Shown here: positions 1 to 64,000 of the stretch, piece after piece
Layout: each line of letters begins with the position of its first letter
How positions within the stretch are numbered: the stretch's first letter is position 1
Virus record (IMG/VR): IMGVR_UViG_3300021957_000004
Strand: one strand, 5' to 3'
DNA: 64,000 nucleotides
From: a virus
Made by a program: the position numbers and the translations under genes
Notes under the pieces: generated by a model
Database searches by the model: none
Seen by the model: only the letters and a program-made list of their open reading frames with translations
Told to the model about the DNA's origin: nothing

Positions 1-212
1 TAAGTACTACACAAACTAACCCTTGGACGGATTTTATTGTACCTTCTGTTTCCGTTTTCCAAGGAATGAAAACAACATTTAATTTTGGGGGTTATACAGC
101 ACATACACCTAGCAGTGCAGCATCAGACGAAAACGGCTACGGAACTTTTGAATACACACCACCAAGCGGGTACTACGCATTATGTACAAAGAATTTAGAG
201 GAGTTCGGATAA
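1..212 (+). CDS. 3' end of a SPRY/lectin-like virion fibre-associated protein (partial), paralogue of 6619-8061
   Basis: Frame from nt 3 ends ...ASDENGYGTFEYTPPSGYYALCTKNLEEFG* (TAA 210-212), nearly identical to the C-terminus of 6619-8061. Confidence 0.8.
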   Translation, partial: STTQTNPWTDFIVPSVSVFQGMKTTFNFGGYTAHTPSSAASDENGYGTFEYTPPSGYYALCTKNLEEFG

Positions 213-213
213 T

Positions 214-1311
214 ATGGCATATTCAGATATACTAGACCCAAGCGCACATTTTCAAGCTGTTGCTTATACGGGAACAGGACCAAACCAAGACATAGTTAAT
301 GATGGACCTAGTGACTTAAAACCTGACCTTGTTTGGATAAAAAATAGAACTAATGGTAGTTACGGTGTTGTTGTTCATGATTCAATGAGAGGAAGCAATT
401 ATAATCTATACCTCAATACTGCATATGGTGATGATGCTGAAGGTGTAGATACTGGACAAAGTACAATACAAAGTTTTAATACTAATGGTTTTAGAGGAGC
501 TTCTTCTACAAATGTTTATGTACATCTATGGATAAATGCTACGAGTAATAATTATGTAGCTTGGCAGTGGAAAGCAAACGGTGGAACTTATACCACAACT
601 CCAAATGGCACACAAACTACAAACAATATGCAAATGTCTACAAAGCATCAAGTTAATTCTACTGCAGGATTTTCAATGTGTCTATATCAAGGAGCTACAT
701 CATATGGAAGCTTTTATCATGGATTAGGCGTTAAGCCTGATGTTGTAATGATTAAATCTCGTAATGCATATGATTGGGTAATGTATCACTCAGCACTAGG
801 TTATACCCATACTGTATATCCACACACTGATGGCGCTGGCGATACTGGCACTGCTTTTTTATCTGCAGAACCAGATACAACTCAAGTATACTGCAAAGAC
901 CACAATAGTGTTTTTAGACCATTAGGAGCAGATAAGTATTTAGCTTTCTGTTGGACAGAGGTAAAAGGGTATAGTAAATTTGGAAAGTATGTCGGTAATA
1001 ATAGTGACGATGGTCCGTTCGTCTATACAGGCTTTAAACCTGCTTATGTAATAATGAAAAGAACAGATACAAGCGGTAACTGGGTAAATATTGATAATAA
1101 ACGAGATACAAATAATGTAGTAAAACATAGAATGTTTCAAAATTTAACAAACGCAGACAACACTACAAGAAATTATATAGATTTTTATTCAAATGGTTTT
1201 AAAATGAGAAACACAGATGCAGATCATAATGCATCTGGAGCAACAATAATTTATATGGCTTGGGCAGAAAATCCATTTGTTGCTGGTGGTGTGCCAACAA
1301 CTGCAAGATAA
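214..1311 (+). CDS. Virion structural/fibre-associated protein, paralogue of 8061-9137
   Basis: Shares KPDLVWIKNR, YVAWQWKANGG, GPFVYTGFKPA and AENPFV..GVPTTAR with 8061-9137. Confidence 0.75.
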   Translation: MAYSDILDPSAHFQAVAYTGTGPNQDIVNDGPSDLKPDLVWIKNRTNGSYGVVVHDSMRGSNYNLYLNTAYGDDAEGVDTGQSTIQSFNTNGFRGASSTNVYVHLWINATSNNYVAWQWKANGGTYTTTPNGTQTTNNMQMSTKHQVNSTAGFSMCLYQGATSYGSFYHGLGVKPDVVMIKSRNAYDWVMYHSALGYTHTVYPHTDGAGDTGTAFLSAEPDTTQVYCKDHNSVFRPLGADKYLAFCWTEVKGYSKFGKYVGNNSDDGPFVYTGFKPAYVIMKRTDTSGNWVNIDNKRDTNNVVKHRMFQNLTNADNTTRNYIDFYSNGFKMRNTDADHNASGATIIYMAWAENPFVAGGVPTTAR

Positions 1312-1313
1312 TG

Positions 1314-1321
1314 TATAAATA
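1314..1321 (+). promoter_or_regulatory. T4-type late (gp55) promoter TATAAATA
   Basis: Exact consensus in the intergenic gap before 1344. Confidence 0.8.
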
Positions 1322-1343
1322 GATAATATAACAGGAATTATTA

Positions 1344-2507
1344 ATGGCAAATACTAAAATCACATCAAGAGTTATAGCGGATGATGCCGTAACTACTTCA
1401 GCGATTGCGGATGATGCTATAACTTCTGCTCTTATAGCAGATAATGCGGTTGGAATACCTGCTCTTGCTGTTTCTGATGGTTCTGATGGTCAATTCTTAA
1501 AGACAAATGGAAGCGGAACTTTAGCGTTTGCAGATGCAGCAAGTTCTTTTGTCAGTCTAACAGATGTAACAGTAGCAACATCTAATCCTGCAGCTAATAC
1601 TAACCCCTCAACAGGCGTAGGAACTCTATGGCTAAATAAAAGCACTGGCAATCTTTGGTGCTGTACAGGGGCTACAAATAATGATAATCAGTGGACTAAT
1701 CTTGGGTCAGGATCAACAAATATAGGAAATTTTCCAGTAACAGGCGGTACAGTAACAACGGCTGGCGGTTATACATACCACACTTTCACATCTAGTGGCA
1801 CAATTACCGCACCAGTTGCTAAGTCTAGTGTAGATATTTTAATTGTTGCAGGTGGTGGCGGTGGTGGTGGTAGATATTATTCAGGTGGCGGTGGCGCAGG
1901 TGGAATGCTTGAATACACAGGTCAAACAATTAGCGGAAACCATACTGTAGTCGTTGGCGCAGGTGGTGCAGGTGGAGCGCTAGGAGCTGACGGAACGAAT
2001 GGCGGTGTTTCATCAGTTTCTGGATTATCTTTAACTACAGCAGTTGGCGGTGGTGGCGGAGGGGGTTACAACAATCTTGGTAAGGGTCTGGCAGGAGGAT
2101 CAAGTGGCGGTGCATCTGGATACATGGCATCTGGTGGTCAAAGCAATAATGTGGGTGATGCTACTTCTGGACAAGGCAATTTGGGTGGTAACGGCGGAAC
2201 TTATGGTGGTGCAGGTGGTGGCGGAAAATCAGCAGAGGGTACTGCTGGTACTAACGCAAATGGAAGTGCAGGCGGTGCAGGAAAACAATGGTTAGACGGA
2301 ACAACTTACGCAGGTGGCGGAGGTGGTGGTGCATATGGTGGGACTAAAGGTGCTGGTGGTGCTGGTGGTGGTGGTGCTGGTTCAGATGGTAATAATAATG
2401 ATGCGGTAGCTGGAACAGCTAACACAGGCGGTGGCGGTGGTGGTGCACAGAATTACACTGGCGGTGCTGGTGGATCAGGCGTAGTAATTTTTAGATACGC
2501 AACATAA
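1344..2507 (+). CDS. Glycine-rich tail fibre/adhesin-like protein
   Basis: MANTKI start, IADDA repeats, C-terminal Gly-rich domain ending GGSGVVIFRY. Confidence 0.7.
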   Translation: MANTKITSRVIADDAVTTSAIADDAITSALIADNAVGIPALAVSDGSDGQFLKTNGSGTLAFADAASSFVSLTDVTVATSNPAANTNPSTGVGTLWLNKSTGNLWCCTGATNNDNQWTNLGSGSTNIGNFPVTGGTVTTAGGYTYHTFTSSGTITAPVAKSSVDILIVAGGGGGGGRYYSGGGGAGGMLEYTGQTISGNHTVVVGAGGAGGALGADGTNGGVSSVSGLSLTTAVGGGGGGGYNNLGKGLAGGSSGGASGYMASGGQSNNVGDATSGQGNLGGNGGTYGGAGGGGKSAEGTAGTNANGSAGGAGKQWLDGTTYAGGGGGGAYGGTKGAGGAGGGGAGSDGNNNDAVAGTANTGGGGGGAQNYTGGAGGSGVVIFRYAT

Positions 2508-2516
2508 GAGGAACAT

Positions 2517-2834
2517 ATGGGATATTATGCAAAAATAGTAGATGCAAAAGTAGTAACTGTAATAACAGCAGAAAAAAGTTTCTTTGATAACTTTTATGAT
2601 GATACAGCAGGCTCTTGGTTAGAAACTAAAATAGATGGCTCAATAAGAAAAAATTATGCAGGCATAGGTTTTTCTTATGATTCAACTAGGGATGCTTTCA
2701 TTCCACCACAACCATACCCATCATGGACATTAGACGAAGATACTTGCCTGTGGGAAGCACCCACTGCACATCCTGATGATGGCAAGATGTACAATTGGAA
2801 TGAAACAGATCAACAATGGGATGAGGTTAGCTAA
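2517..2834 (+). CDS. Small fibre-partner protein
   Basis: RKNYAGIG.SYD..RDAFIPPQPYPSW motif typical of genes following Gly-rich fibre genes; GAGG SD. Confidence 0.6.
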   Translation: MGYYAKIVDAKVVTVITAEKSFFDNFYDDTAGSWLETKIDGSIRKNYAGIGFSYDSTRDAFIPPQPYPSWTLDEDTCLWEAPTAHPDDGKMYNWNETDQQWDEVS

Positions 2835-5461
2835 TGGCTTTTACACTTAACAGAAGATTATCAACATTAGTAAACAGTAGTGGCCAATTAAATACTGGTA
2901 AGATTCCTAATGACTATATTAGTAGTGATCACGTTGCAGATAATGTAATTACAACTGCTATGTTACATAGTGGCTTTACTTTGCCAACATCAAGTTTATC
3001 CTCAATAGATACCGATAATGTTACTGAAGGTTCTTCTAATTTATATTTTACAAACGCAAGAGTTGATTCACGCCTAAGTGGTGGAACTGGAGTCACATAC
3101 TCTTCAGGTGCAATATCAATTGGACAAGCTGTTGCAACAACAGACAATGTTACTTTTGCCGACTTAACAGTTACGGGTGATTTAACAATTACAGGAGATA
3201 TTAACTCTTATAATGTAACAGATTTAGATGTTGCTGATAAAACAATTACAATTGGTAAAGGACAAACAGAATCTAACTCAGGTGGATCAGGTTTAATTGT
3301 AGACGGAGCAAGTGCTTCAATACTTTGGGACGAAACAAATGATGAATTTGATTTTAATAAAGGTATCAATGTAGATTCAAATACATTAGTAGTTGATGGA
3401 ACAAATAATAGAGTAGGTATCTTAAATGCTTCTCCTGATGTTTCATTAGATCTTGGTTCAGCAACTGATGGCATACACATGCCAGTAGGTACAACTGGAC
3501 AAAGACCAAGTTCTCCAGCAGCTGGTTATTTCAGATATAATAGTACTGATGGACAATTTGAAGGTTATACAACAGAGTGGGGAGCAATCGCAGGAAGTGG
3601 TGGTGCTTCTGCAATGGAAACAAATAACTTCACAGGTAATGGTTCAACCACAGCATTCACGCTTTCAAGTACAGTCGCAAGTGAAGATAATTTAATTGTA
3701 TTCATAGAAGGCATCTATCAAAACAAAGGTGATTATGTAGCAAGTGGAACAACACTTACATTTACAACAGCACCTGTTAGTGGTAGAAGAATTGTAGTAC
3801 AACATATTCTTTCAAGTGTTGCAGGTAATAGTACATTATATACAAGTTTAACAGGTGATGGAAGTACAACTGCATTTACATTAAGTGGTGCACCAGGACA
3901 CGAAAATAATACACAGGTCTTTATGGACGGTGTATATCAACAAAAAGATTCATATATTGTCAATGGTACAACATTAACATTTGACGCAGCTCCAGCAAAC
4001 AGTGCTGAAATAGAGGTGATGTCATTTGCACAAACAACAATTAATGAACCAGGTTCAAATACAGTCAGTGTTGCCCAATTAAATTTATCAGATGGTAGCT
4101 CAGGACAATTTATTACAACTGATGGAAATGGTACGATATCATTTGCCACAGTAAATGGTACAACCATCAACAACAACGCTAATAACAGAATCATAACTGG
4201 TAGTGGTACAGCAAATACCTTAGAGGGTGAATCTAATTTTACCTTTGATGGAACTACTGTAGAAATTAATAATACGGGCAATGCTGATAGCACATTATTA
4301 AAACTAAAAAATACACCAAGCACTGCAGGCACTTATAAAACAGGTTTAGAGTTTTGGTCTAATGAAGGTACTGGAAACAATCAAACATTTAATGCAGGGC
4401 GTATTTATTCAGAGTTTGATGGTGGCAATTATGCAAACACAAGACTTACTTTAGGTAGTGCAAGTGGTGGTGGTTCTTTTAATGATGAAGTAAATATAAC
4501 TAATGGTAATGTTGGAATTGGTACGAATAATCCTGACCATAAATTTCATGTTGATGTAGGTGCTCCTAATTCTTCTGATAAAACACTAGCTGCATTTAGT
4601 TCCCAAAGAACAGCAAGAGATATAGGTTTTGTTTGGGATGACAGTCAATCTACACTAGGAATTGCCACTCTAACAAACAATGATCTTGCATTTCATACTA
4701 ACGGTAATTCAAATGAACGCATGAGGATTGATACTTCTGGAGATATTACCATGTCCGGAACAGGATCGCTGAAAGTCCCTTCTGGCACAACAGCACAAAG
4801 ACCTTCTTCTCCTTCAGCTGGAATGATGCGATATAATTCTACAACTTCAGAATTTGAGGTTTATAGTACTATGTGGTTGCCTATGAAAACAACGGCACCT
4901 TTAGAATTTCAACAAGCAAGTACAGTCCATCAAAAATGGACGATTGCTGCTGGTGGTCAATCAGCTCAAGCCGGAAGTGGGTATAGTGCTATTTCAGTAA
5001 ATTTAAACTTTGAAGGTAATTTTACTGTAATATCTAAATGGTCACATGATTATATGGGAATTGGTATAGGGTATAAAGCTGGAATCACAAATGGAAACTT
5101 TACAGGAGAAAGTAATGATGGTGCTGGTCCTTATGGTGGAGGAGCTAGTGTAGATGGATTTGATAGTACTGTATCTTACATGGGACAATATCATTGGCCA
5201 GTAAGTAATGGCGGTGGCGATGATCATCAAACAACTTGGTATATTAAACACCAAAGAGCAGGTAATACTATTAGTACACATTATAGTACAAATGCAGCTT
5301 CTGCGACGGATCCAAGTCATTCAAGCTGGAGTCAAGTACAATCTGCTACAATTAGTTCTACAGATCATTGTAAACCATTATGGGGAGAAGCTTCAACAAA
5401 TGAATCTGTAGCTTTAACACTACTTTATAGTGAAATAACAGGAGGATTTAACGACTCATGA
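2834..5461 (+). CDS. Long tail fibre-like protein
   Basis: Thr/Gly/Ser-rich; two F/LTG.GSTTAFTLS modules, two GTT.QRPSSP.AG..RYNST modules, VGIGT repeats. Confidence 0.75.
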   Translation: MAFTLNRRLSTLVNSSGQLNTGKIPNDYISSDHVADNVITTAMLHSGFTLPTSSLSSIDTDNVTEGSSNLYFTNARVDSRLSGGTGVTYSSGAISIGQAVATTDNVTFADLTVTGDLTITGDINSYNVTDLDVADKTITIGKGQTESNSGGSGLIVDGASASILWDETNDEFDFNKGINVDSNTLVVDGTNNRVGILNASPDVSLDLGSATDGIHMPVGTTGQRPSSPAAGYFRYNSTDGQFEGYTTEWGAIAGSGGASAMETNNFTGNGSTTAFTLSSTVASEDNLIVFIEGIYQNKGDYVASGTTLTFTTAPVSGRRIVVQHILSSVAGNSTLYTSLTGDGSTTAFTLSGAPGHENNTQVFMDGVYQQKDSYIVNGTTLTFDAAPANSAEIEVMSFAQTTINEPGSNTVSVAQLNLSDGSSGQFITTDGNGTISFATVNGTTINNNANNRIITGSGTANTLEGESNFTFDGTTVEINNTGNADSTLLKLKNTPSTAGTYKTGLEFWSNEGTGNNQTFNAGRIYSEFDGGNYANTRLTLGSASGGGSFNDEVNITNGNVGIGTNNPDHKFHVDVGAPNSSDKTLAAFSSQRTARDIGFVWDDSQSTLGIATLTNNDLAFHTNGNSNERMRIDTSGDITMSGTGSLKVPSGTTAQRPSSPSAGMMRYNSTTSEFEVYSTMWLPMKTTAPLEFQQASTVHQKWTIAAGGQSAQAGSGYSAISVNLNFEGNFTVISKWSHDYMGIGIGYKAGITNGNFTGESNDGAGPYGGGASVDGFDSTVSYMGQYHWPVSNGGGDDHQTTWYIKHQRAGNTISTHYSTNAASATDPSHSSWSQVQSATISSTDHCKPLWGEASTNESVALTLLYSEITGGFNDS

Positions 5462-5766
5462 TTAATTATACATGGACAATAGAAGATGTAATTGTAACGC
5501 CAACAGTAACAATAGGCGATGATACGTTTACAGATGTTGTAAATACTATTAGATGGAAATGTGTAGGAACAGAAGGTTCTAATACAGCATACGAAGAACA
5601 AACATGGCCAGTAGCTTTTAATAACACAGGAAGCTTTACTTCTCTTGATTCTTTAGACATAGACATAGTTCTAGGCTGGATAATGAGTGAAGCAGATAAA
5701 GACAATCAAGTAAGAAAAGTTGCAGCAAAAATAGAAATAATTAAGAACACAAAGAGTATAGGATAG
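5458..5766 (+). CDS. Hypothetical fibre-associated protein
   Basis: ATGA overlap with the upstream fibre gene; 102 aa. Confidence 0.6.
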   Translation: MINYTWTIEDVIVTPTVTIGDDTFTDVVNTIRWKCVGTEGSNTAYEEQTWPVAFNNTGSFTSLDSLDIDIVLGWIMSEADKDNQVRKVAAKIEIIKNTKSIG

Positions 5767-5770
5767 ATAA

Positions 5771-5917
5771 ATGGCAAATACAAAAGTACCAGCAAGATTA
5801 ATATCGTCAACCACACTCACAGTAGTGGCAAGGTCGGCAGGAATTAATATAACATTAACAAACGGTATATTAGCCGTAATAGCACGCTCAGGAACAATCA
5901 GCGTAGGGGTAACATAA
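5771..5917 (+). CDS. 48-aa mini-protein starting with the fibre N-terminal motif MANTKV (not in ORF track)
   Basis: MANTKVPARLISSTTLTVVARSAGINITLTNGILAVIARSGTISVGVT*; fills the gap between 5766 and 5919. Confidence 0.65.
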   Translation: MANTKVPARLISSTTLTVVARSAGINITLTNGILAVIARSGTISVGVT

Positions 5918-5918
5918 A

Positions 5919-6614
5919 ATGGCAGATAGAATACCATTAATAGTTGATTCAAGTTCGAATCAGGTAAAAGAATTACCAGCAGGTGATAGTATTATCCTTG
6001 CTGATAATGAAAAATTAAAAGTAGGAACAGGTTCAGATTTAAATGTTTATCATGATGGATCTAATTCTTTTATAGATGAAACAGGTACAGGTAATTTGTA
6101 TGTTAAATCTAACTCAGTGTTATATGCAATGGGAGATGATATTAGATTAATGAATGCCGGAAACAGTGAGACTTTACTTCAAGCTGTTGTTAACGGGGCA
6201 GTTACATTAAGGTATGATAATACTGCTAGAATAGCTACAACAGCCACAGGCATAGATGTTACAGGTAATGTTATATATTCAGGTGGTTCATTAACAGTAG
6301 AAGCTGCATTAACAGATGGTTCTACTGTATCTTGGGATGTAACTGCAAGTCCAGTTGCAAAGGTAACACTTGCCGGAAATAGAACATTAGCTTTACCTTC
6401 GAATCCCTTAGGTTCAGGTCAATATGCTTCTTTATTAATTATTCAAGATGGAACTGGTTCACGAACATTAACATGGAACGCAGCATATGAATTCAAAGAT
6501 GATACCGCTCCAACACTTACAACAACAGCCAGCAAAGGTGACCTATTTACCTTTAGGTATAATGGCGCTAAATGGCTAGAGGTTGGGAGAAATCAAAACC
6601 TCTCATTGAGTTAA
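5919..6614 (+). CDS. Fibre/virion structural protein
   Basis: GTGSDL.VYHDGSNS.I fibre repeat; C-terminal IIQDGTGSRTLTW domain. Confidence 0.65.
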   Translation: MADRIPLIVDSSSNQVKELPAGDSIILADNEKLKVGTGSDLNVYHDGSNSFIDETGTGNLYVKSNSVLYAMGDDIRLMNAGNSETLLQAVVNGAVTLRYDNTARIATTATGIDVTGNVIYSGGSLTVEAALTDGSTVSWDVTASPVAKVTLAGNRTLALPSNPLGSGQYASLLIIQDGTGSRTLTWNAAYEFKDDTAPTLTTTASKGDLFTFRYNGAKWLEVGRNQNLSLS

Positions 6615-6618
6615 TCAT

Positions 6619-8061
6619 ATGATAGATGCAGGAATAGGAGCAAACTCCGCCTCAGATACTAGGTATGGTATTGATAATTCTTTGAAGTTAAACTCAGCAA
6701 ATTCAGAGTATTTATATGAAACCAGAGATGCTTCAGGTTCAGATTGGAACAGGCTTTTATGGACTGCTTCTATGTGGGTTAAACATATGCCAACAGAAAG
6801 TTCAGCCACTTCTCCAAAAGAAAGAATGTTTGGTGCAGCAGATGCTAATAATGATTTTGATATTCGTTTTAGAGGACAACCAATAGGATTTAGAAATAAT
6901 TCAGATGTTGATGGTGTAGCTGAACTTAGAACAACAGCAGTGTATAGAGATTATAATGCTTGGATGCACATTGTAGCAGTATGGGATACAGCCAATAGCA
7001 CAGCAGGTAATAGAATGAGACTGTATGTAAATGGAGAAGAAGTAACTGGTTTTTCTACAGATACTCAACCTAGTCAAAACGAAAAATCTGTTTGGGGTAA
7101 AAAGAACGATGGTACAGACGGTAATGTTACTCACACTATTGGGGCTTATTACAATTCTTCATCAGGTTTTGCACAAGGATTTAATGGTTATATGGCTGAA
7201 GTACACTGGGTTGAAGGACAAGCATTAGCCCCATCAGATTTTGGTGAGTTTGATACTGGTATTTGGATACCTAAAGAATACACAGGTTCTTATGGTACTA
7301 ATGGTTTTTATTTAAAATTTGAAGATAGCTCTAATTTAGGTTTAGATTCAAGTGGTAATTCACATAACTGGAGTTTAAGTAACTTAACAGCAGCAGACCA
7401 AGCTACGGACACGCCTACTAATAATTTTGCTACATTAAATCAGCTACATTACACAACTAAATACACAATAACTGAAGGAGGTACGAATCAAGTATCTTCT
7501 GTAAATGGATGGGGTACTAGTGTTGGATCTATAGGTGTCACATCTGGTAAATGGTATTTTGAAATAAAAACCCCGGACAATAATGGATATACTACGTTCG
7601 GTGCTATAGACGCAGATAGTATCTTGAGTCAATACCTAAATGGAGATGCTCATGCAGGAGATACTCCCTATGGCATAAGTTATTATGGTGGCAACGGCGG
7701 AATCATAGTGAATGGTTCTTACATATCAGGAACTTCTTTCTCCAGCTATAACACTCAAATTATGGGATGTGCATTAGATTTAGATAACAATAAAATATAT
7801 TTCTCTAAAAGCGGAACTTATGGAAATTCAGGGAATCCTGTAACTGGCGCAAATGGAATATCTTTACCATCAGGTGGAAGTGGTACTTGGTTTTTTTCAA
7901 CTTCAACGTATGTACAACCGCTTGCTACTAACCAAGGTGGTTATACAACTTTTTCAATCTCAAGTGCAGAAAGCGATGAAAACGGCTACGGAACTTTTGA
8001 ATATGCACCGCCTACAGGCTACTACGCCTTATGCACTAAAAACTTAGCGGAGTACGGATAA
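6619..8061 (+). CDS. LamG/concanavalin-like plus SPRY-like virion protein
   Basis: WMHIVAVWDT..RLYVNG LamG-like segment; SGKWYFEI and GCALDLDNNKIYF SPRY-like segment. Confidence 0.7.
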   Translation: MIDAGIGANSASDTRYGIDNSLKLNSANSEYLYETRDASGSDWNRLLWTASMWVKHMPTESSATSPKERMFGAADANNDFDIRFRGQPIGFRNNSDVDGVAELRTTAVYRDYNAWMHIVAVWDTANSTAGNRMRLYVNGEEVTGFSTDTQPSQNEKSVWGKKNDGTDGNVTHTIGAYYNSSSGFAQGFNGYMAEVHWVEGQALAPSDFGEFDTGIWIPKEYTGSYGTNGFYLKFEDSSNLGLDSSGNSHNWSLSNLTAADQATDTPTNNFATLNQLHYTTKYTITEGGTNQVSSVNGWGTSVGSIGVTSGKWYFEIKTPDNNGYTTFGAIDADSILSQYLNGDAHAGDTPYGISYYGGNGGIIVNGSYISGTSFSSYNTQIMGCALDLDNNKIYFSKSGTYGNSGNPVTGANGISLPSGGSGTWFFSTSTYVQPLATNQGGYTTFSISSAESDENGYGTFEYAPPTGYYALCTKNLAEYG

Positions 8062-9137
8062 TGGCATATACAAATATAGACGATCCATCAGCGCATTTTC
8101 AGACTACTACTTATGCCGGTGATTCTAGTAATTCTACTGTTATAACTAATGGTGGAAATAGTGACTTAAAGCCAGATTTAGTTTGGATTAAAAATAGGAC
8201 TTCATCTGGTGGTAACGTTAGTGATCATATGTTATTTAATTCAAATGTAGGCATTGGGACTGGGGCAAACTCTCCTTACCTAATGACAAATAGCAATGCA
8301 CCAGAAACAACCAATTCAAATGGATTACAAGCAGTTAGCTCAAATGGGTTTACCCCAGGCTCTATGACCAGAACTAATGAAACTGGTAAGAATTTTGTAG
8401 CTTGGCAATGGAAAGCAAACGGTGGAACTACAAGTTCGAACACCGATGGAGATATAACTTCAACCGTGCAAGCTAATACTGATGCTGGGTTTAGTATCGT
8501 TACTTATCAAGGTAATACTTCTAACAACCAAACTGTTGGTCACGGCTTGGGCGCAGTTCCGAGTTGTATTATTATAAGAAATAGAACAAGAACAGAAGAT
8601 TGGAGATTGAATTATAACCACGTAAACAGTGGTACAGGAATGATTAGATTAAATAGCACAGATTCTTATAATACAACTGCTACAACCTTAATGAACGTAG
8701 CTCCAACCTCTAGTGTATTTAATATTAGTACTGATTGGTCAGTGAATGGTAACTATCCATTTGTAGCTTACTGCTGGGCAGAAAAACAAGGCTACAGCAA
8801 GTTTGGTTCGTATATCGGTAATGCAGATGCAAATGGTCCGTTTGTTTATACAGGCTTTAAGCCTGCTTGGGTGATGATTAAATTTAATGGTACAGATGAT
8901 TGGTATATATTTGATCACAAAAGAGCAGGTTATAACCCTGAGGTTTTTAGATTAAGAGCAAATACAACAGGCGATGAAACAACGGGAACAGATAACACAG
9001 TTGATCATTTATCAAATGGATTTAAATTAAGGTTTACTGGTGGCTCTATAAATGGTAGCGGTAGTACATACTTCTATATGGCCTTTGCAGAAAATCCATT
9101 TGTAACATCAACAGGAGTGCCAACAACGGCTAGATAA
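8061..9137 (+). CDS. Virion structural/fibre-associated protein, paralogue of 214-1311
   Basis: End-to-end similarity with 214-1311; TAATG coupling to the upstream gene. Confidence 0.75.
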   Translation: MAYTNIDDPSAHFQTTTYAGDSSNSTVITNGGNSDLKPDLVWIKNRTSSGGNVSDHMLFNSNVGIGTGANSPYLMTNSNAPETTNSNGLQAVSSNGFTPGSMTRTNETGKNFVAWQWKANGGTTSSNTDGDITSTVQANTDAGFSIVTYQGNTSNNQTVGHGLGAVPSCIIIRNRTRTEDWRLNYNHVNSGTGMIRLNSTDSYNTTATTLMNVAPTSSVFNISTDWSVNGNYPFVAYCWAEKQGYSKFGSYIGNADANGPFVYTGFKPAWVMIKFNGTDDWYIFDHKRAGYNPEVFRLRANTTGDETTGTDNTVDHLSNGFKLRFTGGSINGSGSTYFYMAFAENPFVTSTGVPTTAR

Positions 9138-9139
9138 TG

Positions 9140-9147
9140 TATAAATA
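9140..9147 (+). promoter_or_regulatory. T4-type late promoter TATAAATA
   Basis: Exact consensus in the same context (agataatgTATAAATA) as at 1314. Confidence 0.8.
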
Positions 9148-9168
9148 CATATACAAAGAGGAATTAAT

Positions 9169-9765
9169 ATGTGGGCAATAGTAGAAAGCGGATCAATTAC
9201 AAAAATGTATACAAGACCGCGAGCATTTAAAATAGGGAGTAATCAATATCCTGCAAACACGATGGCATTATGGTCAGAATCGGAATTGCAGTCAATTGGT
9301 GTATATCCAGTTACAATCGACAATACCAATCTAAAAGATAAAGAATATTATATTAACACTAATATTACATATGCAGTAGATGGTTTAACAGTGACCGGCA
9401 CGTACGGAGCAGCTACGGCAATAAGTATGACAGATACTTTATTCACAGCACAAGACGAAACAGATGGGCTTGGAACAGAAGGTGAAGTAGCAACAAGAGG
9501 ATTAAAATATAATCATAAACAAATTATTAATCAACAAGCTGCTGGATTACTACAAGACACAGATTGGATGGTAATAAGAGAAGCAGAAGGTGGAACAGCA
9601 GTACCAGGTGCTACTACAACTTGGAGAGCAGCAGTACGAACAAAAGCTAATGCAATGCAAGTACAGATAGACGGTGCAGCAGATGTAGATGCATTAGCAG
9701 CTTTATACGTTTATAACGATGCAACTCCGCCAGTCAGACCACTTGGTGAATTTCCAACACTATAG
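9169..9765 (+). CDS. Tail fibre assembly chaperone-like protein
   Basis: LLQDTDWMVIR..E...WRAAVR motif of tail assembly chaperones. Confidence 0.55.
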   Translation: MWAIVESGSITKMYTRPRAFKIGSNQYPANTMALWSESELQSIGVYPVTIDNTNLKDKEYYINTNITYAVDGLTVTGTYGAATAISMTDTLFTAQDETDGLGTEGEVATRGLKYNHKQIINQQAAGLLQDTDWMVIREAEGGTAVPGATTTWRAAVRTKANAMQVQIDGAADVDALAALYVYNDATPPVRPLGEFPTL

Positions 9766-9775
9766 GAAAAAATAG

Positions 9776-11758
9776 ATGGCAACAAAAGTTAAAACAGGTG
9801 TAATAGATAGCTCAGCAATCACAAGTGCTTTAATCGCTAACGCAAGTATTACAGCAGATGATTTACATACAACTTTAGATCTGACAGGAAAAACTGTTAC
9901 GGTCGCTACAGCCTCGGCCGGAGATAATGATACCTCAGTCGCAAGTACAGCTTTTGTCTCAACAGCTATAGCTAACTTAGCTGATTCAGCACCATCTACC
10001 TTAAACACTTTAAACGAATTAGCCGCTGCGTTGGGCGACGATGCAAATTATGCAACGACGACGACCAATGCGATAGCAGCAAAAGCGCCATTAGCAAGCC
10101 CTAGTTTAACAGGAACAGTTACAGTGACTGGTGCTTCAAGCGCTTATAATACTTTACAGCTTACATCTAATTCTACCGGGCACGGAACAGTTATAAATTT
10201 AGGAGATACTTCTGATGCAGATTATGGAAGTATAACTCAATTTGCTTCTTCGGCTGGTGAAGGAGGAAGAATGAGATTCATTGCTGGTACAACAGAAACA
10301 ATGAATTTAAGAGGGGGTAAAGTTGGCATAGGAACAAACAATCCAGCAGCTGCTAAATTAGATATAGTATCTGCAGATAATTCTAATACGATTGCCGTTG
10401 TTAATATCCAAAATAATATGGATAATAGCAGAGAAGCTTTAAGAATAACCTCATTAGGTGATTATGATGCTCACCTGAGTTTCTATGCCGCTGGTTCTAC
10501 AAGTTATTGGGGTGGTTTTGGTATAGATTATTCTGATGCTGGTAAGTTTAAATTGCAGACTGATAATATATTATCTAATGGCACAAATCTCATGACTTGG
10601 GCTCGGGATAATAAAGTTGGAATTGGAACTGTAAACCCTAGTGCTCATTTACACATTGATGTGGCAACCCCAACAATTAAGCTTGGTGGTTATAGTTTTA
10701 TAACAGAAGATGTAGGAGACGTAGATTCTCTTGGTCTTTGGACTCATACGACTGAAAGCATACTTTTTGGTCAAACAGCTAATAATTTAACCTCTCACAA
10801 CATAACATGTCGAATAGATAATAACGGAATTTTAAGGCCTACAAGATTTAGATTACCAGCAAGTGCACTTCCAACATCAGCGCTTTCAGTTGGTGAGTTA
10901 CATGTGGACACAGGTGATAGTAATAAGGTTAAAGTGTATGATGGGTCTGCGTGGGTTAGTCTTAATAATGCTACACTTGGCGAATCAGGTAATCCTGCAG
11001 CTGATGGTGCAGCTCTGCTAGCAGCTTCTGCTGCAAATGGTGCTTATTATTTTGACCATGATGGAACTGAGTATCAGACTTATTACATAGGTGATGTCTT
11101 AGGTGGAGGATGGCAACTTGCAATGTGCGTAACTAATGGTGCAGATAGTGGAGATACTGTGGCAGAGGCACTTGGAAGTGCTACTGGTAGAACTGATTGG
11201 TTTAATGGTGATACTACTGTTGGTTCTGGAAATACTGGTGTTAGTGCAACAGGAACTAACTGGTTTACTGCATCTAACTCTAATGAGTTAAATGTAACAT
11301 CAATGACAGGTCTTAATAAAACTAATTCAAGAGGAAGAGGTTTCTTTAAGAGTTTTACTAACATGATGATTCGACAAAATATTGGCGGAACTGTAGGATA
11401 TAGAAGTTATGTTTTAAATGCATCTAATTCTTTATATAGCTGGTTTCAAATAGCTGACCATACGGGATTTACAAATAGAACATCAAGTTCATCAACTGCA
11501 GGAAGTGGAGTAACAACTAATAATTCAACAGCAATTCGTTTAAGTAATATAGATTTTAATTATCAATTAAGTAATGATGGAGGAAGAATAGTTACATCGG
11601 GATCTGTTTCGTCCGAATCTTCAGGTGGAATCGGCTGTCGAGTTGATGGTCACAGAGGATATGCCTGGACAGGTAATGTCGTAAATGACTATACAGCCCG
11701 ATCATATTCCCTCGATGGAACGATTGATGACCACACACTATGGATATTCGTAAAATGA
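9776..11758 (+). CDS. Tail fibre protein with fibrinogen-like C-terminal head
   Basis: DSAPSTLNTLNELAAALGDDANY fibre motif, KVGIGT repeats, NGAYYF..GGGWQL head. Confidence 0.75.
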   Translation: MATKVKTGVIDSSAITSALIANASITADDLHTTLDLTGKTVTVATASAGDNDTSVASTAFVSTAIANLADSAPSTLNTLNELAAALGDDANYATTTTNAIAAKAPLASPSLTGTVTVTGASSAYNTLQLTSNSTGHGTVINLGDTSDADYGSITQFASSAGEGGRMRFIAGTTETMNLRGGKVGIGTNNPAAAKLDIVSADNSNTIAVVNIQNNMDNSREALRITSLGDYDAHLSFYAAGSTSYWGGFGIDYSDAGKFKLQTDNILSNGTNLMTWARDNKVGIGTVNPSAHLHIDVATPTIKLGGYSFITEDVGDVDSLGLWTHTTESILFGQTANNLTSHNITCRIDNNGILRPTRFRLPASALPTSALSVGELHVDTGDSNKVKVYDGSAWVSLNNATLGESGNPAADGAALLAASAANGAYYFDHDGTEYQTYYIGDVLGGGWQLAMCVTNGADSGDTVAEALGSATGRTDWFNGDTTVGSGNTGVSATGTNWFTASNSNELNVTSMTGLNKTNSRGRGFFKSFTNMMIRQNIGGTVGYRSYVLNASNSLYSWFQIADHTGFTNRTSSSSTAGSGVTTNNSTAIRLSNIDFNYQLSNDGGRIVTSGSVSSESSGGIGCRVDGHRGYAWTGNVVNDYTARSYSLDGTIDDHTLWIFVK

Positions 11759-12048
11759 CATATTTAGAAATAATTCAAATCACATTCGGGGATCACCCTG
11801 ATACTACATTTTCTATGACAGATCCAACAGATTTGTCAACATTAACTTGGTCATCAGGTAACCTTGATAAACCAACCCAAGAACTTTTAGATGAAGCAGA
11901 AACAAGAATTCGTTCACAATACGTGATACGAAGAACGAGAGAATACCCTACTATAGAAGAACAATTAGACGATATTTATCATAATGGAATAGATGGGTGG
12001 AAGGCAACTATTAAAATAACAAAAGATAAATATCCTAAACCGGAATAA
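11755..12048 (+). CDS. Fibre chaperone-like small protein
   Basis: R.REYPTIEEQLDDIYH...KDKYPKP motif; likely start is the ATG overlapping the upstream stop. Confidence 0.6.
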   Translation: MTYLEIIQITFGDHPDTTFSMTDPTDLSTLTWSSGNLDKPTQELLDEAETRIRSQYVIRRTREYPTIEEQLDDIYHNGIDGWKATIKITKDKYPKPE

Positions 12049-12054
12049 GAATAA

Positions 12055-14508
12055 ATGGCATTAACAAAAGTACCAAGTAATTTAGATGCAACAATTGCAA
12101 CTACACAATCACAGGGCAATAACAGTACTAATATAGCTACAACTGCTTATGTTGACTTAGCTATATCAAACTTATCAGACTCTGCTCCTGCGGCATTAAA
12201 TACGTTAAATGAAATCGCAGCGGCTTTAGGTGATGATGCCAATTACGCATCCACAACAACTGCAGCAATCGCAGGTAAACTACCGTTAAGTGGTGGCGCT
12301 ATGACCGGTGCTATTACAACTAACTCCACTTTTGATGGAGTAGACATTGCTGCTAGAGACGCTGTATTGACTTCTACAACTACGACTGCAAATGCGGCAC
12401 TACCAAAAGCTGGTGGTACTATGACAGGTCAATTAAACATAGTAGATTCTTCAACAACTTTTGGTTCAATAATTACAAACAACAATGATAGCTCACAAGG
12501 CTTACAAGTAAGAACTTCAGATAATGATTCTGGTTTATATATATTAGATTTACAAACTTCATCAAGTGCTACAGGCACAAACTATGCCTCAGTATTTAAT
12601 GTAGCTAAAAGTGGCCAAGTAGTTATAGGTTCTGATTCTGGCGGTCAGACAGCTAAGGTTTTGGAACTTATTCCACCTGATGTCATTACTGATTACTCAA
12701 CTTATATCTTAAATATAGGTGGTGGTAAAGCCGACAATAGCGTGGGAGCAAAAAGCGGTATTGGATTTGGTTATACAGCCACAGCTAGGCCAACAGCTCC
12801 TGCGACAATAGGTTATCATACCGAAACCACTAGTGGTGGAACTTATGGTTATCTTTACTTTGCCACGAGATCAACTGTTGGAACAGAACAACCTACAGAT
12901 AGGATGGTTATTAGCAAAGAAGGCTATGTTGGTATCGGAACAACTTCTCCAGATAAGTTATTAGAAGTATCGGGAACTGATGTTATAGCTAAATTTACAG
13001 GAACAACAGCTAACCCACCTCAAATTGAATTTGAAAACTCAGTAAGCGTACAAGCAACAATTGGTTTAAATACTACTCATGATTTTATTATTGACACAGC
13101 AAGTGAAAATGTATACATAGGAAGTGACGCCGCTACTTTAGGTACAAGGATACTTACCGTACTTTCTACTGGTTTGGTTGGTATTGGAACTCCATCTCCT
13201 ACTGATCCTTTAACAATTCATCATGGAACTCCAGGAATAGCATTTAAAGATACATCAAGTAATGGAGAAGCCTTTTGGCAGCTTGATGGTACACAAGTGA
13301 AATTTGTTAATAAATCATCAGCTGGAGAGATGATGTTCGGGACAGTAAATGCTAGAAGAATGTCTATAAGCCAATACGGCGCTTTACACATTGATACTGC
13401 TAGTGACTATACTGGTAAACAATGGCTTAATGAAAATACTGCAGGTTCTCCGTTAGGTGGCACATCAGCATCGACTAATACTTATCAAAAATTACGATTG
13501 TGGGTTGATGGTGATGTTAACTTAAGTCAAGGAAGAGGAATACACTTCGGCGATGTTACAGATGCTGCGCCGCTTTGTATAAGAGAAGGATCTCCATCAG
13601 AACACGGCACAGATAGAGACAAACTAGAAATATTGGCCAGAAAACAGTTAACACTTACTTCCAATTACAGTCGTATTACACCCGGAGATACATCAGCAGC
13701 TGGTGCAGCAAGAAGCTCGAGTTTTTATATTAAAAAAGACGGACAAATGGGTGGTACATGGACAGAAGTTATTACTACTCCTAATGGCGGAGATCAAACT
13801 ACTCGAATATTTGAAGACTGGACTGGAAGATGGGTAATGGTTGGAAGATTTGCAGCGGATGCTAGAACTTCGATTCAAGGTACTTGGGGTTCAGTTTCAG
13901 GTTTAAGCACGGCCGTTGCACAAAGTACAGCCACAGCATTTAGTGCTGATTGGGGAGATGCATATCCTTCTGAAGTAAGAATTATGGGTTGTACAGATGT
14001 TGAAGAATATATGGACACAAGAACAATAGACTTTGTCTATGGAAATAGACCAAGTGGAGTTCATTCATATACTCCAAGACAATGGAAACATTTCTTTGCA
14101 GGACAAAATGCAGATGGTATGCTAGCAAATGCTGGTGGTTCTCCTAGATTCGGATTCACTGTAGGATATGCATACGATGGAAAAGGAAGATGGTATAATC
14201 CAAACATGCATGGTATGGGTATGTCGGATGGAAACACAACAAATCCAAGAGCAGCTTATACTACAGCAACAGCAAATGCATTTAACTGGCATGGAGCAGC
14301 AGATGCTAAACTACTAGCAACTCATTATAGAACCTTTGCTTCTCAAGATTCATACCAAACAACTGGTTTTGGAAGTGATGACAGTGTTCAAGGATTTTAT
14401 GATTCATACCCAACCGAATATACAAATATGGGTGGTGGTACTAATGGCGGCGGTGTTCATGCAACATTAACTTCAGCAGTATTCATACTACTTAAATTAC
14501 AATGGTAA
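12055..14508 (+). CDS. Tail fibre protein
   Basis: MALTKV start, DSAPAALNTLNEIAAALGDDANY, LP..GG.MTG and VGIGT repeats. Confidence 0.75.
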   Translation: MALTKVPSNLDATIATTQSQGNNSTNIATTAYVDLAISNLSDSAPAALNTLNEIAAALGDDANYASTTTAAIAGKLPLSGGAMTGAITTNSTFDGVDIAARDAVLTSTTTTANAALPKAGGTMTGQLNIVDSSTTFGSIITNNNDSSQGLQVRTSDNDSGLYILDLQTSSSATGTNYASVFNVAKSGQVVIGSDSGGQTAKVLELIPPDVITDYSTYILNIGGGKADNSVGAKSGIGFGYTATARPTAPATIGYHTETTSGGTYGYLYFATRSTVGTEQPTDRMVISKEGYVGIGTTSPDKLLEVSGTDVIAKFTGTTANPPQIEFENSVSVQATIGLNTTHDFIIDTASENVYIGSDAATLGTRILTVLSTGLVGIGTPSPTDPLTIHHGTPGIAFKDTSSNGEAFWQLDGTQVKFVNKSSAGEMMFGTVNARRMSISQYGALHIDTASDYTGKQWLNENTAGSPLGGTSASTNTYQKLRLWVDGDVNLSQGRGIHFGDVTDAAPLCIREGSPSEHGTDRDKLEILARKQLTLTSNYSRITPGDTSAAGAARSSSFYIKKDGQMGGTWTEVITTPNGGDQTTRIFEDWTGRWVMVGRFAADARTSIQGTWGSVSGLSTAVAQSTATAFSADWGDAYPSEVRIMGCTDVEEYMDTRTIDFVYGNRPSGVHSYTPRQWKHFFAGQNADGMLANAGGSPRFGFTVGYAYDGKGRWYNPNMHGMGMSDGNTTNPRAAYTTATANAFNWHGAADAKLLATHYRTFASQDSYQTTGFGSDDSVQGFYDSYPTEYTNMGGGTNGGGVHATLTSAVFILLKLQW

Positions 14509-14514
14509 AATAAA

Positions 14515-14637
14515 ATGGCAGAAAATATAACAGATAAAGTCTTTCCAGCAGAAACTCTAGTAGAAGGAAGAGTTGTGGAATGGCATGATGGAAAAACTTA
14601 TATATACACTAGCGGTGTATGGGTAGAACAGGAATAA
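14515..14637 (+). CDS. 40-aa fibre-associated peptide (not in ORF track)
   Basis: MAENITDKVFPAETLVEGRVVEWHDGKTYIYTSGVWVEQE*; fills the intergenic gap. Confidence 0.55.
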   Translation: MAENITDKVFPAETLVEGRVVEWHDGKTYIYTSGVWVEQE

Positions 14638-14641
14638 TTAA

Positions 14642-15976
14642 ATGGCATTAACAAAAGTAAAAGCAGGTAATATACTATTAACTACTCCAAGCGCGAGTAG
14701 CAATGATGTTACCCCAGCAACAACAGCATATGTAACTACTGCACTCGCAAATTTAGCGGATAGTGCACCAAGTACATTAGATACATTAAACGAATTAGCA
14801 GCAGCTTTAGGCGACGATGCTAACTTCTCTACAACTGTAACAAATAGTATTGCTGCAAAACTACCACTAAGTGGTGGTACTATGACCGGTGCTTTGATTG
14901 GAACTAGTGCTACTTTTACTCCTTCGTCAGGAGAAAACTTCGTTATAACAAGAGATAGTGGTGGTCCTTATATTGGTGCTTCAAGTAACCATAGTTTAAG
15001 AATTATAACTAATAATACAACAAGATTAACTATTGACGCATCAGGCAATGTTGGAATTAATCGTACAAGTATTACTCAACATGCAGCAGATGTTAATACT
15101 TTTGCAATACAATCTAATAAAAATGGTAAAGCAGGTGCAATACAGTTATTTTCAGCAAACGATTCAGTTTCATCTGTTATACATCAAGATACTGCTGGTT
15201 TAGCTTTAATAACCAATTCATCAACATCAGGTGATAGAAATGATATTTTATTTCAAACTGCATCATCAACAAAAATGAAAATTACTGAAGCAGGATTGGT
15301 TGGAATTGGAGAACCTTCGCCTTCAGCACCTTTAGATATTGCTGCCACTTCAGCAGGTATAGAATTACAAACTACAGATAATACTTCTTATGGATATTTA
15401 AATTTTGGTGATCCGCAGGATAATAATATAGGTCAAATACTTTACGACCATGGAAGTAACTATATGCGTTTTCAAGTTAATAACACAGAAAAAATGCGTA
15501 TACACTCTAATGGGGGTATTAGTTTAACAGGTAACCACCAGTTTAACTTCAGAGCAACTGGCCTCAGCAATTCAGGCCTTGGCGCAGTCATGGTATTTGA
15601 TACTGTAGCATCAGGAAATGCTGCAGGTTGTTATAGCACAAGTTCTGGAATGTATCAAGCAGCTATTGATGGTTGGTATATGGTTAGTGTAGGTATAAGA
15701 TATGATTCAATAACTGGCTCCTCCTCCAGCTATGCAAGACCTCAGCTTAGATATTTGGCAGACGGTGGTAGCACTTGGCTATATCCACACACTGGTTTTT
15801 GGGTTGACCCTATTATTGGCACAGACTTTGGAACAGGATCTTATATGAATTGTACTTATAGTGTACCAATGTACTTAGAAGATGGTGACAATATACAATT
15901 AATAGAGCAGGGAGCTAGTGCCACAATAACTCATAATCATGACGAATCACATTTTGGTGTGATATTCATGGGATAA
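14642..15976 (+). CDS. Tail fibre protein with C1q-like C-terminal domain
   Basis: MALTKV start, DSAPSTLDTLNELAAALGDDANF; C-terminal Y.A.IDGWY.V...LEDGDNIQL..SHF pattern. Confidence 0.7.
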   Translation: MALTKVKAGNILLTTPSASSNDVTPATTAYVTTALANLADSAPSTLDTLNELAAALGDDANFSTTVTNSIAAKLPLSGGTMTGALIGTSATFTPSSGENFVITRDSGGPYIGASSNHSLRIITNNTTRLTIDASGNVGINRTSITQHAADVNTFAIQSNKNGKAGAIQLFSANDSVSSVIHQDTAGLALITNSSTSGDRNDILFQTASSTKMKITEAGLVGIGEPSPSAPLDIAATSAGIELQTTDNTSYGYLNFGDPQDNNIGQILYDHGSNYMRFQVNNTEKMRIHSNGGISLTGNHQFNFRATGLSNSGLGAVMVFDTVASGNAAGCYSTSSGMYQAAIDGWYMVSVGIRYDSITGSSSSYARPQLRYLADGGSTWLYPHTGFWVDPIIGTDFGTGSYMNCTYSVPMYLEDGDNIQLIEQGASATITHNHDESHFGVIFMG

Positions 15977-15981
15977 ACTTG

Positions 15982-15989
15982 TATAAATA
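15982..15989 (+). promoter_or_regulatory. T4-type late promoter TATAAATA
   Basis: Exact consensus upstream of gp13. Confidence 0.8.
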
Positions 15990-16007
15990 CATAAAAGGAT
16001 AATTAAT

Positions 16008-16970
16008 ATGGCAGCACCAAACAGTAAAATAACATTAATTGATCATTGTTTAAGATCACTGGGTGCACCTGTAATCGAAATCAATGTAGATGACGATCAG
16101 GTTGATGATAGAGTAGACGAAGCTCTTCAGTTTTATCAAGCATATCATTCAGACGCAGTTGAAAAAGTTTACTTAAAACATGAAGTTAGTAATTCACAAT
16201 TAACATTAAGCGCATCAGTTGCTAGTAATTTCACAATAGGTGAGATAATTACTGGATCAACATCCGGTGCAAAAGCTTTAGTCCATTCTGTATCAGGTAA
16301 TAAAATTACATATAATGTATTAGTAGATTGGAGTAAGACATTTCAAAATGAATCAATTACAGGCGCGGACTCGAGTGCGAGCGCGACGGTTACTTCTGTT
16401 ACTAAAGGCGATATGGAAAATGGATATATTACAATACCAGAATTAGTTACGGATGTGTTAGAGGTATTTCCTATTAAAGAAGCGGTTTCATCTACTAATA
16501 TGTTTGACATTAAATACCAAATGCATTTAAATGATATCTATTCATTAGGATTTTTAGGTTCTTTAACCGAATATGTTATGACACAACAGTGGTTATCTTT
16601 ATTAGATATGGTAATAGATGATGGTAAGAAACATTTAAGCTTTGATAAACACAAAGATCAATTAAGGATCGATATGGATTGGGCAAAAGAAGTTATACCA
16701 GGTGAATATATTATCGTACATTGTAATAGAGTAATCGACCCAAATACTTACACAGAAGTTTATAATGATTACTTTCTAAAGAAATACGCAACGGCTCTTA
16801 TTAAAAGACAATGGGGAACAAACCTATTAAAATTTGAAGGAATGGTTATGCCAGGTGGCGTAACGTTTAACGGTCGACAATTGTTTGATGATGCAAACGA
16901 AGAAATAACAAAATTAGAGGAAGAGTGTAGATTAAATTGGGAAGAACCAGTAGATTTCTATACAGGATAA
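16008..16970 (+). CDS. gp13: Neck protein gp13 (with internal beta-rich insertion)
   Basis: LRSLGAPVIEINVDDDQ, YNDYFLKKYATALIKRQWG.NL.KF.G..MPGGV. Confidence 0.93.
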   Translation: MAAPNSKITLIDHCLRSLGAPVIEINVDDDQVDDRVDEALQFYQAYHSDAVEKVYLKHEVSNSQLTLSASVASNFTIGEIITGSTSGAKALVHSVSGNKITYNVLVDWSKTFQNESITGADSSASATVTSVTKGDMENGYITIPELVTDVLEVFPIKEAVSSTNMFDIKYQMHLNDIYSLGFLGSLTEYVMTQQWLSLLDMVIDDGKKHLSFDKHKDQLRIDMDWAKEVIPGEYIIVHCNRVIDPNTYTEVYNDYFLKKYATALIKRQWGTNLLKFEGMVMPGGVTFNGRQLFDDANEEITKLEEECRLNWEEPVDFYTG

Positions 16971-16973
16971 ACC

Positions 16974-17918
16974 ATGCCAAGATCAGTTTTCTTTTCACAG
17001 GCGGTTAAATCAGAACAAAATCTTTACGAAGATTTAGTTATTGAAAGCCTAAAAATATTCGGACAGGATGTATATTATATTCCTCGAACATTAGTGAATA
17101 GGGATAACGTATTAAATGAAGATCCAGCATCTAAATTTGACGATGCATATTTAATAGAAGCTTATTTAGAAAACGTAGATGGATTTGAAGGACAAGGGGA
17201 TTTATATTCTAAATTCGGTTTAGAAATACGAGACGAAGCAACATTTGTACTTTCTAGAAGACAGTGGGAAAAGATTGTTGGTATATTTTCAAGTGATTTA
17301 GTTAATCCAAGACCGCAAGAAGGTGATGTTATATTCCTTCCAATGACCAATTCATTCTTTGAAATATCTTATGTTGAAGATGATTCACCATTCTATCAGT
17401 TATCTAACTTACCAGTATATAGACTTAACTGTTCGCTATTTGAATATTCAGACGAAGATTTCGATACAGGTGTAGAAGACATAGATCTAAAAACTGGGGC
17501 ATCGGCTTACCAAACAGTTATGGATTTAGCTATTACCGATGGCAATCATTTCCAAATAGGAGAAATGGTTAAACAAACAATTGGTATTACTGCAGCAGGA
17601 TTAGATATAATTATTAAGGGTGAAGTACAGAATAGAACTAAATCTTCAGATACTATTTCACAGGTTGGGGTTTCAAACATAGAAGTTCTTAATAGCGATG
17701 GAGTTGCTAAAGAGTTTATAGTTTCTACTAATAACCCAATGGTTGGAGAAACATCAGACTTTACAGCTTATGTAACTAAGGTATACGGAATAAACGACGT
17801 AACTGAAACATTTGATACAGATGGCGGAGCACAAAATGTTGACTTCGAAAATTTTGCTGATGACTTTATTGACTTCAGTGAAACAAATCCATTTGGCGAT
17901 CCATCGGAGCTTTACTAA
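16974..17918 (+). CDS. gp14: Neck protein gp14
   Basis: EQNLYEDLVIESLKIFGQDVYYIPR, SKFGLEIRDE, PQEGD.I, DFSETNPFG. Confidence 0.93.
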   Translation: MPRSVFFSQAVKSEQNLYEDLVIESLKIFGQDVYYIPRTLVNRDNVLNEDPASKFDDAYLIEAYLENVDGFEGQGDLYSKFGLEIRDEATFVLSRRQWEKIVGIFSSDLVNPRPQEGDVIFLPMTNSFFEISYVEDDSPFYQLSNLPVYRLNCSLFEYSDEDFDTGVEDIDLKTGASAYQTVMDLAITDGNHFQIGEMVKQTIGITAAGLDIIIKGEVQNRTKSSDTISQVGVSNIEVLNSDGVAKEFIVSTNNPMVGETSDFTAYVTKVYGINDVTETFDTDGGAQNVDFENFADDFIDFSETNPFGDPSELY

Positions 17919-19189
17919 TGTTTGGTACACATTTCTATCACGCAACAATGCGAAAATCAGTAGCAGTGTTTGGTACATTGTTTAATAACATAAATGTTGT
18001 AAGAAAAAAAAGTGATGGATCAATTGTAAACCAGGTTAGAGTTCCTTTAGCATATGGACCTAAACAAAAATTCCTTGCAAGGCTAGATCAAGAAACAGGA
18101 TTTGATGCTCCAATGGGGATTAAATTACCTCGTATGGCTTTCGAAATAACTTCTTTAGAATTAGATGTAGTACAGAAAGGACAAAAAAGAAACAGAATTA
18201 TAGAAAACCACGCATCAGACGTAACTAAAAAGAAAACACTACAAAATTATACAGCGTATAATATTGGTATGCAGCTAAACATTTTAGCTAAAAACCAAGA
18301 CGATGGATTACAAATCGTAGAACAAATACTACCATTTTTTCAACCGGAGTATACTCTTTCTATTAAACCGGTATCTGGATTTGATTTTAAACAGGATGTA
18401 CCAGTTATATTAACTGGAGTAAATATTGAAGACCAATATGAAGGTAGTTTTGAAGAAAGAAGAATATTAACATATACCTTAGACTTTGTTATGAAAATGA
18501 AATTCTATGGACCAACAGTTAATACTGGCGTTATTAGAGAAATCAATCTTGACTTTGAAAACCAAACAACTGGGGAATTCTTCGAAGGATTAAACTATAC
18601 AGTTCGACCTTCAGATACAGTAGATACACAGGTAGTTACAATAGCGTACGATGAGAACCAATTCGTAGTTGGTGGTGGAGTAGCTAATTATACCGTTAAC
18701 GTCGAGGCAGTGGGGGTTCAAAGAACATCTGCGTCAACAAGTTCTAACTCTACAGAAATACAGCTAGATAATACATCACAATTACAAATTGGTCATACTA
18801 TAACTGGAACCGGCATATCAGGAACAGCGCAGGTATCTAGTATAGATTCACCAACAAAAATAACTATAAGTTCCTCACAATCAATTGCAAACAATGTAAC
18901 ATTGACGTTTACCGCTAATAAATATAACTTATTCGGTCAAGTTCAACCAACACTAACTCTATATAGAGGTCAAACATACATCTTTACTCACCCAAGTGCT
19001 CATCCATTTAGAATATCAACTGTCTCGGATGGAACACATGTGGCGGGAGGAACTGCTTATACAACTGGAGTGACAACATCTTCTACTACTACAACATTTG
19101 TGGTAGGAGAAAATACACCTGAGCAAATGTTCTACTACTGTGGAAACCATGCAAAAATGGGTGGACAATTTACAATATTAACATCTTAA
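17918..19189 (+). CDS. gp15: Tail sheath stabiliser/terminator gp15 with C-terminal extension
   Basis: FGTLFNNI, VPLAYGPKQKFLARL, LPRMAFE, QIVEQILPFFQP; extra tail ending YYCGNHAKMGG. Confidence 0.9.
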   Translation: MFGTHFYHATMRKSVAVFGTLFNNINVVRKKSDGSIVNQVRVPLAYGPKQKFLARLDQETGFDAPMGIKLPRMAFEITSLELDVVQKGQKRNRIIENHASDVTKKKTLQNYTAYNIGMQLNILAKNQDDGLQIVEQILPFFQPEYTLSIKPVSGFDFKQDVPVILTGVNIEDQYEGSFEERRILTYTLDFVMKMKFYGPTVNTGVIREINLDFENQTTGEFFEGLNYTVRPSDTVDTQVVTIAYDENQFVVGGGVANYTVNVEAVGVQRTSASTSSNSTEIQLDNTSQLQIGHTITGTGISGTAQVSSIDSPTKITISSSQSIANNVTLTFTANKYNLFGQVQPTLTLYRGQTYIFTHPSAHPFRISTVSDGTHVAGGTAYTTGVTTSSTTTTFVVGENTPEQMFYYCGNHAKMGGQFTILTS

Positions 19190-19199
19190 TGGATATATT

Positions 19200-19610
19200 A
19201 TGGACAAAAAAGACAAGCTACAAAAGTCATTAGAGAAAAATCTTCCTAGTAAAAGACCTCCGGCAGCTAAACTGCAGGACAAAATAGATATTAAGGATGA
19301 TTATGAATTCTCTAGAAAAACCTATAAAGATTTAATCCAAACTGGAATGTATAGTTTGGATACGCTCGCCGAGCTCGCCCGCGAGAGCGAGCACCCACGT
19401 GCGTTCGAAGTATTAAGTAGAGCCATAAAAGACGTAGCAGATACTACAGAAAAGCTTATGGACTTACAAAAAAATAAAAAAGCTTTGAATAAAGAAGAAG
19501 AAGAAAAAGAAAAAGAGAGATTAGTTACTAATAATAATCTATTCGTAGGAAGCACAGCAGATTTACAAAAGATGATATTGGATAAAGATTTTATTGATGC
19601 AGAGGATTAA
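19200..19610 (+). CDS. gp16: Terminase small subunit gp16
   Basis: DDYEFSR, ESEHPRAFEV, NNLFVGSTADLQK. Confidence 0.92.
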   Translation: MDKKDKLQKSLEKNLPSKRPPAAKLQDKIDIKDDYEFSRKTYKDLIQTGMYSLDTLAELARESEHPRAFEVLSRAIKDVADTTEKLMDLQKNKKALNKEEEEKEKERLVTNNNLFVGSTADLQKMILDKDFIDAED

Positions 19611-21204
19611 AAATAACGAATTCGGGTATCTAGGTAATCCTAATGTAAAACGGGATGGTGTAGTCACAGAATTTAGTAAAGAAGAAATAAGGGAATACAT
19701 GAAGTGTATGAAAGACCCTGCTTATTTTGCTAAAAAATATGTTAAGATTATATCACTCGATGAAGGATTAGTACCTTTTGATTTGTATCCTTATCAAAAA
19801 AAGATGTTTAAACACTTCAATCAGAATAGATTTAGTATAGTGTTAGCATGTAGACAAAGTGGTAAAAGTATATCTAGTGTGGTTTATATCTTATGGTATG
19901 CAGTATTTCACCCAGAGAAAACCATAGCTATACTTGCAAACAAAGGTGCGGTAGCCAGAGAAATGTTATCTCGTATTACATTGGCTTTGGAAAACTTACC
20001 TTTCTTTTTACAGCCAGGAACAAAGGCTTTAAACAAAGGGTCTATAGAGTTCAGTAATAATTCTAAGATACTAGCAGCGGCAACGTCTGGAAGTTCTATA
20101 AGGGGTTTATCCATTAACTTATTGTTCTTAGATGAGTTCGCATTTATTGATGATGATGCTAAATTTTATACATCAACCTATCCGGTGGTATCGGCAGGTA
20201 AAGATACACAGATTATAATTTGTTCTACAGCAAATGGAATAGGTAATGTATATCATAAGCTTTGGGAAGGTGCTTCTCAAGGAACAAATGAATATAAGCC
20301 TTTCAGAATAGATTGGTGGGATGTACCAGGAAGAAATAAAACTTGGCAAAAACAAACTATAGCGAATACATCGGAATTACAGTTTGAACAAGAGTTTGGT
20401 AATACATTCCATGGAAGAGGTAATACACTTATTGATGCTAATTACTTATTAGCTCAACAAAGCGTTGAACCTGAATTTATAAAAGAGAATGCCTGGATAT
20501 ATGAAACTGCATTAGAAGGTCATGAATATATAATGACTGTGGATGTTGCAAAGGGAAGAGGACAAGATTACAGTACGTTTACTGTTATTGATGTTTCAAC
20601 CGAACCGTTTAGACAAGTAGCTACGTTTAGAGATAACAATATATCTCCAATGTTATTACCTGATATAGTTTATAAGTATGCTAAGTCGTATAATGATGCT
20701 TACGTGATTGTAGAAAGTAATGACCAGGGTTCAGTAGTTTGTAATGGATTATATTATGATTTAGAATATGAAAACATGTTTGTAGAATCGTCAGTAAAGG
20801 CAAATGCAATTGGTGCTACGATGACACGAAGGGTAAAAAGAATAGGTTGTTCTACTATAAAAGATTTAATAGAGCAAGGTAAACTACATATCCAGGATGC
20901 TAATACAATTATAGAGATGAGTACATTTGTTTCTGTTGGATCTTCTTTTATGGCTAAAGCACCTAACCATGATGATTTAATGATGAACCTAGTAATGTTT
21001 GCTTGGTTTACTTCAACAGATATATTTAGATCATTAACAGATATTGATATGAAAGATATGTTATACAGAGAAAGATTAGCTGCTATACAAGATGACATGC
21101 TTCCGGTTGGTTTCTTAGGTGAGAAATCTGAAGAGCATAAATATACTAAAGACTCAGACGGTAATCTCTGGTTCGAACAAGACACTAAATTTACGAATTG
21201 GTAA
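19597..21204 (+). CDS. gp17: Terminase large subunit gp17
   Basis: RQSGKS Walker A, LFLDEFAF Walker B, DVAKGRGQDYS nuclease motif, HDDLMM. Confidence 0.96.
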   Translation: MQRIKNNEFGYLGNPNVKRDGVVTEFSKEEIREYMKCMKDPAYFAKKYVKIISLDEGLVPFDLYPYQKKMFKHFNQNRFSIVLACRQSGKSISSVVYILWYAVFHPEKTIAILANKGAVAREMLSRITLALENLPFFLQPGTKALNKGSIEFSNNSKILAAATSGSSIRGLSINLLFLDEFAFIDDDAKFYTSTYPVVSAGKDTQIIICSTANGIGNVYHKLWEGASQGTNEYKPFRIDWWDVPGRNKTWQKQTIANTSELQFEQEFGNTFHGRGNTLIDANYLLAQQSVEPEFIKENAWIYETALEGHEYIMTVDVAKGRGQDYSTFTVIDVSTEPFRQVATFRDNNISPMLLPDIVYKYAKSYNDAYVIVESNDQGSVVCNGLYYDLEYENMFVESSVKANAIGATMTRRVKRIGCSTIKDLIEQGKLHIQDANTIIEMSTFVSVGSSFMAKAPNHDDLMMNLVMFAWFTSTDIFRSLTDIDMKDMLYRERLAAIQDDMLPVGFLGEKSEEHKYTKDSDGNLWFEQDTKFTNW

Positions 21205-21205
21205 T

Positions 21206-22657
21206 ATGAAATTTAAAGAATATATAGATCCTCAACCAATAGAGGAAGCAATAGATACCTCAGACCAGGCTTTAAAAAAGACCTCTGGTTTACATCTTGT
21301 TGTGCTCGGTCTAGGAGACGAAGAAGGTACATTTGCAGATGTAATACAAGAAGTAGCTAAAAACAAAAAAATAAAGTATACTCTAATTAACGTAGAAGAA
21401 GCTTATATAGCAGATGCGGATTTAGATGTTGGAAATCTTACGTTCCATAATTACGACGGCGAGGATAAAAAGATTACCCTTGAGAAAGAAAAGTGTATCG
21501 TATTTGTAAGAGCTGGGGCAATACAAACATTAGTTTCCCAGGCTTTAGTATCTACGCTAGGTGCTTATGGATTCTTTCTTATCAATGATTTAGAATCTAT
21601 GATTTTATGTGATAACAAACTATCAAGCACAATTCTTTTAGATAGGTATGATATTAGTACCCCAAAAACTGCTATGATTAGTAACGTTAAATCTATAGAA
21701 ATAGCACACGAAAAGATCGGCGGTAAATTCCCAGTTATAATTAAAACCCTTACAGGTACACAAGGTGTGGGGGTTTCTAAAGTAAACGATATGGCTTCGT
21801 TAATATCTGTAGCACAATCTCTATGGAAATATGATGCACAGATATTAATACAACAATTCCTAGATATAAAATCAGATATACGTACATTAGTTGTGAATGG
21901 TCATATCATAGGCGCAGCACAAAGAATAAAGCAAGATGATAAAGAATTTAGAAACAATGTACATTTAGGTGCTAAAACTGTACCATATAATCTATCGGAA
22001 GAAGAAAAAGAATTGATTAAGCGTGCAGCACGTGCGTCTGGTACTATGTATTGTGGAGTAGATCACTGCAAAGTTGGAGATCAGTATTACATACTAGAAA
22101 TAAATGGATCACCTGGAATACGTTCTTCGTTCATGGCTTATGATCCAGCAGATGGAAAAAAGATAGGCAAAATGTCCGACAAAGAAGTATTCGAAGTTAT
22201 ATTAGATTACTATTCTTCTGAACTACACCGAAGACCTTTATTTAGAACCGAAGCTGGTTATATAGAAAGAGTTATAGTAGAAGGATTAAATGCACCAGTA
22301 AGAGCTAAGTTTGATACAGGTAATGGCACAAATGCCACAATGTTACATGTAGATAAATTAGAAATAGATGGTGATACAGCTCATTGGGTTAAAAACGGAC
22401 AGAAATTTAAAAATGAAATAATAGATGTATCACTAGCAAAGCATTTACAAACCACAGATAAAAGGCCTGTGGTAGAACTAACAATATCCTTTAATAATAA
22501 ACAATACACGGTTCCTTTCGGATTAACTACAAGAGATTCTGCTTCAGAAATGCTTGTAAATAGGAAGCTATTAAGTATATTTAAGGTATCAGTTAATCCA
22601 AATAGGAAGTTTATTTTATCGGATTGGGTTCCAAAGAACGATCGCAGCGATGTGTAG
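21206..22657 (+). CDS. RimK-like ATP-grasp ligase fused to a C-terminal retropepsin-like (RimK-associated) protease domain
   Basis: PVIIKTLTGTQGVGV, IQQFL, DIRTLVV, FRNNVHLGA, LEINGSPG; C-terminal AKFDTGN...RP.V..MLVNR; start taken at the ATG just after the gp17 stop. Confidence 0.85.
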   Translation: MKFKEYIDPQPIEEAIDTSDQALKKTSGLHLVVLGLGDEEGTFADVIQEVAKNKKIKYTLINVEEAYIADADLDVGNLTFHNYDGEDKKITLEKEKCIVFVRAGAIQTLVSQALVSTLGAYGFFLINDLESMILCDNKLSSTILLDRYDISTPKTAMISNVKSIEIAHEKIGGKFPVIIKTLTGTQGVGVSKVNDMASLISVAQSLWKYDAQILIQQFLDIKSDIRTLVVNGHIIGAAQRIKQDDKEFRNNVHLGAKTVPYNLSEEEKELIKRAARASGTMYCGVDHCKVGDQYYILEINGSPGIRSSFMAYDPADGKKIGKMSDKEVFEVILDYYSSELHRRPLFRTEAGYIERVIVEGLNAPVRAKFDTGNGTNATMLHVDKLEIDGDTAHWVKNGQKFKNEIIDVSLAKHLQTTDKRPVVELTISFNNKQYTVPFGLTTRDSASEMLVNRKLLSIFKVSVNPNRKFILSDWVPKNDRSDV

Positions 22658-22677
22658 TTCCATAGAATCTTATTATG

Positions 22678-22685
22678 TATAAATA
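22678..22685 (+). promoter_or_regulatory. T4-type late promoter TATAAATA
   Basis: Exact consensus upstream of gp18. Confidence 0.8.
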
Positions 22686-22746
22686 AACATATTGAATATA
22701 AACGTATTATGAGACATATTAACTAACTCAAACAGAGGATAAAGCG

Positions 22747-24438
22747 ATGGCATTTCAAGTATCACCAGGCGTTGAGGTCAAAGAGATCGACGCAACTAGC
22801 GTGATTCCCGCTGTTTCTACCAACATTGGTGGATTCGCAGGGTCATTTAACTGGGGTCCGGTTGAAGAAATTAAAACAGTAGGTTCTGAATCAGAACTCG
22901 CTGAACATTTTGGAACACCAGATGACAGTACAGCTAAATATTTTCTTACAGCCGCGGCATTCTTAAAGTATGGCAACGCGCTGAAGGTTGTTAGGGTATT
23001 ATCAGGGCATGACAATGCTACTGGTGATGGTTCCGGACAACTGATTAAGAATAAAGATGATTATGATAATAACTACGCTAACGGATCCCTTTCAAAGGGT
23101 GATTGGGTTGCTAAATATCCAGGCGTTCTAGGAAACAGTCTGAAAGTATCAGTAATATCGCAAGGTATTTCTAGCTTTTCAGGTTGGACATATGCAGGGT
23201 CATTTGACTCAGCACCAGGAACATCGGATTATGCAATTTCAATTGGTAAATCGGGCGCAAACGACGAATTACACGTAGCAGTTATTGATGAAGATGGTTT
23301 ATTAACAGGTACCGCAGGTACTGTGTTAGAAACTTTCGCATACGTTTCCCAAGGTTCAGATGCTAAGAAGAGTGATGGAACTACTAACTATTACAAAGAG
23401 GTTATTAATAATAACTCTAAGTATATTTGGTGGACAGATCACAACACTAACTTAGCTGAAGCAGGCTCACTTATTTCAAGTGTAGCAGGAAACAGTTTTA
23501 CAACACACACAGGCGCAATGGAAGCTTCATTGGCCGGTGGATCAGATGATAACGCACCAACAGCAGGCGAAATTCTATTAGGTTACGACCTATTCGAAGA
23601 CGCTGAAACAGTTGATGTTAACTTATTGTTTGCATGTCCAGATGCTAACGGAGCAGAGACAATAGCAGAAGATCTTATTTCAATTGCAACAGCAAGAAAA
23701 GATTGTATGGCTTTTGTATCTCCACCGATAGAGGACACAGTAGGAAGTTCAGCTCCAGCAACAGACGTAATGGCTTTTGCAAACGGACTAACTTCTTCAT
23801 CATACGCATCTTGCGATAGTTCAGCTCTATACGTATACGACAAATATAACGACGTATATAGATGGATCGGGGCAGCAGGACACGTAGCAGGTTTATGTGC
23901 TAATACAGATCAAGTAGCAGATGCTTGGTTCTCACCAGCTGGTGTTAACCGTGGTCAGTTATTTGGCGTAACTAAACTAGCATACAATCCTAAAAAAGCA
24001 GATAGAGATACATTGTACAAAGGAAGAGTAAACCCAATCGTTTCCTTCCCAGGACAAGGTATGATGTTATTTGGAGATAAAACTCTTCTTAGCAAACCTT
24101 CTGCATTCGATAGGATTAACGTTCGAAGATTGTTCATAGCATTAGAGAAAGCAATTTCTACAGCAGCTAAGGCACAATTATTTGAATTTAACGACGAGTT
24201 CACAAGAGCTAACTTCCGTAATATGGTAGAGCCGTTCTTGAGAGACGTCAAAGGTAGACGTGGGGTTACAGACTTTTCAGTAATATGTGACACTACGAAT
24301 AACACCGGAGCGGTTATTGATGGTAACAGATTCGTGGCAGATATTTTTATCAAGCCAGCAAGATCTATTAACTTCATTACACTAAACTTCATAGCAACAA
24401 GAACAGGCGTCGATTTCTCAGAAATCGCCGGCTCATAA
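22747..24438 (+). CDS. gp18: Tail sheath protein gp18
   Basis: SPGVEVKEID, WFSPAG.NRG, FDRINVRRLF, IKPARSINFITLNF. Confidence 0.96.
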   Translation: MAFQVSPGVEVKEIDATSVIPAVSTNIGGFAGSFNWGPVEEIKTVGSESELAEHFGTPDDSTAKYFLTAAAFLKYGNALKVVRVLSGHDNATGDGSGQLIKNKDDYDNNYANGSLSKGDWVAKYPGVLGNSLKVSVISQGISSFSGWTYAGSFDSAPGTSDYAISIGKSGANDELHVAVIDEDGLLTGTAGTVLETFAYVSQGSDAKKSDGTTNYYKEVINNNSKYIWWTDHNTNLAEAGSLISSVAGNSFTTHTGAMEASLAGGSDDNAPTAGEILLGYDLFEDAETVDVNLLFACPDANGAETIAEDLISIATARKDCMAFVSPPIEDTVGSSAPATDVMAFANGLTSSSYASCDSSALYVYDKYNDVYRWIGAAGHVAGLCANTDQVADAWFSPAGVNRGQLFGVTKLAYNPKKADRDTLYKGRVNPIVSFPGQGMMLFGDKTLLSKPSAFDRINVRRLFIALEKAISTAAKAQLFEFNDEFTRANFRNMVEPFLRDVKGRRGVTDFSVICDTTNNTGAVIDGNRFVADIFIKPARSINFITLNFIATRTGVDFSEIAGS

Positions 24439-24451
24439 GGGAGAATAAATC

Positions 24452-24982
24452 ATGGCAATATTAGGCGTAGACGATTTTAAATCGAAACTAGTAGGCGGTG
24501 GTGCTCGTTCTAACCTATTTAAGGTTACAATGAACTTCCCTGGCTATGCAAATGGTGATGTAGAACTTACATCATTTATGTGTAAAACAGCTCAATTCCC
24601 GTCATCAATAGTAGGACCAGTTATGGTACCATTCAGAGGAAGACAACTTCAGTTAGCTGGAGATAGAACTTTTGAACCTTGGACTATAACAATTATTAAT
24701 GATACTGGTTTTGAAGTGCGAAATGCTTTCGAGCAATGGAGCAACGGTATTAACAGTCATAACGGAAATACTGGTTTAAGTAATCCTACTGATTATCAAG
24801 CAGATGCTATTATTGAGCAACTTGATAAAGAAGGTAATACTACTAAAACTTACGACTTTAGAGGGCTTTGGCCATCTAACATCGGAGCTATTGACGTTTC
24901 CTATGAAAGTGCAGACACAATTCAAGAGTTTACTGTTGAACTGCAAGTACAATATTGGGAATCAACTGGAACCACTACCTAA
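24452..24982 (+). CDS. gp19: Tail tube protein gp19
   Basis: GGARSNLF, FRGRQLQLAGDRTFEPWTIT. Confidence 0.95.
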   Translation: MAILGVDDFKSKLVGGGARSNLFKVTMNFPGYANGDVELTSFMCKTAQFPSSIVGPVMVPFRGRQLQLAGDRTFEPWTITIINDTGFEVRNAFEQWSNGINSHNGNTGLSNPTDYQADAIIEQLDKEGNTTKTYDFRGLWPSNIGAIDVSYESADTIQEFTVELQVQYWESTGTTT

Positions 24983-24990
24983 TTTAGGGT

Positions 24991-24998
24991 TATAAATA
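24991..24998 (+). promoter_or_regulatory. T4-type late promoter TATAAATA
   Basis: Exact consensus upstream of the portal gene. Confidence 0.8.
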
Positions 24999-25050
24999 TA
25001 TAAGACGAGAGGGATTAACCTCCCTCTCTAATTATATAGAGAGATATAGT

Positions 25051-26550
25051 ATGGCAGAATTTTTCGGATTCGAAATAAATAGAAAAGGAAAGGACAAAGA
25101 AGTTCCTAAAGTTTCCTTTGTACCAAATACAGATGAAGACGGCGCAGGTGTTATTACCAGTGGCGGACATTTTGGTGCATATTTAGATATTGATGGCGAC
25201 AAAGCTAAGAACGAAGTTGAGCTTATTATGAAGTATCGAGACGTAGCATCCCAACCAGAGGCTGATGCGGCTATTGAAGATATTATTAATGAATCAATTG
25301 TTGGAGATCATAACGAAGCTCCAGTAGATATCGTTTTGGATAAAGTTGATACATCAGATAAGATTAAGAAATTAATCAAAGGAGAGTTTGATAATATATT
25401 AGAAATGCTTAACTTTAATAGTTATGCTCATGATATATTCAAACGTTGGTATGTTGATGGTAGATTACCATACCACATTATAGTTGACGATAACCTTAAG
25501 CTTGGTATTAAAGAGCTTAGGTATATTGATCCAACTAAACTAAGAAAAGTAAAAGAGATTGAAGAAGAGGAAGATCCTAAAACAGGAGCTAAACTTATTA
25601 AATCTCAGAAAGAATTTTTTATTTTCCAAGATAATGCAATGGGAAAATATAATCAAGGACTTAAAATACAACCAGACGCTATAGCATATGCGACTTCTGG
25701 AATGTTAGATAGTTCTAGGAAAAGAATTTTATCCTATTTACATAAAGCTATTAAGCCGGTAAATCAATTAAGGATGATGGAAGATTCGTTGGTTATATAC
25801 AGAATATCACGTGCCCCAGAACGTAGGATATTTTATATTGATGTTGGTAACTTACCTAAGGGTAAAGCTGAAGAATACCTAAAAGGTATTATGAATCAAT
25901 ATAGAAACAAATTGGTATATGATGCAAAGACTGGTGATATTAAAGACGATAAAAAGCATATGAGTATGCTTGAAGATTTCTTCTTACCACGTAGAGAAGG
26001 TGGAAGAGGAACAGAAATCACCACGCTACCAGGCGGCGAGAATTTAGGTCAAATAGATGATATAGTATATTTCCAAAAGAAATTATATAAATCACTTAAC
26101 GTACCTATGAATCGATTAGAACAAGAAGCTCAATTCTCATTAGGTAGATCTTCCGAGATCACCAGAGATGAGGTTAAGTTTAAGAAGTTTATCGATCGAC
26201 TAAGAAAAAGATTTTCAGACCTTTTTATGCAGTTGTTAAAAACACAATTGTTATTAAAGGGAATTATAACCAAAGATGATTGGGCGGAATGGAAAGAATC
26301 TATAGCGTTTGATTATATAGAGGATAACTACTTCAGTGAATTAAAAGAAGCTGAAATGTACCAACAAAGGTTTGAAATGTTAAGTTCACTAGATGAGTTT
26401 ATGGGTACGTTTATATCTAAAGAGTGGGTTCAGAAGAATATTCTACGCTTTAACGATGATGATATAGAAACTATGCAGAAACAAATCGATGACGAAGAGA
26501 AAGGTGGCGAACTAGATATGCCAGATCCGGATGATCCGAGATTTGGTTAA
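25051..26550 (+). CDS. gp20: Portal protein gp20
   Basis: YLHKAIKPVNQLRMMEDSLVIYRISRAPERRIFYIDVGNLPK. Confidence 0.97.
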   Translation: MAEFFGFEINRKGKDKEVPKVSFVPNTDEDGAGVITSGGHFGAYLDIDGDKAKNEVELIMKYRDVASQPEADAAIEDIINESIVGDHNEAPVDIVLDKVDTSDKIKKLIKGEFDNILEMLNFNSYAHDIFKRWYVDGRLPYHIIVDDNLKLGIKELRYIDPTKLRKVKEIEEEEDPKTGAKLIKSQKEFFIFQDNAMGKYNQGLKIQPDAIAYATSGMLDSSRKRILSYLHKAIKPVNQLRMMEDSLVIYRISRAPERRIFYIDVGNLPKGKAEEYLKGIMNQYRNKLVYDAKTGDIKDDKKHMSMLEDFFLPRREGGRGTEITTLPGGENLGQIDDIVYFQKKLYKSLNVPMNRLEQEAQFSLGRSSEITRDEVKFKKFIDRLRKRFSDLFMQLLKTQLLLKGIITKDDWAEWKESIAFDYIEDNYFSELKEAEMYQQRFEMLSSLDEFMGTFISKEWVQKNILRFNDDDIETMQKQIDDEEKGGELDMPDPDDPRFG

Positions 26551-26568
26551 GTTTAAGACTTTTAAATG

Positions 26569-26576
26569 TATAAATA
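26569..26576 (+). promoter_or_regulatory. T4-type late promoter TATAAATA
   Basis: Exact consensus upstream of the prohead genes. Confidence 0.8.
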
Positions 26577-26594
26577 AATAACACAGGATAAATA

Positions 26595-26765
26595 ATGGAA
26601 ATCGCAGATATTATAAACAAAGTGGGAACAGGCGACAATGTAAATGCTAATAAAGCATTTGATACTGTTATGGCAACAAAGCTAAAAGATGCTTTGGATG
26701 CCAAAAAAATAGAGCTTGCTACTAGTATGGTTGATCGTAAGATCGAACCAGTCGAGCAAGACTAA
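26595..26765 (+). CDS. gp67: Prohead core protein, gp67-like (56 aa, not in ORF track)
   Basis: MEIADIINKV..GDNVNANKAFDTVMATKLKDALDAKKIELA; syntenic between gp20 and gp21. Confidence 0.75.
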   Translation: MEIADIINKVGTGDNVNANKAFDTVMATKLKDALDAKKIELATSMVDRKIEPVEQD

Positions 26766-26780
26766 TTACGGAGAAACTCA

Positions 26781-27437
26781 ATGAAATTAATTTCAGAGTA
26801 TTTAGATAGTAATATAACAAATTACATTACCGAAGATAAAAAAGGTAATAAAAGCCACGTCATAGAAGGCGTGTTTATGCAGGCCGATACGAAAAATCGA
26901 AATGGCCGTGTATATGAAAAAAAGATTCTAGAGTCAGCTGTTAACAAATATGTTAAAGAGCAGGTGACAACTGGTAGGGCTGTTGGTGAGTTAAATCATC
27001 CAGAAGGACCTACTATTAACCTAGATAAAGTTTCACATAAGATTACCGAACTCAAATGGGACGGAAGTAATGTTATTGGAAAGGCATCAATATTGAAAAC
27101 ACCTATGGGTCAGATCGTCGAAGGTCTACTTGAAGGTGGAGTTAAGCTTGGTGTATCAAGTCGTGGTATGGGAAGCCTTGTGCAAAAGAATGGTGCTAGT
27201 TACGTGAATGGTGACTTTATGTTATCAACAGTAGATATCGTTCAAGACCCTTCCGCTCCGGAGGCATTTGTCAACGGAATTATGGAAGGTAAAGAATGGG
27301 TATGGGATAACGGTATATTAGTAGCGCAAGACATTGAATTAATTGAGACTGAAATAAAGACAGCAAAGAATATCAACTCTTCGGATGTTGAGATCAGAGC
27401 CTTTAAGAATTTCCTCTCGAAACTTGTAAATAAATAA
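26781..27437 (+). CDS. gp21: Prohead protease gp21
   Basis: IEGVFMQA..KNRNGRVY, GELNHP, GVSSRGMGS, DIVQDPSAP. Confidence 0.96.
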   Translation: MKLISEYLDSNITNYITEDKKGNKSHVIEGVFMQADTKNRNGRVYEKKILESAVNKYVKEQVTTGRAVGELNHPEGPTINLDKVSHKITELKWDGSNVIGKASILKTPMGQIVEGLLEGGVKLGVSSRGMGSLVQKNGASYVNGDFMLSTVDIVQDPSAPEAFVNGIMEGKEWVWDNGILVAQDIELIETEIKTAKNINSSDVEIRAFKNFLSKLVNK

Positions 27438-27455
27438 TCCGAGGAGGATAACGAC

Positions 27456-28580
27456 ATGTCAGAAGACGTAAAAAACGCCGAAGACGTATCAATTGACGAG
27501 CAAGCTTCTAGCGAAGAGCAACTTAACGATGAAAATCAAGTAATCGAAGATGTTGTTGAGAGCGAGGAAGCTGTTGAAGAAACTGCAGAAGTAGAATTAG
27601 AAGAAGCTAAAGCTAAAAAAGAGGATGATCTTGAAGAAGATGCTCCTAAGGCTATAGCAACTCCTAAAACTAAAGCTGGTGTTATTCAAGCAGCCGTTGA
27701 TATGCTTAAAGGTGTCAAAAAAGAAGACGCACAAAAACTATTTGCGAAAATGGCAGCGATCTCTGATGACAAAGATCTAGACGAAGAAGAAGAAACTGGT
27801 TCACCAGTAGCTTCTAAAAAGAATGAATTAAAAGCTAAAGCGAAAGTAGAAGCTCTTGATTTTGACGAAGATCTAGACACAATCATCAAAGAGGAAGCTA
27901 CGCTTTCAGATGGATTCCGTGAAAAAGCAAGCGCTATTGTAGAGGCAGTACTAACAAGTAAATTAGCCGAATCAGTAGAGCGTTTAGAAGCAGAATACGT
28001 GCAAAACCTAGAAGAAGAGGTTTCTGAAATTCAAAATTCATTAGTAGAGAAAGTAGATTCATACTTAAACTACGTAGTGGAAAATTGGATGAAAGAAAAC
28101 GAAGTTGCAGTAAGTACAGGTCTTAGGACTGAAATTGCTGAAGACTTTATGACTTCTTTACAATCAGTGTTCAAAGAACATTATATTGAAATTCCAGAAG
28201 GCAAAGAAAACTTGTTAGATGAACTATCTGACCAAGTAGCTGAGCTAGAGGAATCTCTAAACAAAACCACAGAAGATAACATCAAACTACACGAAGCTAA
28301 TCAGTCACATGAGAAAGTTTCTATAGTAAGAGAAGCATCTTCAGGGCTTGCGGAAACAGATGCTGAGAAATTTGCTAAGTTAGTGGAAGATGTAGAGTTT
28401 GATAACAAAGAAACTTTCGAACAGAAAGTTGCTACTATCAAGCAATCATTTTTCAAAGGCGAAGTAACTGAATCAGTTGATGAAGTAAACAGCATGGCAG
28501 GCGAAGACTCAGCGGAAGTTGAGCCAGTAAGCGAAGCTATGTCTAGATACACTCAGGCTATAACAAAATTTAATAAATAA
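27456..28580 (+). CDS. gp22: Prohead scaffold gp22
   Basis: Acidic coiled coil; KVDSYLNYVVENWMKEN; position before gp23. Confidence 0.92.
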   Translation: MSEDVKNAEDVSIDEQASSEEQLNDENQVIEDVVESEEAVEETAEVELEEAKAKKEDDLEEDAPKAIATPKTKAGVIQAAVDMLKGVKKEDAQKLFAKMAAISDDKDLDEEEETGSPVASKKNELKAKAKVEALDFDEDLDTIIKEEATLSDGFREKASAIVEAVLTSKLAESVERLEAEYVQNLEEEVSEIQNSLVEKVDSYLNYVVENWMKENEVAVSTGLRTEIAEDFMTSLQSVFKEHYIEIPEGKENLLDELSDQVAELEESLNKTTEDNIKLHEANQSHEKVSIVREASSGLAETDAEKFAKLVEDVEFDNKETFEQKVATIKQSFFKGEVTESVDEVNSMAGEDSAEVEPVSEAMSRYTQAITKFNK

Positions 28581-28600
28581 TCTTAAGGGGAAAAACAAAA

Positions 28601-29941
28601 ATGTTTAACGCAGATTCACAATTAATGGAAAAATGGAGCCCAGTATTAGAACATACAGGCGCGCCAGAAATCCAAGACAGATATAAAAAAGCTGTCACAG
28701 CAAGGCTTCTTGAAAACCAAGAAATTGCATTACGTGAAGAACAAGCCCAGGTACAAGGTAACTTTATTTCAGAAGCAGCAGCAGCTAATAACATTGGCAC
28801 AGGCTCAGCTCCTAACAATATTGGTACTTTCGACCCTGTTCTTATTTCTTTAGTTCGTAGAGCTATGCCTAACCTCATCGCTTATGATATCGCTGGCGTT
28901 CAGCCAATGACTGGTCCAACAGGACTTATCTTCGCAATGAAATCTAAGTACGCAACACAATCAGGAACAGAAGCATTCTTTAATGAAGCTGATACTGATT
29001 TCTCAGGTACTGGTACTCATCAAGCAGATCCAACTGGTCTAGCTGGTGTAGTAGATGCAGACACAGATGGATCTATCGCAGATACAGCTGACGTAGTCTC
29101 AACTTTCGGTTCAGGTATTGCTACCTCAGCTGCGGAAAGACTAGGCGTTGGTGCATCAGGCGACGGTTCATTCGGTGAAATGGCTTTCACAATCGAGAAA
29201 GCTACTGTAACTGCTAAGTCAAGAGCTTTAAAAGCTGAGTACACAATGGAACTAGCACAAGATCTTAAAGCTATCCACGGTTTGGATGCAGAAGGCGAAT
29301 TAGCTAACATCTTATCAGCTGAAATCCTAGCGGAAATCAACAGAGAAGTAGTTAGATCAGTTCTTAAAACTGCTAAAATCGGTGCTTTACAATCTTCAAC
29401 AGCCGTATCCGGTATCTTTGATGTCAACACTGACTCAGACGGTAGATGGATGGTTGAGAGATTCAAAGGTCTTATCATGCAACTAGAAAGAGAAGCAAAC
29501 GTAATTGCTAAAGAAACAAGACGTGGCAAAGGTAACTTTGTACTTTGTTCTTCAGACGTAGCTTCAGCTCTAGCAGCTGCTGGTCTTTTAGACTACACTC
29601 CTGCATTAAGTGCAAACTTAAACGTTGACGATACTGGTAATACATTTGCTGGTGTTTTAAATGGCAGAATGAAAGTTTATATAGATCCATATGCGACTGT
29701 AGACTTTGCATGTGTTGGTTATAGAGGTTCAAATCCATACGACGCAGGACTATTCTATTGTCCATACGTTCCTTTAACTATGGTTAAAGCAGTTGGTGAG
29801 AATGACTTCCAACCAAGAATGGGATTCAAAACAAGGTACGGCATGATTGCTAATCCTTTCGTAGCTATTGACGGAACTATCGGTGCAGATAGATCTAACC
29901 AATACTTCAGAATCTTCAGAGTTGACGACATAATGGTGTAA
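28601..29941 (+). CDS. gp23: Major capsid protein gp23
   Basis: LVRRAMPNLIAYDIAGVQPMTGPTGLIFAM, SRALKAEYT.ELAQDLKAIHGLDAE. Confidence 0.98.
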   Translation: MFNADSQLMEKWSPVLEHTGAPEIQDRYKKAVTARLLENQEIALREEQAQVQGNFISEAAAANNIGTGSAPNNIGTFDPVLISLVRRAMPNLIAYDIAGVQPMTGPTGLIFAMKSKYATQSGTEAFFNEADTDFSGTGTHQADPTGLAGVVDADTDGSIADTADVVSTFGSGIATSAAERLGVGASGDGSFGEMAFTIEKATVTAKSRALKAEYTMELAQDLKAIHGLDAEGELANILSAEILAEINREVVRSVLKTAKIGALQSSTAVSGIFDVNTDSDGRWMVERFKGLIMQLEREANVIAKETRRGKGNFVLCSSDVASALAAAGLLDYTPALSANLNVDDTGNTFAGVLNGRMKVYIDPYATVDFACVGYRGSNPYDAGLFYCPYVPLTMVKAVGENDFQPRMGFKTRYGMIANPFVAIDGTIGADRSNQYFRIFRVDDIMV

Positions 29942-29965
29942 ATCATTAGTTAATTCTAATTCTTT

Positions 29966-29994
29966 AAAAGGGGTGCTTCGGCACCTCTTTTTTT
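29966..29994 (+). terminator. Rho-independent terminator with UUCG loop
   Basis: aaaagggGTGC-TTCG-GCACctc followed by a T run, after gp23. Confidence 0.9.
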
Positions 29995-30015
29995 GTATAC
30001 TAACTTTTTAATTCA

Positions 30016-30023
30016 TATAAATA
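30016..30023 (+). promoter_or_regulatory. Late promoter TATAAATA, 5 nt before ATG 30029
   Basis: Exact consensus. Confidence 0.8.
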
Positions 30024-30028
30024 ATAGT

Positions 30029-30499
30029 ATGGCATTAACAGATAATAAAAACTTTCTTAGCCCAGTAGGCTTTGCATTTAAAATAGATACCACAGAGTTT
30101 CCAAATCTGGAATACTTCTGCACGGCAGTTAACTTACCAGGAATTACTTCAGGCGACACACCTTTGCCTTATCGAGGAGTTAATATAGCTATGTCTGGTG
30201 ATCGTATGTCATTCGAAGATCTTTCTATAAGGTTTAACATAACAGAAAATATGGAAAACTATATAGAAACATTTGATTGGATGCACAATTTAATACAAAA
30301 GAAAGATGCTGATAAAAACTATAAAAATGACGCTACGCTATTAATATATAGCTCACATAATAACATCAATAAAGAAATCAAATTCTTTGACATATTCCCA
30401 GTACAATTAAGTTCTGTGGAATTCAACGCTCAAGGAACCGACATAGAATACTTACAGGCAGATCTAGTTCTTAAGTATACTTCATTCGAATTCGTTTAA
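30029..30499 (+). CDS. gp3: Tail completion protein, gp3-like
   Basis: NFLSPVGF.F, YFCTAVNLPG, tube-like fold pattern; syntenic before uvsY. Confidence 0.8.
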   Translation: MALTDNKNFLSPVGFAFKIDTTEFPNLEYFCTAVNLPGITSGDTPLPYRGVNIAMSGDRMSFEDLSIRFNITENMENYIETFDWMHNLIQKKDADKNYKNDATLLIYSSHNNINKEIKFFDIFPVQLSSVEFNAQGTDIEYLQADLVLKYTSFEFV

Positions 30500-30506
30500 T
30501 AAAGGG

Positions 30507-30535
30507 TTTACTTTTACGGTAAACTGTGGTATAAT
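30507..30535 (+). promoter_or_regulatory. Early sigma70-type promoter (gggTTTACt-17-tggTATAAT)
   Basis: Matches the T4 early consensus GTTTAC plus extended -10; the motif occurs 12 times in the window. Confidence 0.85.
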
Positions 30536-30542
30536 AGATACT

Positions 30543-30989
30543 ATGAATAATTTAGAAACAATAATGGAAATGTGGAAGAAAGATAGTGAGATTGATGAAA
30601 TGAATCTTGACGAATCTTCCCGTGCAACAGCAAAACTACACTCAAAATACCTAGAACTATATACAGTAAATAAGCTTAAGTTAAGAAAATTAGATCTTGA
30701 TTTAAAGGTTATATTAAGAGATAAGTTCAATCACTATAATGGTAAATTAGATCAGGAAGATTTAGATCGTCTTGGTTGGGATTACGATCCACTTAATGGG
30801 TTAACGGTACTTAAATCTGATATGGATAAATACTATGATGCAGATCCTGTAATACAAGAGCATCAATCTAAGATGATCTATACAGAAGAACTAGTCGCTG
30901 CTTTAAAAGAAATATTAGAAAGCGTTAAGTGGAGACATCAGACAATAAAAAATATGATTGAGTGGCGTAAATTTACTAGTGGAATATAG
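30543..30989 (+). CDS. uvsY: Recombination mediator UvsY
   Basis: MWKKDSEID..NLD.SS....LHSKYL; R..TIKNMIEWRKF. Confidence 0.9.
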   Translation: MNNLETIMEMWKKDSEIDEMNLDESSRATAKLHSKYLELYTVNKLKLRKLDLDLKVILRDKFNHYNGKLDQEDLDRLGWDYDPLNGLTVLKSDMDKYYDADPVIQEHQSKMIYTEELVAALKEILESVKWRHQTIKNMIEWRKFTSGI

Positions 30990-31854
30990 AATACACCAAG
31001 AAAAATTTAAAAACATGGATCGTTTTTACGATGTAGTTCGTAGCGCCATGAATAAGTTAGGTCATACTGAATCAAATACTAAGGGAGATATTAACTTCTA
31101 TAATCATTTAGAAAATAATAACAAGTTTAGTAATGATGTTATTATATTAAAGCCTACCGCGCCTACTTCAAAACATTTTACATTAGACCGAATGGGATAT
31201 GCTAATACATCAGAATTAGCCTATAAAGAGCCAAAGGTAAATGATGATATAGAGCAAATGGATTGGCAAGGTATTATAGATCTTAGAAACACCAAGCCGA
31301 ATAAATGGGATGATTCCATTTTACTTAAATGGCGACCAGCTAAAAAGATTAAACAACATATCCTTATCATTGGCCAGCAGCCCCACGACGAAACAGTAAA
31401 TGGATTTGGATTTGGTGATCATTGGAAAAAACTTACCATGATCGTGGATTATCTATTTAATGAACCTATTATTGTTAAACTACATCCAGCTATGAAAATA
31501 CGCGGTAAAGTAAAAGATCAAATAGATAGATGGATTCAAAGAGGAATAGATGTACGAATTGGGTATAATAGCATTCATGACTTTTTACCTTATACTACTT
31601 GTGCTATTGTAGATAATAGTACAGCAGGAATAGAATGCTTAATGCACGAAGTTCCAGTTATATCATACGGTTGGCCAGAATATCATTGGGCAACTAAAAA
31701 ATTACAAACATTACCCCAATTAGATATGCTAATACACAACCCAGAAGAATGGAACAACCCTGTATACGCAAGACAGTTTATTGAATGGTACATAAACCAT
31801 TACCTTTGTACTGATATAAATAATACCATGAGAAGATTAAAAGAACTTTTATAA
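30979..31854 (+). CDS. Capsule-synthesis (KpsS/KpsC-like) GT-B glycosyltransferase-like protein
   Basis: IIGQQPHD, IIVKLHP, IVDNSTAGIECLMH.VPVISYG; GTG start overlapping the uvsY end is inferred. Confidence 0.65.
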   Translation: MEYRIHQEKFKNMDRFYDVVRSAMNKLGHTESNTKGDINFYNHLENNNKFSNDVIILKPTAPTSKHFTLDRMGYANTSELAYKEPKVNDDIEQMDWQGIIDLRNTKPNKWDDSILLKWRPAKKIKQHILIIGQQPHDETVNGFGFGDHWKKLTMIVDYLFNEPIIVKLHPAMKIRGKVKDQIDRWIQRGIDVRIGYNSIHDFLPYTTCAIVDNSTAGIECLMHEVPVISYGWPEYHWATKKLQTLPQLDMLIHNPEEWNNPVYARQFIEWYINHYLCTDINNTMRRLKELL

Positions 31855-33347
31855 TGGACCAGATTAATATTACCAAGAAGAACGAATCGTTCCTGCATTT
31901 AGAAACTGATCCTGGGATCGAGATGGAATTATCAGAGCATTTCTGCTTCTTTGTGCCTGGTTATAAATTTATGCCTGCATATCGTAATAAGTTTTGGGAT
32001 GGAAAAATACGCCTGTTTGATACGCGTAAAAAAACTCTATATAATGGTTTGTATAAGTATCTTAAACAATTTGCAGCAGAGCGCGAATACGAAGTCCTGA
32101 CCAATGATTCAGCACAGTATGGAAGTGTAGAGCCAGAAAAACTCCCATTAGATTTTGGGACTGCGCCAATACTAACATCCAACCAAATACCTATTACCCC
32201 AAGAGATTATCAATTAGATGCATTAGAACATGCATTAAAGAACGAAAGAAGTTTATTACTATCACCAACCGCATCTGGTAAATCCCTTATAATATATCTT
32301 GCAGCGAGATGGTATATAGAACAACACCCTAGTCTTAAAATACTAATTGTAGTTCCTACAGTATCGTTAGTTGAACAAATGTATTCAGACTTCGAAGACT
32401 ATAGTTCTACTGATGAGCATTTCCATACAGATGAATATGCTATGAAAATCCATGGTGGTACTGTAAAAGGTGAACGTATGGGTAGAATAGTTATATCCAC
32501 GTGGCAATCAATCTACAAAAGACCAGCTGAATTCTTTCAGAACTTTGGGATGGTTATTGGCGATGAAGCACACCAATTTAAAGCTAAGTCTATGACTGCT
32601 TTAATGGAAAAATGTACGGAAGCTAAATATAGAATTGGAACAACAGGTACATTAGATGGAACACAAACACACCAATTAGTGTTAGAAGGATTATTCGGTC
32701 CAGTACATAAAGTAACTACAACCAAAGATTTAATAGATGACGGGCAATTAGCTAAGTTAAATATTAGTATGCTTTTATTAAAGTATAAAGAAGAACACTG
32801 TAAAGAAATATCTAAACTAAAATACCAAGAAGAAATAGATTTTATTGTAAGGTATACACCAAGAAATAATTTTATATCTAACCTTGCTATTGACCAAGAT
32901 GGTAATACATTAGTCCTGTTTAATTACGTCGAAAAGCACGGCAAACCCTTACATAACATCTTAAAAGATAAACTAAAGAATAAGAATAGAAAGCTTTTTT
33001 ATGTCTCGGGCGAGACGGACGTGGACACCCGCGAGAGCGTAAGATCAATAACCGAAAAAGAAAATGATGCTATTATTGTTGCTTCATTAGGTACATTTTC
33101 TACAGGTATAAATATTAGAAACCTACATAACATTATCTTTGCTTCTCCGAGTAAATCACAGATAAGAGTATTACAAAGTATTGGTAGAGGTTTAAGAAAA
33201 AGTGATAGAGATACAAAAGTATTTGATATAGCAGATGATTTACATTGGAAGACAAATAAGAATTATACCCTAAATCATGCAGCAGAAAGAATTAAAATAT
33301 ATTCAAAAGAAAAATTTGATTATGAATTATTTGAGATAAATATATAA
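31854..33347 (+). CDS. uvsW: DNA helicase UvsW
   Basis: WDGKIRLF, SPTASGKS, DEAH, QSIGRGLR. Confidence 0.96.
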   Translation: MDQINITKKNESFLHLETDPGIEMELSEHFCFFVPGYKFMPAYRNKFWDGKIRLFDTRKKTLYNGLYKYLKQFAAEREYEVLTNDSAQYGSVEPEKLPLDFGTAPILTSNQIPITPRDYQLDALEHALKNERSLLLSPTASGKSLIIYLAARWYIEQHPSLKILIVVPTVSLVEQMYSDFEDYSSTDEHFHTDEYAMKIHGGTVKGERMGRIVISTWQSIYKRPAEFFQNFGMVIGDEAHQFKAKSMTALMEKCTEAKYRIGTTGTLDGTQTHQLVLEGLFGPVHKVTTTKDLIDDGQLAKLNISMLLLKYKEEHCKEISKLKYQEEIDFIVRYTPRNNFISNLAIDQDGNTLVLFNYVEKHGKPLHNILKDKLKNKNRKLFYVSGETDVDTRESVRSITEKENDAIIVASLGTFSTGINIRNLHNIIFASPSKSQIRVLQSIGRGLRKSDRDTKVFDIADDLHWKTNKNYTLNHAAERIKIYSKEKFDYELFEINI

Positions 33348-33348
33348 T

Positions 33349-33741
33349 ATGGAAGATTTAAATATAAGACATTTTAAACTTATGAATGGTGAAGATATCA
33401 TAGGTGTTGTATCTGTTAAAAATGATGATAGTTGGCTAATAGAAAGACCAGTACTTATTCAATCCAACATACTTGGCGGATTTCAGTTTACACATTGGTT
33501 CCCTTTTTCAAATACGAAAGTACATAAGCTACAATTTACTAGTATTATTAACAGTACTGGTATCGATCAAGACATAAAAGAAGATTACCTTAATTTTGTG
33601 CTCACTGCTAAGAAACGCACACGTAAGATAGAATCAGATATGGATGTGATGGCACAAATGGAAGCAGCCGTTGATCGTAGAGTAGAGGATGAGTTTAATG
33701 AAGGTAACCTTATTAAGGATAAGAAGAAGATAATTCATTAG
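33349..33741 (+). CDS. Conserved T4-like hypothetical protein (Sm-like, FKL.NGEDII)
   Basis: N-terminal motif shared with 48924-49223; usual position before gp55. Confidence 0.6.
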   Translation: MEDLNIRHFKLMNGEDIIGVVSVKNDDSWLIERPVLIQSNILGGFQFTHWFPFSNTKVHKLQFTSIINSTGIDQDIKEDYLNFVLTAKKRTRKIESDMDVMAQMEAAVDRRVEDEFNEGNLIKDKKKIIH

Positions 33742-33770
33742 TGTACCTCTTCCCTCGAAAGTACTCTATT

Positions 33771-33799
33771 ATTATATCATATAAACTACGATTTGTAAA
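33771..33799 (-). promoter_or_regulatory. Antisense early promoter (ggTTTACA-17-tgaTATAAT), divergent from the gp55 promoter
   Basis: Reverse complement reads GGTTTACAAATCGTAGTTTATATGATATAAT. Confidence 0.75.
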
Positions 33800-33834
33800 C
33801 CTTTTTTTTAATTATTTTTAAATTAATTTAATGG

Positions 33835-33863
33835 TTTACTTTTAGTTAAAACTATGGTATAAT
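33835..33863 (+). promoter_or_regulatory. Early promoter for gp55
   Basis: ggTTTACT-17-tggTATAAT. Confidence 0.85.
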
Positions 33864-33896
33864 ATACATTACTATGCTAAATTATGGAGATTAATA

Positions 33897-34463
33897 ATGG
33901 CAACAAAAAAGAACAAAGCTCATTATATTAACAATAAAGAGTTTTCTTTAGCTGTAGTAGATTACGTTAAATCTGCCACACTAGCTAAAGAGAAAAATAA
34001 AACAATACCTGTCGTAACAGATTATATTGCTAGATGCTTTATAAAGATTGCGGAAGGATTATCCCACAGACCAAACTTTGTAAGATATACCTATAGAGAA
34101 GAAATGGTTATGGATGCAGTAGAAAACTGTTTAAGAGCTATAAACAATTATAATATTGACACAGCTACAAGAACAGGAAATCCAAATGCATTCTCTTACT
34201 TTACTCAGATTTGCTTCTACGCTTTTATTCGTAGGATTACTAAAGAGAAAAAACAACAAGAGATTAAATTTAAATTCATCGAAAAGATGGGTATAGAGGA
34301 TTTTGTTGAAATGGGTATGGATGGAAATGTAGCTCAGGAAACAATGAACTACGTAGATACTTTAAGGCAAAGAATTAGCCAGATCGCAACTAAAGATAAG
34401 GCAGTAAAAGAATTTGCTCAAAAGGAAAAGAAAGAAAAGAAATTAGAACTGTTTATGGGGTAA
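33897..34463 (+). CDS. gp55: Late-transcription sigma factor gp55
   Basis: HYINNKEF, IAEGLSHRPNF..YTYREEMVMDAVENC, NAFSYFTQI. Confidence 0.95.
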   Translation: MATKKNKAHYINNKEFSLAVVDYVKSATLAKEKNKTIPVVTDYIARCFIKIAEGLSHRPNFVRYTYREEMVMDAVENCLRAINNYNIDTATRTGNPNAFSYFTQICFYAFIRRITKEKKQQEIKFKFIEKMGIEDFVEMGMDGNVAQETMNYVDTLRQRISQIATKDKAVKEFAQKEKKEKKLELFMG

Positions 34464-34465
34464 TT

Positions 34466-34654
34466 ATGAAGAAGATGTCAACCAAACAAAAAACTGCTCA
34501 CAATAGAGTGACCGCCAAAAGGCGTAAGTCATTTATGAAAAGACGAGCACATGTTGCTATACTAAAAGCAGCTTATAAAAAATCATCTGAGATATCTAGA
34601 CAATTAGAAAAGATTAGATATAGACAAGTCAAAGCGGCCAAGGCAGCACAATGA
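34466..34654 (+). CDS. Small, highly basic protein
   Basis: 62 aa, K/R-rich; tightly packed between gp55 and gp47. Confidence 0.6.
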   Translation: MKKMSTKQKTAHNRVTAKRRKSFMKRRAHVAILKAAYKKSSEISRQLEKIRYRQVKAAKAAQ

Positions 34655-35712
34655 AGGTAGCAATATTAAATGACACCCACTGCGGTGTTAGGAATTCAAG
34701 TGATATATTTTTAAACTATCAAGGTGCTTTTTATAGGGATGTATTTTTTCCATATTTAAAAGAGCATGGTATTAAAAACATATTACACTTAGGTGATTAC
34801 TATGAGCATAGAAAGTTTGTTAACTTTAAAGCTTTAAACCAAAATAGAAAAGACTTCTTAGAACCTATGCGTGATGCTGGTATTACTATGGATATTATTC
34901 CTGGCAATCATGATGTATACTTTAAGAATACCAATGAGCTATGCTCCCTTAAAGAGCTTCTAGGCTACTTTACATCTAATGTTAACATTATCATGAAGCC
35001 AACCGTATTAGATTACGATGGTTTGGGCGTAGCAGTTATACCATGGATCAACAATGCTAACTATGAAGAATACACAAAATGGGCTATGAATTGCAAAGCT
35101 CCTATCCTTGGTGCACATCTAGAATTAAAAGGTTTTGAAATGATGGCAGGTATGCCTAATCCACATGGCATGAATGCAGATATATTTGGTAATTATGAAT
35201 CAGTATTATCTGGACACTTCCATACAAAATCATCACAGAACAATGTACATTATCTAGGTTCGCAAATGGAATTCACCTGGGCAGATGTTGACGATCCTAA
35301 ATATTTTCATATATTAGATACTGAGACACGCGAGATCACGCCCGTGCGTAACCCTATTACTATGTTTAAAAAGATTGTATACGATGATAGCAAAACAGAT
35401 TATAACGCTGTAGATGTTAGCGAATACGAAAAGAAATTTATTAAACTAATTGTTCTTAAGAAAGACGATTTATACATGTTTGATAAGTTCATAGATAAAC
35501 TACAGAGTATAGAAACTTATGAGCTAAAGATAGCAGAATCATTTGAAGAGTATATGGGAGAAAGCGTCGAAGACGAGAAAATATCCCTCGAAGATACAAC
35601 ACAACTTCTAGATTCCTATGTCGATGCAGTAGAAACCGATCTGGATAAAGATCACATTAAGGTAGAGTTAAGAAAACTTTACACTGAGGCGCAGAACCTA
35701 GAGGTAGTATGA
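34651..35712 (+). CDS. gp47: Recombination nuclease gp47 (Mre11/SbcD-like)
   Basis: DTHCG, HLGD, GNHD, SGHFH. Confidence 0.95.
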   Translation: MKVAILNDTHCGVRNSSDIFLNYQGAFYRDVFFPYLKEHGIKNILHLGDYYEHRKFVNFKALNQNRKDFLEPMRDAGITMDIIPGNHDVYFKNTNELCSLKELLGYFTSNVNIIMKPTVLDYDGLGVAVIPWINNANYEEYTKWAMNCKAPILGAHLELKGFEMMAGMPNPHGMNADIFGNYESVLSGHFHTKSSQNNVHYLGSQMEFTWADVDDPKYFHILDTETREITPVRNPITMFKKIVYDDSKTDYNAVDVSEYEKKFIKLIVLKKDDLYMFDKFIDKLQSIETYELKIAESFEEYMGESVEDEKISLEDTTQLLDSYVDAVETDLDKDHIKVELRKLYTEAQNLEVV

Positions 35713-37424
35713 TACAATTTAAATCATGTAAGTGGGAGAATTTTCTTTCCACAGGCAGTGACCCAATAACAATATTATTAGATAAATCCCCAACAACATT
35801 AATCGTAGGACAAAACGGAGCAGGTAAATCTACTTTACTTGACGCTTTATCGTTTGCTTTATTTAATAAACCACATAGAGATATAAACAAAAACCAATTA
35901 GTGAATAGTATTAATGGTAAGAAAACTTTAGTAGAAGTAGAATTTAAAATAGGAAACCAAGACTTTAAAATTGTAAGAGGTATTAAGCCTGCACGATTTG
36001 AAATTTGGCAGAACAATAATATGATTAATCAATCTAGTAATGCTAGAGATTATCAAAAGTTCCTAGAGCAGAACATATTAAAGCTAAATCATAAATCATT
36101 CCACCAAGTGGTTGTATTAGGATCTAGTTCTTTTATTCCTTTTATGCAATTACCTGCTTGGTCACGTAGATCTGTTATAGAAGACTTATTGGATATTAAT
36201 ATATTCTCTAAGATGAATACACTGTTAAAAGAACGTAACTCCAAAATAAAAGACGAGTTAGTTGATATTAACCATAGGATAGAATTACTTAAAACAAAGA
36301 TAACTGGGCAAAATAAGTACATTAAAGATTTACAATCGCTTAACCAAGACCAGATAGAAAAGAAAGAAGATTCAATCGAAGTACATAAAAAAGAAATTAA
36401 ATCTACCTTTGAGGAAAGCAGAGACTTAGGACAAAATCTCGAGACCTTATTAAAAGAGGAGGATAAACGGTATAAAACTACTAATGACGAAATGTCCAAT
36501 TTAAAGTCCCATGACCTCCAGCATACCAGTAAGATTAAAGAGTTAGTAGGTCAGGCAAGATTTTATGAAGATAATGATCAATGCCCAACCTGTGATCAAG
36601 ATATAGAACAATCATTAAAAGAAAGTAAAATAGAAGATATTAAAAAATCTGCTGCTAACGTTCAACAAAATAAAACTATATTAAGTAAACAGATAGAAGA
36701 TGCTAAGGCAGAACTACAGGATATTCAAAACAAAACTAATCAGCTTAGACAGAAACAACAAAAGATTAATTCTAACAATGAGAAGATTACGGTATTACAA
36801 AAAGAAATAGATCGGGTACAAAAAGAAATTGGTCAGCTAAGTAGCGCCACGGGAGATGTATCTAAGGCTAAGAAAGAGCTAAACAATAGCAGAAAATCCA
36901 AAGAAGATATTACCGAAAAGAAATTACAGTATGTAGAAGAAAGAACATACAATGAAGTCATTGGGGAAATGCTTAAAGACACCGGTATTAAAACTAAGGT
37001 CATTAAGCAGTACCTACCGGTTATGAATAGGTTAATTAATCAATACTTACAAATACTAGACTTCTTCGTAGCATTCCACTTAGATGAAAACTTTAATGAA
37101 ACAATTAGATCAAGACATAGAGATAGTTTTAATTATAGCTCTTTTTCTGAAGGTGAAAAACAAAGAATCGATTTAAGTTTATTATTTACTTGGAGACAGG
37201 TTGCTAAGATGAAGAATAGTGCAGCTACCAATTTGTTGGTCCTCGATGAAACATTTGATAGTTCATTAGACCACGATGGAATAGAAAGCTTAACTAAGAT
37301 TTTATCTACTTTAGAAGATGGAACAAACGTATTCATTATCTCCCATAAAGGTGATATCCTGGAGAACAAGTTCAGATCTAAGATAGAATTCTTTAAACAA
37401 AAGAACTTCTCAAAGATAAAATAA
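35709..37424 (+). CDS. gp46: Recombination ATPase gp46 (Rad50/SbcC-like)
   Basis: GQNGAGKS, CPTC hook, FSEGEK, LDETFD. Confidence 0.96.
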   Translation: MIQFKSCKWENFLSTGSDPITILLDKSPTTLIVGQNGAGKSTLLDALSFALFNKPHRDINKNQLVNSINGKKTLVEVEFKIGNQDFKIVRGIKPARFEIWQNNNMINQSSNARDYQKFLEQNILKLNHKSFHQVVVLGSSSFIPFMQLPAWSRRSVIEDLLDINIFSKMNTLLKERNSKIKDELVDINHRIELLKTKITGQNKYIKDLQSLNQDQIEKKEDSIEVHKKEIKSTFEESRDLGQNLETLLKEEDKRYKTTNDEMSNLKSHDLQHTSKIKELVGQARFYEDNDQCPTCDQDIEQSLKESKIEDIKKSAANVQQNKTILSKQIEDAKAELQDIQNKTNQLRQKQQKINSNNEKITVLQKEIDRVQKEIGQLSSATGDVSKAKKELNNSRKSKEDITEKKLQYVEERTYNEVIGEMLKDTGIKTKVIKQYLPVMNRLINQYLQILDFFVAFHLDENFNETIRSRHRDSFNYSSFSEGEKQRIDLSLLFTWRQVAKMKNSAATNLLVLDETFDSSLDHDGIESLTKILSTLEDGTNVFIISHKGDILENKFRSKIEFFKQKNFSKIK

Positions 37425-37512
37425 CGTAACGTCACAGCCACGTCACAAATACGTAACGAATCGTCACAGATGCAAAATAGTTGTTTACATCTACCTTGAA
37501 CTACGGTATAAT
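37425..37512 (+). promoter_or_regulatory. Early promoter (-35 at 37484, -10 at 37507) with upstream CGTCAC/CGTAAC repeats at 10-11 bp spacing
   Basis: Repeats start at 37430, 37441, 37452 and 37462. Confidence 0.8.
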
Positions 37513-37544
37513 ACATCTATACTTTAAAAAAATAAGGAGTTTTA

Positions 37545-39737
37545 ATGTTACAATCATCTATATTACCAAAATTACTAGCTAAGGAAGATATTACTATTAG
37601 ACATGGTAATTATCATACTGCCTGGTTCGATGTAAAAAATAGGGTCCTAGGATTACCTAATTGGAAAGATATGGGCAAAGACGTTTATGATCTATTATGT
37701 GGTCATGAAGTTGGTCATGCATTATTTACTCCAGAGTCTGGATGGCATGATAGCCCAGAAAAATTAAAAGGCGCTCCTAGATCTTACTTAAATGTTATCG
37801 AAGATGCTAGAATAGAAAGAGAAATTAGAAACACATATCCTGGTTTAATCGCTGCAATGCAACGTGGTTATAACCAATTACTTAAAAGAGATTTCTTTGG
37901 TGATATCTATAATTTAGAATGGGACCAAATTAAACTTATTGATAAGATTAACCTTAAAACAAAATTAGGTTCTATGATCGAAGTTCCATTTAATGATGTA
38001 GAACAAGGATTTTTAGATAGAGCTTTTACCAACAAAACTTGGGATCAAGTAGTTCAGTTAGCAAAAGACGTCCTAAAGTATACTCAAGAAAACCAAGACG
38101 AGCTATTACAGCCACAGGAATTACCGCAAGTTGTTCAAGACGTTATGGATAAAATCGAAGAGATGGAAGATAACCAAGAGCAAGAAGATCAGGGCCCACA
38201 AGGCGGTCATGATGATTATCCAGCAGACCAGGAAGAAGCTCCAGAGTCTAATGAAGGTGAAGAAGAAGTTCAGAATGCAAACGCAGAAGAATCTGAAGAA
38301 GAATCCCTAGAATCATTAAAAGAAAAATTAGAAGAATTATCTTCTCGACCAGAATATCAACCAGATGAAGATATATCTGTTACAGATGAAACCTATAGAT
38401 CTAAAGAAGAAGAGTTATTGGATCTCGGCAGAGATGGTAGTGGTTATACTACAATAAACGAACTAAGACCTTTTCATATTGAAAATGCTGTTATTGGATA
38501 TGACCAATTAACAAAAGAAAGAGAATGGAAAGCTAAGTACTTTGAAGAAGATCTAACTAAGGATGTAGAAAATTTTAAAAAGTATGTTAAAGAAACTAAA
38601 AGATCTGTTAACTTTGCAGTTAAAGAATTCGAGCAAAGAAAGGCAGCGTTTAGATATCAAAGAGCAACTACTGCCAAAACCGGTAGATTGGATGTTGGCA
38701 AGCTTTGGTCTTACAAAACTTCAGAAGATATATTCTCTCAAGTAACTACCTTAGCAGATGCTAAAAATCACGGTATGATTATGCTTGTAGATTATTCTGG
38801 TTCAATGGCTAATTCAATGCCTTATGTTATGGATCAGCTTTTACATATGGTTCACTTCTGTAAAGCTATTAATATCCCATTCGATGTTTATGGATTTACT
38901 ACACAAAACTCAGCATTCAAATATGACGAAACTACATTTACTAGCCAAATTCAAGATGGCGATTTAGACATGGGTGATCTTTCTATGCCTTTAGTTTGTT
39001 CTTCAAGCTTTAATAAAAAACAATTTACAGATGCTATCTATCACATGTACTTAAGAAAGGCAGATGATTACTGGGGATCAAGAGCACCTTTAGCTAAAAG
39101 CGAAGAGTATGGCGGCACTCCACTAGATCAAGCGCTAGTGGTATCTCACCACTTGGTTAAAGAGTTTAAGAATAAGCATAGAGTAGAAAAAATGAATTTC
39201 GTTACTTTTACAGATGGCGATTCAGGAACTATGCATGCAATCCAAGACGAAAAGATGGCAAGCAAAAAAGTTAGTTCTAGAAGTTATAGAGGCGAAAGAA
39301 TTATTATTATAAACAAAAAAAGAATAGAGCTAAATAGCTATAGAGCTACTGAGGATCTTCTTCAAAATATGGCTAAGACCCTAAACGTAAAAACAATGGG
39401 CTTTTTTATGGCAGATGATGCTCATCACTTTAGACAAAGAGTTGGTATGCTAGCACAATACTGTGATCAAGATATCTATCATAATGAAGATTTTAGAAAA
39501 GAATGTACTAAAGAATTTACTAAAAACAAATGCATCCACAAACCGAATGCTTTTGGATATGATAACTACTACTTGCTTAAAGGTGGTAAAACTCTATCTG
39601 CAGAGAATGGTGAATTCGAAGAAAAGGTTACAGAAGATATGTCAGATGCTCAGATCAGAACAGCGTTTAAGAAGTTTAGCAAAGGTAAGAAAACCAATAA
39701 GGTTCTTATGACATCCATTGGTCAAGCAGTTGCTTAA
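37545..39737 (+). CDS. HExxH metallopeptidase-like plus vWA domain protein (CobT-like partner of the MoxR ATPase)
   Basis: GHEVGHA, NVIEDARIE, acidic linker, MIDAS-like DYSGSM...GGTPL...TDG. Confidence 0.8.
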   Translation: MLQSSILPKLLAKEDITIRHGNYHTAWFDVKNRVLGLPNWKDMGKDVYDLLCGHEVGHALFTPESGWHDSPEKLKGAPRSYLNVIEDARIEREIRNTYPGLIAAMQRGYNQLLKRDFFGDIYNLEWDQIKLIDKINLKTKLGSMIEVPFNDVEQGFLDRAFTNKTWDQVVQLAKDVLKYTQENQDELLQPQELPQVVQDVMDKIEEMEDNQEQEDQGPQGGHDDYPADQEEAPESNEGEEEVQNANAEESEEESLESLKEKLEELSSRPEYQPDEDISVTDETYRSKEEELLDLGRDGSGYTTINELRPFHIENAVIGYDQLTKEREWKAKYFEEDLTKDVENFKKYVKETKRSVNFAVKEFEQRKAAFRYQRATTAKTGRLDVGKLWSYKTSEDIFSQVTTLADAKNHGMIMLVDYSGSMANSMPYVMDQLLHMVHFCKAINIPFDVYGFTTQNSAFKYDETTFTSQIQDGDLDMGDLSMPLVCSSSFNKKQFTDAIYHMYLRKADDYWGSRAPLAKSEEYGGTPLDQALVVSHHLVKEFKNKHRVEKMNFVTFTDGDSGTMHAIQDEKMASKKVSSRSYRGERIIIINKKRIELNSYRATEDLLQNMAKTLNVKTMGFFMADDAHHFRQRVGMLAQYCDQDIYHNEDFRKECTKEFTKNKCIHKPNAFGYDNYYLLKGGKTLSAENGEFEEKVTEDMSDAQIRTAFKKFSKGKKTNKVLMTSIGQAVA

Positions 39738-39745
39738 TCGAAAAG

Positions 39746-39810
39746 TTACGTCACAATTTCGTGAACTTTTCAAATTAGGGGTTTACATCCCCTTAAAAAT
39801 ACGGTATAAT
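39746..39810 (+). promoter_or_regulatory. Early promoter (-35 at 39782) with conserved upstream box TTACGTCACAATTTCGTGAACTTTTCAAATTA
   Basis: Box is 29/32 identical to 59148-59179. Confidence 0.82.
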
Positions 39811-39845
39811 GGTACCTATATTTAAAAAGATAAGGAGTCTATATA

Positions 39846-40973
39846 ATGAATAACATGAAAATATCAACCCAAAGAATCTTAGAAGAAATTTCTAATAAGT
39901 TTCCAGGCCAAACGGATTTCCGTAGAGCCATAATCGAAGACGTGGCAAAATCCATGGGCTTTACCGCTAAGGATTTTTATCCTTTACTTTCTTCTGACAA
40001 CAGAGTTAAGATCGGTACTTATTCCCTAGAAGGATTATTACCAGAAGCAGCTCCGGCAGCTATGGACCAGGTCCCAGCTACTGCGGCTCAAATGCAATCT
40101 ATTACAAGCGATGAAAGAACTTTCGCTACAGTGGATCCTACATTCGTCCCATGGGGTTCTTTTAAAGATGTTACTCAGATTATTAAATCTGAAATGTTTT
40201 ATCCTACTTACGTTTCTGGCTTATCCGGAAATGGTAAAACTTTTATGATCGAGCAAGCTTGTGCTAAGCTCGGCAAAGAATTCATTAGAGTTCAAATCAA
40301 TCCAGAAACGGATGAAGATGATTTACTTGGTGGATTTAGATTAATTAACGGCGAAACAGTTTTCGCTAAAGGCCCAGTTCTAAAAGCAATGGAATCCGGT
40401 GCAATACTTTTACTCGATGAGATCGATAGAGCTACCAACAAGATCATGTGTCTTCAAGGTATCTTAGAAGGCAAACCAGTACTTGTTAAAAAGACTGGTG
40501 AAACAATTACACCTAAAAAAGGTTTCAACGTATTCGCTACTGCCAATACTAAAGGCAAAGGTTCAGACGATGGTAGATTTACCGCAGCTAGTATCTTAGA
40601 TGATGCTTTCTTAGAAAGATTTACTATCTCAGTAGATATGCAATTCCCTTCAGTTTCTGTAGAGAAAAGAATTCTACAAAAACATATGGATAAATTTGAT
40701 ACCCAAGATACAGAGTTTGTAACCAAGCTTGTTACTTGGGCAGATATTATCCGTAAAACATTTTACGATGATGGCGTAGACGAAGTTATTTCTACTAGAA
40801 GACTTTGCCACGTTGTCCAAACATTCTCGATCTTTAAAGACAAAATGAAATCAATCGATCTTTGTATTTCTAGATTCGACGAAGATACAAAAATAGCTTT
40901 CTTGGATCTCTATACAAAAGTAGATTCAGGGGTAGAGCTAGAAATACCAGGAGATGAAGATGCCCAAATCTAA
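39846..40973 (+). CDS. CobS-like MoxR AAA+ ATPase
   Basis: GLSGNGKT, LLLDEID, TANTKGKGS, AFLERF, ISTRRL. Confidence 0.9.
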   Translation: MNNMKISTQRILEEISNKFPGQTDFRRAIIEDVAKSMGFTAKDFYPLLSSDNRVKIGTYSLEGLLPEAAPAAMDQVPATAAQMQSITSDERTFATVDPTFVPWGSFKDVTQIIKSEMFYPTYVSGLSGNGKTFMIEQACAKLGKEFIRVQINPETDEDDLLGGFRLINGETVFAKGPVLKAMESGAILLLDEIDRATNKIMCLQGILEGKPVLVKKTGETITPKKGFNVFATANTKGKGSDDGRFTAASILDDAFLERFTISVDMQFPSVSVEKRILQKHMDKFDTQDTEFVTKLVTWADIIRKTFYDDGVDEVISTRRLCHVVQTFSIFKDKMKSIDLCISRFDEDTKIAFLDLYTKVDSGVELEIPGDEDAQI

Positions 40974-41241
40974 ACCAAACTATAAATTTAACGAAGGAGC
41001 TTTGATTGCAGAGCTCCAAGGTTATATCGATGCTACCTATAATGGTCACTATTCTAAAAACAAATTCCAATCAACGGAATTTATTTCAGACTGCGGTCAT
41101 GGTATGGGTTTTGCAATTGGTAATATACTTAAATACGCGCAGAGGTACGGCCGTAAGGGCACACGCGACGATCACCGAAAAGATCTAATGAAAGTATTAC
41201 ATTACTCTTTAATTGCGCTTAGCGAACACGACAGGTCTTAA
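40960..41241 (+). CDS. Conserved T4-like small protein (DUF3310-like, possibly nucleotide-kinase related)
   Basis: YKFNE..Y...TY.GHY, GNILKYAQRYG.K, DLMKVLHY. Confidence 0.6.
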   Translation: MPKSKPNYKFNEGALIAELQGYIDATYNGHYSKNKFQSTEFISDCGHGMGFAIGNILKYAQRYGRKGTRDDHRKDLMKVLHYSLIALSEHDRS

Positions 41242-41242
41242 T

Positions 41243-41773
41243 ATGAATGTAATACTTAATTTTTGGAACAAACACATATGGACAATAACATTTGTTATTT
41301 GTTTACCCCTTATATTAGCTTTTATTTCCCAAAAGGTATATGGATCAAATAGTGACATTGGAGAACAAAGAGTATGCTTAGCACAAAACATTTACTTTGA
41401 ATCTGCTAACCAACCTGATGCAGGTAGAGTGGCAGTAGCCCAAGTGGTTTTAAATAGAGTGGACGATTTACAATTTCCCAATACAATTTGTGGAGTAGTT
41501 TATCAAGCTAAGATGAGAACTAATTGGAAAGGACAAGAAGTACCTATCCTAAACCAATGTCAATTTAGCTGGTTTTGTGATGGTAAGTCTGATGAACCTA
41601 CAGATTCTATTACTTGGATGCAATCCATTCGTATAGCAGATCAGGTTATGTTTGATTTTAACTTTGATCTTACCGAAGGTGCTTTATACTATCACACAAT
41701 TCATATCGATCCTTACTGGAACGATTACTTAACCCCCACGGTTATTATTAATGACCATATTTTTTACAAATAG
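41243..41773 (+). CDS. SleB-like cell wall hydrolase with N-terminal membrane anchor
   Basis: CLAQNIYFES, VAQVVLNRV, FPNTICGVVYQ, CQFSWFCDGK, HIFY. Confidence 0.88.
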   Translation: MNVILNFWNKHIWTITFVICLPLILAFISQKVYGSNSDIGEQRVCLAQNIYFESANQPDAGRVAVAQVVLNRVDDLQFPNTICGVVYQAKMRTNWKGQEVPILNQCQFSWFCDGKSDEPTDSITWMQSIRIADQVMFDFNFDLTEGALYYHTIHIDPYWNDYLTPTVIINDHIFYK

Positions 41774-41776
41774 GGA

Positions 41777-41805
41777 TTTACATTCAACACAAACTATGGT
41801 ATAAT
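41777..41805 (+). promoter_or_regulatory. Early promoter
   Basis: TTTACA-17-tggTATAAT upstream of gp45. Confidence 0.82.
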
Positions 41806-41834
41806 AGTACCATTAAACTAAAAAGGAATATATT

Positions 41835-42506
41835 ATGCAATTATCAACCGACACAGTAGAAGTTCTAAAAAACTTTTCTACAATTAACCCAAACCTAGTT
41901 ATCGAACCTGGTCAAAAACTACATACGATCTCTGAATCTAAAACAGTTATGGCTAAGGCAGAAATCGTAGAAGACTTTCCTAATCAGGTTGGGATTTATG
42001 ATATGAATGAATTCCTTTCTGTGTTAAATCTAATACCAGGAAACAATATTGATTTCCACGATAAACATCTAACGATTTCTTCTGGACAACAGAATGTAAA
42101 TTACTTTTATTCTAATACGGAAATTCTAACTACACCACAGAAAGACATTAATATGCCTGATGTAGATGTTGGCGTTACCTTATCAGAAGATGTACTATCT
42201 AAAATTAAACAAGCAGCAAATGTTTTAGGACATACAGATTTATCTATTACAGGTAACGAAGGTTCTATCATAGCTAAAGTATTCGACGCAAAAGATGCTA
42301 CAGCAAATGATTATACTTTTAGTATTGAATCAGATAATACAGCTAAAGGCAAATTTAATTTTGATTTTAACATTGGTAACCTTAAGTTAATCCCAGGTGA
42401 TTACTTTTTAAGCTTATCAGAAAAGAAAATATCCCACTGGCAGAATATGAATTTCCCAGTAGAATATTTTGTTGCCCTAGAGCAATCAACAAATTTTAAT
42501 GTATAA
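41835..42506 (+). CDS. gp45: Sliding clamp gp45
   Basis: LKNFSTIN.NL, GIYDMNEFL, NLKLIPGDY, YFVALE. Confidence 0.93.
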   Translation: MQLSTDTVEVLKNFSTINPNLVIEPGQKLHTISESKTVMAKAEIVEDFPNQVGIYDMNEFLSVLNLIPGNNIDFHDKHLTISSGQQNVNYFYSNTEILTTPQKDINMPDVDVGVTLSEDVLSKIKQAANVLGHTDLSITGNEGSIIAKVFDAKDATANDYTFSIESDNTAKGKFNFDFNIGNLKLIPGDYFLSLSEKKISHWQNMNFPVEYFVALEQSTNFNV

Positions 42507-42514
42507 ATATATGC

Positions 42515-42607
42515 ATGAAAAGAATTCTCCATTTAATTATGGGGATAATGGTGGAGGTGCTGATTATCAGGCCTCTATATTTAGTCTACTTTGCAAAGGA
42601 GAAATAA
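42515..42607 (+). CDS. 30-aa hydrophobic peptide directly behind late promoter 42502-42509 (not in ORF track)
   Basis: MKRILHLIMGIMVEVLIIRPLYLVYFAKEK*; ATG 5 nt after TATAAATA. Confidence 0.5.
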   Translation: MKRILHLIMGIMVEVLIIRPLYLVYFAKEK

Positions 42608-42608
42608 A

Positions 42609-42860
42609 ATGACAGACGCAGTAGAAACTCAAGCAGCAGAAGAGCCTGTACAACTCTCGCTAGGGGATATCCAATTATTTGTTCAGATCATAGATCTATG
42701 TTCAAAAAGAGGAGCATTCGAAGGCCAAGAGTTAGAACCAATTGGAGCATTAAGAGGAAAGGTTGTAAGATTCCTGGAAGCTAATGTACCAGCCGAAGAA
42801 GGCGCACCGGTTCAAGGTGAAATGGATGTTGAACCTTCAGAAGAAGAAGCATCAAGCTAA
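42609..42860 (+). CDS. Hypothetical acidic protein
   Basis: AAGGAG SD; IIDLCSKRGAFEG.EL motif. Confidence 0.65.
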   Translation: MTDAVETQAAEEPVQLSLGDIQLFVQIIDLCSKRGAFEGQELEPIGALRGKVVRFLEANVPAEEGAPVQGEMDVEPSEEEASS

Positions 42861-42879
42861 ACTTGAAAACAAGCCTATT

Positions 42880-42899
42880 GCGGGAGGGTCAAATCCCGC
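42880..42899 (+). terminator. Hairpin GCGGGA-N8-TCCCGC (possible terminator or processing site)
   Basis: 6-bp GC stem in the intergenic gap; no clear U tract. Confidence 0.4.
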
Positions 42900-42921
42900 T
42901 AACCTTAATTAGGATTATATA

Positions 42922-43179
42922 ATGGATAAAAATGAAAAACAAGAGCTAATCACAGCTCTAAAAAATGGTACCGTTCAGGTAACATTTCAAAAGGTAAACT
43001 CAGATGAAATTAGAGTTATGCCTTGTACCCTTAACCCACTTGTATTAGAAGCACATAATGTTAAGCCAACAATTGGTGGTATAACATCTGATTCAGATCA
43101 AATACCTGCCTGGTCTATAGACAAACAGGCTTGGCGTTCTTTTATTGCTGATACAGTATTAGGTTGGGAAGTACTATGA
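42922..43179 (+). CDS. WYL_2/SH3-like small protein
   Basis: VTFQK.N..IRVM.CTL, W.IDKQAWRSF. Confidence 0.65.
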   Translation: MDKNEKQELITALKNGTVQVTFQKVNSDEIRVMPCTLNPLVLEAHNVKPTIGGITSDSDQIPAWSIDKQAWRSFIADTVLGWEVL

Positions 43180-44111
43180 ATGAATTCTTATGGGTCGAGA
43201 AATATCGACCACAAATTATTGCAGACGTAATACTGCCTTCTCATATAAAAGCTACATTCGAGGATATTGTTAACGGAGGTGAATTACACAATATGCTTTT
43301 AACCGGAACAGCCGGTCTGGGAAAAACCACCGTAGCAAAGGCATTATGCAATGAACTAGATTTAGATTACCTACTGATCAATGGATCAGAAGAGGGTAAT
43401 ATAGACACGCTTAGAAATAAGATTAAACAATTTGCCAGCACAGTAAGTTTACAGGGTGGATACAAGGTGGTGATTTTAGATGAAGCAGATTATCTAAACC
43501 CCCAGTCCACCCAACCAGCACTAAGAGGTTTCATAGAAGAATTCTCAGGTAACTGTAGGTTTATACTTACTTGCAATTTTAAAAACAGAATTATAGAACC
43601 ACTACATTCCAGATGTTCGGTTATAGAATTCAATATAGCTAAAAAGGACATGCCTCCTCTTCTTTCAGATTTTATGAAAAGAGTGGAATACATCCTCGGC
43701 GCAGAAGGCGTTAGCTACGATAAGCAAGTAATTGCGGATCTAATTATGAAGCATATGCCAGATTGGCGTAGAGTCTTAAACGAATTACAAAGATATAGTA
43801 CCAGTGGAAACATTGATACAGGCATCCTAGTGAGCGTTAGCGAGACTTCTATCAATGATCTAATGCTTCATATTAAAGTAAAAGACTTTAAACGTATGCG
43901 TCAATGGGTAGCAGACAACATGGATACGGAACCAGCTTCCGTCTTTAGAAAGATCTATGATAACATGTATGAATATATTGACCCTAAATCTATACCTCAG
44001 TTAGTTCTTATTCTAGCTGATTATCAATACAAGAATGCATTCGTGGCAGATCACGAACTAAATCTTGTGGCGTGTTTAACCGAAATAATGGCAGGAGTAG
44101 AAATAAAATGA
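43176..44111 (+). CDS. gp44: Clamp loader large subunit gp44
   Basis: LWVEKYRP, GTAGLGKTT, ILDEAD, LHSRC. Confidence 0.96.
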   Translation: MNEFLWVEKYRPQIIADVILPSHIKATFEDIVNGGELHNMLLTGTAGLGKTTVAKALCNELDLDYLLINGSEEGNIDTLRNKIKQFASTVSLQGGYKVVILDEADYLNPQSTQPALRGFIEEFSGNCRFILTCNFKNRIIEPLHSRCSVIEFNIAKKDMPPLLSDFMKRVEYILGAEGVSYDKQVIADLIMKHMPDWRRVLNELQRYSTSGNIDTGILVSVSETSINDLMLHIKVKDFKRMRQWVADNMDTEPASVFRKIYDNMYEYIDPKSIPQLVLILADYQYKNAFVADHELNLVACLTEIMAGVEIK

Positions 44112-44278
44112 TCTATGAAATTAACCAAGTATATTATGAAAAGGGTAGAACTGCATATAGGGTATGTATTAAAGATGCAGATAGCAATGAGCTTAAATCC
44201 GAAAGAATATTTAGAACAAAAGAAGATGCTAAGAGTTACATAGCACTTAAGAAGTTATATAAAAATGAATCCCTTTGA
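44108..44278 (+). CDS. Hypothetical protein
   Basis: Overlaps the gp44 stop and the gp62 start; GGAG upstream. Confidence 0.5.
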   Translation: MIYEINQVYYEKGRTAYRVCIKDADSNELKSERIFRTKEDAKSYIALKKLYKNESL

Positions 44279-44645
44279 TTACATAAATGCAATTAATTTT
44301 ACTAAGAAGAATCTAATAGTAGATGATGAGACAGAAAAAGCTTATCAACCATTCTTAGTTAATAGAACTTTATCTCACTTTAGAGATACTGTATTATATG
44401 CTAATGAGATGAACATAAATCACCACCTAGATAGTGCGCTTCAGAATCAATTTTATATAAATATAATAAGAAAGAAGAAAAGATTCTCTAAGTGGGTTAA
44501 GCCATCAGAGATAGAATGTTTGGAAGTGATTAAAGAAAATTATGGATATAGTAATGAAAAAGCAAAATCAGTATTGTCCCTTTTTACTCCAGACCAAATT
44601 GAACAGTTGAAACATAGGATTTATAAAGGTGGAAAAAGAAAATAA
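44265..44645 (+). CDS. gp62: Clamp loader small subunit gp62
   Basis: Y.PFLVNR.LS, RKKKRFSKW, YGYSNEKA. Confidence 0.92.
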   Translation: MNPFDYINAINFTKKNLIVDDETEKAYQPFLVNRTLSHFRDTVLYANEMNINHHLDSALQNQFYINIIRKKKRFSKWVKPSEIECLEVIKENYGYSNEKAKSVLSLFTPDQIEQLKHRIYKGGKRK

Positions 44646-45057
44646 TGAAATAAAAGAATGGGTCCCAGCTGATATGCTGGAAGTGACTCTAAACGAACCG
44701 GATGACTTTCTTAAGATAAGAGAAACATTAACACGTATCGGTGTTGCATCCCGCAAAGATCAAAAGCTATATCAATCTTGCCATATATTACATAAGCAAG
44801 GTAGATACTTTATAGTTCACTTTAAAGAACTATTTCTATTGGATGGTAAGCCATCTAATTTAATTGAAAATGATGTACAACGTAGAAATACAATTGCTAC
44901 ATTATTATCGGACTGGGGATTGGTTACAATGAATAAGCCATCTCAAGCCCAAGACACTGCGCCTCTCAGGCAGATCAAGGTCATACCTTTCAAAGAGAAA
45001 ACTGAGTGGGAGCTATGTCCTAAATATAATATCGGAAATACTAAGCAACAAGATTAA
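44629..45057 (+). CDS. regA: Translational repressor RegA
   Basis: PDDFLKIRETLTRIGVAS, LYQSCHILHKQGRYFIVHFKELF. Confidence 0.97.
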   Translation: MEKENNEIKEWVPADMLEVTLNEPDDFLKIRETLTRIGVASRKDQKLYQSCHILHKQGRYFIVHFKELFLLDGKPSNLIENDVQRRNTIATLLSDWGLVTMNKPSQAQDTAPLRQIKVIPFKEKTEWELCPKYNIGNTKQQD

Positions 45058-45138
45058 TTAGATATGCATTATCTTTACAATCTTGTTAATTCTCCCGGCT
45101 TTCATAAACTTATGAAATCGTTTGAATAATTTTTTCAT
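45058..45138 (-). CDS. 26-aa cationic amphipathic peptide on the minus strand with its own late promoter (not in ORF track)
   Basis: MKKLFKRFHKFMKAGRINKIVKIMHI*; minus-strand TATAAATA at 45151-45144, 5 nt before the ATG; stop abuts the regA stop. Confidence 0.65.
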   Translation of the reverse strand: MKKLFKRFHKFMKAGRINKIVKIMHI

Positions 45139-45183
45139 ATTATTATTTATACGTATAAAAATAGCATCTAGTTAATTAGTACG

Positions 45184-45191
45184 TATAAATA
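45184..45191 (+). promoter_or_regulatory. Late promoter TATAAATA for hsp20
   Basis: Exact consensus; divergent from the minus-strand late promoter. Confidence 0.75.
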
Positions 45192-45196
45192 TAATC

Positions 45197-45258
45197 GAAG
45201 AATGCGGCATTGGGCCGGTTCTCAATAACCTTGCTATATATAGGAGGAAATAACTATG
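45197..45258 (+). promoter_or_regulatory. ROSE-like RNA thermometer in the hsp20 5' UTR
   Basis: CCTTGCTA-TATA-TAGGAGG hairpin (45229-45247) pairs UUGCU with the SD; upstream CGGC-ATTGG-GCCG hairpin. Confidence 0.7.
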
Positions 45259-45711
45259 GTAAGAAGTAATCTGAACGTACCACGTTCACTATTCGTTGGT
45301 TTTGATGGATTGTTTGAAGACTTAGAAAGGATTCACAATTCGGCTAGAACTGGAACTGATAACTACCCACCACACAACATTGTTCGTGTAGATGATGAAA
45401 ATTTCATTATTGAACTAGCAGTGGCTGGATTCAGCATGGATGATCTCGAGATTGAGGTCAAAGATGGGATCTTAAAGGTGAAAGGTAATACTGGTGACGA
45501 TGAAAGGTCGTATGCGTACAAGGGTATCTCATCCCGCAAATTCGAGAAGAGCTTCCGACTCTCTGAATTTGTCGTAATCGATGGGGCTGACCTTAAAGAT
45601 GGAATACTCGTGGTGAATGCCAGGGTCGAAATCCCAGAGGAACAGCGTCCAAGGAAGATCAAAATAGGGTCTACTGGGGCATCAAAGAAGAAGGAATTCT
45701 TGAAAGAGTAA
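45256..45711 (+). CDS. Small heat-shock protein Hsp20 (IbpA-like)
   Basis: NYPPHNI, IELAVAGF, YKGISSRKFEKSFRL, ADLKDGIL, PEEQRPRKI.I. Confidence 0.95.
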   Translation: MVRSNLNVPRSLFVGFDGLFEDLERIHNSARTGTDNYPPHNIVRVDDENFIIELAVAGFSMDDLEIEVKDGILKVKGNTGDDERSYAYKGISSRKFEKSFRLSEFVVIDGADLKDGILVVNARVEIPEEQRPRKIKIGSTGASKKKEFLKE

Positions 45712-45767
45712 TTCCGGTGAGCAGCGAAACTCGGTAGGTTATAATAATAATTTACCGGAGATAAATC

Positions 45768-45908
45768 ATGACACAATTAAAAGCTTACTTAGCTGATAAT
45801 CATGACATCGTTAGGACCTTAAAAGATATGTTGGTAACTGCTATGATCGCCATAGCCTGCGCAGGTACAGCACCTGCACTGATTTGGTTATCATTATTAT
45901 CTTATTAA
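45768..45908 (+). CDS. 46-aa small membrane protein (not in ORF track)
   Basis: MTQLKAYLADNHDIVRTLKDMLVTAMIAIACAGTAPALIWLSLLSY*; GGAG SD; followed by a hairpin. Confidence 0.6.
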   Translation: MTQLKAYLADNHDIVRTLKDMLVTAMIAIACAGTAPALIWLSLLSY

Positions 45909-45930
45909 GGCTCTCGATATACAATTCATG

Positions 45931-45955
45931 CGGGGGGTAAGAAATTACCCCACCG
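45931..45955 (+). terminator. Hairpin terminator
   Basis: CGG-GGGGTAA-GAAA-TTACCCC-A-CCG. Confidence 0.65.
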
Positions 45956-45975
45956 TTCCTTGATTGAAAAAAAGG

Positions 45976-46004
45976 TTTACAAACCTTCTAAACTATGGTA
46001 TAAT
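45976..46004 (+). promoter_or_regulatory. Early promoter for DNA polymerase
   Basis: ggTTTACA-17-tggTATAAT; implies the true start is ATG 46014. Confidence 0.85.
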
Positions 46005-46013
46005 ATACTCACT

Positions 46014-48575
46014 ATGCAATTTTATACAAACATTTCTCGCTATGGCAATATGCTACTTTATCGTGGTATAGAAAACGGCCAAAGAGTTCAAAAGAAAATT
46101 AAATACAAGCCCACATTATTCGTGGCAACCACCAAAGCAACCAAATGGAAATCCTTAGATGGATATCCTGTTGCTCCCATACAATTCGAATCTATGCGTG
46201 ATGCTAAAGATTGGGTTCAGCAAAACAAAGATGTAGCTGGCCGTAAGATCTTTGGTAATACTAAACATCAGGCAGCTCTGGCTAACGATCTATTTCCTGG
46301 CCATATAGAGTTTGATAGATCTAAAATTAACGTAACCACTATTGATATAGAAGTTCAATCCGATGATGGATTCCCAGAACCTTCTGCAGCAGCTAAAATA
46401 GTTACGGCTATATGTCTTAAAAATAATATCGACAATACATATTATGTTTGGGGCTTAGGCGATTACGATGTAAGTAAATCCCTAATGAAAACCAATCGCG
46501 TGATCTATAAAAAATGTGTCGATGAACAAGAACTTCTTATAGACTTTATTAATCATTGGGCTACACCTTCGCACACGCCCGATGTTATTACTGGCTGGAA
46601 CTCTAAGTTCTTCGATATACCTTATTTGGTTAATCGTATTCGTAGAGTCTTCGGCCCAGATCTTGGCGAACAAAATATTAAAAAGCTTTCACCTTGGGGT
46701 ATGGTAGAATCCAGAGAGGTGGCAATTGGCTACAAATCTAGCAACAGAAATCAAACGTATGACTTCCAGGGTATATCCCAAATGGATTATATGGAAGTAT
46801 TTAAAAAGTTTGGTTATGCTTATGGTCAACAAGAATCATATTCACTTAATAATATTGCTCACGTAGTTCTTGGCGAAGAGAAACTATCATACGAAGAACA
46901 CGGATCACTATTCGATTTATATAAAGCTGATCATCAAAAGTTTATTGATTATAATATTAAAGATGTAGAATTGGTAGATCGCTTCGAGGATAAAATGGGT
47001 TTAATTACCCTTGGCCTTACTATGGCATACCGAGGCGGAGTTAACTATACTGACGTATTTGGTACTACCGCAATATGGGATTCTATTATCTTCCGTGATC
47101 TATATCAAAACAACGTAATAGTTCCTTTCCCGAAAGATCAACTCAAAGGTGATTACCCTGGTGGTTATGTAAAAGAACCACAGGTTGGCATGCACGATCA
47201 TGTAGTTAGTTTCGATTTAAACTCTCTATATCCATCGCTCATTATGCAATACAATATGTCACCAGAAACAATTCTGAATAAAACAACAGCAGGAGTAGAT
47301 GTAGAAAATGTATTAAAAGCAACTAAGATCGAAAGATCATCAGATGAATGCATAGCAGTTGGCGGACAACATTTTAGAACAGATGTCCAAGGTGTATTAC
47401 CTAAGATCATCGAAGAGATGTACACTGAACGGGTAGATGTTAAAAAAGCTATGATTAAAGCTCAGCAAGAATTACAGAGAATAGACAAAAGTGACAAACA
47501 AGAACTCTACAGAATACAAAAAGAAATATCGCTCAACGAAAATAGACAAATGGCAATTAAGATTCTTCTTAATAGTCTTTACGGTGCTCTCGGCAATCGT
47601 TATTTTAGGTTCTTCGACCAACGGGTCGCAGAAGCAATTACGCTATCCGGACAAGCCATCATACGATGGGGTGAAAATGCAGCCAATGATTACCTAAACA
47701 AGGCCCTTAAAACCTCCTCAGACTACGTCTTAGCAATAGATACTGATTCATTATATATTGGGTTAGGTCCTTTAGTAGATGCGGTTAAACCGGATAATCC
47801 TATAGATTTCCTAGATAAAGTTGGCCGTGAAGCCATAGAACCTGTCTTTGAAAAAGCATATCAAAAGTTCTACGACATATTTGGCGGCTACGGAAACAAA
47901 ATGGTTATGTCCCGAGAGGTTATAGCAGATCGTGGTATATATCTGGCTAAGAAAAGATATATTCTAAATGTGTTAGATAATGAAGGCGTTAGATATGCAC
48001 AACCTAAAATTAAAACAATTGGCGTAGAAGCTAATAAAAGTTCTACTCCGCAAGCTTGCCGTGAAGCTCTAAAAGAAATGTTTAAGCTAATTATTTCTTC
48101 TGATGAAGCTACAGTCCAGGCAGCAGTACAACAATTCAAAGATCATTACTTTGCTCTTAGACCAGACCAGATTGCTTTCCCGCGTGGTGCTAATAATATT
48201 ACTGGTTGCATAGAAAGACGTACGTATAGAAACCAAGCGGGCGAGCAGGTTACTACCGAATTTTATAAGAAAGGTACACCGATTCACGTGCGTGCGGCCC
48301 TCGCGTACAACTGGCTAAGAAAAGATCTAGATCTAAAACAATATCCAGAACTTAGAAATGGCGATAAGATTAAATTCTTATATTTAAAAGAAGGTAAGTT
48401 TAAGCAAAATGTAATTGCTTTCCCAGACTTTCTCCCAAAAGAATTTAACTTAGAACAACACATTGATAAGGAATTACAATTCCAAAAAACATTTACCGAT
48501 GCAATAGAACCAATTCTAAATGCTATTGGCTGGACATCAGTCAAAGTTAATTCACTGGAGGATTTCTTTGGATAA
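46014..48575 (+). CDS. gp43: Family B DNA polymerase gp43
   Basis: DIEV exonuclease motif, SFDLNSLYPS, KILLNSLYGALG, IDTDS, KKRY. Confidence 0.97.
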   Translation: MQFYTNISRYGNMLLYRGIENGQRVQKKIKYKPTLFVATTKATKWKSLDGYPVAPIQFESMRDAKDWVQQNKDVAGRKIFGNTKHQAALANDLFPGHIEFDRSKINVTTIDIEVQSDDGFPEPSAAAKIVTAICLKNNIDNTYYVWGLGDYDVSKSLMKTNRVIYKKCVDEQELLIDFINHWATPSHTPDVITGWNSKFFDIPYLVNRIRRVFGPDLGEQNIKKLSPWGMVESREVAIGYKSSNRNQTYDFQGISQMDYMEVFKKFGYAYGQQESYSLNNIAHVVLGEEKLSYEEHGSLFDLYKADHQKFIDYNIKDVELVDRFEDKMGLITLGLTMAYRGGVNYTDVFGTTAIWDSIIFRDLYQNNVIVPFPKDQLKGDYPGGYVKEPQVGMHDHVVSFDLNSLYPSLIMQYNMSPETILNKTTAGVDVENVLKATKIERSSDECIAVGGQHFRTDVQGVLPKIIEEMYTERVDVKKAMIKAQQELQRIDKSDKQELYRIQKEISLNENRQMAIKILLNSLYGALGNRYFRFFDQRVAEAITLSGQAIIRWGENAANDYLNKALKTSSDYVLAIDTDSLYIGLGPLVDAVKPDNPIDFLDKVGREAIEPVFEKAYQKFYDIFGGYGNKMVMSREVIADRGIYLAKKRYILNVLDNEGVRYAQPKIKTIGVEANKSSTPQACREALKEMFKLIISSDEATVQAAVQQFKDHYFALRPDQIAFPRGANNITGCIERRTYRNQAGEQVTTEFYKKGTPIHVRAALAYNWLRKDLDLKQYPELRNGDKIKFLYLKEGKFKQNVIAFPDFLPKEFNLEQHIDKELQFQKTFTDAIEPILNAIGWTSVKVNSLEDFFG

Positions 48576-48900
48576 GATAATATATGTAGGTACTAAGCCA
48601 GGTAATTTCCCACCAGAGAAATCACCGACTATTCGTAGGATAACTAAATGGTCAGAGCAGGCTGGAGTACAAGATTGGGATTGGACCAATCTATCAGATA
48701 ACAACATGATAGAAAAGATTAAAGGTTGCAAAGTAATAGCTATGGGTAATGAAGTCCATAATTACTTTGTAAAGAATAAAATAGAACACTTAAAGGTTCC
48801 ACATCCATCTGGATTGAACCGAATGTGGAATAACCCAGAACTAGAACCTTCGGTAATAGATCAAATTAGGGGTTTACATTTAAATGAAACTATGGTATAA
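48568..48900 (+). CDS. Minimal uracil-DNA-glycosylase-superfamily-like protein
   Basis: YVGTKPG, VIAMG and VPHPSGLN motifs; TTG start with GGAGG SD overlapping the gp43 end. Confidence 0.55.
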   Translation: MDKIIYVGTKPGNFPPEKSPTIRRITKWSEQAGVQDWDWTNLSDNNMIEKIKGCKVIAMGNEVHNYFVKNKIEHLKVPHPSGLNRMWNNPELEPSVIDQIRGLHLNETMV

Positions 48901-48901
48901 T
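48873..48901 (+). promoter_or_regulatory. Early promoter
   Basis: ggggTTTACA-17-tggTATAAT. Confidence 0.82.
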
Positions 48902-48923
48902 ATACCACTATACGGAGAAATAT

Positions 48924-49223
48924 ATGAAAAATATACAATTAGTTAGGCTTACATCCGGCGAAGAAATAATCGCTAACGTAGATCTAAATGGTATCGATAC
49001 TGATACTATAATCTTAAAAGATAGCATTGTTCTTATCCCAGCCGGCGAAGGCAAGATTGGATTTATGCCTTTTATGCCATACACTGAAGCTAAAGATGGA
49101 TTAGAAATTGATCTTAAGTTTGTTATGTTTATGGTCGAACCAAACAAACAGCTAGTGGAACAACACAGAGCAGCTACTTCTGAAATACAGATAGCAACAC
49201 CAAACACAGGAATCATAGTATAA
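48924..49223 (+). CDS. Conserved T4-like hypothetical protein (Sm-like)
   Basis: LVRLTSGEEIIA; GF.PFMPY. Confidence 0.65.
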   Translation: MKNIQLVRLTSGEEIIANVDLNGIDTDTIILKDSIVLIPAGEGKIGFMPFMPYTEAKDGLEIDLKFVMFMVEPNKQLVEQHRAATSEIQIATPNTGIIV

Positions 49224-49624
49224 TGTCTAAGAACTGGGTACAAGATATAGCTTTAATGCATAGCAAATATGGCGTTAAACAATGGGTTGCAGATAACCCT
49301 GAAAAGCTAGAACAGCTATTGCATTTTCGTATATCATTCTTAAAAGAAGAATATGAAGAAACATTTAAAGCAGTTGGAGAAAAAGATCCTGAAGAAATAG
49401 TAGATGGTCTAATAGATCTATGCGTTGTAGCAATTGGAACATTAGATGCATTCGGTATTGATTCCGAAAAAGCATGGGATGAAGTACTAAAAGCCAATAT
49501 GAAAAAAGAAGTTGGAGTAAAAGAAACAAGACCTAACCCTTTAGGTTTACCAGATTTGATTAAACCCGAAGGTTGGACAGCTCCATCACACGAGGATAAC
49601 CATGGTAAGTTGCACAATATTTAA
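49223..49624 (+). CDS. MazG-like all-alpha NTP pyrophosphohydrolase
   Basis: LKEEYEE, EIVDGLIDL, WDEVLKANM.K, LIKPEGW. Confidence 0.8.
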   Translation: MSKNWVQDIALMHSKYGVKQWVADNPEKLEQLLHFRISFLKEEYEETFKAVGEKDPEEIVDGLIDLCVVAIGTLDAFGIDSEKAWDEVLKANMKKEVGVKETRPNPLGLPDLIKPEGWTAPSHEDNHGKLHNI

Positions 49625-50519
49625 TAGCATTTATGATAACAAAACAGACAAAAGAATGGACTACGAGTCCTTCGAAGAGTTTGAAGCAGTCCTCGTTGGA
49701 CTACACAACTCTGACAAATATTCTAAAAAGTCTGAAGCTCCTCTTATCAGTCCTGCTACATATTTGCCTGATAGTACTCGTGCTAACGATAACGTGGTTT
49801 CTTGGGGCGGTTTTGGTATTCTTGATGTCGATGACTTTGTAGGTGAAATGAATGAGATCGAAAAGAAATACGAGCAATATAGATATTTCTGTTATTCGAC
49901 TGCTAGTTCTAGCTTAACAAATCCTAAATTTCGTTTAGTATTTCCTTTAACCCAATGGGTGAATAAAGAAGATATTAAACACTTTTGGTTTGCACTAAAT
50001 AAAGAAATCGGTGATATCGCTGATGCACAAACTAAAGACCTTTCCCGAATGTATTATGTTCCATCGCAATATAAAGATGCGAACAACTTCTGCTTTTCAC
50101 ACGATGGTGATATAATGGATCCGACAGTATTAATGTCTAAGCATCCATATCTAAATCCAGCAGAATCTTTCTTTGATAGATTACCTAATAAAATAAAAGA
50201 AGGTTTAATTGAACATAGAAAGTCACAATTAAAAAACACAAACTATACCTGGACATCTTATTTTGATTGTCCATTTGTTAATAAAAAACAGGTCGAAGAA
50301 TACAAAGGTATTTCCGGCACTGGTTGGTATTTAAAAATGTATCAGATAATGGTTTCAACCGCAGGCAATGCAATGCAACGTGGTTATCCTATTACTCCTG
50401 AAGAAATTGCCCATATCTGTAGATCTTTAGATATGGACACAGGTAATTGGTATGCAAAAAGAGATCTAGTAACAGAAGCAAATAGAGCAATCGACTTTGT
50501 CTTTAAAAATAATTTATAA
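49602..50519 (+). CDS. AEP/PrimPol-like primase
   Basis: SPATY, R.NDNV, LDVDD, YSTAS, KFRLVFPL, KDLSRMYYVP. Confidence 0.7.
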   Translation: MVSCTIFNSIYDNKTDKRMDYESFEEFEAVLVGLHNSDKYSKKSEAPLISPATYLPDSTRANDNVVSWGGFGILDVDDFVGEMNEIEKKYEQYRYFCYSTASSSLTNPKFRLVFPLTQWVNKEDIKHFWFALNKEIGDIADAQTKDLSRMYYVPSQYKDANNFCFSHDGDIMDPTVLMSKHPYLNPAESFFDRLPNKIKEGLIEHRKSQLKNTNYTWTSYFDCPFVNKKQVEEYKGISGTGWYLKMYQIMVSTAGNAMQRGYPITPEEIAHICRSLDMDTGNWYAKRDLVTEANRAIDFVFKNNL

Positions 50520-50524
50520 TATAT

Positions 50525-50600
50525 GGGGCGGTAGCTCAGTAGGGAGAGCGCCTGGTTTGCAACCAGGAGGTCGTGGGTTCGATCCCCTCTCGCTCCACCA
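50525..50600 (+). tRNA. tRNA-Ala (UGC)
   Basis: 76-nt cloverleaf; anticodon arm CCTGG-TTTGCAA-CCAGG; G3:U70 Ala identity pair; TTCGA T-loop; encoded CCA. Confidence 0.95.
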
Positions 50601-50614
50601 TTTAGGAGAATAAT

Positions 50615-50908
50615 ATGGGAATACAAGTACTAGGTGATAATGTTTTAATCGCCGAAACAGAAAAAGAAGAACAAACAGCAGGTGGGATTATTCTTACTGA
50701 AGCTATTGATAAAGGTAATAAACCAGGATTGGTATTAGCAATTGGTGATTATATCCAACAAGATAATGCAGATCCAGAAAACGTATTTGCTAAGATAGAA
50801 CCAGGAAACAGAGTGTTTGTTAAATGGTCAGAGGCAATGCCAGTTAACGTCGAAGGACAAGCTGCGGTATTAATAGATCGAAATCACATCAAAGCGATAT
50901 TAAGTTAA
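50615..50908 (+). CDS. groES: Co-chaperonin GroES-like
   Basis: LGDNVLI, EQTAGGIILT mobile loop, G.VLAIG. Confidence 0.85.
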   Translation: MGIQVLGDNVLIAETEKEEQTAGGIILTEAIDKGNKPGLVLAIGDYIQQDNADPENVFAKIEPGNRVFVKWSEAMPVNVEGQAAVLIDRNHIKAILS

Positions 50909-50914
50909 AAGGGG

Positions 50915-50943
50915 TTTACAAATACCTGAAACTATGGTATAAT
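50915..50943 (+). promoter_or_regulatory. Early promoter
   Basis: ggggTTTACA-17-tggTATAAT. Confidence 0.85.
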
Positions 50944-50954
50944 ACATCTATATT

Positions 50955-51467
50955 ATGGAAAAATTAATCGAATATATTAACACCTTAGACTTAAAAATAA
51001 GTCAGGAAATGTTTGACCGACATGATGAAGAATATGCTACTACTAAACGTGGCTATTCTTCTCGTGCTAATCTGGATTCAGAATATCTAGAAGACATGGT
51101 CGTAGAAAATGTAAAAGGCGCTAAAGAAGTTACTGGCAAAGATAGATATTTTGCCGATATTAAATACAAAGGTATGGTTATAGACTTTAAAGAAATAGCT
51201 TCTGTTTGGTATAACTTACAACATGATTACATTAGATATATGGATGCTAACCGCAAAGGTAAGCTTACCCATTTTCTATTTTTTAAAAGCAATAGACTAA
51301 GATACGACAACAATCTTCCAGATGTTATCCCAGTAGATTATGATCTAAAGTTTGAATTTTTAGGTATTTACGATGTAGATACCGTTATGAGTGGATTGGA
51401 TAGAAACATGAAACGAGTGAATGTATATAATTTAGGAGACAATTATGGCAGGCGAATCAACATTTAA
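50955..51467 (+). CDS. Hypothetical protein, possible PD-(D/E)xK nuclease
   Basis: SEYLE...ADI....IDFK spacing resembles the restriction-endonuclease fold. Confidence 0.45.
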   Translation: MEKLIEYINTLDLKISQEMFDRHDEEYATTKRGYSSRANLDSEYLEDMVVENVKGAKEVTGKDRYFADIKYKGMVIDFKEIASVWYNLQHDYIRYMDANRKGKLTHFLFFKSNRLRYDNNLPDVIPVDYDLKFEFLGIYDVDTVMSGLDRNMKRVNVYNLGDNYGRRINI

Positions 51468-52356
51468 AAAAGTAGGTATCACAGATACACTACATCATAG
51501 AATGGAAATACCAGAGGATTATCATGGTAAAGATATTATTATTGGTGATTGGTTGGGCGAAATATATCACACACCTACAGATCAATATTACACACAAAGT
51601 ACTAGATCACAATACTATTTTCCAGATGTAAAACCAGAAGGTGGATTCGATAAACATATTTGTCCAGGACATTGGTCTGGATATAGATGGGCAGTTCAAC
51701 AATTTACAAATCCTGGTGATTATGTTTTAGATCCTACAGTAGGTACAGGAACAGCAGTTGTAGAATCTATGAATCATGGAAGACATGGCGTAGGAATAGA
51801 ATTAGAATTCTCAGAGATTACAAGAAGAACAATTCAAGTACAAACAGACAGAGGTGCACCAGGTAATGGTACTATTATAGAAGGTGACGCTAGAGATCTA
51901 CACGAACACGTTGGAGATCAACAATTTGATATGGTAATTAATGGAACACCTTATCCAGTTCTTGGCGGTGGTCAATCAGATGCACCAGAAAGAGGTATGA
52001 CTTCTAAAGGTTTAGGAGCATCGATACAATATCAGAAAGATAAAAACGTTGGTGTTCTAAAAGGTAAAGTATACTGGGAAACCATACTAGAAATATATAC
52101 AGCTTCTATAGAGAAATTAAAACCAGGCGGAAAGTTTATTACGCTTATTAAAGATCCAACACAAAAGAAAGCTCCATGGTTATTACACAAAATGGTTGCT
52201 GAATTACTAATGGAAAATCTTCCAGTAAAACCTTATGGTACTTTTGTACACAAGCATTTGCCACAAACTTTGTTTATGAATACATATCCAAAACAATGGC
52301 CAGATGCAAAACAGATTCCCTTATATCAAACAGGTACAGTGCTTGAAAAATATTAG
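51445..52356 (+). CDS. SAM-dependent amino-methyltransferase-like protein (N4/N6 DNA MTase fold, atypical motif IV)
   Basis: VLDPTVGTGT, GIELE, EGDAR, FDMVINGTPYP, LKPGG. Confidence 0.75.
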   Translation: MAGESTFKKVGITDTLHHRMEIPEDYHGKDIIIGDWLGEIYHTPTDQYYTQSTRSQYYFPDVKPEGGFDKHICPGHWSGYRWAVQQFTNPGDYVLDPTVGTGTAVVESMNHGRHGVGIELEFSEITRRTIQVQTDRGAPGNGTIIEGDARDLHEHVGDQQFDMVINGTPYPVLGGGQSDAPERGMTSKGLGASIQYQKDKNVGVLKGKVYWETILEIYTASIEKLKPGGKFITLIKDPTQKKAPWLLHKMVAELLMENLPVKPYGTFVHKHLPQTLFMNTYPKQWPDAKQIPLYQTGTVLEKY

Positions 52357-52359
52357 GGG

Positions 52360-52388
52360 TTTACTTTTAACTAAAACTATGGTATAAT
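52360..52388 (+). promoter_or_regulatory. Early promoter, 7 nt before ATG 52396
   Basis: ggggTTTACT-17-tggTATAAT. Confidence 0.85.
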
Positions 52389-52395
52389 ATACATT

Positions 52396-52743
52396 ATGAA
52401 ACCACTACACATACTTAAACAAGCCGCTGATCTTATAGCTAAGAAAGGCAATGACTACCAAAATCCTAAATCTAGGATTAGACAATCAGACTACTATCCA
52501 AATGGCGCACAAACCATTTTAGATATTATGACTGGCAAAGTTAATCGTATGCATTCTGTTTTGGATGCTATGAAAGACGATGAAAACTATATGGAAAACT
52601 TCGAATCACTACAAGATTCTGCAATAGATTTAATTAACTATTCTGCCTTCTTCTCATCATATTTAGATTATGATATTGACGGCCAAACCCCAGACAAAGA
52701 CATATTTAACAGGAACATAATCAGAGATGACAATAGCAAGTAA
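52396..52743 (+). CDS. Nucleotide-modification-associated all-alpha protein (DUF1599/Nmad1-like)
   Basis: KKGNDY, K..R, DSAIDLINYSAF. Confidence 0.65.
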   Translation: MKPLHILKQAADLIAKKGNDYQNPKSRIRQSDYYPNGAQTILDIMTGKVNRMHSVLDAMKDDENYMENFESLQDSAIDLINYSAFFSSYLDYDIDGQTPDKDIFNRNIIRDDNSK

Positions 52744-53458
52744 TTTAAAACTAGGATTACACGACTTAAGAAGTAATTTATTAAATCTTGGTTATGAAAT
52801 AGAAACCGAAAGATGGCAAGGTGGAACAGAACATCCTGCCTTCCTAGAAATATTACATGCAAGTATGAAAGCAAATATGTACGATAATGCAGAAGAAGCT
52901 AGTACAGAATTAAAAGCTACCCAACCATGGGCAGATATTCATTTCGACGAAAGAGTAGGTGGTATACCTTGCAATCCACCGCCATCACATACAATGTGGT
53001 TAAAAGACACAGATAAATATTTAATGGATACGGCTTTTTCACATAGCTATCCAGAAAGAATGTGGCAAGATACAGAACAAATGGGAGTTAGATTTAATAT
53101 AGCAGATCTAAACACAGCAGTTAAACTATTACAAAAAGAACCTAAAACAAGGCAATGTTATATACCAATCTGGTTTCCAGAAGATGGTACAGCCGCTCTC
53201 GCGGGCGAACGCGTCCCGTGCACGTTCGGGTGGCATTTTATGTTACGTGATGGTAAATTACATTGTGCATATCATATGCGATCATGCGATGTAATGCGAC
53301 ACTTACATAACGATTTATATTTCGCTAATAGGTTATGCTTATGGTTAATAGAACAATCAGGCTTAGATGCAGTACCAGGAATCATGCATTTCTCTGCTAG
53401 CTCTTTACATTGCTTTACAGTAGATAAATATGGACTTAACAATTTGGTAAATGAATAA
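52727..53458 (+). CDS. Thymidylate-synthase homologue, dCMP-type (hydroxymethylase-like)
   Basis: RVPCT catalytic Cys; MRSCDVMRHLHND with Asp at the E. coli ThyA Asn177 position; SLH. Confidence 0.8.
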   Translation: MTIASNLKLGLHDLRSNLLNLGYEIETERWQGGTEHPAFLEILHASMKANMYDNAEEASTELKATQPWADIHFDERVGGIPCNPPPSHTMWLKDTDKYLMDTAFSHSYPERMWQDTEQMGVRFNIADLNTAVKLLQKEPKTRQCYIPIWFPEDGTAALAGERVPCTFGWHFMLRDGKLHCAYHMRSCDVMRHLHNDLYFANRLCLWLIEQSGLDAVPGIMHFSASSLHCFTVDKYGLNNLVNE

Positions 53459-54774
53459 TGTGCGGATTTTTAATAAGCAATAGAACACAAACAACAGCTA
53501 ATGGAATGCAATCTCTTAAAGAGATGGAATACCGTGGGCTAAGAACTAAGTATCGTGGATATAAAACATGGAAAGATTATGATATGTTCCATACTGCTTT
53601 ACCTATGATCGATGCAGATCCAGCTATAGCAATCCAACCTATTCAATACGATGACGAACCACCTTCACTTTTTGTTGGTGAAATATTTAATTATAAAGAC
53701 TTTGGTGAATATGCAAGCGATGCTCATATGATACATCAAAGATATAGAGAAGAACTTTCACATGAATTCTTTCATAAGTTCGATGGCTTCTGGAGTTATG
53801 TTACATTTTTTAATGAACATCCAATTGCTTATACAGATTTCCTAGGTATTAAACCAATCTATTATCGTAAAGATGTAGAAGTTATGGCATCAGAACCTGA
53901 TGTACTAAAAGCCTATGGCCCAGTCACACCGGATGAAATATTCCATTCTAATGTTATGAAATGGGGTTATGATCCCCAAGGCGGAACACCATGGAATGAA
54001 ATACATCAACTAAAGCCTGGACACTTTTTATATAAAGGTCGAGAATATCCTTATTGGGATTGGGCTTCAGTTCCGGTGACCAATTTGTACGATGACCTAG
54101 CCTTAGCGGTTAAATTAAGATTAGGTGGATTCAGAGAAGCAGCCGTTCTACTGTCAGGTGGGTTAGACTCCACTATCGTATACCAACTTATTAAACAGCA
54201 AGGACTAAACGTTACAGCTATTCATGTTGATAACCACGAAGAAAAATATGCTAAGATGGTAGAAGCCGATTTAGTAAAAGTTACTTTAGAAGAGGTTAGC
54301 GATCAGGATGCTATTAGAATACACCAAAGCCCTGTAGATCTTGGATCAGTTAAACCACAAATTGCTATGGCAAGAAAGCTAAAAGAAGAAGGTTACCATA
54401 TGGTATTAACCGGCGATGGCGCAGATGAACTATTTGGTGGCTATAGAAGAGCAGAAGAATATGATTCTCAAATGTCAGATGTGTTCTGTGAATTACCTTT
54501 TTACCATTTGCCTAAGCTAGATAGAACTATGATGAGATCAACTGTAGAGCTACGTGCTCCATTCTTATCGCCAGCAGTTATAGTTCATGCATTATCTATT
54601 CCATACGAAGATAGAAACGGCGAAAAGAAAGTATTAAAAGAAACATTTAAAGATATTGTTCCACCTAAAATACTAAATCGTAAAAAAGAACCATTAAAGA
54701 CAGATGCTATACGTGAAGATAAAATGAAGCAAAGACAAATTAATAATAAAATATGGAGAGAGCTTTATGAGTGA
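53458..54774 (+). CDS. Asparagine synthetase B-like glutamine amidotransferase
   Basis: N-terminal MCG, GEIFNY, D.LGIKPIYY, LLSGGLDS, TGDGADELFGGY, ELRAPFL. Confidence 0.9.
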   Translation: MCGFLISNRTQTTANGMQSLKEMEYRGLRTKYRGYKTWKDYDMFHTALPMIDADPAIAIQPIQYDDEPPSLFVGEIFNYKDFGEYASDAHMIHQRYREELSHEFFHKFDGFWSYVTFFNEHPIAYTDFLGIKPIYYRKDVEVMASEPDVLKAYGPVTPDEIFHSNVMKWGYDPQGGTPWNEIHQLKPGHFLYKGREYPYWDWASVPVTNLYDDLALAVKLRLGGFREAAVLLSGGLDSTIVYQLIKQQGLNVTAIHVDNHEEKYAKMVEADLVKVTLEEVSDQDAIRIHQSPVDLGSVKPQIAMARKLKEEGYHMVLTGDGADELFGGYRRAEEYDSQMSDVFCELPFYHLPKLDRTMMRSTVELRAPFLSPAVIVHALSIPYEDRNGEKKVLKETFKDIVPPKILNRKKEPLKTDAIREDKMKQRQINNKIWRELYE

Positions 54775-55213
54775 TAAATGGGATAAAAGATACTTAGCTT
54801 TAGCTGAGCAGGTCGCTGGTTGGAGTAAAGATCCAAGTACGCAGGTTGGCGCAGTTGCTGTAAACGATCAAGGTAATGTTGTTGCTCAAGGATATAATGG
54901 ATTTCCAAGAGGCATAGAAGACACCGAATTAAGATATAATGACAGAGAGCTTAAATATAAATATGTGGTACATGCAGAAACAAACTGTATATACAATGCG
55001 GCATTTAATGGTAATTCATTAGATGGATGTACAATGTATGTTTGGCCATTACCAGTATGCCATGAATGTGCAAAAGCCATTATACAATCAGGAGTTTGCA
55101 GAGTTGTGTCCCCACAATTTACTAATTCCGAAACCGAGCTAAGATGGAAAGATTCATGCTCACAAACCCTGGATATGTTTGAAGAAGCTTATATCCAATA
55201 TGATTTCATTTAG
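54767..55213 (+). CDS. dCMP deaminase
   Basis: SKDPSTQVGA, GYNGFPRG, HAETN, PVCHECAK. Confidence 0.93.
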   Translation: MSDKWDKRYLALAEQVAGWSKDPSTQVGAVAVNDQGNVVAQGYNGFPRGIEDTELRYNDRELKYKYVVHAETNCIYNAAFNGNSLDGCTMYVWPLPVCHECAKAIIQSGVCRVVSPQFTNSETELRWKDSCSQTLDMFEEAYIQYDFI

Positions 55214-55216
55214 GGG

Positions 55217-55245
55217 TTTACAAACACCTTAATCTGTGGTATAAT
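55217..55245 (+). promoter_or_regulatory. Early promoter
   Basis: ggggTTTACA-17-tggTATAAT. Confidence 0.85.
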
Positions 55246-55276
55246 GTACCATACAAACAAATAATAAGAGGAATTA

Positions 55277-55528
55277 ATGCCAAGTATAAATTTAATGCCT
55301 AGGAAAAGACATCCTAAGGATAAAAGACCTTCTAGCCCAATGCCATTCGATATTGCGTTAAGAAAGTTTAGAAAGGCCTGCGATAGAGCAGGTATTGTTA
55401 ACGAAGTTCGTAAAAGAGAATTTTATGAAAAACCAACCGCAAAGCGCAAACGTAAAAAAGCAGAGGCAGTAGCCCGAACCAGAAAAGAAGAGCGTATGAA
55501 TAAACTAGGACCAGCAAGGAGATATTAA
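55277..55528 (+). CDS. rpsU: Ribosomal protein bS21 with a basic Pro-rich N-terminal insertion
   Basis: [39 protein letters not shown]. Confidence 0.92.
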
Positions 55529-55529
55529 T

Positions 55530-56579
55530 ATGGGAATAATGGATAAACTAAAAAAGAATAGCAGGATTAAAGGTACAGCAGTACTAGAAGATTCTATTTA
55601 CTTTGGAGAAAAAGACGTAGTAACGACAGAAGTTCCTATGATTAATGTTGCTTTAAGTGGCGATATAGAAGGTGGGCTTACAAACGGTTTAACTGTTTTA
55701 GCAGGTCCAAGTAAACATTTTAAAACATCATTTGCCTTATTAATGGCAGGTGCTTATATGAAAGAACACGATGATGCAGTTCTAATGTTCTATGATTCAG
55801 AGTTTGGATCACCACAATCATATTTCGAATCATTCGGTATCGATACTTCAAGAGTATTACATACACCAATCACAGACGTAGAACAACTAAAATTCGATCT
55901 AGTTAACCAATTAGATGAGATAGAACGCGACGATAAAGTTATTATTATCATAGATTCTATTGGTAACTTAGCATCTAAAAAAGAATTAGAAGATGCTTTA
56001 AACGAAAAATCAGTTGCAGATATGTCAAGAGCTAAAGCTTTAAAGGGATTATTCAGGATGGTTACTCCTTATCTTACCATGAAGAATATCCCTTTGCTTG
56101 CTGTGAATCACACTTATCAAGAAATGGGATTATTTCCTAAAGCAATCGTATCAGGCGGAACAGGTATTTACTATTCAGCAGATAACATTTGGATTATAGG
56201 AAGACAACAACAAAAAGTTGGAACAGAAGTTAAAGGTTATAACTTTGTTATTAATGTAGAGAAATCTAGATTCGTAAAAGAAAAAAGCAAAGTACCTATT
56301 TCGGTTACCTGGGAAGGTGGCATTAGCCAATATAGTGGACTACTAGATGTAGCACTGGCAGGTGGATATGTACAAAAACCTAACGTTGGTTGGTATTGTA
56401 GAGTCGATAGAGAAACTGGCGAACTAGTACAACCAAAGGTTAGAGAGAAAGATACCCTCACAGAAGAATTCTGGGATCCAATATTCACTGGCACAGATTT
56501 TAAAAAGTTTGTTAAAGCCCACTACTCTATTGGACATAAACCAATGTTAGATGTAGAAATAGATTTACAAGAAGAGTAA
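55530..56579 (+). CDS. uvsX: RecA-like recombinase UvsX
   Basis: AGPSKHFKT, FYDSEFG, DSIGNLAS, KSRFVKEK. Confidence 0.96.
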   Translation: MGIMDKLKKNSRIKGTAVLEDSIYFGEKDVVTTEVPMINVALSGDIEGGLTNGLTVLAGPSKHFKTSFALLMAGAYMKEHDDAVLMFYDSEFGSPQSYFESFGIDTSRVLHTPITDVEQLKFDLVNQLDEIERDDKVIIIIDSIGNLASKKELEDALNEKSVADMSRAKALKGLFRMVTPYLTMKNIPLLAVNHTYQEMGLFPKAIVSGGTGIYYSADNIWIIGRQQQKVGTEVKGYNFVINVEKSRFVKEKSKVPISVTWEGGISQYSGLLDVALAGGYVQKPNVGWYCRVDRETGELVQPKVREKDTLTEEFWDPIFTGTDFKKFVKAHYSIGHKPMLDVEIDLQEE

Positions 56580-56583
56580 AATA

Positions 56584-56916
56584 GTGTATAATATAACACA
56601 TAATGATTATACCTTTGTTGAACATGAGGATATCGATTTCTACGGAATTAGATTAAATAATAAATACAAAGGCGTAAAACTTATATACGGTAAAGTCGGG
56701 ATTAAAGAATCCCCTGAACTAGACATAGCAACTTTATCTTTTACATATCAGATCCAAGATCCATCAGATCACGATCATGACGAATTATGTAAAGATGAAT
56801 ATTTTAATAACTATATCGGAGCCGTTTTACAACATATAATTGATGAAGCGGTAGAAGACAAATTAAACGAGGATATAATTGGACATAACAAATCAAATAC
56901 AGACACATTCGCTTAA
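56584..56916 (+). CDS. gp40-like head vertex assembly chaperone
   Basis: Syntenic between uvsX and gp41; YGKV..LSF.Y. Confidence 0.55.
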   Translation: MYNITHNDYTFVEHEDIDFYGIRLNNKYKGVKLIYGKVGIKESPELDIATLSFTYQIQDPSDHDHDELCKDEYFNNYIGAVLQHIIDEAVEDKLNEDIIGHNKSNTDTFA

Positions 56917-58267
56917 TCACTTATTAAACAACGAGGATTATTGCAGGCGTGTTATACCTTTCTTAAAGAAAGAATACTTTGACGAATCACATAAAGTTGT
57001 ATTCGATCTTATGGTTAAGTTTGTTGCAGCTCATAACAAACTACCTACAGCCAAAGTTCTAGAGTTAGAACTACAAAAACTAAAACTACCGCATGAACAA
57101 TTAAATTCATCTGCGGTATTAATTAATGAGCTAAGAACTAAATCAGATGTTGATACTGAATATTTAATTAATGAAACTGAGAAATGGTGCAAAGAAAAAG
57201 CAGTCTATAATGCTATTATGGAATCCATTCAGATCATTGATGGTAAAACCGAAAAGAGCGACGGAGCTATCCCAGAGATATTATCCGAAGCTCTTGGTAC
57301 ATCTTTCGACCAAGCTATTGGTCATGATTATATTGACAACTCAGATGATAGGTTTGATTTCTATAATAAGAAAGAAAACAGAATACCATTTGATCTAGAT
57401 TATATGAATAAGATTACGAAGGGAGGCTTACCCAATAAGACCTTAAACATTGCGCTAGCAGGTACCGGCGTGGGTAAGTCCCTATTCATGTGTCATTGTG
57501 CAGCATCTAATTTACAACTCGGCAAAAACGTTTTATACATTACAATGGAAATGGCAGAAGAACGTATAGCAGAAAGAATAGATGCTAACCTAATGGATTA
57601 TCCAATACAATCTCTTGGTACTTTACCAAAGAATGTGTTTAACAGTAAGATCGAAAAGATTGCTCAGGCATCTATCGGTAAGCTTATTGTTAAAGAATAT
57701 CCAACAGGCGCAGCACACACTGGACATTTCAGAGCTTTACTCAATGAGTTAAAGCTAAAAAAGAACTTCAAGCCCGATATAATTTATATCGATTACTTGA
57801 ACATTTGTGCTTCTTCCCGTATGCGTGGGCTCGGAGGAAGTATAAATAGTTATTCGTACATCAAAGCTATCGCAGAGGAAATGCGTGGTCTTGCTGTCGA
57901 ATTTAATGTGCCGATAATGTCAGCAACCCAGACCACGAGGTCTGGATTCGGTAATACCGACGTTGGCTTAGAGGACACTTCGGAATCATTTGGATTACCG
58001 GCGACAGCTGATCTAATGTTTGCTCTAATATCTACAGAGGAACTTGATGAGCTAGGTCAAATTCTGGTAAAACAGTTGAAGAATCGTTATAACGATCCGA
58101 CCAAATACAAACGCTTTGTTATTGGTATAGATCGTTCCCGCATGAAACTATACGATGTAGAGGAATCCGCTCAGACAGATATTATGTCTGACATGATACC
58201 GGATAAACCAATAAATAATTTTGGTAATAGGGATTCGAAAGATACCTTTACCGATTTTAAAATATAG
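56879..58267 (+). CDS. gp41: Replicative helicase gp41
   Basis: LAGTGVGKSL, ITMEMAEE, IDYLNIC, SESFGLPATAD, KQLKNRY. Confidence 0.96.
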   Translation: MDITNQIQTHSLNHLLNNEDYCRRVIPFLKKEYFDESHKVVFDLMVKFVAAHNKLPTAKVLELELQKLKLPHEQLNSSAVLINELRTKSDVDTEYLINETEKWCKEKAVYNAIMESIQIIDGKTEKSDGAIPEILSEALGTSFDQAIGHDYIDNSDDRFDFYNKKENRIPFDLDYMNKITKGGLPNKTLNIALAGTGVGKSLFMCHCAASNLQLGKNVLYITMEMAEERIAERIDANLMDYPIQSLGTLPKNVFNSKIEKIAQASIGKLIVKEYPTGAAHTGHFRALLNELKLKKNFKPDIIYIDYLNICASSRMRGLGGSINSYSYIKAIAEEMRGLAVEFNVPIMSATQTTRSGFGNTDVGLEDTSESFGLPATADLMFALISTEELDELGQILVKQLKNRYNDPTKYKRFVIGIDRSRMKLYDVEESAQTDIMSDMIPDKPINNFGNRDSKDTFTDFKI

Positions 58268-58279
58268 AGGAAAAAAAAT

Positions 58280-58462
58280 ATGGACGTATTATTAAACGCC
58301 AAAAACTGGTTACTCGATCGAGTAAAAGAAAGAACTTCACATGATGGAATCTTATTGATTGCATGTTGTGGGTCTGTGCTTTTATTTGGTGGACTTGCCA
58401 AACTACTCGCATGGGTAGGATTATTATGGGGTGTATACACACTCGTAGGGAAGGAGAGCTAA
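58280..58462 (+). CDS. Small membrane protein
   Basis: GAGG SD; hydrophobic C-terminal half. Confidence 0.6.
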   Translation: MDVLLNAKNWLLDRVKERTSHDGILLIACCGSVLLFGGLAKLLAWVGLLWGVYTLVGKES

Positions 58463-58463
58463 T

Positions 58464-59087
58464 ATGTTTAAGAAATTATTAATGCCATTATTTGTGGCAA
58501 CTTGTTTCTCACCTTTCACGTTTGCTGATGTTTCAGGTAAAGTTGGAGTAATGTCTGACTATATGTGGAGAGGGCAAACACAATCCATGGGAGATACTTC
58601 CTACAATCTAGGCATAGATTATAATCACGACAACGGATTATACGGAAGCGCTTGGATGGGACAGGTCGACTTTGGAGACGAAGCTGAATGGGAATATGAT
58701 TTAGCAGTAGGATATAATCTTACCGTTACTGATAATCTTTCACTCGGTGGTGGAGTTATACAATACTCTTATAATGAAGGCTATGATGATATTGAAGAGC
58801 TTTTTGTTAACGCAAGTTACAAGAACTCAAGTATATATTACTATGTAGATAGCGACAACTCAGATAATACATATATGGAATTTACGCAACATCTTGCGTT
58901 TCTTTCAGATGTACCTGGGGATTTCTATGTTAAATATGGCGACTTTAACAATGGGGATGATTGGGCAGCGCTCAAGTATTCCAACATGGTAGCTCCGAAT
59001 GTACAATTAAGTTTGCACATTATGGATGGAGTTAGACATGGAGATGCCACAGATAGCATGGTACTAGCTATGCATTACCTTTTCTAA
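58464..59087 (+). CDS. Outer-membrane beta-barrel protein (TIGR02001/Gcw_chp, TorF-like porin)
   Basis: Signal peptide ending TFA-D, SDYMWRGQTQ, GLYGSAW...VDF, EYDL..GY, terminal Y-x-F. Confidence 0.8.
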   Translation: MFKKLLMPLFVATCFSPFTFADVSGKVGVMSDYMWRGQTQSMGDTSYNLGIDYNHDNGLYGSAWMGQVDFGDEAEWEYDLAVGYNLTVTDNLSLGGGVIQYSYNEGYDDIEELFVNASYKNSSIYYYVDSDNSDNTYMEFTQHLAFLSDVPGDFYVKYGDFNNGDDWAALKYSNMVAPNVQLSLHIMDGVRHGDATDSMVLAMHYLF

Positions 59088-59113
59088 AAGAATCGGGAAT
59101 TTATATCATAACG

Positions 59114-59149
59114 AAGCCAGGTAGGAATTCTCTTATCTGGCTTTTTTTT
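59114..59149 (+). terminator. Rho-independent terminator
   Basis: AAGCCAGGTAGGA-ATTC-TCTTATCTGGCTT followed by a T run. Confidence 0.85.
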
Positions 59150-59222
59150 ACGTCACGATTACGTGAATTTTTCAAATTAATTGCAATTAGGGGTTTACAA
59201 GCCTCCTCTTTTATGGTATAAT
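59148..59222 (+). promoter_or_regulatory. Early promoter (-35 at 59194) with conserved upstream box
   Basis: TTACGTCACGATTACGTGAATTTTTCAAATTA, then ggggTTTACA-17-tggTATAAT. Confidence 0.82.
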
Positions 59223-59256
59223 ACACCTATCATTTAAAATAATATAGGAGTTAAAA

Positions 59257-59571
59257 ATGAAAAAAGCAAAATCAACTTACAACGGACTTAACTGGGATAC
59301 CACCGGTAAGATTGCGGTTGAGATAAATGGCCTTGATAACATGCAAGATCTAAACGATATAATTGCAGTTCTGAAAGCTAAACAAAAAGCCCTAAGAAAT
59401 GAATTGGCTAGAACAGCTAGATCCCAATTCTCTATTGGTGATAAAGTTTCAGTTAAAGCCAAAGGCAGAATCTTAAAAGGTTCTATTATGGAAATTAAAA
59501 TAAAAAATGCTACCGTTAAAATTAACGACATTCTTTATAATGTTCCACTATCAATTATGGAGGCAGCGTAA
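59257..59571 (+). CDS. Hypothetical early protein (SH3/KOW-like C-terminus)
   Basis: AGGAG SD; FSIGDKVSV..G.I..IK.K.A.V. Confidence 0.65.
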   Translation: MKKAKSTYNGLNWDTTGKIAVEINGLDNMQDLNDIIAVLKAKQKALRNELARTARSQFSIGDKVSVKAKGRILKGSIMEIKIKNATVKINDILYNVPLSIMEAA

Positions 59572-59801
59572 TGTACGATAAACCAATTATTAAACCAAAT
59601 CTTTTAAAGATGACACACCTCGCAACAGGATACCCTGTAGAGGTAGAACTATCAGATGCTGAAATGACTTTAGCTAAAGACAAATCAGATAGCATGAACG
59701 CATCATGGGAAATTATGTGTAATTCTGTACAGTGGAGAACTGGAATAGAAATCATAGGTCAAATGGAGCTTGATAGCTTAGGCGGGAGACCATGTCACTA
59801 A
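59571..59801 (+). CDS. Hypothetical protein
   Basis: TAATG coupling; GGAGG SD. Confidence 0.6.
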   Translation: MYDKPIIKPNLLKMTHLATGYPVEVELSDAEMTLAKDKSDSMNASWEIMCNSVQWRTGIEIIGQMELDSLGGRPCH

Positions 59802-60163
59802 TGAGAGCTGAAATAGATACACTAATCGAAGACATTAAATCTGACTTTGTAAAATTCGCAAACGGAGATGAAAGACAAATAGATTCTTTTAATAACAATA
59901 TAAGAATTAGCGAAGGTTCTAAGTATATTAAGATCGAAACAGGAACATCTGTTTGGGGTTTTATAAATAAGACTAACAAGAATTTTCATCCAGGTGATAT
60001 ATTTAAATCCAAGAATTGGAAAACACCTACGTTGAACAGAGCAAGAGGTAATATACTTTCTGGCAAATATGTAGTTAGATGGACTGGTCCTTTATATCTA
60101 CATGATATAGCTGGTAAAGGTTTTTATAGTTGGCAATCAGATGAACTTGCAAGAAAATCTTAA
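59792..60163 (+). CDS. Hypothetical phage protein
   Basis: SVWGFI..GDIFK..WKTP..ARGNI motif. Confidence 0.65.
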   Translation: MSLMRAEIDTLIEDIKSDFVKFANGDERQIDSFNNNIRISEGSKYIKIETGTSVWGFINKTNKNFHPGDIFKSKNWKTPTLNRARGNILSGKYVVRWTGPLYLHDIAGKGFYSWQSDELARKS

Positions 60164-60314
60164 TAAAGTCTGGGAATGCATAGAGTCATTCGATACGGAA
60201 AAAGAAAGAACTCATAGAAGATGGGTTCTTAAAGACCGTAAAGAAAACGTCCAGAATCTAGTAGATTTTCAATTGGATGAAAAATTTAACCTGAGGTATG
60301 AAATATGGAAATAA
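60141..60314 (+). CDS. 57-aa hypothetical protein (not in ORF track)
   Basis: MNLQENLNKVWECIESF...LRYEIWK*; bridges the gap between neighbours with short overlaps. Confidence 0.45.
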   Translation: MNLQENLNKVWECIESFDTEKERTHRRWVLKDRKENVQNLVDFQLDEKFNLRYEIWK

Positions 60315-60490
60315 CATTAGCGCATTTTATATTAGCTAGCATTATCACGGGATATGCATGTCTTTATTATTATAAGCAAGGAATGAAAGAAGGTGCAGAA
60401 AGATGCATCCGAGTATTGCACGAACAAAAAGTAATTGCATACGATAGCACGGGGGAAATTTACCCCAATCCATTCTTTAAGAAAAAATAA
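60305..60490 (+). CDS. Small membrane-anchored protein
   Basis: N-terminal TM segment then YYKQG.KEGAE. Confidence 0.55.
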   Translation: MEITLAHFILASIITGYACLYYYKQGMKEGAERCIRVLHEQKVIAYDSTGEIYPNPFFKKK

Positions 60491-60505
60491 GTCATAAATA
60501 GATCT

Positions 60506-61894
60506 ATGAATTCATTTAAATCTTTTACAGTTGAACCTATTCTTATTAAAGAAGTTTCTGGGTTGTCGGCAACAGAGTTAGACAAACCAAACGGACAAAC
60601 TGGCGAACATCGTTTAGAGATCCTAAAGAAACTTATAAAAGGTAAAACACCTTTGGAATTAAAGAAAGGCGGAACTACGGTCGTTACTGATATAGAAGAT
60701 GCATTAGCTAAACTTGATGTTTTCCTTAAGCAACCTTCTAACTTAGTATTCCAAACAAAAAATGGTCCAATTAAACTAACACAATTAGCAAAGAGTAAAG
60801 TCTTTGGCGGTGGTGTTGGTGGAGCAGGAGCTGGTACGGCAGACACAGAAAGAAATGAATCTCATAATGCATGTATGATGAAAGCTATGGTAGATAACCC
60901 AGGGCACGATTTATCATACTATGATGACGAAGTAATAGCTCAGGCTTACAAAGATAATGGCACATCAAATGTTAGTGCTAATACAGACAAGATATTAGAA
61001 ACTCCAGAAAATTGGTGGGCATCGTCATACTATATAACAAAATACCTAGTTAGTAAAAAGCTAATTCATAAGAACATGGAATTCCATCGTGGATCAAAAG
61101 AGATGATAAAGATATATGCTATGAAAAATCTAGCATTTAAAAATTCAGGCTTTGCCCCACTAAAAGATGATAAGTGGAATCCAGGCGATGTATGGGCAAT
61201 ACAAAAAGGATTTAATTTAGATAAGTTAAATACTATGTCAATACACGGTTTTAATAAATCTTTAATTGCGGCATTTACAAAAAGAGAAATAGTAGGTATA
61301 TCACTAAAACTAGTTAAGAATGATTCTGTTCCTTTTAGTGTAAATAATTATAAACAACCACCGGAAGTACTCCTACACAAGATAGCTTCTATGGGGTTTG
61401 AATCTGGAAGAGGATCGTTTTGGTCTTCAAAAGGTTCTTTTATTAAAACTACGTCATTACAATTAGACTTAAAAGATAACACTCCTGGTGGAACTATTAA
61501 GGCTGAAGTAAAAGGTAAAACATCTAGAGGTGGTGGAATTAGCTGGGGCATTATGCAAGATATAGTCCAACATGAAGCAGGTAAAAAATTACCTAAACAT
61601 ACTGGTGGTATAACTAAATCAGCTAAAAATATCGCAATGGGTAAACCAAAAGATGTACAAGCTATGTACAAAATGTTTAATGAATTTTATAAGAACGTAA
61701 GCTATGAAGCTTTTGTAGCTGAACTAGAAGAAAAAGATTGGCAATGGATTAGTGCTAAACTAGCTTCTTTAACTTTACTTTATACTATAAACAAAGCTGG
61801 TGGCAAGAAATCTAATGCCATCGTAACAAGAATGATTAACTACGCCGGATCAACGACTGCTGAAGGCGGAGTATATGTTAAATTAGGAAAATAA
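60506..61894 (+). CDS. Late protein with possible restriction-endonuclease-like domain
   Basis: DKWNPGDVW...GISLK; CATAAATA late-like promoter at 60493-60500. Confidence 0.55.
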   Translation: MNSFKSFTVEPILIKEVSGLSATELDKPNGQTGEHRLEILKKLIKGKTPLELKKGGTTVVTDIEDALAKLDVFLKQPSNLVFQTKNGPIKLTQLAKSKVFGGGVGGAGAGTADTERNESHNACMMKAMVDNPGHDLSYYDDEVIAQAYKDNGTSNVSANTDKILETPENWWASSYYITKYLVSKKLIHKNMEFHRGSKEMIKIYAMKNLAFKNSGFAPLKDDKWNPGDVWAIQKGFNLDKLNTMSIHGFNKSLIAAFTKREIVGISLKLVKNDSVPFSVNNYKQPPEVLLHKIASMGFESGRGSFWSSKGSFIKTTSLQLDLKDNTPGGTIKAEVKGKTSRGGGISWGIMQDIVQHEAGKKLPKHTGGITKSAKNIAMGKPKDVQAMYKMFNEFYKNVSYEAFVAELEEKDWQWISAKLASLTLLYTINKAGGKKSNAIVTRMINYAGSTTAEGGVYVKLGK

Positions 61895-63133
61895 ATGATA
61901 TCATTTAAAAACCATAACCTTACAGAAGCCAAAAACACTCACATGACTCATATAGAGGATTTAGTGTTGGATGGCGGAGTTAAGGGAGCCCGCCAAGCTA
62001 TCAACGCTCTACGCAGTATGAGAGATATGTTGAGTGGTCACGCAAAATCACCTGTAGACGTGACCGTAAAATGGGACGGGGCTCCCGCCGTATTCGCAGG
62101 TGAAGATCCAAGAGATGGATCGTTCTTCGTAGCTAAAAAAGGAATCTTTAATGCAGATCCTAAAGTATATAAAAGCCACGAAGATATAAAGGCTGATACC
62201 TCAGGTGATCTATCCAAAAAGCTTATTATGGCTTTTGATGGATTAAAGGACTTAGGTATCAAGGGTGTAATACAAGGTGACTTTATGTTTGATAAATCGG
62301 ACCTTAAAGGTGAAACGATTAACGGACAAAAGATGATTACCTTTCACCCAAACACTATTGTTTATGCAGTACCATATGGATCTAAATTAGAGAAAGATAT
62401 ATCTAAAGCAGATGTTGGTATTGTATGGCATACATCTTATAAAGGTGGAACATTCGAAACTATGCAAGCTTCTTTTGGCGGTGACATAGTTGGTAAATTA
62501 AAAAAGAGTTCTAAGGTATGGCAGGTAAATGCAGACCTAGAAGAGCTATCAGGTAAAGCTACATTTACCGCAGCAGACAATATGAAAGTAACTAAATTGT
62601 TATCTGAAGCTGGTAAACTATTCCAAAAGATATCTTCTGGGGTATTAAAAGAATTAGAAAACAATAAAGAATTAAATTTAGTTATTAATGTTTATAATAA
62701 TAGTATGGTGAGAAAAGGCCAAAGAATTAAAGACGAGAAGAAACACGCTAAGGGATTAATCCAGTTTGTTACTGATCGATACGCTAAACAAATCGATAAG
62801 CGTAGTTCACAGAAAGGAAAAGATATACAAATAGGTAAAAGAGATGAATTATTATCGTTTTTCTCTACTAGTAACTTAAAAAACTTAGAAAATGTCTTTA
62901 AATTACAGAATTATCTTGTAGACAGTAAATTAATTATTATAAATAAACTTAACAAACTAAATAAAATCGGAACGTTTGTTAAAACAACATCCGGATTTAA
63001 AGTAACCAACCCAGAAGGTTTTGTTGCTATAGATCGTATGGAAGGTGGAGCAGTTAAGCTTGTTGATAGATTGGAATTTTCTGCCAACAACTTTAGCAAA
63101 GATATTATAAAAGGTTGGGATAATCCTAACTAA
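61895..63133 (+). CDS. Conserved T4-like protein with ligase/nucleotidyltransferase-type motifs
   Basis: TVKWDGAP (KxDG), QGDFMF, EGFVA, VKLVDR. Confidence 0.6.
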   Translation: MISFKNHNLTEAKNTHMTHIEDLVLDGGVKGARQAINALRSMRDMLSGHAKSPVDVTVKWDGAPAVFAGEDPRDGSFFVAKKGIFNADPKVYKSHEDIKADTSGDLSKKLIMAFDGLKDLGIKGVIQGDFMFDKSDLKGETINGQKMITFHPNTIVYAVPYGSKLEKDISKADVGIVWHTSYKGGTFETMQASFGGDIVGKLKKSSKVWQVNADLEELSGKATFTAADNMKVTKLLSEAGKLFQKISSGVLKELENNKELNLVINVYNNSMVRKGQRIKDEKKHAKGLIQFVTDRYAKQIDKRSSQKGKDIQIGKRDELLSFFSTSNLKNLENVFKLQNYLVDSKLIIINKLNKLNKIGTFVKTTSGFKVTNPEGFVAIDRMEGGAVKLVDRLEFSANNFSKDIIKGWDNPN

Positions 63134-63151
63134 AATGGGAATTCAAAGGAT

Positions 63152-64000
63152 ATGCAAATTAAATCATTTAGTGATTACTTAGTCGAAGACACAAAAGAAG
63201 TCACATTCGTGTTCGGGCGTTTTAATCCGCCTACTATTGGTCATGAGAAACTATTTGACCAAACAAAAAAACTAGCCAGATCTGGCACATATCGTATATA
63301 CGCATCTAAATCTGTAGATGCTAAAAAGAATCCATTACAATTTAAAGACAAAGTTAAGTTTTTACGTAAGATGTTTCCTAAACATGCTCGCCAAGTTATG
63401 GCTGATAAGGATGTAAGAAACGTTTTAGATATTGCTACCAAATTATACGATCAAGGATTTACAAAAGCAAGTATGGTAGCAGGTTCAGATAGAGTAAAAG
63501 AGTTTGAAGTATTACTTAACAAATATAATGGTGTTAAGTCTAGACATGGTTTTTATGAATTCCAAGGTCTGATTAAAGTTTTAAGCGCAGGCGAGCGCGA
63601 CCCGGACGCAGAAGGTATATCAGGTATGTCAGCATCTAAAATGCGACAAGCAGCAGTAGATGGTAACCTACCATTATTTGCAAAAGGATTACCAGCAAGA
63701 TTTTATCCAACAGATTTATATAATGCTGTTAGAGCAGGTATGGGTTTAAAATCAGAAGGATTTAGACCACACGTTGAATTAGAAACTGTATCAGATATCA
63801 GAGAAGATTACGTGGAAGGAAAAATATTTAGAATTGGTACTATGATTCGTATGAAAGAATCAGGTGAAGTAGGTAAAGTGGTTATAAGAGGAACTAATTA
63901 TATTCTTGCAGAATTCAACGGAAGAAAAAGACGTTGTTGGCTAGATTCAATTCAAGAAGAAGGCGGTGCTGGAGATCATGGCACAGGCAAGCTTACCAAG
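63152..64000 (+). CDS. HIGH-family cytidylyltransferase-like protein (runs off window; not in ORF track)
   Basis: MQIKSFSDYLVEDTKEVTFVFGRFNPPTIGHEKL, KNPL, VAGSDRV, AGERDPDA, MSASKMR. Confidence 0.85.
   Translation, partial: MQIKSFSDYLVEDTKEVTFVFGRFNPPTIGHEKLFDQTKKLARSGTYRIYASKSVDAKKNPLQFKDKVKFLRKMFPKHARQVMADKDVRNVLDIATKLYDQGFTKASMVAGSDRVKEFEVLLNKYNGVKSRHGFYEFQGLIKVLSAGERDPDAEGISGMSASKMRQAAVDGNLPLFAKGLPARFYPTDLYNAVRAGMGLKSEGFRPHVELETVSDIREDYVEGKIFRIGTMIRMKESGEVGKVVIRGTNYILAEFNGRKRRCWLDSIQEEGGAGDHGTGKLTK

Follow-up and report, generated by a model that had tools for sequence, protein, structure and literature searches.

CpG-dense islands within the coding sequence of an AT-rich marine T4-like phage: possible DNA-level recognition patches in synonymous sites

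Why does an AT-rich marine T4-like phage carry eight sharp, CpG-dense patches of 25-46 bases within unrelated genes? The window analysed here, a single stretch of 64,000 nucleotides, has a GC content of 35.9% and a third-position GC of 0.24. A sequence-only reading of this DNA had singled out eight strong islands and one weaker site (22021-22038), and had proposed that they constitute an orientation-independent signal overprinted on genes. An objective scan (24-nt windows with a GC of at least 0.66 and at least 5 CpG) returned exactly those eight islands, and the sequences ascribed to all nine coordinates were found in place (Table 1). The islands have a GC of 0.67-0.81 and 5-10 CpG each, with a third-position GC of 0.73-0.92 as compared with 0.24 genome-wide, and all of them lie in frame inside + strand ORFs. 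Some other G+C-rich stretches in the window, such as the glycine repeats at 1847-2481, are driven by amino-acid content. No description of CpG-packed islands of this kind was found in the literature searched.

Table 1. Islands and sub-threshold sites in the window.
Site	Position	ORF or gene	Encoded peptide	Sequence content
gp13-like neck gene island	16362..16389	16008-16970	GADSSASAT	7 CpG, two CGCG
Small-terminase (gp16-like) island, largest	19362..19407	19200-19610	TLAELARESEHPRAF	10 CpG
ATP-grasp gene, sub-threshold site	22021..22038	21119-22657		3 CpG, CACGTGCGT
UvsW helicase island	33003..33040	31854-33347	VSGETDVDTRES	7 CpG
gp47 (Mre11-like) island	35323..35349	34651-35712	ETREITPVR	
DUF3310 gene island	41135..41177	40954-41241		8 CpG, two CGCG
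DNA polymerase gp43 island	48285..48308	45960-48575	HVRAALAY	
Cytosine-type thymidylate-synthase-like gene island	53192..53230	52727-53458	spans catalytic-Cys motif (AALAGERVPCTFG)	
DUF6267 gene, sub-threshold GC patch	62069..62100	61895-63133		4 CpG
Cytidylyltransferase-like gene island	63585..63610	63152-end	SAGERDPDA	

The number of islands far exceeds what codon usage yields by itself: against the eight observed, 200 within-gene synonymous shuffles averaged 0.5 and never gave more than 3, and when islands were defined on third-position GC alone, six were found as compared with 1.8 in shuffles. Four islands (35323-53230) recur in independent metagenome assemblies dating from 2015 to 2024 and so are not assembly artefacts, a concern that the sequence-only reading had raised; three of them (41135, 48285 and 53192) are covered by contigs X4 (2015), X5 and X7 (2024) from three independent studies, with no difference listed inside. 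The DUF3310 island is also covered by a contig from an RNA library, and the phage itself recurs in metagenomes from many separate studies. The use of islands is selective, with about 8 of 172 stretches of high CpG potential being occupied, and CpG outside the islands stands at the level predicted by codon usage.

What the islands have in common is CGCG. Each of the eight contains it, such that 11 of the window's 23 CGCG fall within 0.4% of the sequence, and a motif search returned a CGCG core of about 9 bits, with a log-likelihood 5-6 sd above both peptide-preserving and codon-order nulls. CGCG is the robust common core, and is alone in being near-universal (21 of 22 island groups), although defining islands by CpG count favours it; GCGAG/CTCGC was present in only 10 of 22 groups. 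The longer words first reported are present as described: CGCGA(G/C) occurs in all eight islands on one strand or the other, the 15-mer at 19375-19389 is the reverse complement of 53194-53208, and CCCGCGAGAGCG has exactly three copies, at 19378 (+), 33028 (+) and 53194 (-). Sharing of 8-12-mers between islands was above both a peptide-preserving codon-resampling null (P 0.012-0.036) and a codon-order shuffle (P < 0.001), and shared 12-15-mers exceed chance only moderately (P 0.01-0.03). As a specific motif, however, the 12-15-mer was not supported, since the repeats come largely from shared peptides, A/T-R-E-S (RES) in the forward and A-L-A-G (ALAG) in the reverse direction, spelled with a narrow set of codons. 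Furthermore, orthologues differ at several positions of these words, and those of UvsW do not retain the exact 12-mer.

The choice of bases within islands follows their neighbours. Codons end in C in 45 of 63 cases when the next base is G, against 12 of 44 otherwise (P = 1e-5, in a test that is partly circular), and a non-circular version gave an odds ratio of 2.4 (P = 0.048). Relative to a composition-matched synonymous null, CpG (57 observed versus 45.9) and GpC (40 versus 32.7) are in excess and CC/GG is depleted (36 versus 54.5), the rarest codons (GGG, CCC and CGG) being shunned. The nearest-neighbour duplex is also more stable, and purine/pyrimidine alternation higher, than under this null (P = 3e-4 each), in alternating runs that are mostly 5-9 nt and at most 12 nt long. 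In addition, identical words are found in differing reading frames and on both strands; the 11-mer GCGAGCGCGAC, for example, is common to the cytidylyltransferase-like and gp13 islands in different frames. These data support a signal at the level of nucleic acid and not of codons, so that this part of the original proposal is supported, while a specific 12-15-mer motif is not. A structured RNA, hairpin or REP-like element was rejected: folding at all nine sites was no better than in shuffled controls (z from -0.73 to +0.76), and an Rfam search matched a tRNA only, with no known RNA family at the islands.

A survey of related contigs, bearing on whether relatives retain the GC codons, found the islands kept in one lineage; more distant relatives use A/T-ending codons for those peptides. 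Changes of codon run almost exclusively towards G/C-ending, CpG-forming codons, and some amino-acid changes run in the same CpG-making direction. The gp16 patch, which contains CTCGC twice and GCGAG twice and reaches 66 nt in relatives, has the widest distribution of all, forming a monophyletic clade with graded intermediates and being present too in more divergent gp16 genes (L284, L367 and L393). Its ORF lies directly upstream of a gp17-like ORF, and its match to PF11053 (terminase DNA packaging enzyme), with E = 1.4e-4 and 22.2 bits, falls slightly short of the cut-off of 25. The UvsW island is kept with variant spellings in relatives at 80-100% identity, and is missing from L188 and L193. 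Gain or loss between close relatives was seen for the islands of gp47 (polymorphic in presence at 88-98% identity), DUF3310 (missing in G001 and G002) and gp43, the last of which contains the 12-nt alternating run and has A/A where relatives have G/L. At the TS-like site, relatives carry half-islands (L116) or independent GC spellings (L149 and L165). Both sub-threshold sites correspond to islands elsewhere, a full one in relatives such as L061 for the ATP-grasp site and one of 49 nt in L110 for the DUF6267 patch, and the gp13 island falls in a protein stretch that is variable among relatives.

Island density reaches 2.4 per 10 kb in island-rich relatives. Islands are not regularly spaced in the window (P = 0.11); those of G011 cluster, and one contig, G013, spaces them fairly evenly (CV 0.38, P = 0.006). 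The gp18-gp23 structural block is without an island in all 9 contigs, which fits a DNA-level benefit traded against translational cost. Between 16 and 50 kb, synteny is maintained and no ORF has been inserted. Mosaicism is pervasive, as illustrated by a TS gene that is 98-99% identical between contigs whose flanks are 74-91% identical. By a crude method, boundaries of recombination mapped in 171 pairs were most frequent at gene borders, with 10 and 3 of 121 calls in the UvsW and gp47 island bins, for a mean of 4 per bin.

The patches are, then, real, inherited and derived, written at the DNA level, directed towards CpG and selectively placed. Our preferred but tentative explanation, to which we give a probability of roughly 0.35, is that a phage DNA-handling protein recognises them or loads onto them. 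They would be short double-stranded-DNA elements of 25-46 bp, in which the lineage has exchanged codons ending in A/T, along with a few amino acids, for ones that make C alternate with G and bring CpG, and CGCG above all, to the highest density that the peptide permits; a putative reader would recognise DNA that is dense in CGCG and probably C5-modified, and not a single fixed word. We infer that selection, not biased repair, maintains the patches and that some protein reads them. The leading candidate is the small terminase, because the oldest, longest and most shared patch lies inside its own gene. The remaining patches, which have words in common with that of gp16, could be secondary points at which packaging begins or synapsis takes place. 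In T4, gp16 prefers a site within gene 16 and has been proposed to synapse two pac DNAs, and the gene 16 pac site has been suggested to pair with short sequences that resemble it elsewhere (PMC3012670).

In favour of recognition patches we count the excess over shuffles, the dependence on the next base, the words that cross frames and strands, the CGCG core, the excess of CpG, GpC and duplex stability over the composition-matched null with its deficit of CC/GG, the selective use of potential stretches, the empty gp18-gp23 block, a patch length that matches a protein footprint, the gp16 clade, the site preference of T4 gp16, and the TS-like and GT-B-like genes of island-rich contigs. Against it we count the lack of a strict consensus past CGCG, with orthologous islands varying at several positions; the turnover among close relatives, which would be odd for essential sites; a frequency of eight or more sites per 64 kb, far above that of known pac systems; and gene-content correlations that are confounded by phylogeny and linkage.

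Cytosine modification enters the argument because island-rich contigs encode a cytosine-type TS-like enzyme together with a GT-B-like transferase. In a comparison of gene content among contigs, no gene tracked island density cleanly, MTase-like and UDG-like ORFs included; the GT-like and TS-like genes are at best necessary for islands, in a pattern confounded by phylogeny and linkage, and the link to modification is only circumstantial. A bolder version, which we regard as speculative, is that the islands represent a new kind of phage genome punctuation, in which clusters of modified cytosine on both strands act as self-marks for a lineage-specific protein. The small terminase or a loader of recombination or replication would then initiate packaging or strand exchange at numerous positions along the A+T-rich genome, and a placement limited by translational cost would explain the absence of islands from highly expressed head and tail genes.

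Among the alternatives, the most probable, although we consider it unlikely, is that gene conversion biased towards GC or CpG produced the islands as a neutral by-product. Conserved motifs would offer the best homology between co-infecting relatives, and biased mismatch repair in the resulting heteroduplex would convert A/T to G/C until saturation. This would account for a lineage-specific, directional and graded trait, for the location of the majority of islands on conserved motifs, for amino-acid changes that share the G/C-ward direction, for half-islands and for their setting in a mosaic genome. A generic GC bias, however, predicts no influence of the neighbouring base on the choice of C versus G, and CpG is not elevated outside islands. 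The gp13 island sits in a variable stretch, the genes with the highest conservation and presumably the most recombination (MCP, portal and sheath) have no island, and boundaries peak at gene borders and not at the UvsW and gp47 islands, in what is a crude test.

It is less probable that the islands form a purely physical duplex element lacking a dedicated reader, that is, maximally stable, hairpin-free and mostly unique tags that nucleate annealing in recombination-dependent replication, impose barriers to melting or branch migration, or provide Z-DNA-prone steps. Duplex energy and alternation above their nulls, the halving of CC/GG, self-folding at shuffle level (z from -0.7 to +0.8), the longest alternating runs and the even spacing in G013 are all consistent with such tags. 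Yet the excess of GpC and stability may merely follow from C being chosen before G, alternating runs of 5-9 nt are short for Z-DNA, spacing is irregular in the window and clustered in G011, and words common to several islands would promote ectopic annealing.

A further reading, which we hold to be improbable, is that islands record escape from sequence-specific nucleases (homing endonucleases, intron or intein enzymes, or the nucleases of competing phages), which target conserved motifs, so that heavy synonymous change creates an immune allele. Islands do coincide with motifs that are catalytic or conserved in genes typically targeted by homing (TS, DNA polymerase, UvsW, gp47 and terminase) and have the length of a homing site, the gp47 alleles are all-or-none among close relatives, and a single TS site has independent spellings. 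Any change would serve for escape, yet nearly all go to G/C and CpG; the gp13 island is off any conserved motif; the islands at 16-41 kb lie in a core block that is syntenic and free of inserted ORFs; and the density in island-rich relatives would imply dozens of nucleases. Pfam and PHROG scans of about 35 window ORFs (island genes, their neighbours and window-unique ORFs, leaving out tail, head and several replication ORFs, and covering relatives non-exhaustively) gave no HNH or GIY-YIG match, and a search for a guide-like second copy of the A/T versions found none.

We think it very improbable that the islands act through codon rarity, as clusters where ribosomes slow down at fixed positions in aid of co-translational folding or regulation. 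Their codons are indeed rare, their length is about one ribosome footprint, homologues repeat the positions with other spellings at the TS site, and the most highly expressed late genes lack islands. However, the following base governs codon choice, the rarest codons are avoided, identical words recur in different frames and as reverse complements, amino acids are altered towards more CpG, and close relatives lack islands. Finally, chance, amino-acid composition or faulty assembly is refuted by the codon shuffles, by relatives that spell the same peptides with A/T codons and by the independent assemblies of several studies, even if amino-acid-driven G+C-rich stretches like the glycine repeats do exist.

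If the islands are read by a protein, widespread uncultured marine T4-like phages would be using many dispersed, density-coded marks hidden in synonymous sites. Genome organisation would thereby gain a new layer, and packaging or recombination could be approached in phages that so far resist cultivation. Should biased repair have produced the islands incidentally, they would document CpG-directed gene conversion in a virus with unusual clarity. Under either reading, synonymous sites in the island genes are not neutral, with consequences for dating, for the analysis of recombination and for the design of primers or probes in the marker genes gp43, gp16 and UvsW.

Several known systems invite comparison. 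Yeast mitochondrial GC clusters and Rickettsia palindromic elements are G+C-rich or palindromic mobile inserts with hairpin potential, some of them in frame; like these, the islands stand out sharply as G+C-rich stretches of A+T-rich DNA, in some cases within genes, but they replace codons one for one, conserve the peptide and show no excess folding. T-even intronless homing (SegF, SegG, MobE, I-TevI) involves cut-resistant target alleles at catalytic codons, which are likewise short recoded stretches, located on conserved motifs in essential genes and differing between close relatives; here, in contrast, change is CpG-directed and not arbitrary, and no endonuclease gene lay nearby among the ORFs scanned. 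Position-conserved rare-codon clusters, reportedly described by Chaney et al. in 2017, are similar in being runs of rare synonymous codons whose positions recur in homologues, whereas the spelling of islands follows neighbouring bases and the other strand rather than rarity. The matS, SlmA, Noc, KOPS and Chi sites of bacterial chromosomes have a defined 8-14 bp consensus and known readers, and some are strand-oriented. Islands may resemble them as short DNA-level signals tolerated in coding sequence every few kb, and differ in consisting of 25-46 bp of raised CpG density with CGCG alone near-universal. Lastly, pac sites usually lie within small-terminase genes, gene 3 of P22 and gene 1 of SPP1 among them, and to our knowledge the known systems have one or two, far fewer than eight per 64 kb. 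Unlike pac, the islands number eight or more per 64 kb, follow no strict consensus and turn over among close relatives; as with pac in T4 gene 16, P22 and SPP1, a putative DNA signal, here the largest and oldest island, lies inside small-terminase coding sequence, and it has 12-15-mers in common with the UvsW and TS-like islands.

A sequence-only reading had proposed that short runs of G/C-ending, CpG-rich codons are set into otherwise A/T-rich genes, and each of these islands was found to carry the sequence reported for it, with very sharp edges, a G+C content of 0.67-0.81 and 5-10 CpG per island. A blind scan that made no use of that list (24-nt windows, GC of at least 0.66 and at least 5 CpG) returned exactly the eight strong islands, all of which lie in frame with their ORFs. 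When synonymous codons were shuffled within genes (200 trials), a mean of 0.5 islands and a maximum of 3 were obtained versus the 8 observed; if islands are defined by third-position GC alone, the figures are 6 observed and 1.8 in shuffles. Since independent contigs from 2015 and 2024 runs span the islands starting at 41135, 48285 and 53192, and no difference is listed within any of the three, the suspicion of an assembly artefact can be set aside. The island at 41135 is also covered by one RNA-library contig, for which DNA carry-over is possible. Near the start of the window, a glycine-rich repeat run of GGTGGCGG type is likewise G+C-rich but CpG-poor; its composition follows from its amino-acid content, making it distinct from the islands.

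Positions of the islands (start coordinates) and of other features of the window
Feature	Position (nt)	Description
Island	16362	gp13-like gene
Island	19362	small-terminase (gp16-like) gene
Island	33003	UvsW gene
Island	35323	gp47 gene
Island	41135	DUF3310 gene
Island	48285	gp43 polymerase gene
Island	53192	TS-like enzyme gene
Island	63585	cytidylyltransferase-like gene
Weak site	22021	ATP-grasp gene
Weak site	62069	DUF6267 gene
Glycine-rich repeat run	1847-2481	within ORF 1344-2507
gp18-gp23 block	22747-30499	sheath, tube, portal, protease, scaffold, capsid
GT-B-like ORF	30958-31854	298 aa; PF05159 capsule polysaccharide synthesis, 24 bits (cut-off 20)
MazG-like ORF	49223	
tRNA-Ala(TGC)	50525-50600	single tRNA
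Modification-type cluster	51445-55213	N6/N4 DNA-methylase-like ORF; divergent cytosine-type TS-family enzyme (Asp at Asn position); asparagine-synthase-like amidotransferase; dCMP deaminase
TS-like gene	52700-53400	stretch compared with related loci
Gcw_chp family ORF	58464-59087	curli-associated

Simple G+C enrichment was ruled out by comparison with synonymous codons of equal G+C, against which the islands hold more CpG (57 versus 45.9) and GpC (40 versus 32.7) and less CC/GG (36 versus 54.5), while nearest-neighbour duplex energy and purine/pyrimidine alternation both fall outside the same null (P = 3e-4). Codon rarity was set aside as well: among GGN, GTN, CTN and CGN codons, 45 of 63 end in C when a G follows, against 12 of 44 when it does not (P = 1e-5), a test that is partly circular because the island catalogue was chosen by CpG count; islands set by third-position GC only gave the same direction (odds ratio 2.4, P = 0.048). 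Words recur across frames and both strands: the ARES/ALAG pair represents the forward and reverse case of one word, GCGAGCGCGAC is common to gp13 and the cytidylyltransferase-like gene, and CACGTGCGT to gp16 and gp43. The signal speaks for selection on double-stranded DNA, or for a directed process working on it.

Placement of the islands is selective, since only about 8 of the 172 stretches able to hold at least 8 CpG per 10 codons do so, and opportunity alone was rejected on this count. Outside the islands, CpG equals the codon-shuffle expectation, which excludes a genome-wide CpG pressure, and CGCG is marginally low (12 versus 19 expected, P = 0.055). The gp18-gp23 head/tail block is island-free in nine contigs, despite many CpG-capable, highly conserved peptides; it is empty in the window and in G001, G002, G011, G012 and G014. 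A hairpin, in RNA or DNA, was rejected because none of the nine sites folds better than its dinucleotide shuffles (z ~0), and an Rfam search of the window returned only a tRNA, with no match for the islands. Late-promoter proximity was discarded, distances to TATAAATA being patternless. So was derivation from bacterial DNA or from spacers, as none of 185,579 species genomes has a match to the pattern of the gp16 island.

The islands had also been credited with a shared CGCGA(G/C) word and with exact repeats. The word is real and present in all eight islands, but is better termed CGCG density than a specific long word; the repeats of 12-15 nt are present as named, but were traced to two peptides written in a narrow codon set. 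Sharing of 8-12-mers among islands is only moderately above a peptide-preserving null (P 0.012-0.036). Across 22 island groups, the most enriched 5-mer, GCGAG/CTCGC (18 versus 6.7), is present in only 10, and CGCG in 21. A motif search converged on a CGCG core (TCGCGTGC / GCACGCGA) of only ~9 bits, the log-likelihood of which lies 5-6 sd over both peptide-preserving and codon-order nulls; in the window, 11 of the 23 CGCG fall inside islands.

A gp16 homologue is encoded at 80 IMG/VR loci. In the gp16 tree, a 26-member clade (SH-aLRT 99) uses the G/C version for the LAELARESEHPRAF peptide, spellings in a second clade are intermediate, and remoter relatives encode the identical peptide in A/T-ending codons, with AGA for Arg and TCN for Ser, implying that this island is derived, inherited and graded. 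It extends up to 66 nt in some relatives, and a 14-mer scan recovers the patch even among more divergent gp16 genes. Three IMG/VR loci with more divergent gp16 (L284, L367 and L393) have other upstream peptides (e.g. DMIQVARESEHPRAFE) and share a GCCCGCGAGAGCGAGCACCC core spelling inside A+T-rich flanks. The TS-like gene follows the same pattern, with the addition of half-islands (as at locus L116, where flank identities were uninformative on recombination) and of different G/C spellings at this site in other lineages (L149, L165); synonymous conservation of the TS island is no higher than at other peaks within the gene. That relatives keep the G/C codons was borne out for the UvsW island at 80-100% protein identity, but spellings vary, so that the exact 12-mer is not conserved; the island is missing in L188 and L193 (78-80% identity). 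The gp47, DUF3310 and gp43 islands vary in presence between close relatives. Several of the differences are amino-acid replacements that create CpG, for example Ala-GCG in place of Gly/Leu in gp43 and in place of Gln in the TS-like enzyme. Contigs carry between 0 and 2.4 islands per 10 kb, and each of the window's two weak sites corresponds to a full island in relatives. Along the replication module of G013 (IMGVR_UViG_3300009550_000529), nine islands lie ~5 kb apart (CV 0.38, P = 0.006 versus random placement); spacing is irregular in the window (P = 0.11) and clustered in G011.

The window covers 64 kb of a marine T4-like myovirus; its GC content is 35.9%, and almost all of its long ORFs are on the + strand. 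Nucleotide matches to isolates occur only in short stretches of cyanomyophage structural genes. Its major capsid protein is nearest to those of Methylophilales phage Melnitz (65%) and Pelagibacter phage HTVC008M (62%), followed by cyanophages (~60%), and on these similarities the phage is placed near the pelagimyophage group; its Gcw_chp ORF agrees with the curli operon reported in pelagimyophages (PMC7029224). Fourteen DNA runs from 12 studies (2015-2025) each contain 88% or more of the words sampled from a 10-kb stretch of the window. The TS-like gene is 98-99% identical at related loci (L108-L112) where flanking genes are only 74-91% identical, which indicates a recent swap of a ~0.6 kb segment together with fine-scale mosaicism within the phage group. 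In coding sequence of the window, GGCC is scarcer than in synonymous codon shuffles (35 versus 48.5 expected, P = 0.01), which may reflect avoidance of a HaeIII-type site; CCGG, GCGC, ACGT and TCGA are not under-represented.

The modification-type gene cluster suggests, from gene content, a non-canonical cytosine in the phage DNA. Island-rich contigs, where they span the regions concerned, code for a TS-like enzyme that has Asp where thymidylate synthases have Asn, as in cytosine-specific relatives, and for a GT-B-like transferase (PF05159), whose ORF lies between uvsY and uvsW. The latter ORF is present in each contig with a UvsW island, is missing from the island-poor G003, G004, G005, G008, L188 and L193, and may encode a DNA-sugar transferase; the predicted structure of the protein averages a pLDDT of 50, and among PDB sequences a profile search matched only TarL, weakly. 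The pairing of TS-like and GT-B-like genes would fit a modified cytosine, although the association is confounded by phylogeny and linkage and proves nothing. As correlates, the MTase-like, UDG-like and TS-like genes of the TS locus are found both with and without islands.

Our tentative reading, with a probability of about 0.35, is that the islands are patches that a DNA-handling protein of the phage would recognise. Biased gene conversion, as the process that made them, is unlikely: while accounting for direction, grading and conserved-motif sites, it leaves the neighbour-dependent choice of C and the absence of islands from the most conserved genes unexplained, and in a crude test recombination boundaries were not concentrated at two islands (UvsW and gp47). 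With regular spacing in one contig only, a purely physical element is less probable, despite its agreement with the stability and no-hairpin results. Recoding to escape a nuclease does not predict the CpG direction and had no nearby endonuclease gene among the ORFs scanned, so that we consider it very unlikely even though it fits the island sites and all-or-none alleles; for self-encoded guides against A/T alleles, neither the window nor any of six island-rich contigs (partial genomes) had a second A/T copy. Rare-codon pausing, contradicted by the frame, strand and neighbour tests, is highly improbable.

Full-text literature searching did not find this pattern described, and neither CpG nor GC-rich patches are mentioned in the main pelagimyophage paper (PMC7029224). 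New here are the identification of a CGCG core, the tests against composition-matched codons, the map of CpG opportunity, the absence of islands from the structural block, the test of recombination boundaries, the check on independent assemblies and the argument from the terminase gene. If the islands are recognition patches, the small terminase would be the leading candidate for the protein that reads them, since no other patch is as large, as old or as widely shared as the one in its gene. For the gp16 of T4, the favoured site is a stretch of gene 16, and it has been proposed that two such DNAs pair (PMC3012670).

Follow-up and report, generated by a model that had tools for sequence, protein, structure and literature searches.

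A TS homologue, an AsnB-like protein and a dCMP deaminase are encoded in one promoter-headed gene set of an uncultured marine T4-like phage, within the 64,000-nucleotide stretch of DNA that was analysed (the window). We consider it probable that this set specifies a nucleotide-level pathway by which a cytosine nucleotide that is modified at C5 and bears nitrogen is made for the phage DNA, in place of dCMP or in addition to it. Because the same TS/AsnB-like pair was found in unrelated phage lineages, it probably makes a nitrogen-bearing cytosine that is still undescribed. The argument is built on gene content, residues, predicted fold and co-occurrence. In line with the preliminary description of the locus, which knew of no characterised pathway of this composition, no described combination of TS, AsnB-like protein and deaminase was found in the literature.

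The region of interest spans 50915-55213 on the + strand and contains two gene sets with overlapping ORFs. The first consists of a 170-aa ORF (50955-51467) and a 303-aa SAM-dependent amino-methyltransferase (51445-52356). The second consists of a small all-alpha Nmad1/DUF1599-like protein of 115 aa (52396-52743), the TS homologue of 243 aa (52727-53458), the AsnB-like protein of 438 aa (53458-54774, AsnBL) and the dCMP deaminase of 148 aa (54767-55213). Successive ORFs within the two sets overlap by 23, 17, 1 and 8 nt. Near-consensus, sigma-70-like promoter sites with a TG-extended -10 element were located in + strand gaps at 50915-50943 (TTTACA-17-TATAAT, before the ORF starting at 50955) and 52360-52388 (TTTACT-17-TATAAT), and a further site of this kind at 55217-55245 follows the second set, before the S21 gene, and marks the end of that operon. 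The total number of promoter-like matches did not exceed that in shuffled sequences, and only the positions of the four best sites are informative. This placement fits two adjacent operons with coupled genes, as had been proposed.

The TS homologue matched PF00303 with 30.5 bits (Pfam cut-off 24.3), and its translation contains VPC and RSCDVMRHLHND. Alignment with E. coli ThyA and T4 gp42 placed the Cys at C146 and the Asp at the N177 position, confirming the residues read earlier. Asp at 177 sets dCMP specificity in TS homologues (PMC13326640, PMC8670742). The Asp at this position thus marks dCMP as the predicted substrate, and the residue evidence supports a dCMP-type enzyme, as the preliminary description had claimed. 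R166, S167, D169 and W80 are also present, the L143 position is occupied by Arg, and the E58 position has no Glu. R143, D169 and D177 are common to all 62 distinct TS homologues adjoining AsnB-like genes (62/62), and to those of the cultured phages Muddy, PMBT14 and Huwbert. Judged from these residues, the TS homologue represents a subtype of its own, marked by Arg at position 143. The likeness to T4 gp42 that had been drawn therefore holds for the Asp at N177 but not for positions 143 and E58; position 143, which determines the product, has Arg in place of Asp/Glu, and the Glu of E58 is missing, so 5-hydroxymethyl-dCMP cannot simply be assumed as the product.

AsnBL matched the Pfam families Asn_synthase (1.6e-32) and GATase_7, and its predicted structure was a confident two-domain AsnB fold (pLDDT 96, TM 0.77 to 1ct9), at about 20% identity to AsnB. 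Across 129 diverse family members, Cys1, G75, E76, D98, the SGGLDS motif, K429 and K449 are kept. The family replaces AsnB T322 by D, R324 by G, E348 by D, R375 by D, K376 by V/I, D384 by H and N389 by D, mostly without variation. We take these replaced positions to be the contacts of aspartate and aspartyl-adenylate in AsnB, and AsnBL is accordingly predicted to have a non-aspartate acceptor site. The glutamine-site residues R49 and N74 have become Ala and Val in the clade of this phage, so the glutaminase activity of its AsnB-like protein is not assured; R49 is kept by most of the family.

The gene could also be read as an auxiliary metabolic gene for a compact asparagine synthetase, which raises the asparagine supply in infection, next to an independent TS that simply methylates or hydroxymethylates dCMP. 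Asparagine synthetases are indeed the top matches of AsnBL in Pfam, NCBIfam and the PDB, and relatives carry the name 'asparagine synthase' in the source databases. However, the AsnB equivalog scores were far under the cut-offs (162 bits versus 267, and 108 versus 499), the presumed aspartate-site positions are invariantly replaced, and AsnBL lacks about 115 residues relative to AsnB. The family also appears to be virus-only, with its closest cellular relatives at 23-31% identity, and is tied to a single TS subtype; by contrast, none of 14 control loci with ordinary AsnB-like genes on viral contigs had the R143/D177 TS (0/14). Asparagine supply is thus highly improbable, and the earlier claim that this AsnB serves another purpose is supported: AsnBL is not an ordinary asparagine synthetase. 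The family was not found in any cultured phage.

The gene-neighbourhood search suggested in the preliminary description gave a positive result. The trio of TS, AsnB-like and dCMP deaminase genes was kept in 47/47 syntenic IMG/VR relatives where the flank exists, and also at 58% identity. The TS/AsnB-like pair recurred at 31-45% identity on other phage backbones, including another T4-like phage that has a true ThyA besides (L051) and PolA/SNF2/DUF2800 phages (L056, L057, L059). When AsnB-like genes were clustered at 55% identity and at least 3 kb of flank was required (n=12), an R143/D177 TS lay within about 7 kb in 11/12 clusters. The twelfth is a large-phage lineage, in whose one complete genome (348 kb) the same TS subtype lies about 90 kb away and a canonical ThyA is also encoded. 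The dCMP deaminase and the methyltransferase are absent from some AsnB-like loci. Early nucleotide-metabolism genes frequently cluster in phages, which could inflate the apparent linkage within a lineage. Taken together, functional coupling between the TS homologue and AsnBL is well supported.

The distant TS gene in the large-phage lineage would suit a different substrate, namely DNA bases after replication, tRNA, or a carboxylate of the host envelope or metabolism, with the TS adjacency reduced to general early-gene clustering. The AsnB-like modules also repeatedly contain UDG-family genes and methyltransferases of the C5 and N6/N4 types, whose usual substrate is DNA, and the literature mentions uncharacterised amidotransferases near genes for post-replicative thymidine hypermodification (PMC8989533; bioRxiv 10.1101/2025.08.14.668559). 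We regard such a substrate as unlikely. The same TS subtype stays adjacent across unrelated backbones through many rearrangements, and where the TS gene lies far away, the AsnB-like gene still directly follows a dNMP-kinase-like gene. Moreover, AsnBL is acidic (pI 5.7) and has no added nucleic-acid-binding domain in its predicted structure, and the signature genes of thymidine hypermodification, of the 5-HMUDK or aGPT-Pplase type, were not seen among the loci inspected.

The genes recurring around the pair encode a dNMP-kinase-like enzyme, all-alpha NTP pyrophosphatases, dCMP deaminase, and amino- or C5-methyltransferases; dUTPase_2 or MazG genes also adjoin the modules. The AsnB-like gene has the dNMP-kinase-like gene as its immediate upstream neighbour in L053, L057, L072 and the large-phage lineage (hhalign 96.5%). 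In L051 the order is TS gene, dNMP-kinase-like gene, AsnB-like gene, with the last two directly adjacent. In this phage the dNMP-kinase-like enzyme is encoded elsewhere in the genome, away from the operon. The deaminase (Pfam 2.4e-21; phrog_174 1.5e-45) has intact zinc motifs HAE and PCxxC. The MazG/PRA-PH-type all-alpha pyrophosphohydrolase at 49223-49624 on the + strand (Pfam PRA-PH 1.6e-10; phrog_671 1.9e-25) has homologues in the L059 and PMBT14 modules and is likely a pool-shaping partner, so the deaminase and pyrophosphatase partners named earlier were recovered. The DUF1599/Nmad1-like label of the 52396-52743 protein was weakly supported: DUF1599 matched weakly in 9/11 orthologues, but the score here was 15.2 bits, below the cut-off of 25. 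Its PHROG matches were phrog_1485 (2e-10) and phrog_18404 'hydrolase' (2e-8), of the MazG-like hydrolase family, and relatives as distant as about 53% identity still have the gene.

The first operon belongs to the module only in part. Its 170-aa ORF, described earlier as a possible nuclease, had no Pfam or NCBIfam match and only an unknown-function PHROG match (E 5e-4), so that label found no support; the ORF is an accessory gene present only in relatives with at least about 68% AsnB-like identity. The amino-methyltransferase fold was upheld by a partial N6_N4_Mtase match (4.8e-8) and by an AF2 model (pLDDT 83) with weak fold matches to Trm11/TrmN/MnmM-type N-methyltransferases. The protein has motif I (DPTVGTGT) and motif IV (NGTPY; (N/H/G/S)(P/T/S/N)PY in the family alignment), with an N-terminal Cys/His-rich segment ahead of both. 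Relatives at about 58-64% AsnB-like identity no longer have the methyltransferase gene, but homologues adjoin the AsnB-like gene in distant phages (L055, L057, L059, L077, L099, L101, L119). The protein is probably an optional tailoring enzyme or DNA methylase of the module.

From these data we infer the substrate, product and step order as follows. The Cys of the R143/D177 TS homologue would attack C6 of dCMP, and a one-carbon (or other) unit would be added at C5. Ammonia would be freed from glutamine at the N-terminal Cys of the AsnB-like enzyme, ATP at the PP-loop would serve to adenylate one oxygen atom on the TS product, and nitrogen would replace that oxygen. This acceptor chemistry, in which a dCMP substituted at C5 would be aminated or amidated, may take two forms. 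The simplest would convert 5-hydroxymethyl-dCMP to 5-aminomethyl-dCMP, and within the general pathway we hold an aminomethyl-type product to be possible. To our knowledge, every characterised enzyme of the AsnB branch activates a carboxylate, and none an alcohol, by adenylation, so the aminomethyl route needs unprecedented chemistry. The alternative would stay within the classical chemistry of AsnB: a C5 adduct that bears a carboxylate would be amidated to give a carboxamide. The carboxylate-bearing TS product is hypothetical, and a carboxamide-type product, again within the general pathway, is doubtful. The dNMP-kinase-like enzyme would phosphorylate the product on its way to the triphosphate. 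Depletion of normal dCTP and dCMP, and supply of dUMP, would be the part of the MazG and Nmad1-like pyrophosphatases together with the deaminase, and the first-operon methyltransferase might tailor the product further or methylate DNA.

PP-loop enzymes outside the AsnB branch (GuaA, ThiI, MnmA, TilS) adenylate ring carbonyls. With this precedent, AsnBL might build no side chain and, like GMP synthetase or CTP synthase, adenylate a ring carbonyl of a deoxynucleotide and swap in ammonia, for example at O4 of 5-substituted dUMP/dTMP to give 5-substituted dCMP, or at O6 of dGMP towards 2-aminoadenine. Weak matches of its PP-loop region to ThiI, MnmA and QueC models, an acceptor pocket with many Asp and His residues, as would suit base recognition, and the neighbouring MazG-like NTPases and dNMP-kinase-like gene agree with this. 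Yet a dCMP-type (D177) partner makes a dUMP-derived intermediate unnecessary, the co-encoded deaminase would catalyse the reverse conversion, the linked enzymes are those of pyrimidines and not of purines, and the fold and closest relatives are those of carboxylate-activating AsnB-branch enzymes. Ring amination is therefore decidedly improbable, and modification at C5 of dCMP is the preferred reading.

The proposed C5 pathway resembles the T4 system (gp42, gp1 dNMP kinase, gp56 dCTPase and Cd dCMP deaminase). Both have a TS homologue in which the catalytic Cys is kept and the N177 position is Asp, a dCMP deaminase, an all-alpha NTP pyrophosphatase, a dNMP kinase (here in relatives) and a T4-like backbone, and modification at the mononucleotide level is proposed here too. 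T4 gp42 differs in having Asp/Glu at 143 and Glu at E58/E60. In this phage an AsnB-like amidotransferase is inserted between TS and deaminase, and no glucosyltransferase was seen in the window. Xp12 dCMP methyltransferase and the RB69/DLP3 5-hydroxy-dCMP synthases (N177D) are likewise dCMP-directed TS homologues adjoining a phage dCMP deaminase. The Xp12 enzyme has Asn at 143, and the 5-hydroxy-dCMP (5ho-dCMP) synthases carry D169N (PMC13326640), seen as RSQN in the PDB 9iqu sequence, while D169 is kept here. Post-replicative thymidine hypermodification (5-HMUDK with aGPT-Pplase/AADT) also activates a C5-hydroxymethyl oxygen for displacement by a nitrogen nucleophile, but it acts on 5-hmdU in DNA, by phosphorylation rather than adenylation, with a dUMP-type TS partner. 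With the AsnB branch (E. coli AsnB, human ASNS, beta-lactam synthetase, carbapenam synthetase and TsnB9), AsnBL shares the two-domain fold, the N-terminal Cys nucleophile, the SGGLDS PP-loop and the ATP-site K429 and K449; it differs from AsnB in length (438 versus 554 aa) and in the replaced acceptor positions, and from the branch in being virus-only and linked to nucleotide-metabolism genes. Muddy, PMBT14 and Huwbert encode the same TS subtype at 35-42% identity, flanked by dNMP kinase, dUTPase or MazG, and dCMP deaminase genes. In contrast, they are without the AsnB-like gene and a homologous methyltransferase, and have an uncharacterised 262-342-aa protein upstream of the TS gene instead, which suggests that the amidotransferase is an add-on to this TS subtype.

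The window is AT-rich (about 35% G+C) and belongs to an uncultured T4-like phage, whose UvsX has its best cultured relative in phage C48C1 (73% identity). The family-B DNA polymerase gene is located at 45960-48575, the UvsX gene at 55530-56579 and the gene of a gp41-like DnaB helicase at 56879-58267. All six ORFs of the finding were located exactly where the preliminary description had placed them, all on the plus strand: a 170-aa ORF (50955-51467), a 303-aa putative amino-methyltransferase (51445-52356), a 115-aa Nmad1-like protein (52396-52743), a 243-aa TS homologue (52727-53458), a 438-aa AsnB-like protein (53458-54774) and a 148-aa dCMP deaminase (54767-55213). The overlaps between successive genes are 23, 17, 1 and 8 nt. 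In the plus-strand gaps there are four TG-extended promoter-like sites close to the consensus, at 48873, 50915, 52360 and 55217. The total count of promoter-like matches was not above that of shuffled sequences, and only the placement of these best four is informative. This placement fits two transcription units at the finding, and the claim of two operons was therefore retained.

Several other genes were observed nearby. A ribosomal protein S21 homologue (55277-55528, Pfam 3.5e-17) lies directly 3' of the putative modification operon with its own promoter-like site, and is kept in most syntenic relatives. A small ORF (48520-48900) overlapping the end of the DNA polymerase gene gave a weak UDG-superfamily match (PF03167, E 0.001); in two distant loci (L053, L055), the AsnB-like gene adjoins a full UDG gene or a UDG-kinase fusion. 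A 305-aa protein (49602-50519), encoded between the genes of MazG and of a GroES/Cpn10-like protein (50615-50908), matches the phage DNA primase family phrog_9765 (E 2e-48) and has no Pfam match. Downstream, a full-length DUF6267 protein (61895-63133, Pfam 1.1e-100) is encoded, which is also present in a 58%-identical relative (L048).

The TS homologue passed the Pfam TS domain narrowly (30.5 against a cut-off of 24.3) and failed all NCBIfam TS equivalogs (16-33 bits against cut-offs of 108-405). It was aligned with E. coli ThyA, whose numbering is used here, T4 gp42, the Xp12-type enzyme and relatives. W80, C146, R166, S167 and D169 are kept, and the N177 position carries Asp instead of the Asn that gives ThyA its dUMP specificity. 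Residue 177 has been treated as the dUMP-to-dCMP switch in published work (PMC13326640; PMC8670742). The Asp at 177 and the sub-cut-off equivalog scores together rule out a dTMP-forming ThyA. The VPC and HND motifs align with C148 and D179 of T4 gp42, so that the catalytic Cys and the Asp at the N177 position are common to both enzymes. In contrast, position 143 is Arg in the TS homologue, Asp in T4 gp42, Leu in ThyA and Asn in Xp12, which rules out a gp42-type hydroxymethylase defined by an acidic residue 143. T4 gp42 also has Glu at the E58/E60 position, whereas no Glu was found three residues before the invariant Trp61 of the TS homologue in two MAFFT alignments; this call is less certain because the identity is only 14-20%. 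R143, D169 and D177 are common to all 62 distinct TS homologues from AsnB-like loci.

A 5-hydroxy-dCMP synthase of the RB69 gp48 / DLP3 gp80 type was also considered. The criterion for such an enzyme is the D169N substitution (PMC13326640), and this candidate was rejected since Asp169 is kept in the RSCD motif of the TS homologue. The nearest solved structure, 9iqu, is of the 5-hydroxy-dCMP synthase kind and, unlike the TS homologue, has RSQN at this motif. Separately, the TS homologue of phage PaMx74 (L227 1198-2094) has Asp at the N177 position and an Xp12-like Asn at 143, and its neighbours are the same as those of Xp12 (HAD hydrolase, deaminase and DHFR), which suggests that it is also dCMP-directed.

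The AsnB-like protein contains Asn_synthase and GATase_7 domains (Pfam), is acidic (pI 5.7), and is about 20% identical to AsnB and about 115 residues shorter. It missed the AsnB equivalog cut-offs by far (162.2 against 267.1 bits for TIGR01536 and 108 against 499 bits for NF006949), and the PHROG entry of its family, phrog_16728, is annotated as unknown function. Its fold was predicted with AF2 from an 80-sequence alignment (pLDDT 96) and showed the two-domain AsnB architecture. The best Foldseek match of the model was E. coli AsnB (1ct9, E 2.6e-24, TM 0.77), followed by human ASNS, TsnB9, beta-lactam synthetase and the carbapenam synthetase CarA. This predicted model places the protein in the AsnB superfamily fold (Ntn glutaminase and PP-loop synthetase).

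To compare the active sites, 129 diverse AsnB-like members (33-59% identity to the query) were aligned with E. coli AsnB, whose numbering is used for them. The SGGLDS PP-loop and the ATP-site lysines K429 and K449 are invariant. The N-terminal Cys is present in 115 members, and the remainder look truncated at the start. G75, E76 and D98 are conserved, 98 of the 129 have R49, and position 74 is mostly Val. The family thus appears to retain all that is needed for glutamine hydrolysis, ammonia channelling and oxygen adenylation, with the caveat that this phage's own clade has Ala at R49 and Val at N74 of the glutamine site. We take T322, R324/R325, E348, R375, K376, D384, R387 and N389 to be the aspartate / aspartyl-adenylate site of AsnB. 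In the AsnB-like family, the positions of T322, R324, E348, R375, K376, D384 and N389 hold D, G, D, D, V/I, H and D, in most cases without exception among the 129 members; the R325 position is listed as Gly, and R387 alone of this set stays basic. The acceptor pocket is remodelled into an acidic, His-containing one. This residue pattern suggests that ATP-dependent adenylation and ammonia delivery are retained and that the acceptor would be something other than aspartate. The explanation that the gene encodes a plain asparagine synthetase is effectively excluded.

The other products of the finding were characterized with different success. The 148-aa protein is clearly predicted to be a dCMP deaminase (76 bits against a Pfam cut-off of 25), with both zinc motifs intact (HAETN and PVCHEC). 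The 115-aa protein is small and helical, with weak affinities to Nmad1/DUF1599 and MazG-like proteins; PF07659 (DUF1599) scored 15.2 bits against a gathering score of 25, and weak matches were obtained in 9 of 11 orthologues (best E 6e-4). The Nmad domains were reportedly named in the survey of Iyer et al. 2013. The 303-aa protein matches PF01555 only in its SAM-binding part. Its motif I precedes motif IV, and motif IV reads NGTPY against the canonical (D/N/S)PP(Y/F/W), with NPPY, HPPY, SNPY or GSPY in homologues; it is predicted to be a SAM-dependent amino-methyltransferase. The fold search returned only generic Rossmann-methyltransferase matches, and at a TM of about 0.45 these do not allow a substrate to be named. 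They point to m2G tRNA/rRNA methyltransferases, and Trm11, MnmM and amide-N-methyltransferase folds are among the weak structural neighbours. The 170-aa ORF gave no informative family match, and its earlier label as a possible nuclease is unsupported.

We then searched for the TS and AsnB-like genes in other viruses. In IMG/VR, synteny with the window was seen in 47 loci whose AsnB-like proteins are 56-100% identical. The order Nmad1-like, TS, AsnB-like and deaminase is kept wherever the flank exists, and the 170-aa ORF and the methyltransferase are lost in the more distant loci. The 58%-identical relative (contigs of 51-127 kb, three shown) keeps TS, AsnB-like and deaminase genes. It encodes ThyX directly after the gp41-like helicase (L048:12540-13223); no ThyX was found in the window by tblastn, and a Gcw_chp-family ORF (58464-59087) fills this place. 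When 1.84 billion representatives were searched exhaustively, 192 AsnB-like clusters (50% identity) were obtained below E 1e-30, nearly all of 420-480 aa. No AsnB-like domain was found in a longer (fusion) protein at E 1e-30 or better, although this is weak evidence.

Six more distant members of the family (31-45% identity) were traced to their contigs. L051, from a different T4-like phage, encodes TS, dNMP-kinase-like, AsnB-like and deaminase proteins plus a true 286-aa ThyA. L059, from a PolA-type phage, carries MazG, DUF6378, methyltransferase, TS, AsnB-like and deaminase genes. L057 has kinase-like, AsnB-like, dUTPase_2, methyltransferase, TS and deaminase genes, and L056 has AsnB-like, dUTPase_2, C5-methylase, TS and deaminase genes. 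The short contigs L053 and L055 contain kinase-like, AsnB-like, dUTPase_2, UDG and both types of methylase genes. A 218-aa ORF of L053 was considered as a TS homologue and rejected, as it is not one.

A profile-based IMG/VR scan returned at least 552 stretches, of which 80 loci were kept and searched with custom HMMs, and their AsnB-like proteins were clustered at 55% identity. Twelve clusters had 3 kb or more of flank, and in 11 of them each such locus encodes a TS homologue inside the fetched flanks. The twelfth is a syntenic lineage of large phages (23 loci), where a dNMP-kinase-like gene (hhalign probability 96.5%) precedes the AsnB-like gene. Its sole complete genome (348 kb) encodes a 261-aa TS of the same subtype about 90 kb from the AsnB-like gene, with nothing obviously related beside it, as well as a canonical ThyA. 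In these large phages, the conserved neighbours other than the dNMP-kinase-like gene gave no Pfam or hhalign link to the TS, deaminase, methyltransferase or pyrophosphatase families. In the group L067-L096 (e.g. L067:6377-12940; contigs up to 348 kb), the AsnB-like gene lies between the dNMP-kinase-like gene and at least six conserved ORFs, which have no family match except for a NUDIX protein.

As a control, 14 loci, several of them from giant viruses, were searched whose AsnB-like genes are of the ordinary kind (25-29% identity, 450-565 aa). The R143/D177-type TS was absent from all 14, and two of them had a canonical ThyA-type gene only. The pairwise identities of AsnB-like and TS proteins co-vary (Spearman 0.66); given that the pairs are not independent, this adds no more than mild support. 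These results bear out the expected co-occurrence of an Asp-type TS with the AsnB-like gene: the two genes stay together in unrelated phages, which is the decisive comparative result.

It can also be asked whether the AsnB-like enzyme acts on DNA or on another substrate rather than on a free nucleotide. AsnB-like modules contain DNA methylase and UDG genes, and published work places amidotransferases close to genes of post-replicative T-hypermodification (PMC8989533; bioRxiv 10.1101/2025.08.14.668559). Against this, the adjacency to kinase and TS genes is persistent and no nucleic-acid-binding addition is seen, which favours a nucleotide substrate.

The distribution of the two genes is different. 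The best matches of the AsnB-like protein in 185,579 representative cellular genomes have 23-31% identity, which is the range of ordinary AsnB-like proteins. Protein searches of 50,697 cultured-phage genomes found neither a family-type AsnB-like gene nor the associated methyltransferase, and a DNA search of cultured phages with the whole region gave no match. The family was found in viral and metagenome sequences only, at least partly marine, on several phage backbones. The TS subtype alone occurs in cultured phages at 33-42% identity, including Muddy, many Gordonia phages, Huwbert, Zuko, PMBT14, Serbin and others. Its neighbours in these phages are the genes of dNMP kinase, dUTPase or MazG, dCMP deaminase and an uncharacterised 262-342-aa protein. 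The latter lies immediately upstream of TS in Muddy (L065 3033-3926), Huwbert (L064 3602-4630) and PMBT14 (L063 4213-5001). The Muddy and Huwbert proteins are mutually homologous and the PMBT14 protein is not related to them. None of the three has a Pfam match, and they therefore give no information on the TS product; they may be alternative tailoring enzymes for the same product. Since the TS subtype occurs without the AsnB-like gene in cultured phages, a core module of TS subtype, kinase, NTP pyrophosphatase and deaminase stands alone. The AsnB-like enzyme would be a tailoring add-on, so far only in uncultured viruses.

In T4, a C5-modified dCMP is made and then phosphorylated, and the canonical dCTP/dCMP pool is drained. 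By analogy, the core module would make a C5-modified dCMP, phosphorylate it and drain the canonical pool. The AsnB-like gene is usually beside the TS gene or a dNMP-kinase-like gene. Because of this adjacency, the retained machinery and the acidic, His-containing pocket, we propose that the AsnB-like enzyme acts on the TS product, converting it, as a mononucleotide, into a nitrogen-bearing derivative. In one version, the 5-hydroxymethyl oxygen would be adenylated and then displaced by ammonia to give 5-aminomethyl-dCMP. To our knowledge, such chemistry is unprecedented for the AsnB branch. In chemical terms it parallels the phosphorylation-displacement logic of thymidine hypermodification (PMC8989533). 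In the other version, the R143 TS subtype would attach a carboxylate-bearing group (a hypothetical product), which the AsnB-like enzyme would turn into a carboxamide. Carboxamide formation is classical AsnB chemistry. The amino-methyltransferase, which is missing from many AsnB-like loci, might next add a methyl group to the newly installed nitrogen or, just as plausibly, be a conventional DNA methylase that accompanies the module. Amination of a ring carbonyl by the logic of GuaA, CTP synthase or TilS is also possible for the AsnB-like enzyme, but is a poor match for a module that encodes a dCMP-type TS together with a deaminase.

We tentatively suggest, while regarding it as somewhat less probable than its opposite, that abundant marine T4-like phages and several lineages unrelated to them build a nitrogen-bearing C5-cytosine at the mononucleotide level, with an AsnB-type enzyme acting on the product of the R143/D177 TS. 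The predicted base would be one such as 5-aminomethyl-, 5-methylaminomethyl- or carboxamide-type cytosine. A full-text literature search, with Iyer et al. 2013 outside its coverage, gave no AsnB-type enzyme linked to a TS homologue, in agreement with the earlier claim that no characterised pathway has this composition, and returned nothing on aminomethyl- or carbamoyl-cytosine in DNA.

If the proposal is true, this enzyme would be the first known case of an AsnB-type glutamine amidotransferase with a nucleotide substrate, and it would bring a previously unknown natural DNA base and a new R143/D177 class of TS homologue. The base could be common in nature, as the AsnB-like family is large and spread over several phage backbones, and it could explain sequencing or amplification biases for these phages. 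The R143/D177 TS of cultured phages, including the therapeutic mycobacteriophage Muddy, is a tractable entry point. Phage DNA hypermodifications defeat restriction and CRISPR and are a source of enzymes for epigenetic sequencing and DNA chemistry.

In conclusion, the finding is provisionally assigned to those phage pyrimidine hypermodifications that start with a TS homologue. The cytosine hypermodifications known to us all derive from 5-methyl-, 5-hydroxymethyl- or 5-hydroxy-cytosine, plus sugars or carbamoyl groups, and we know of no description of ATP- and glutamine-dependent nitrogen installation on a cytosine nucleotide. Compared with the hm-dCMP system of T4, the finding is proposed to work likewise, with an amidotransferase step added.
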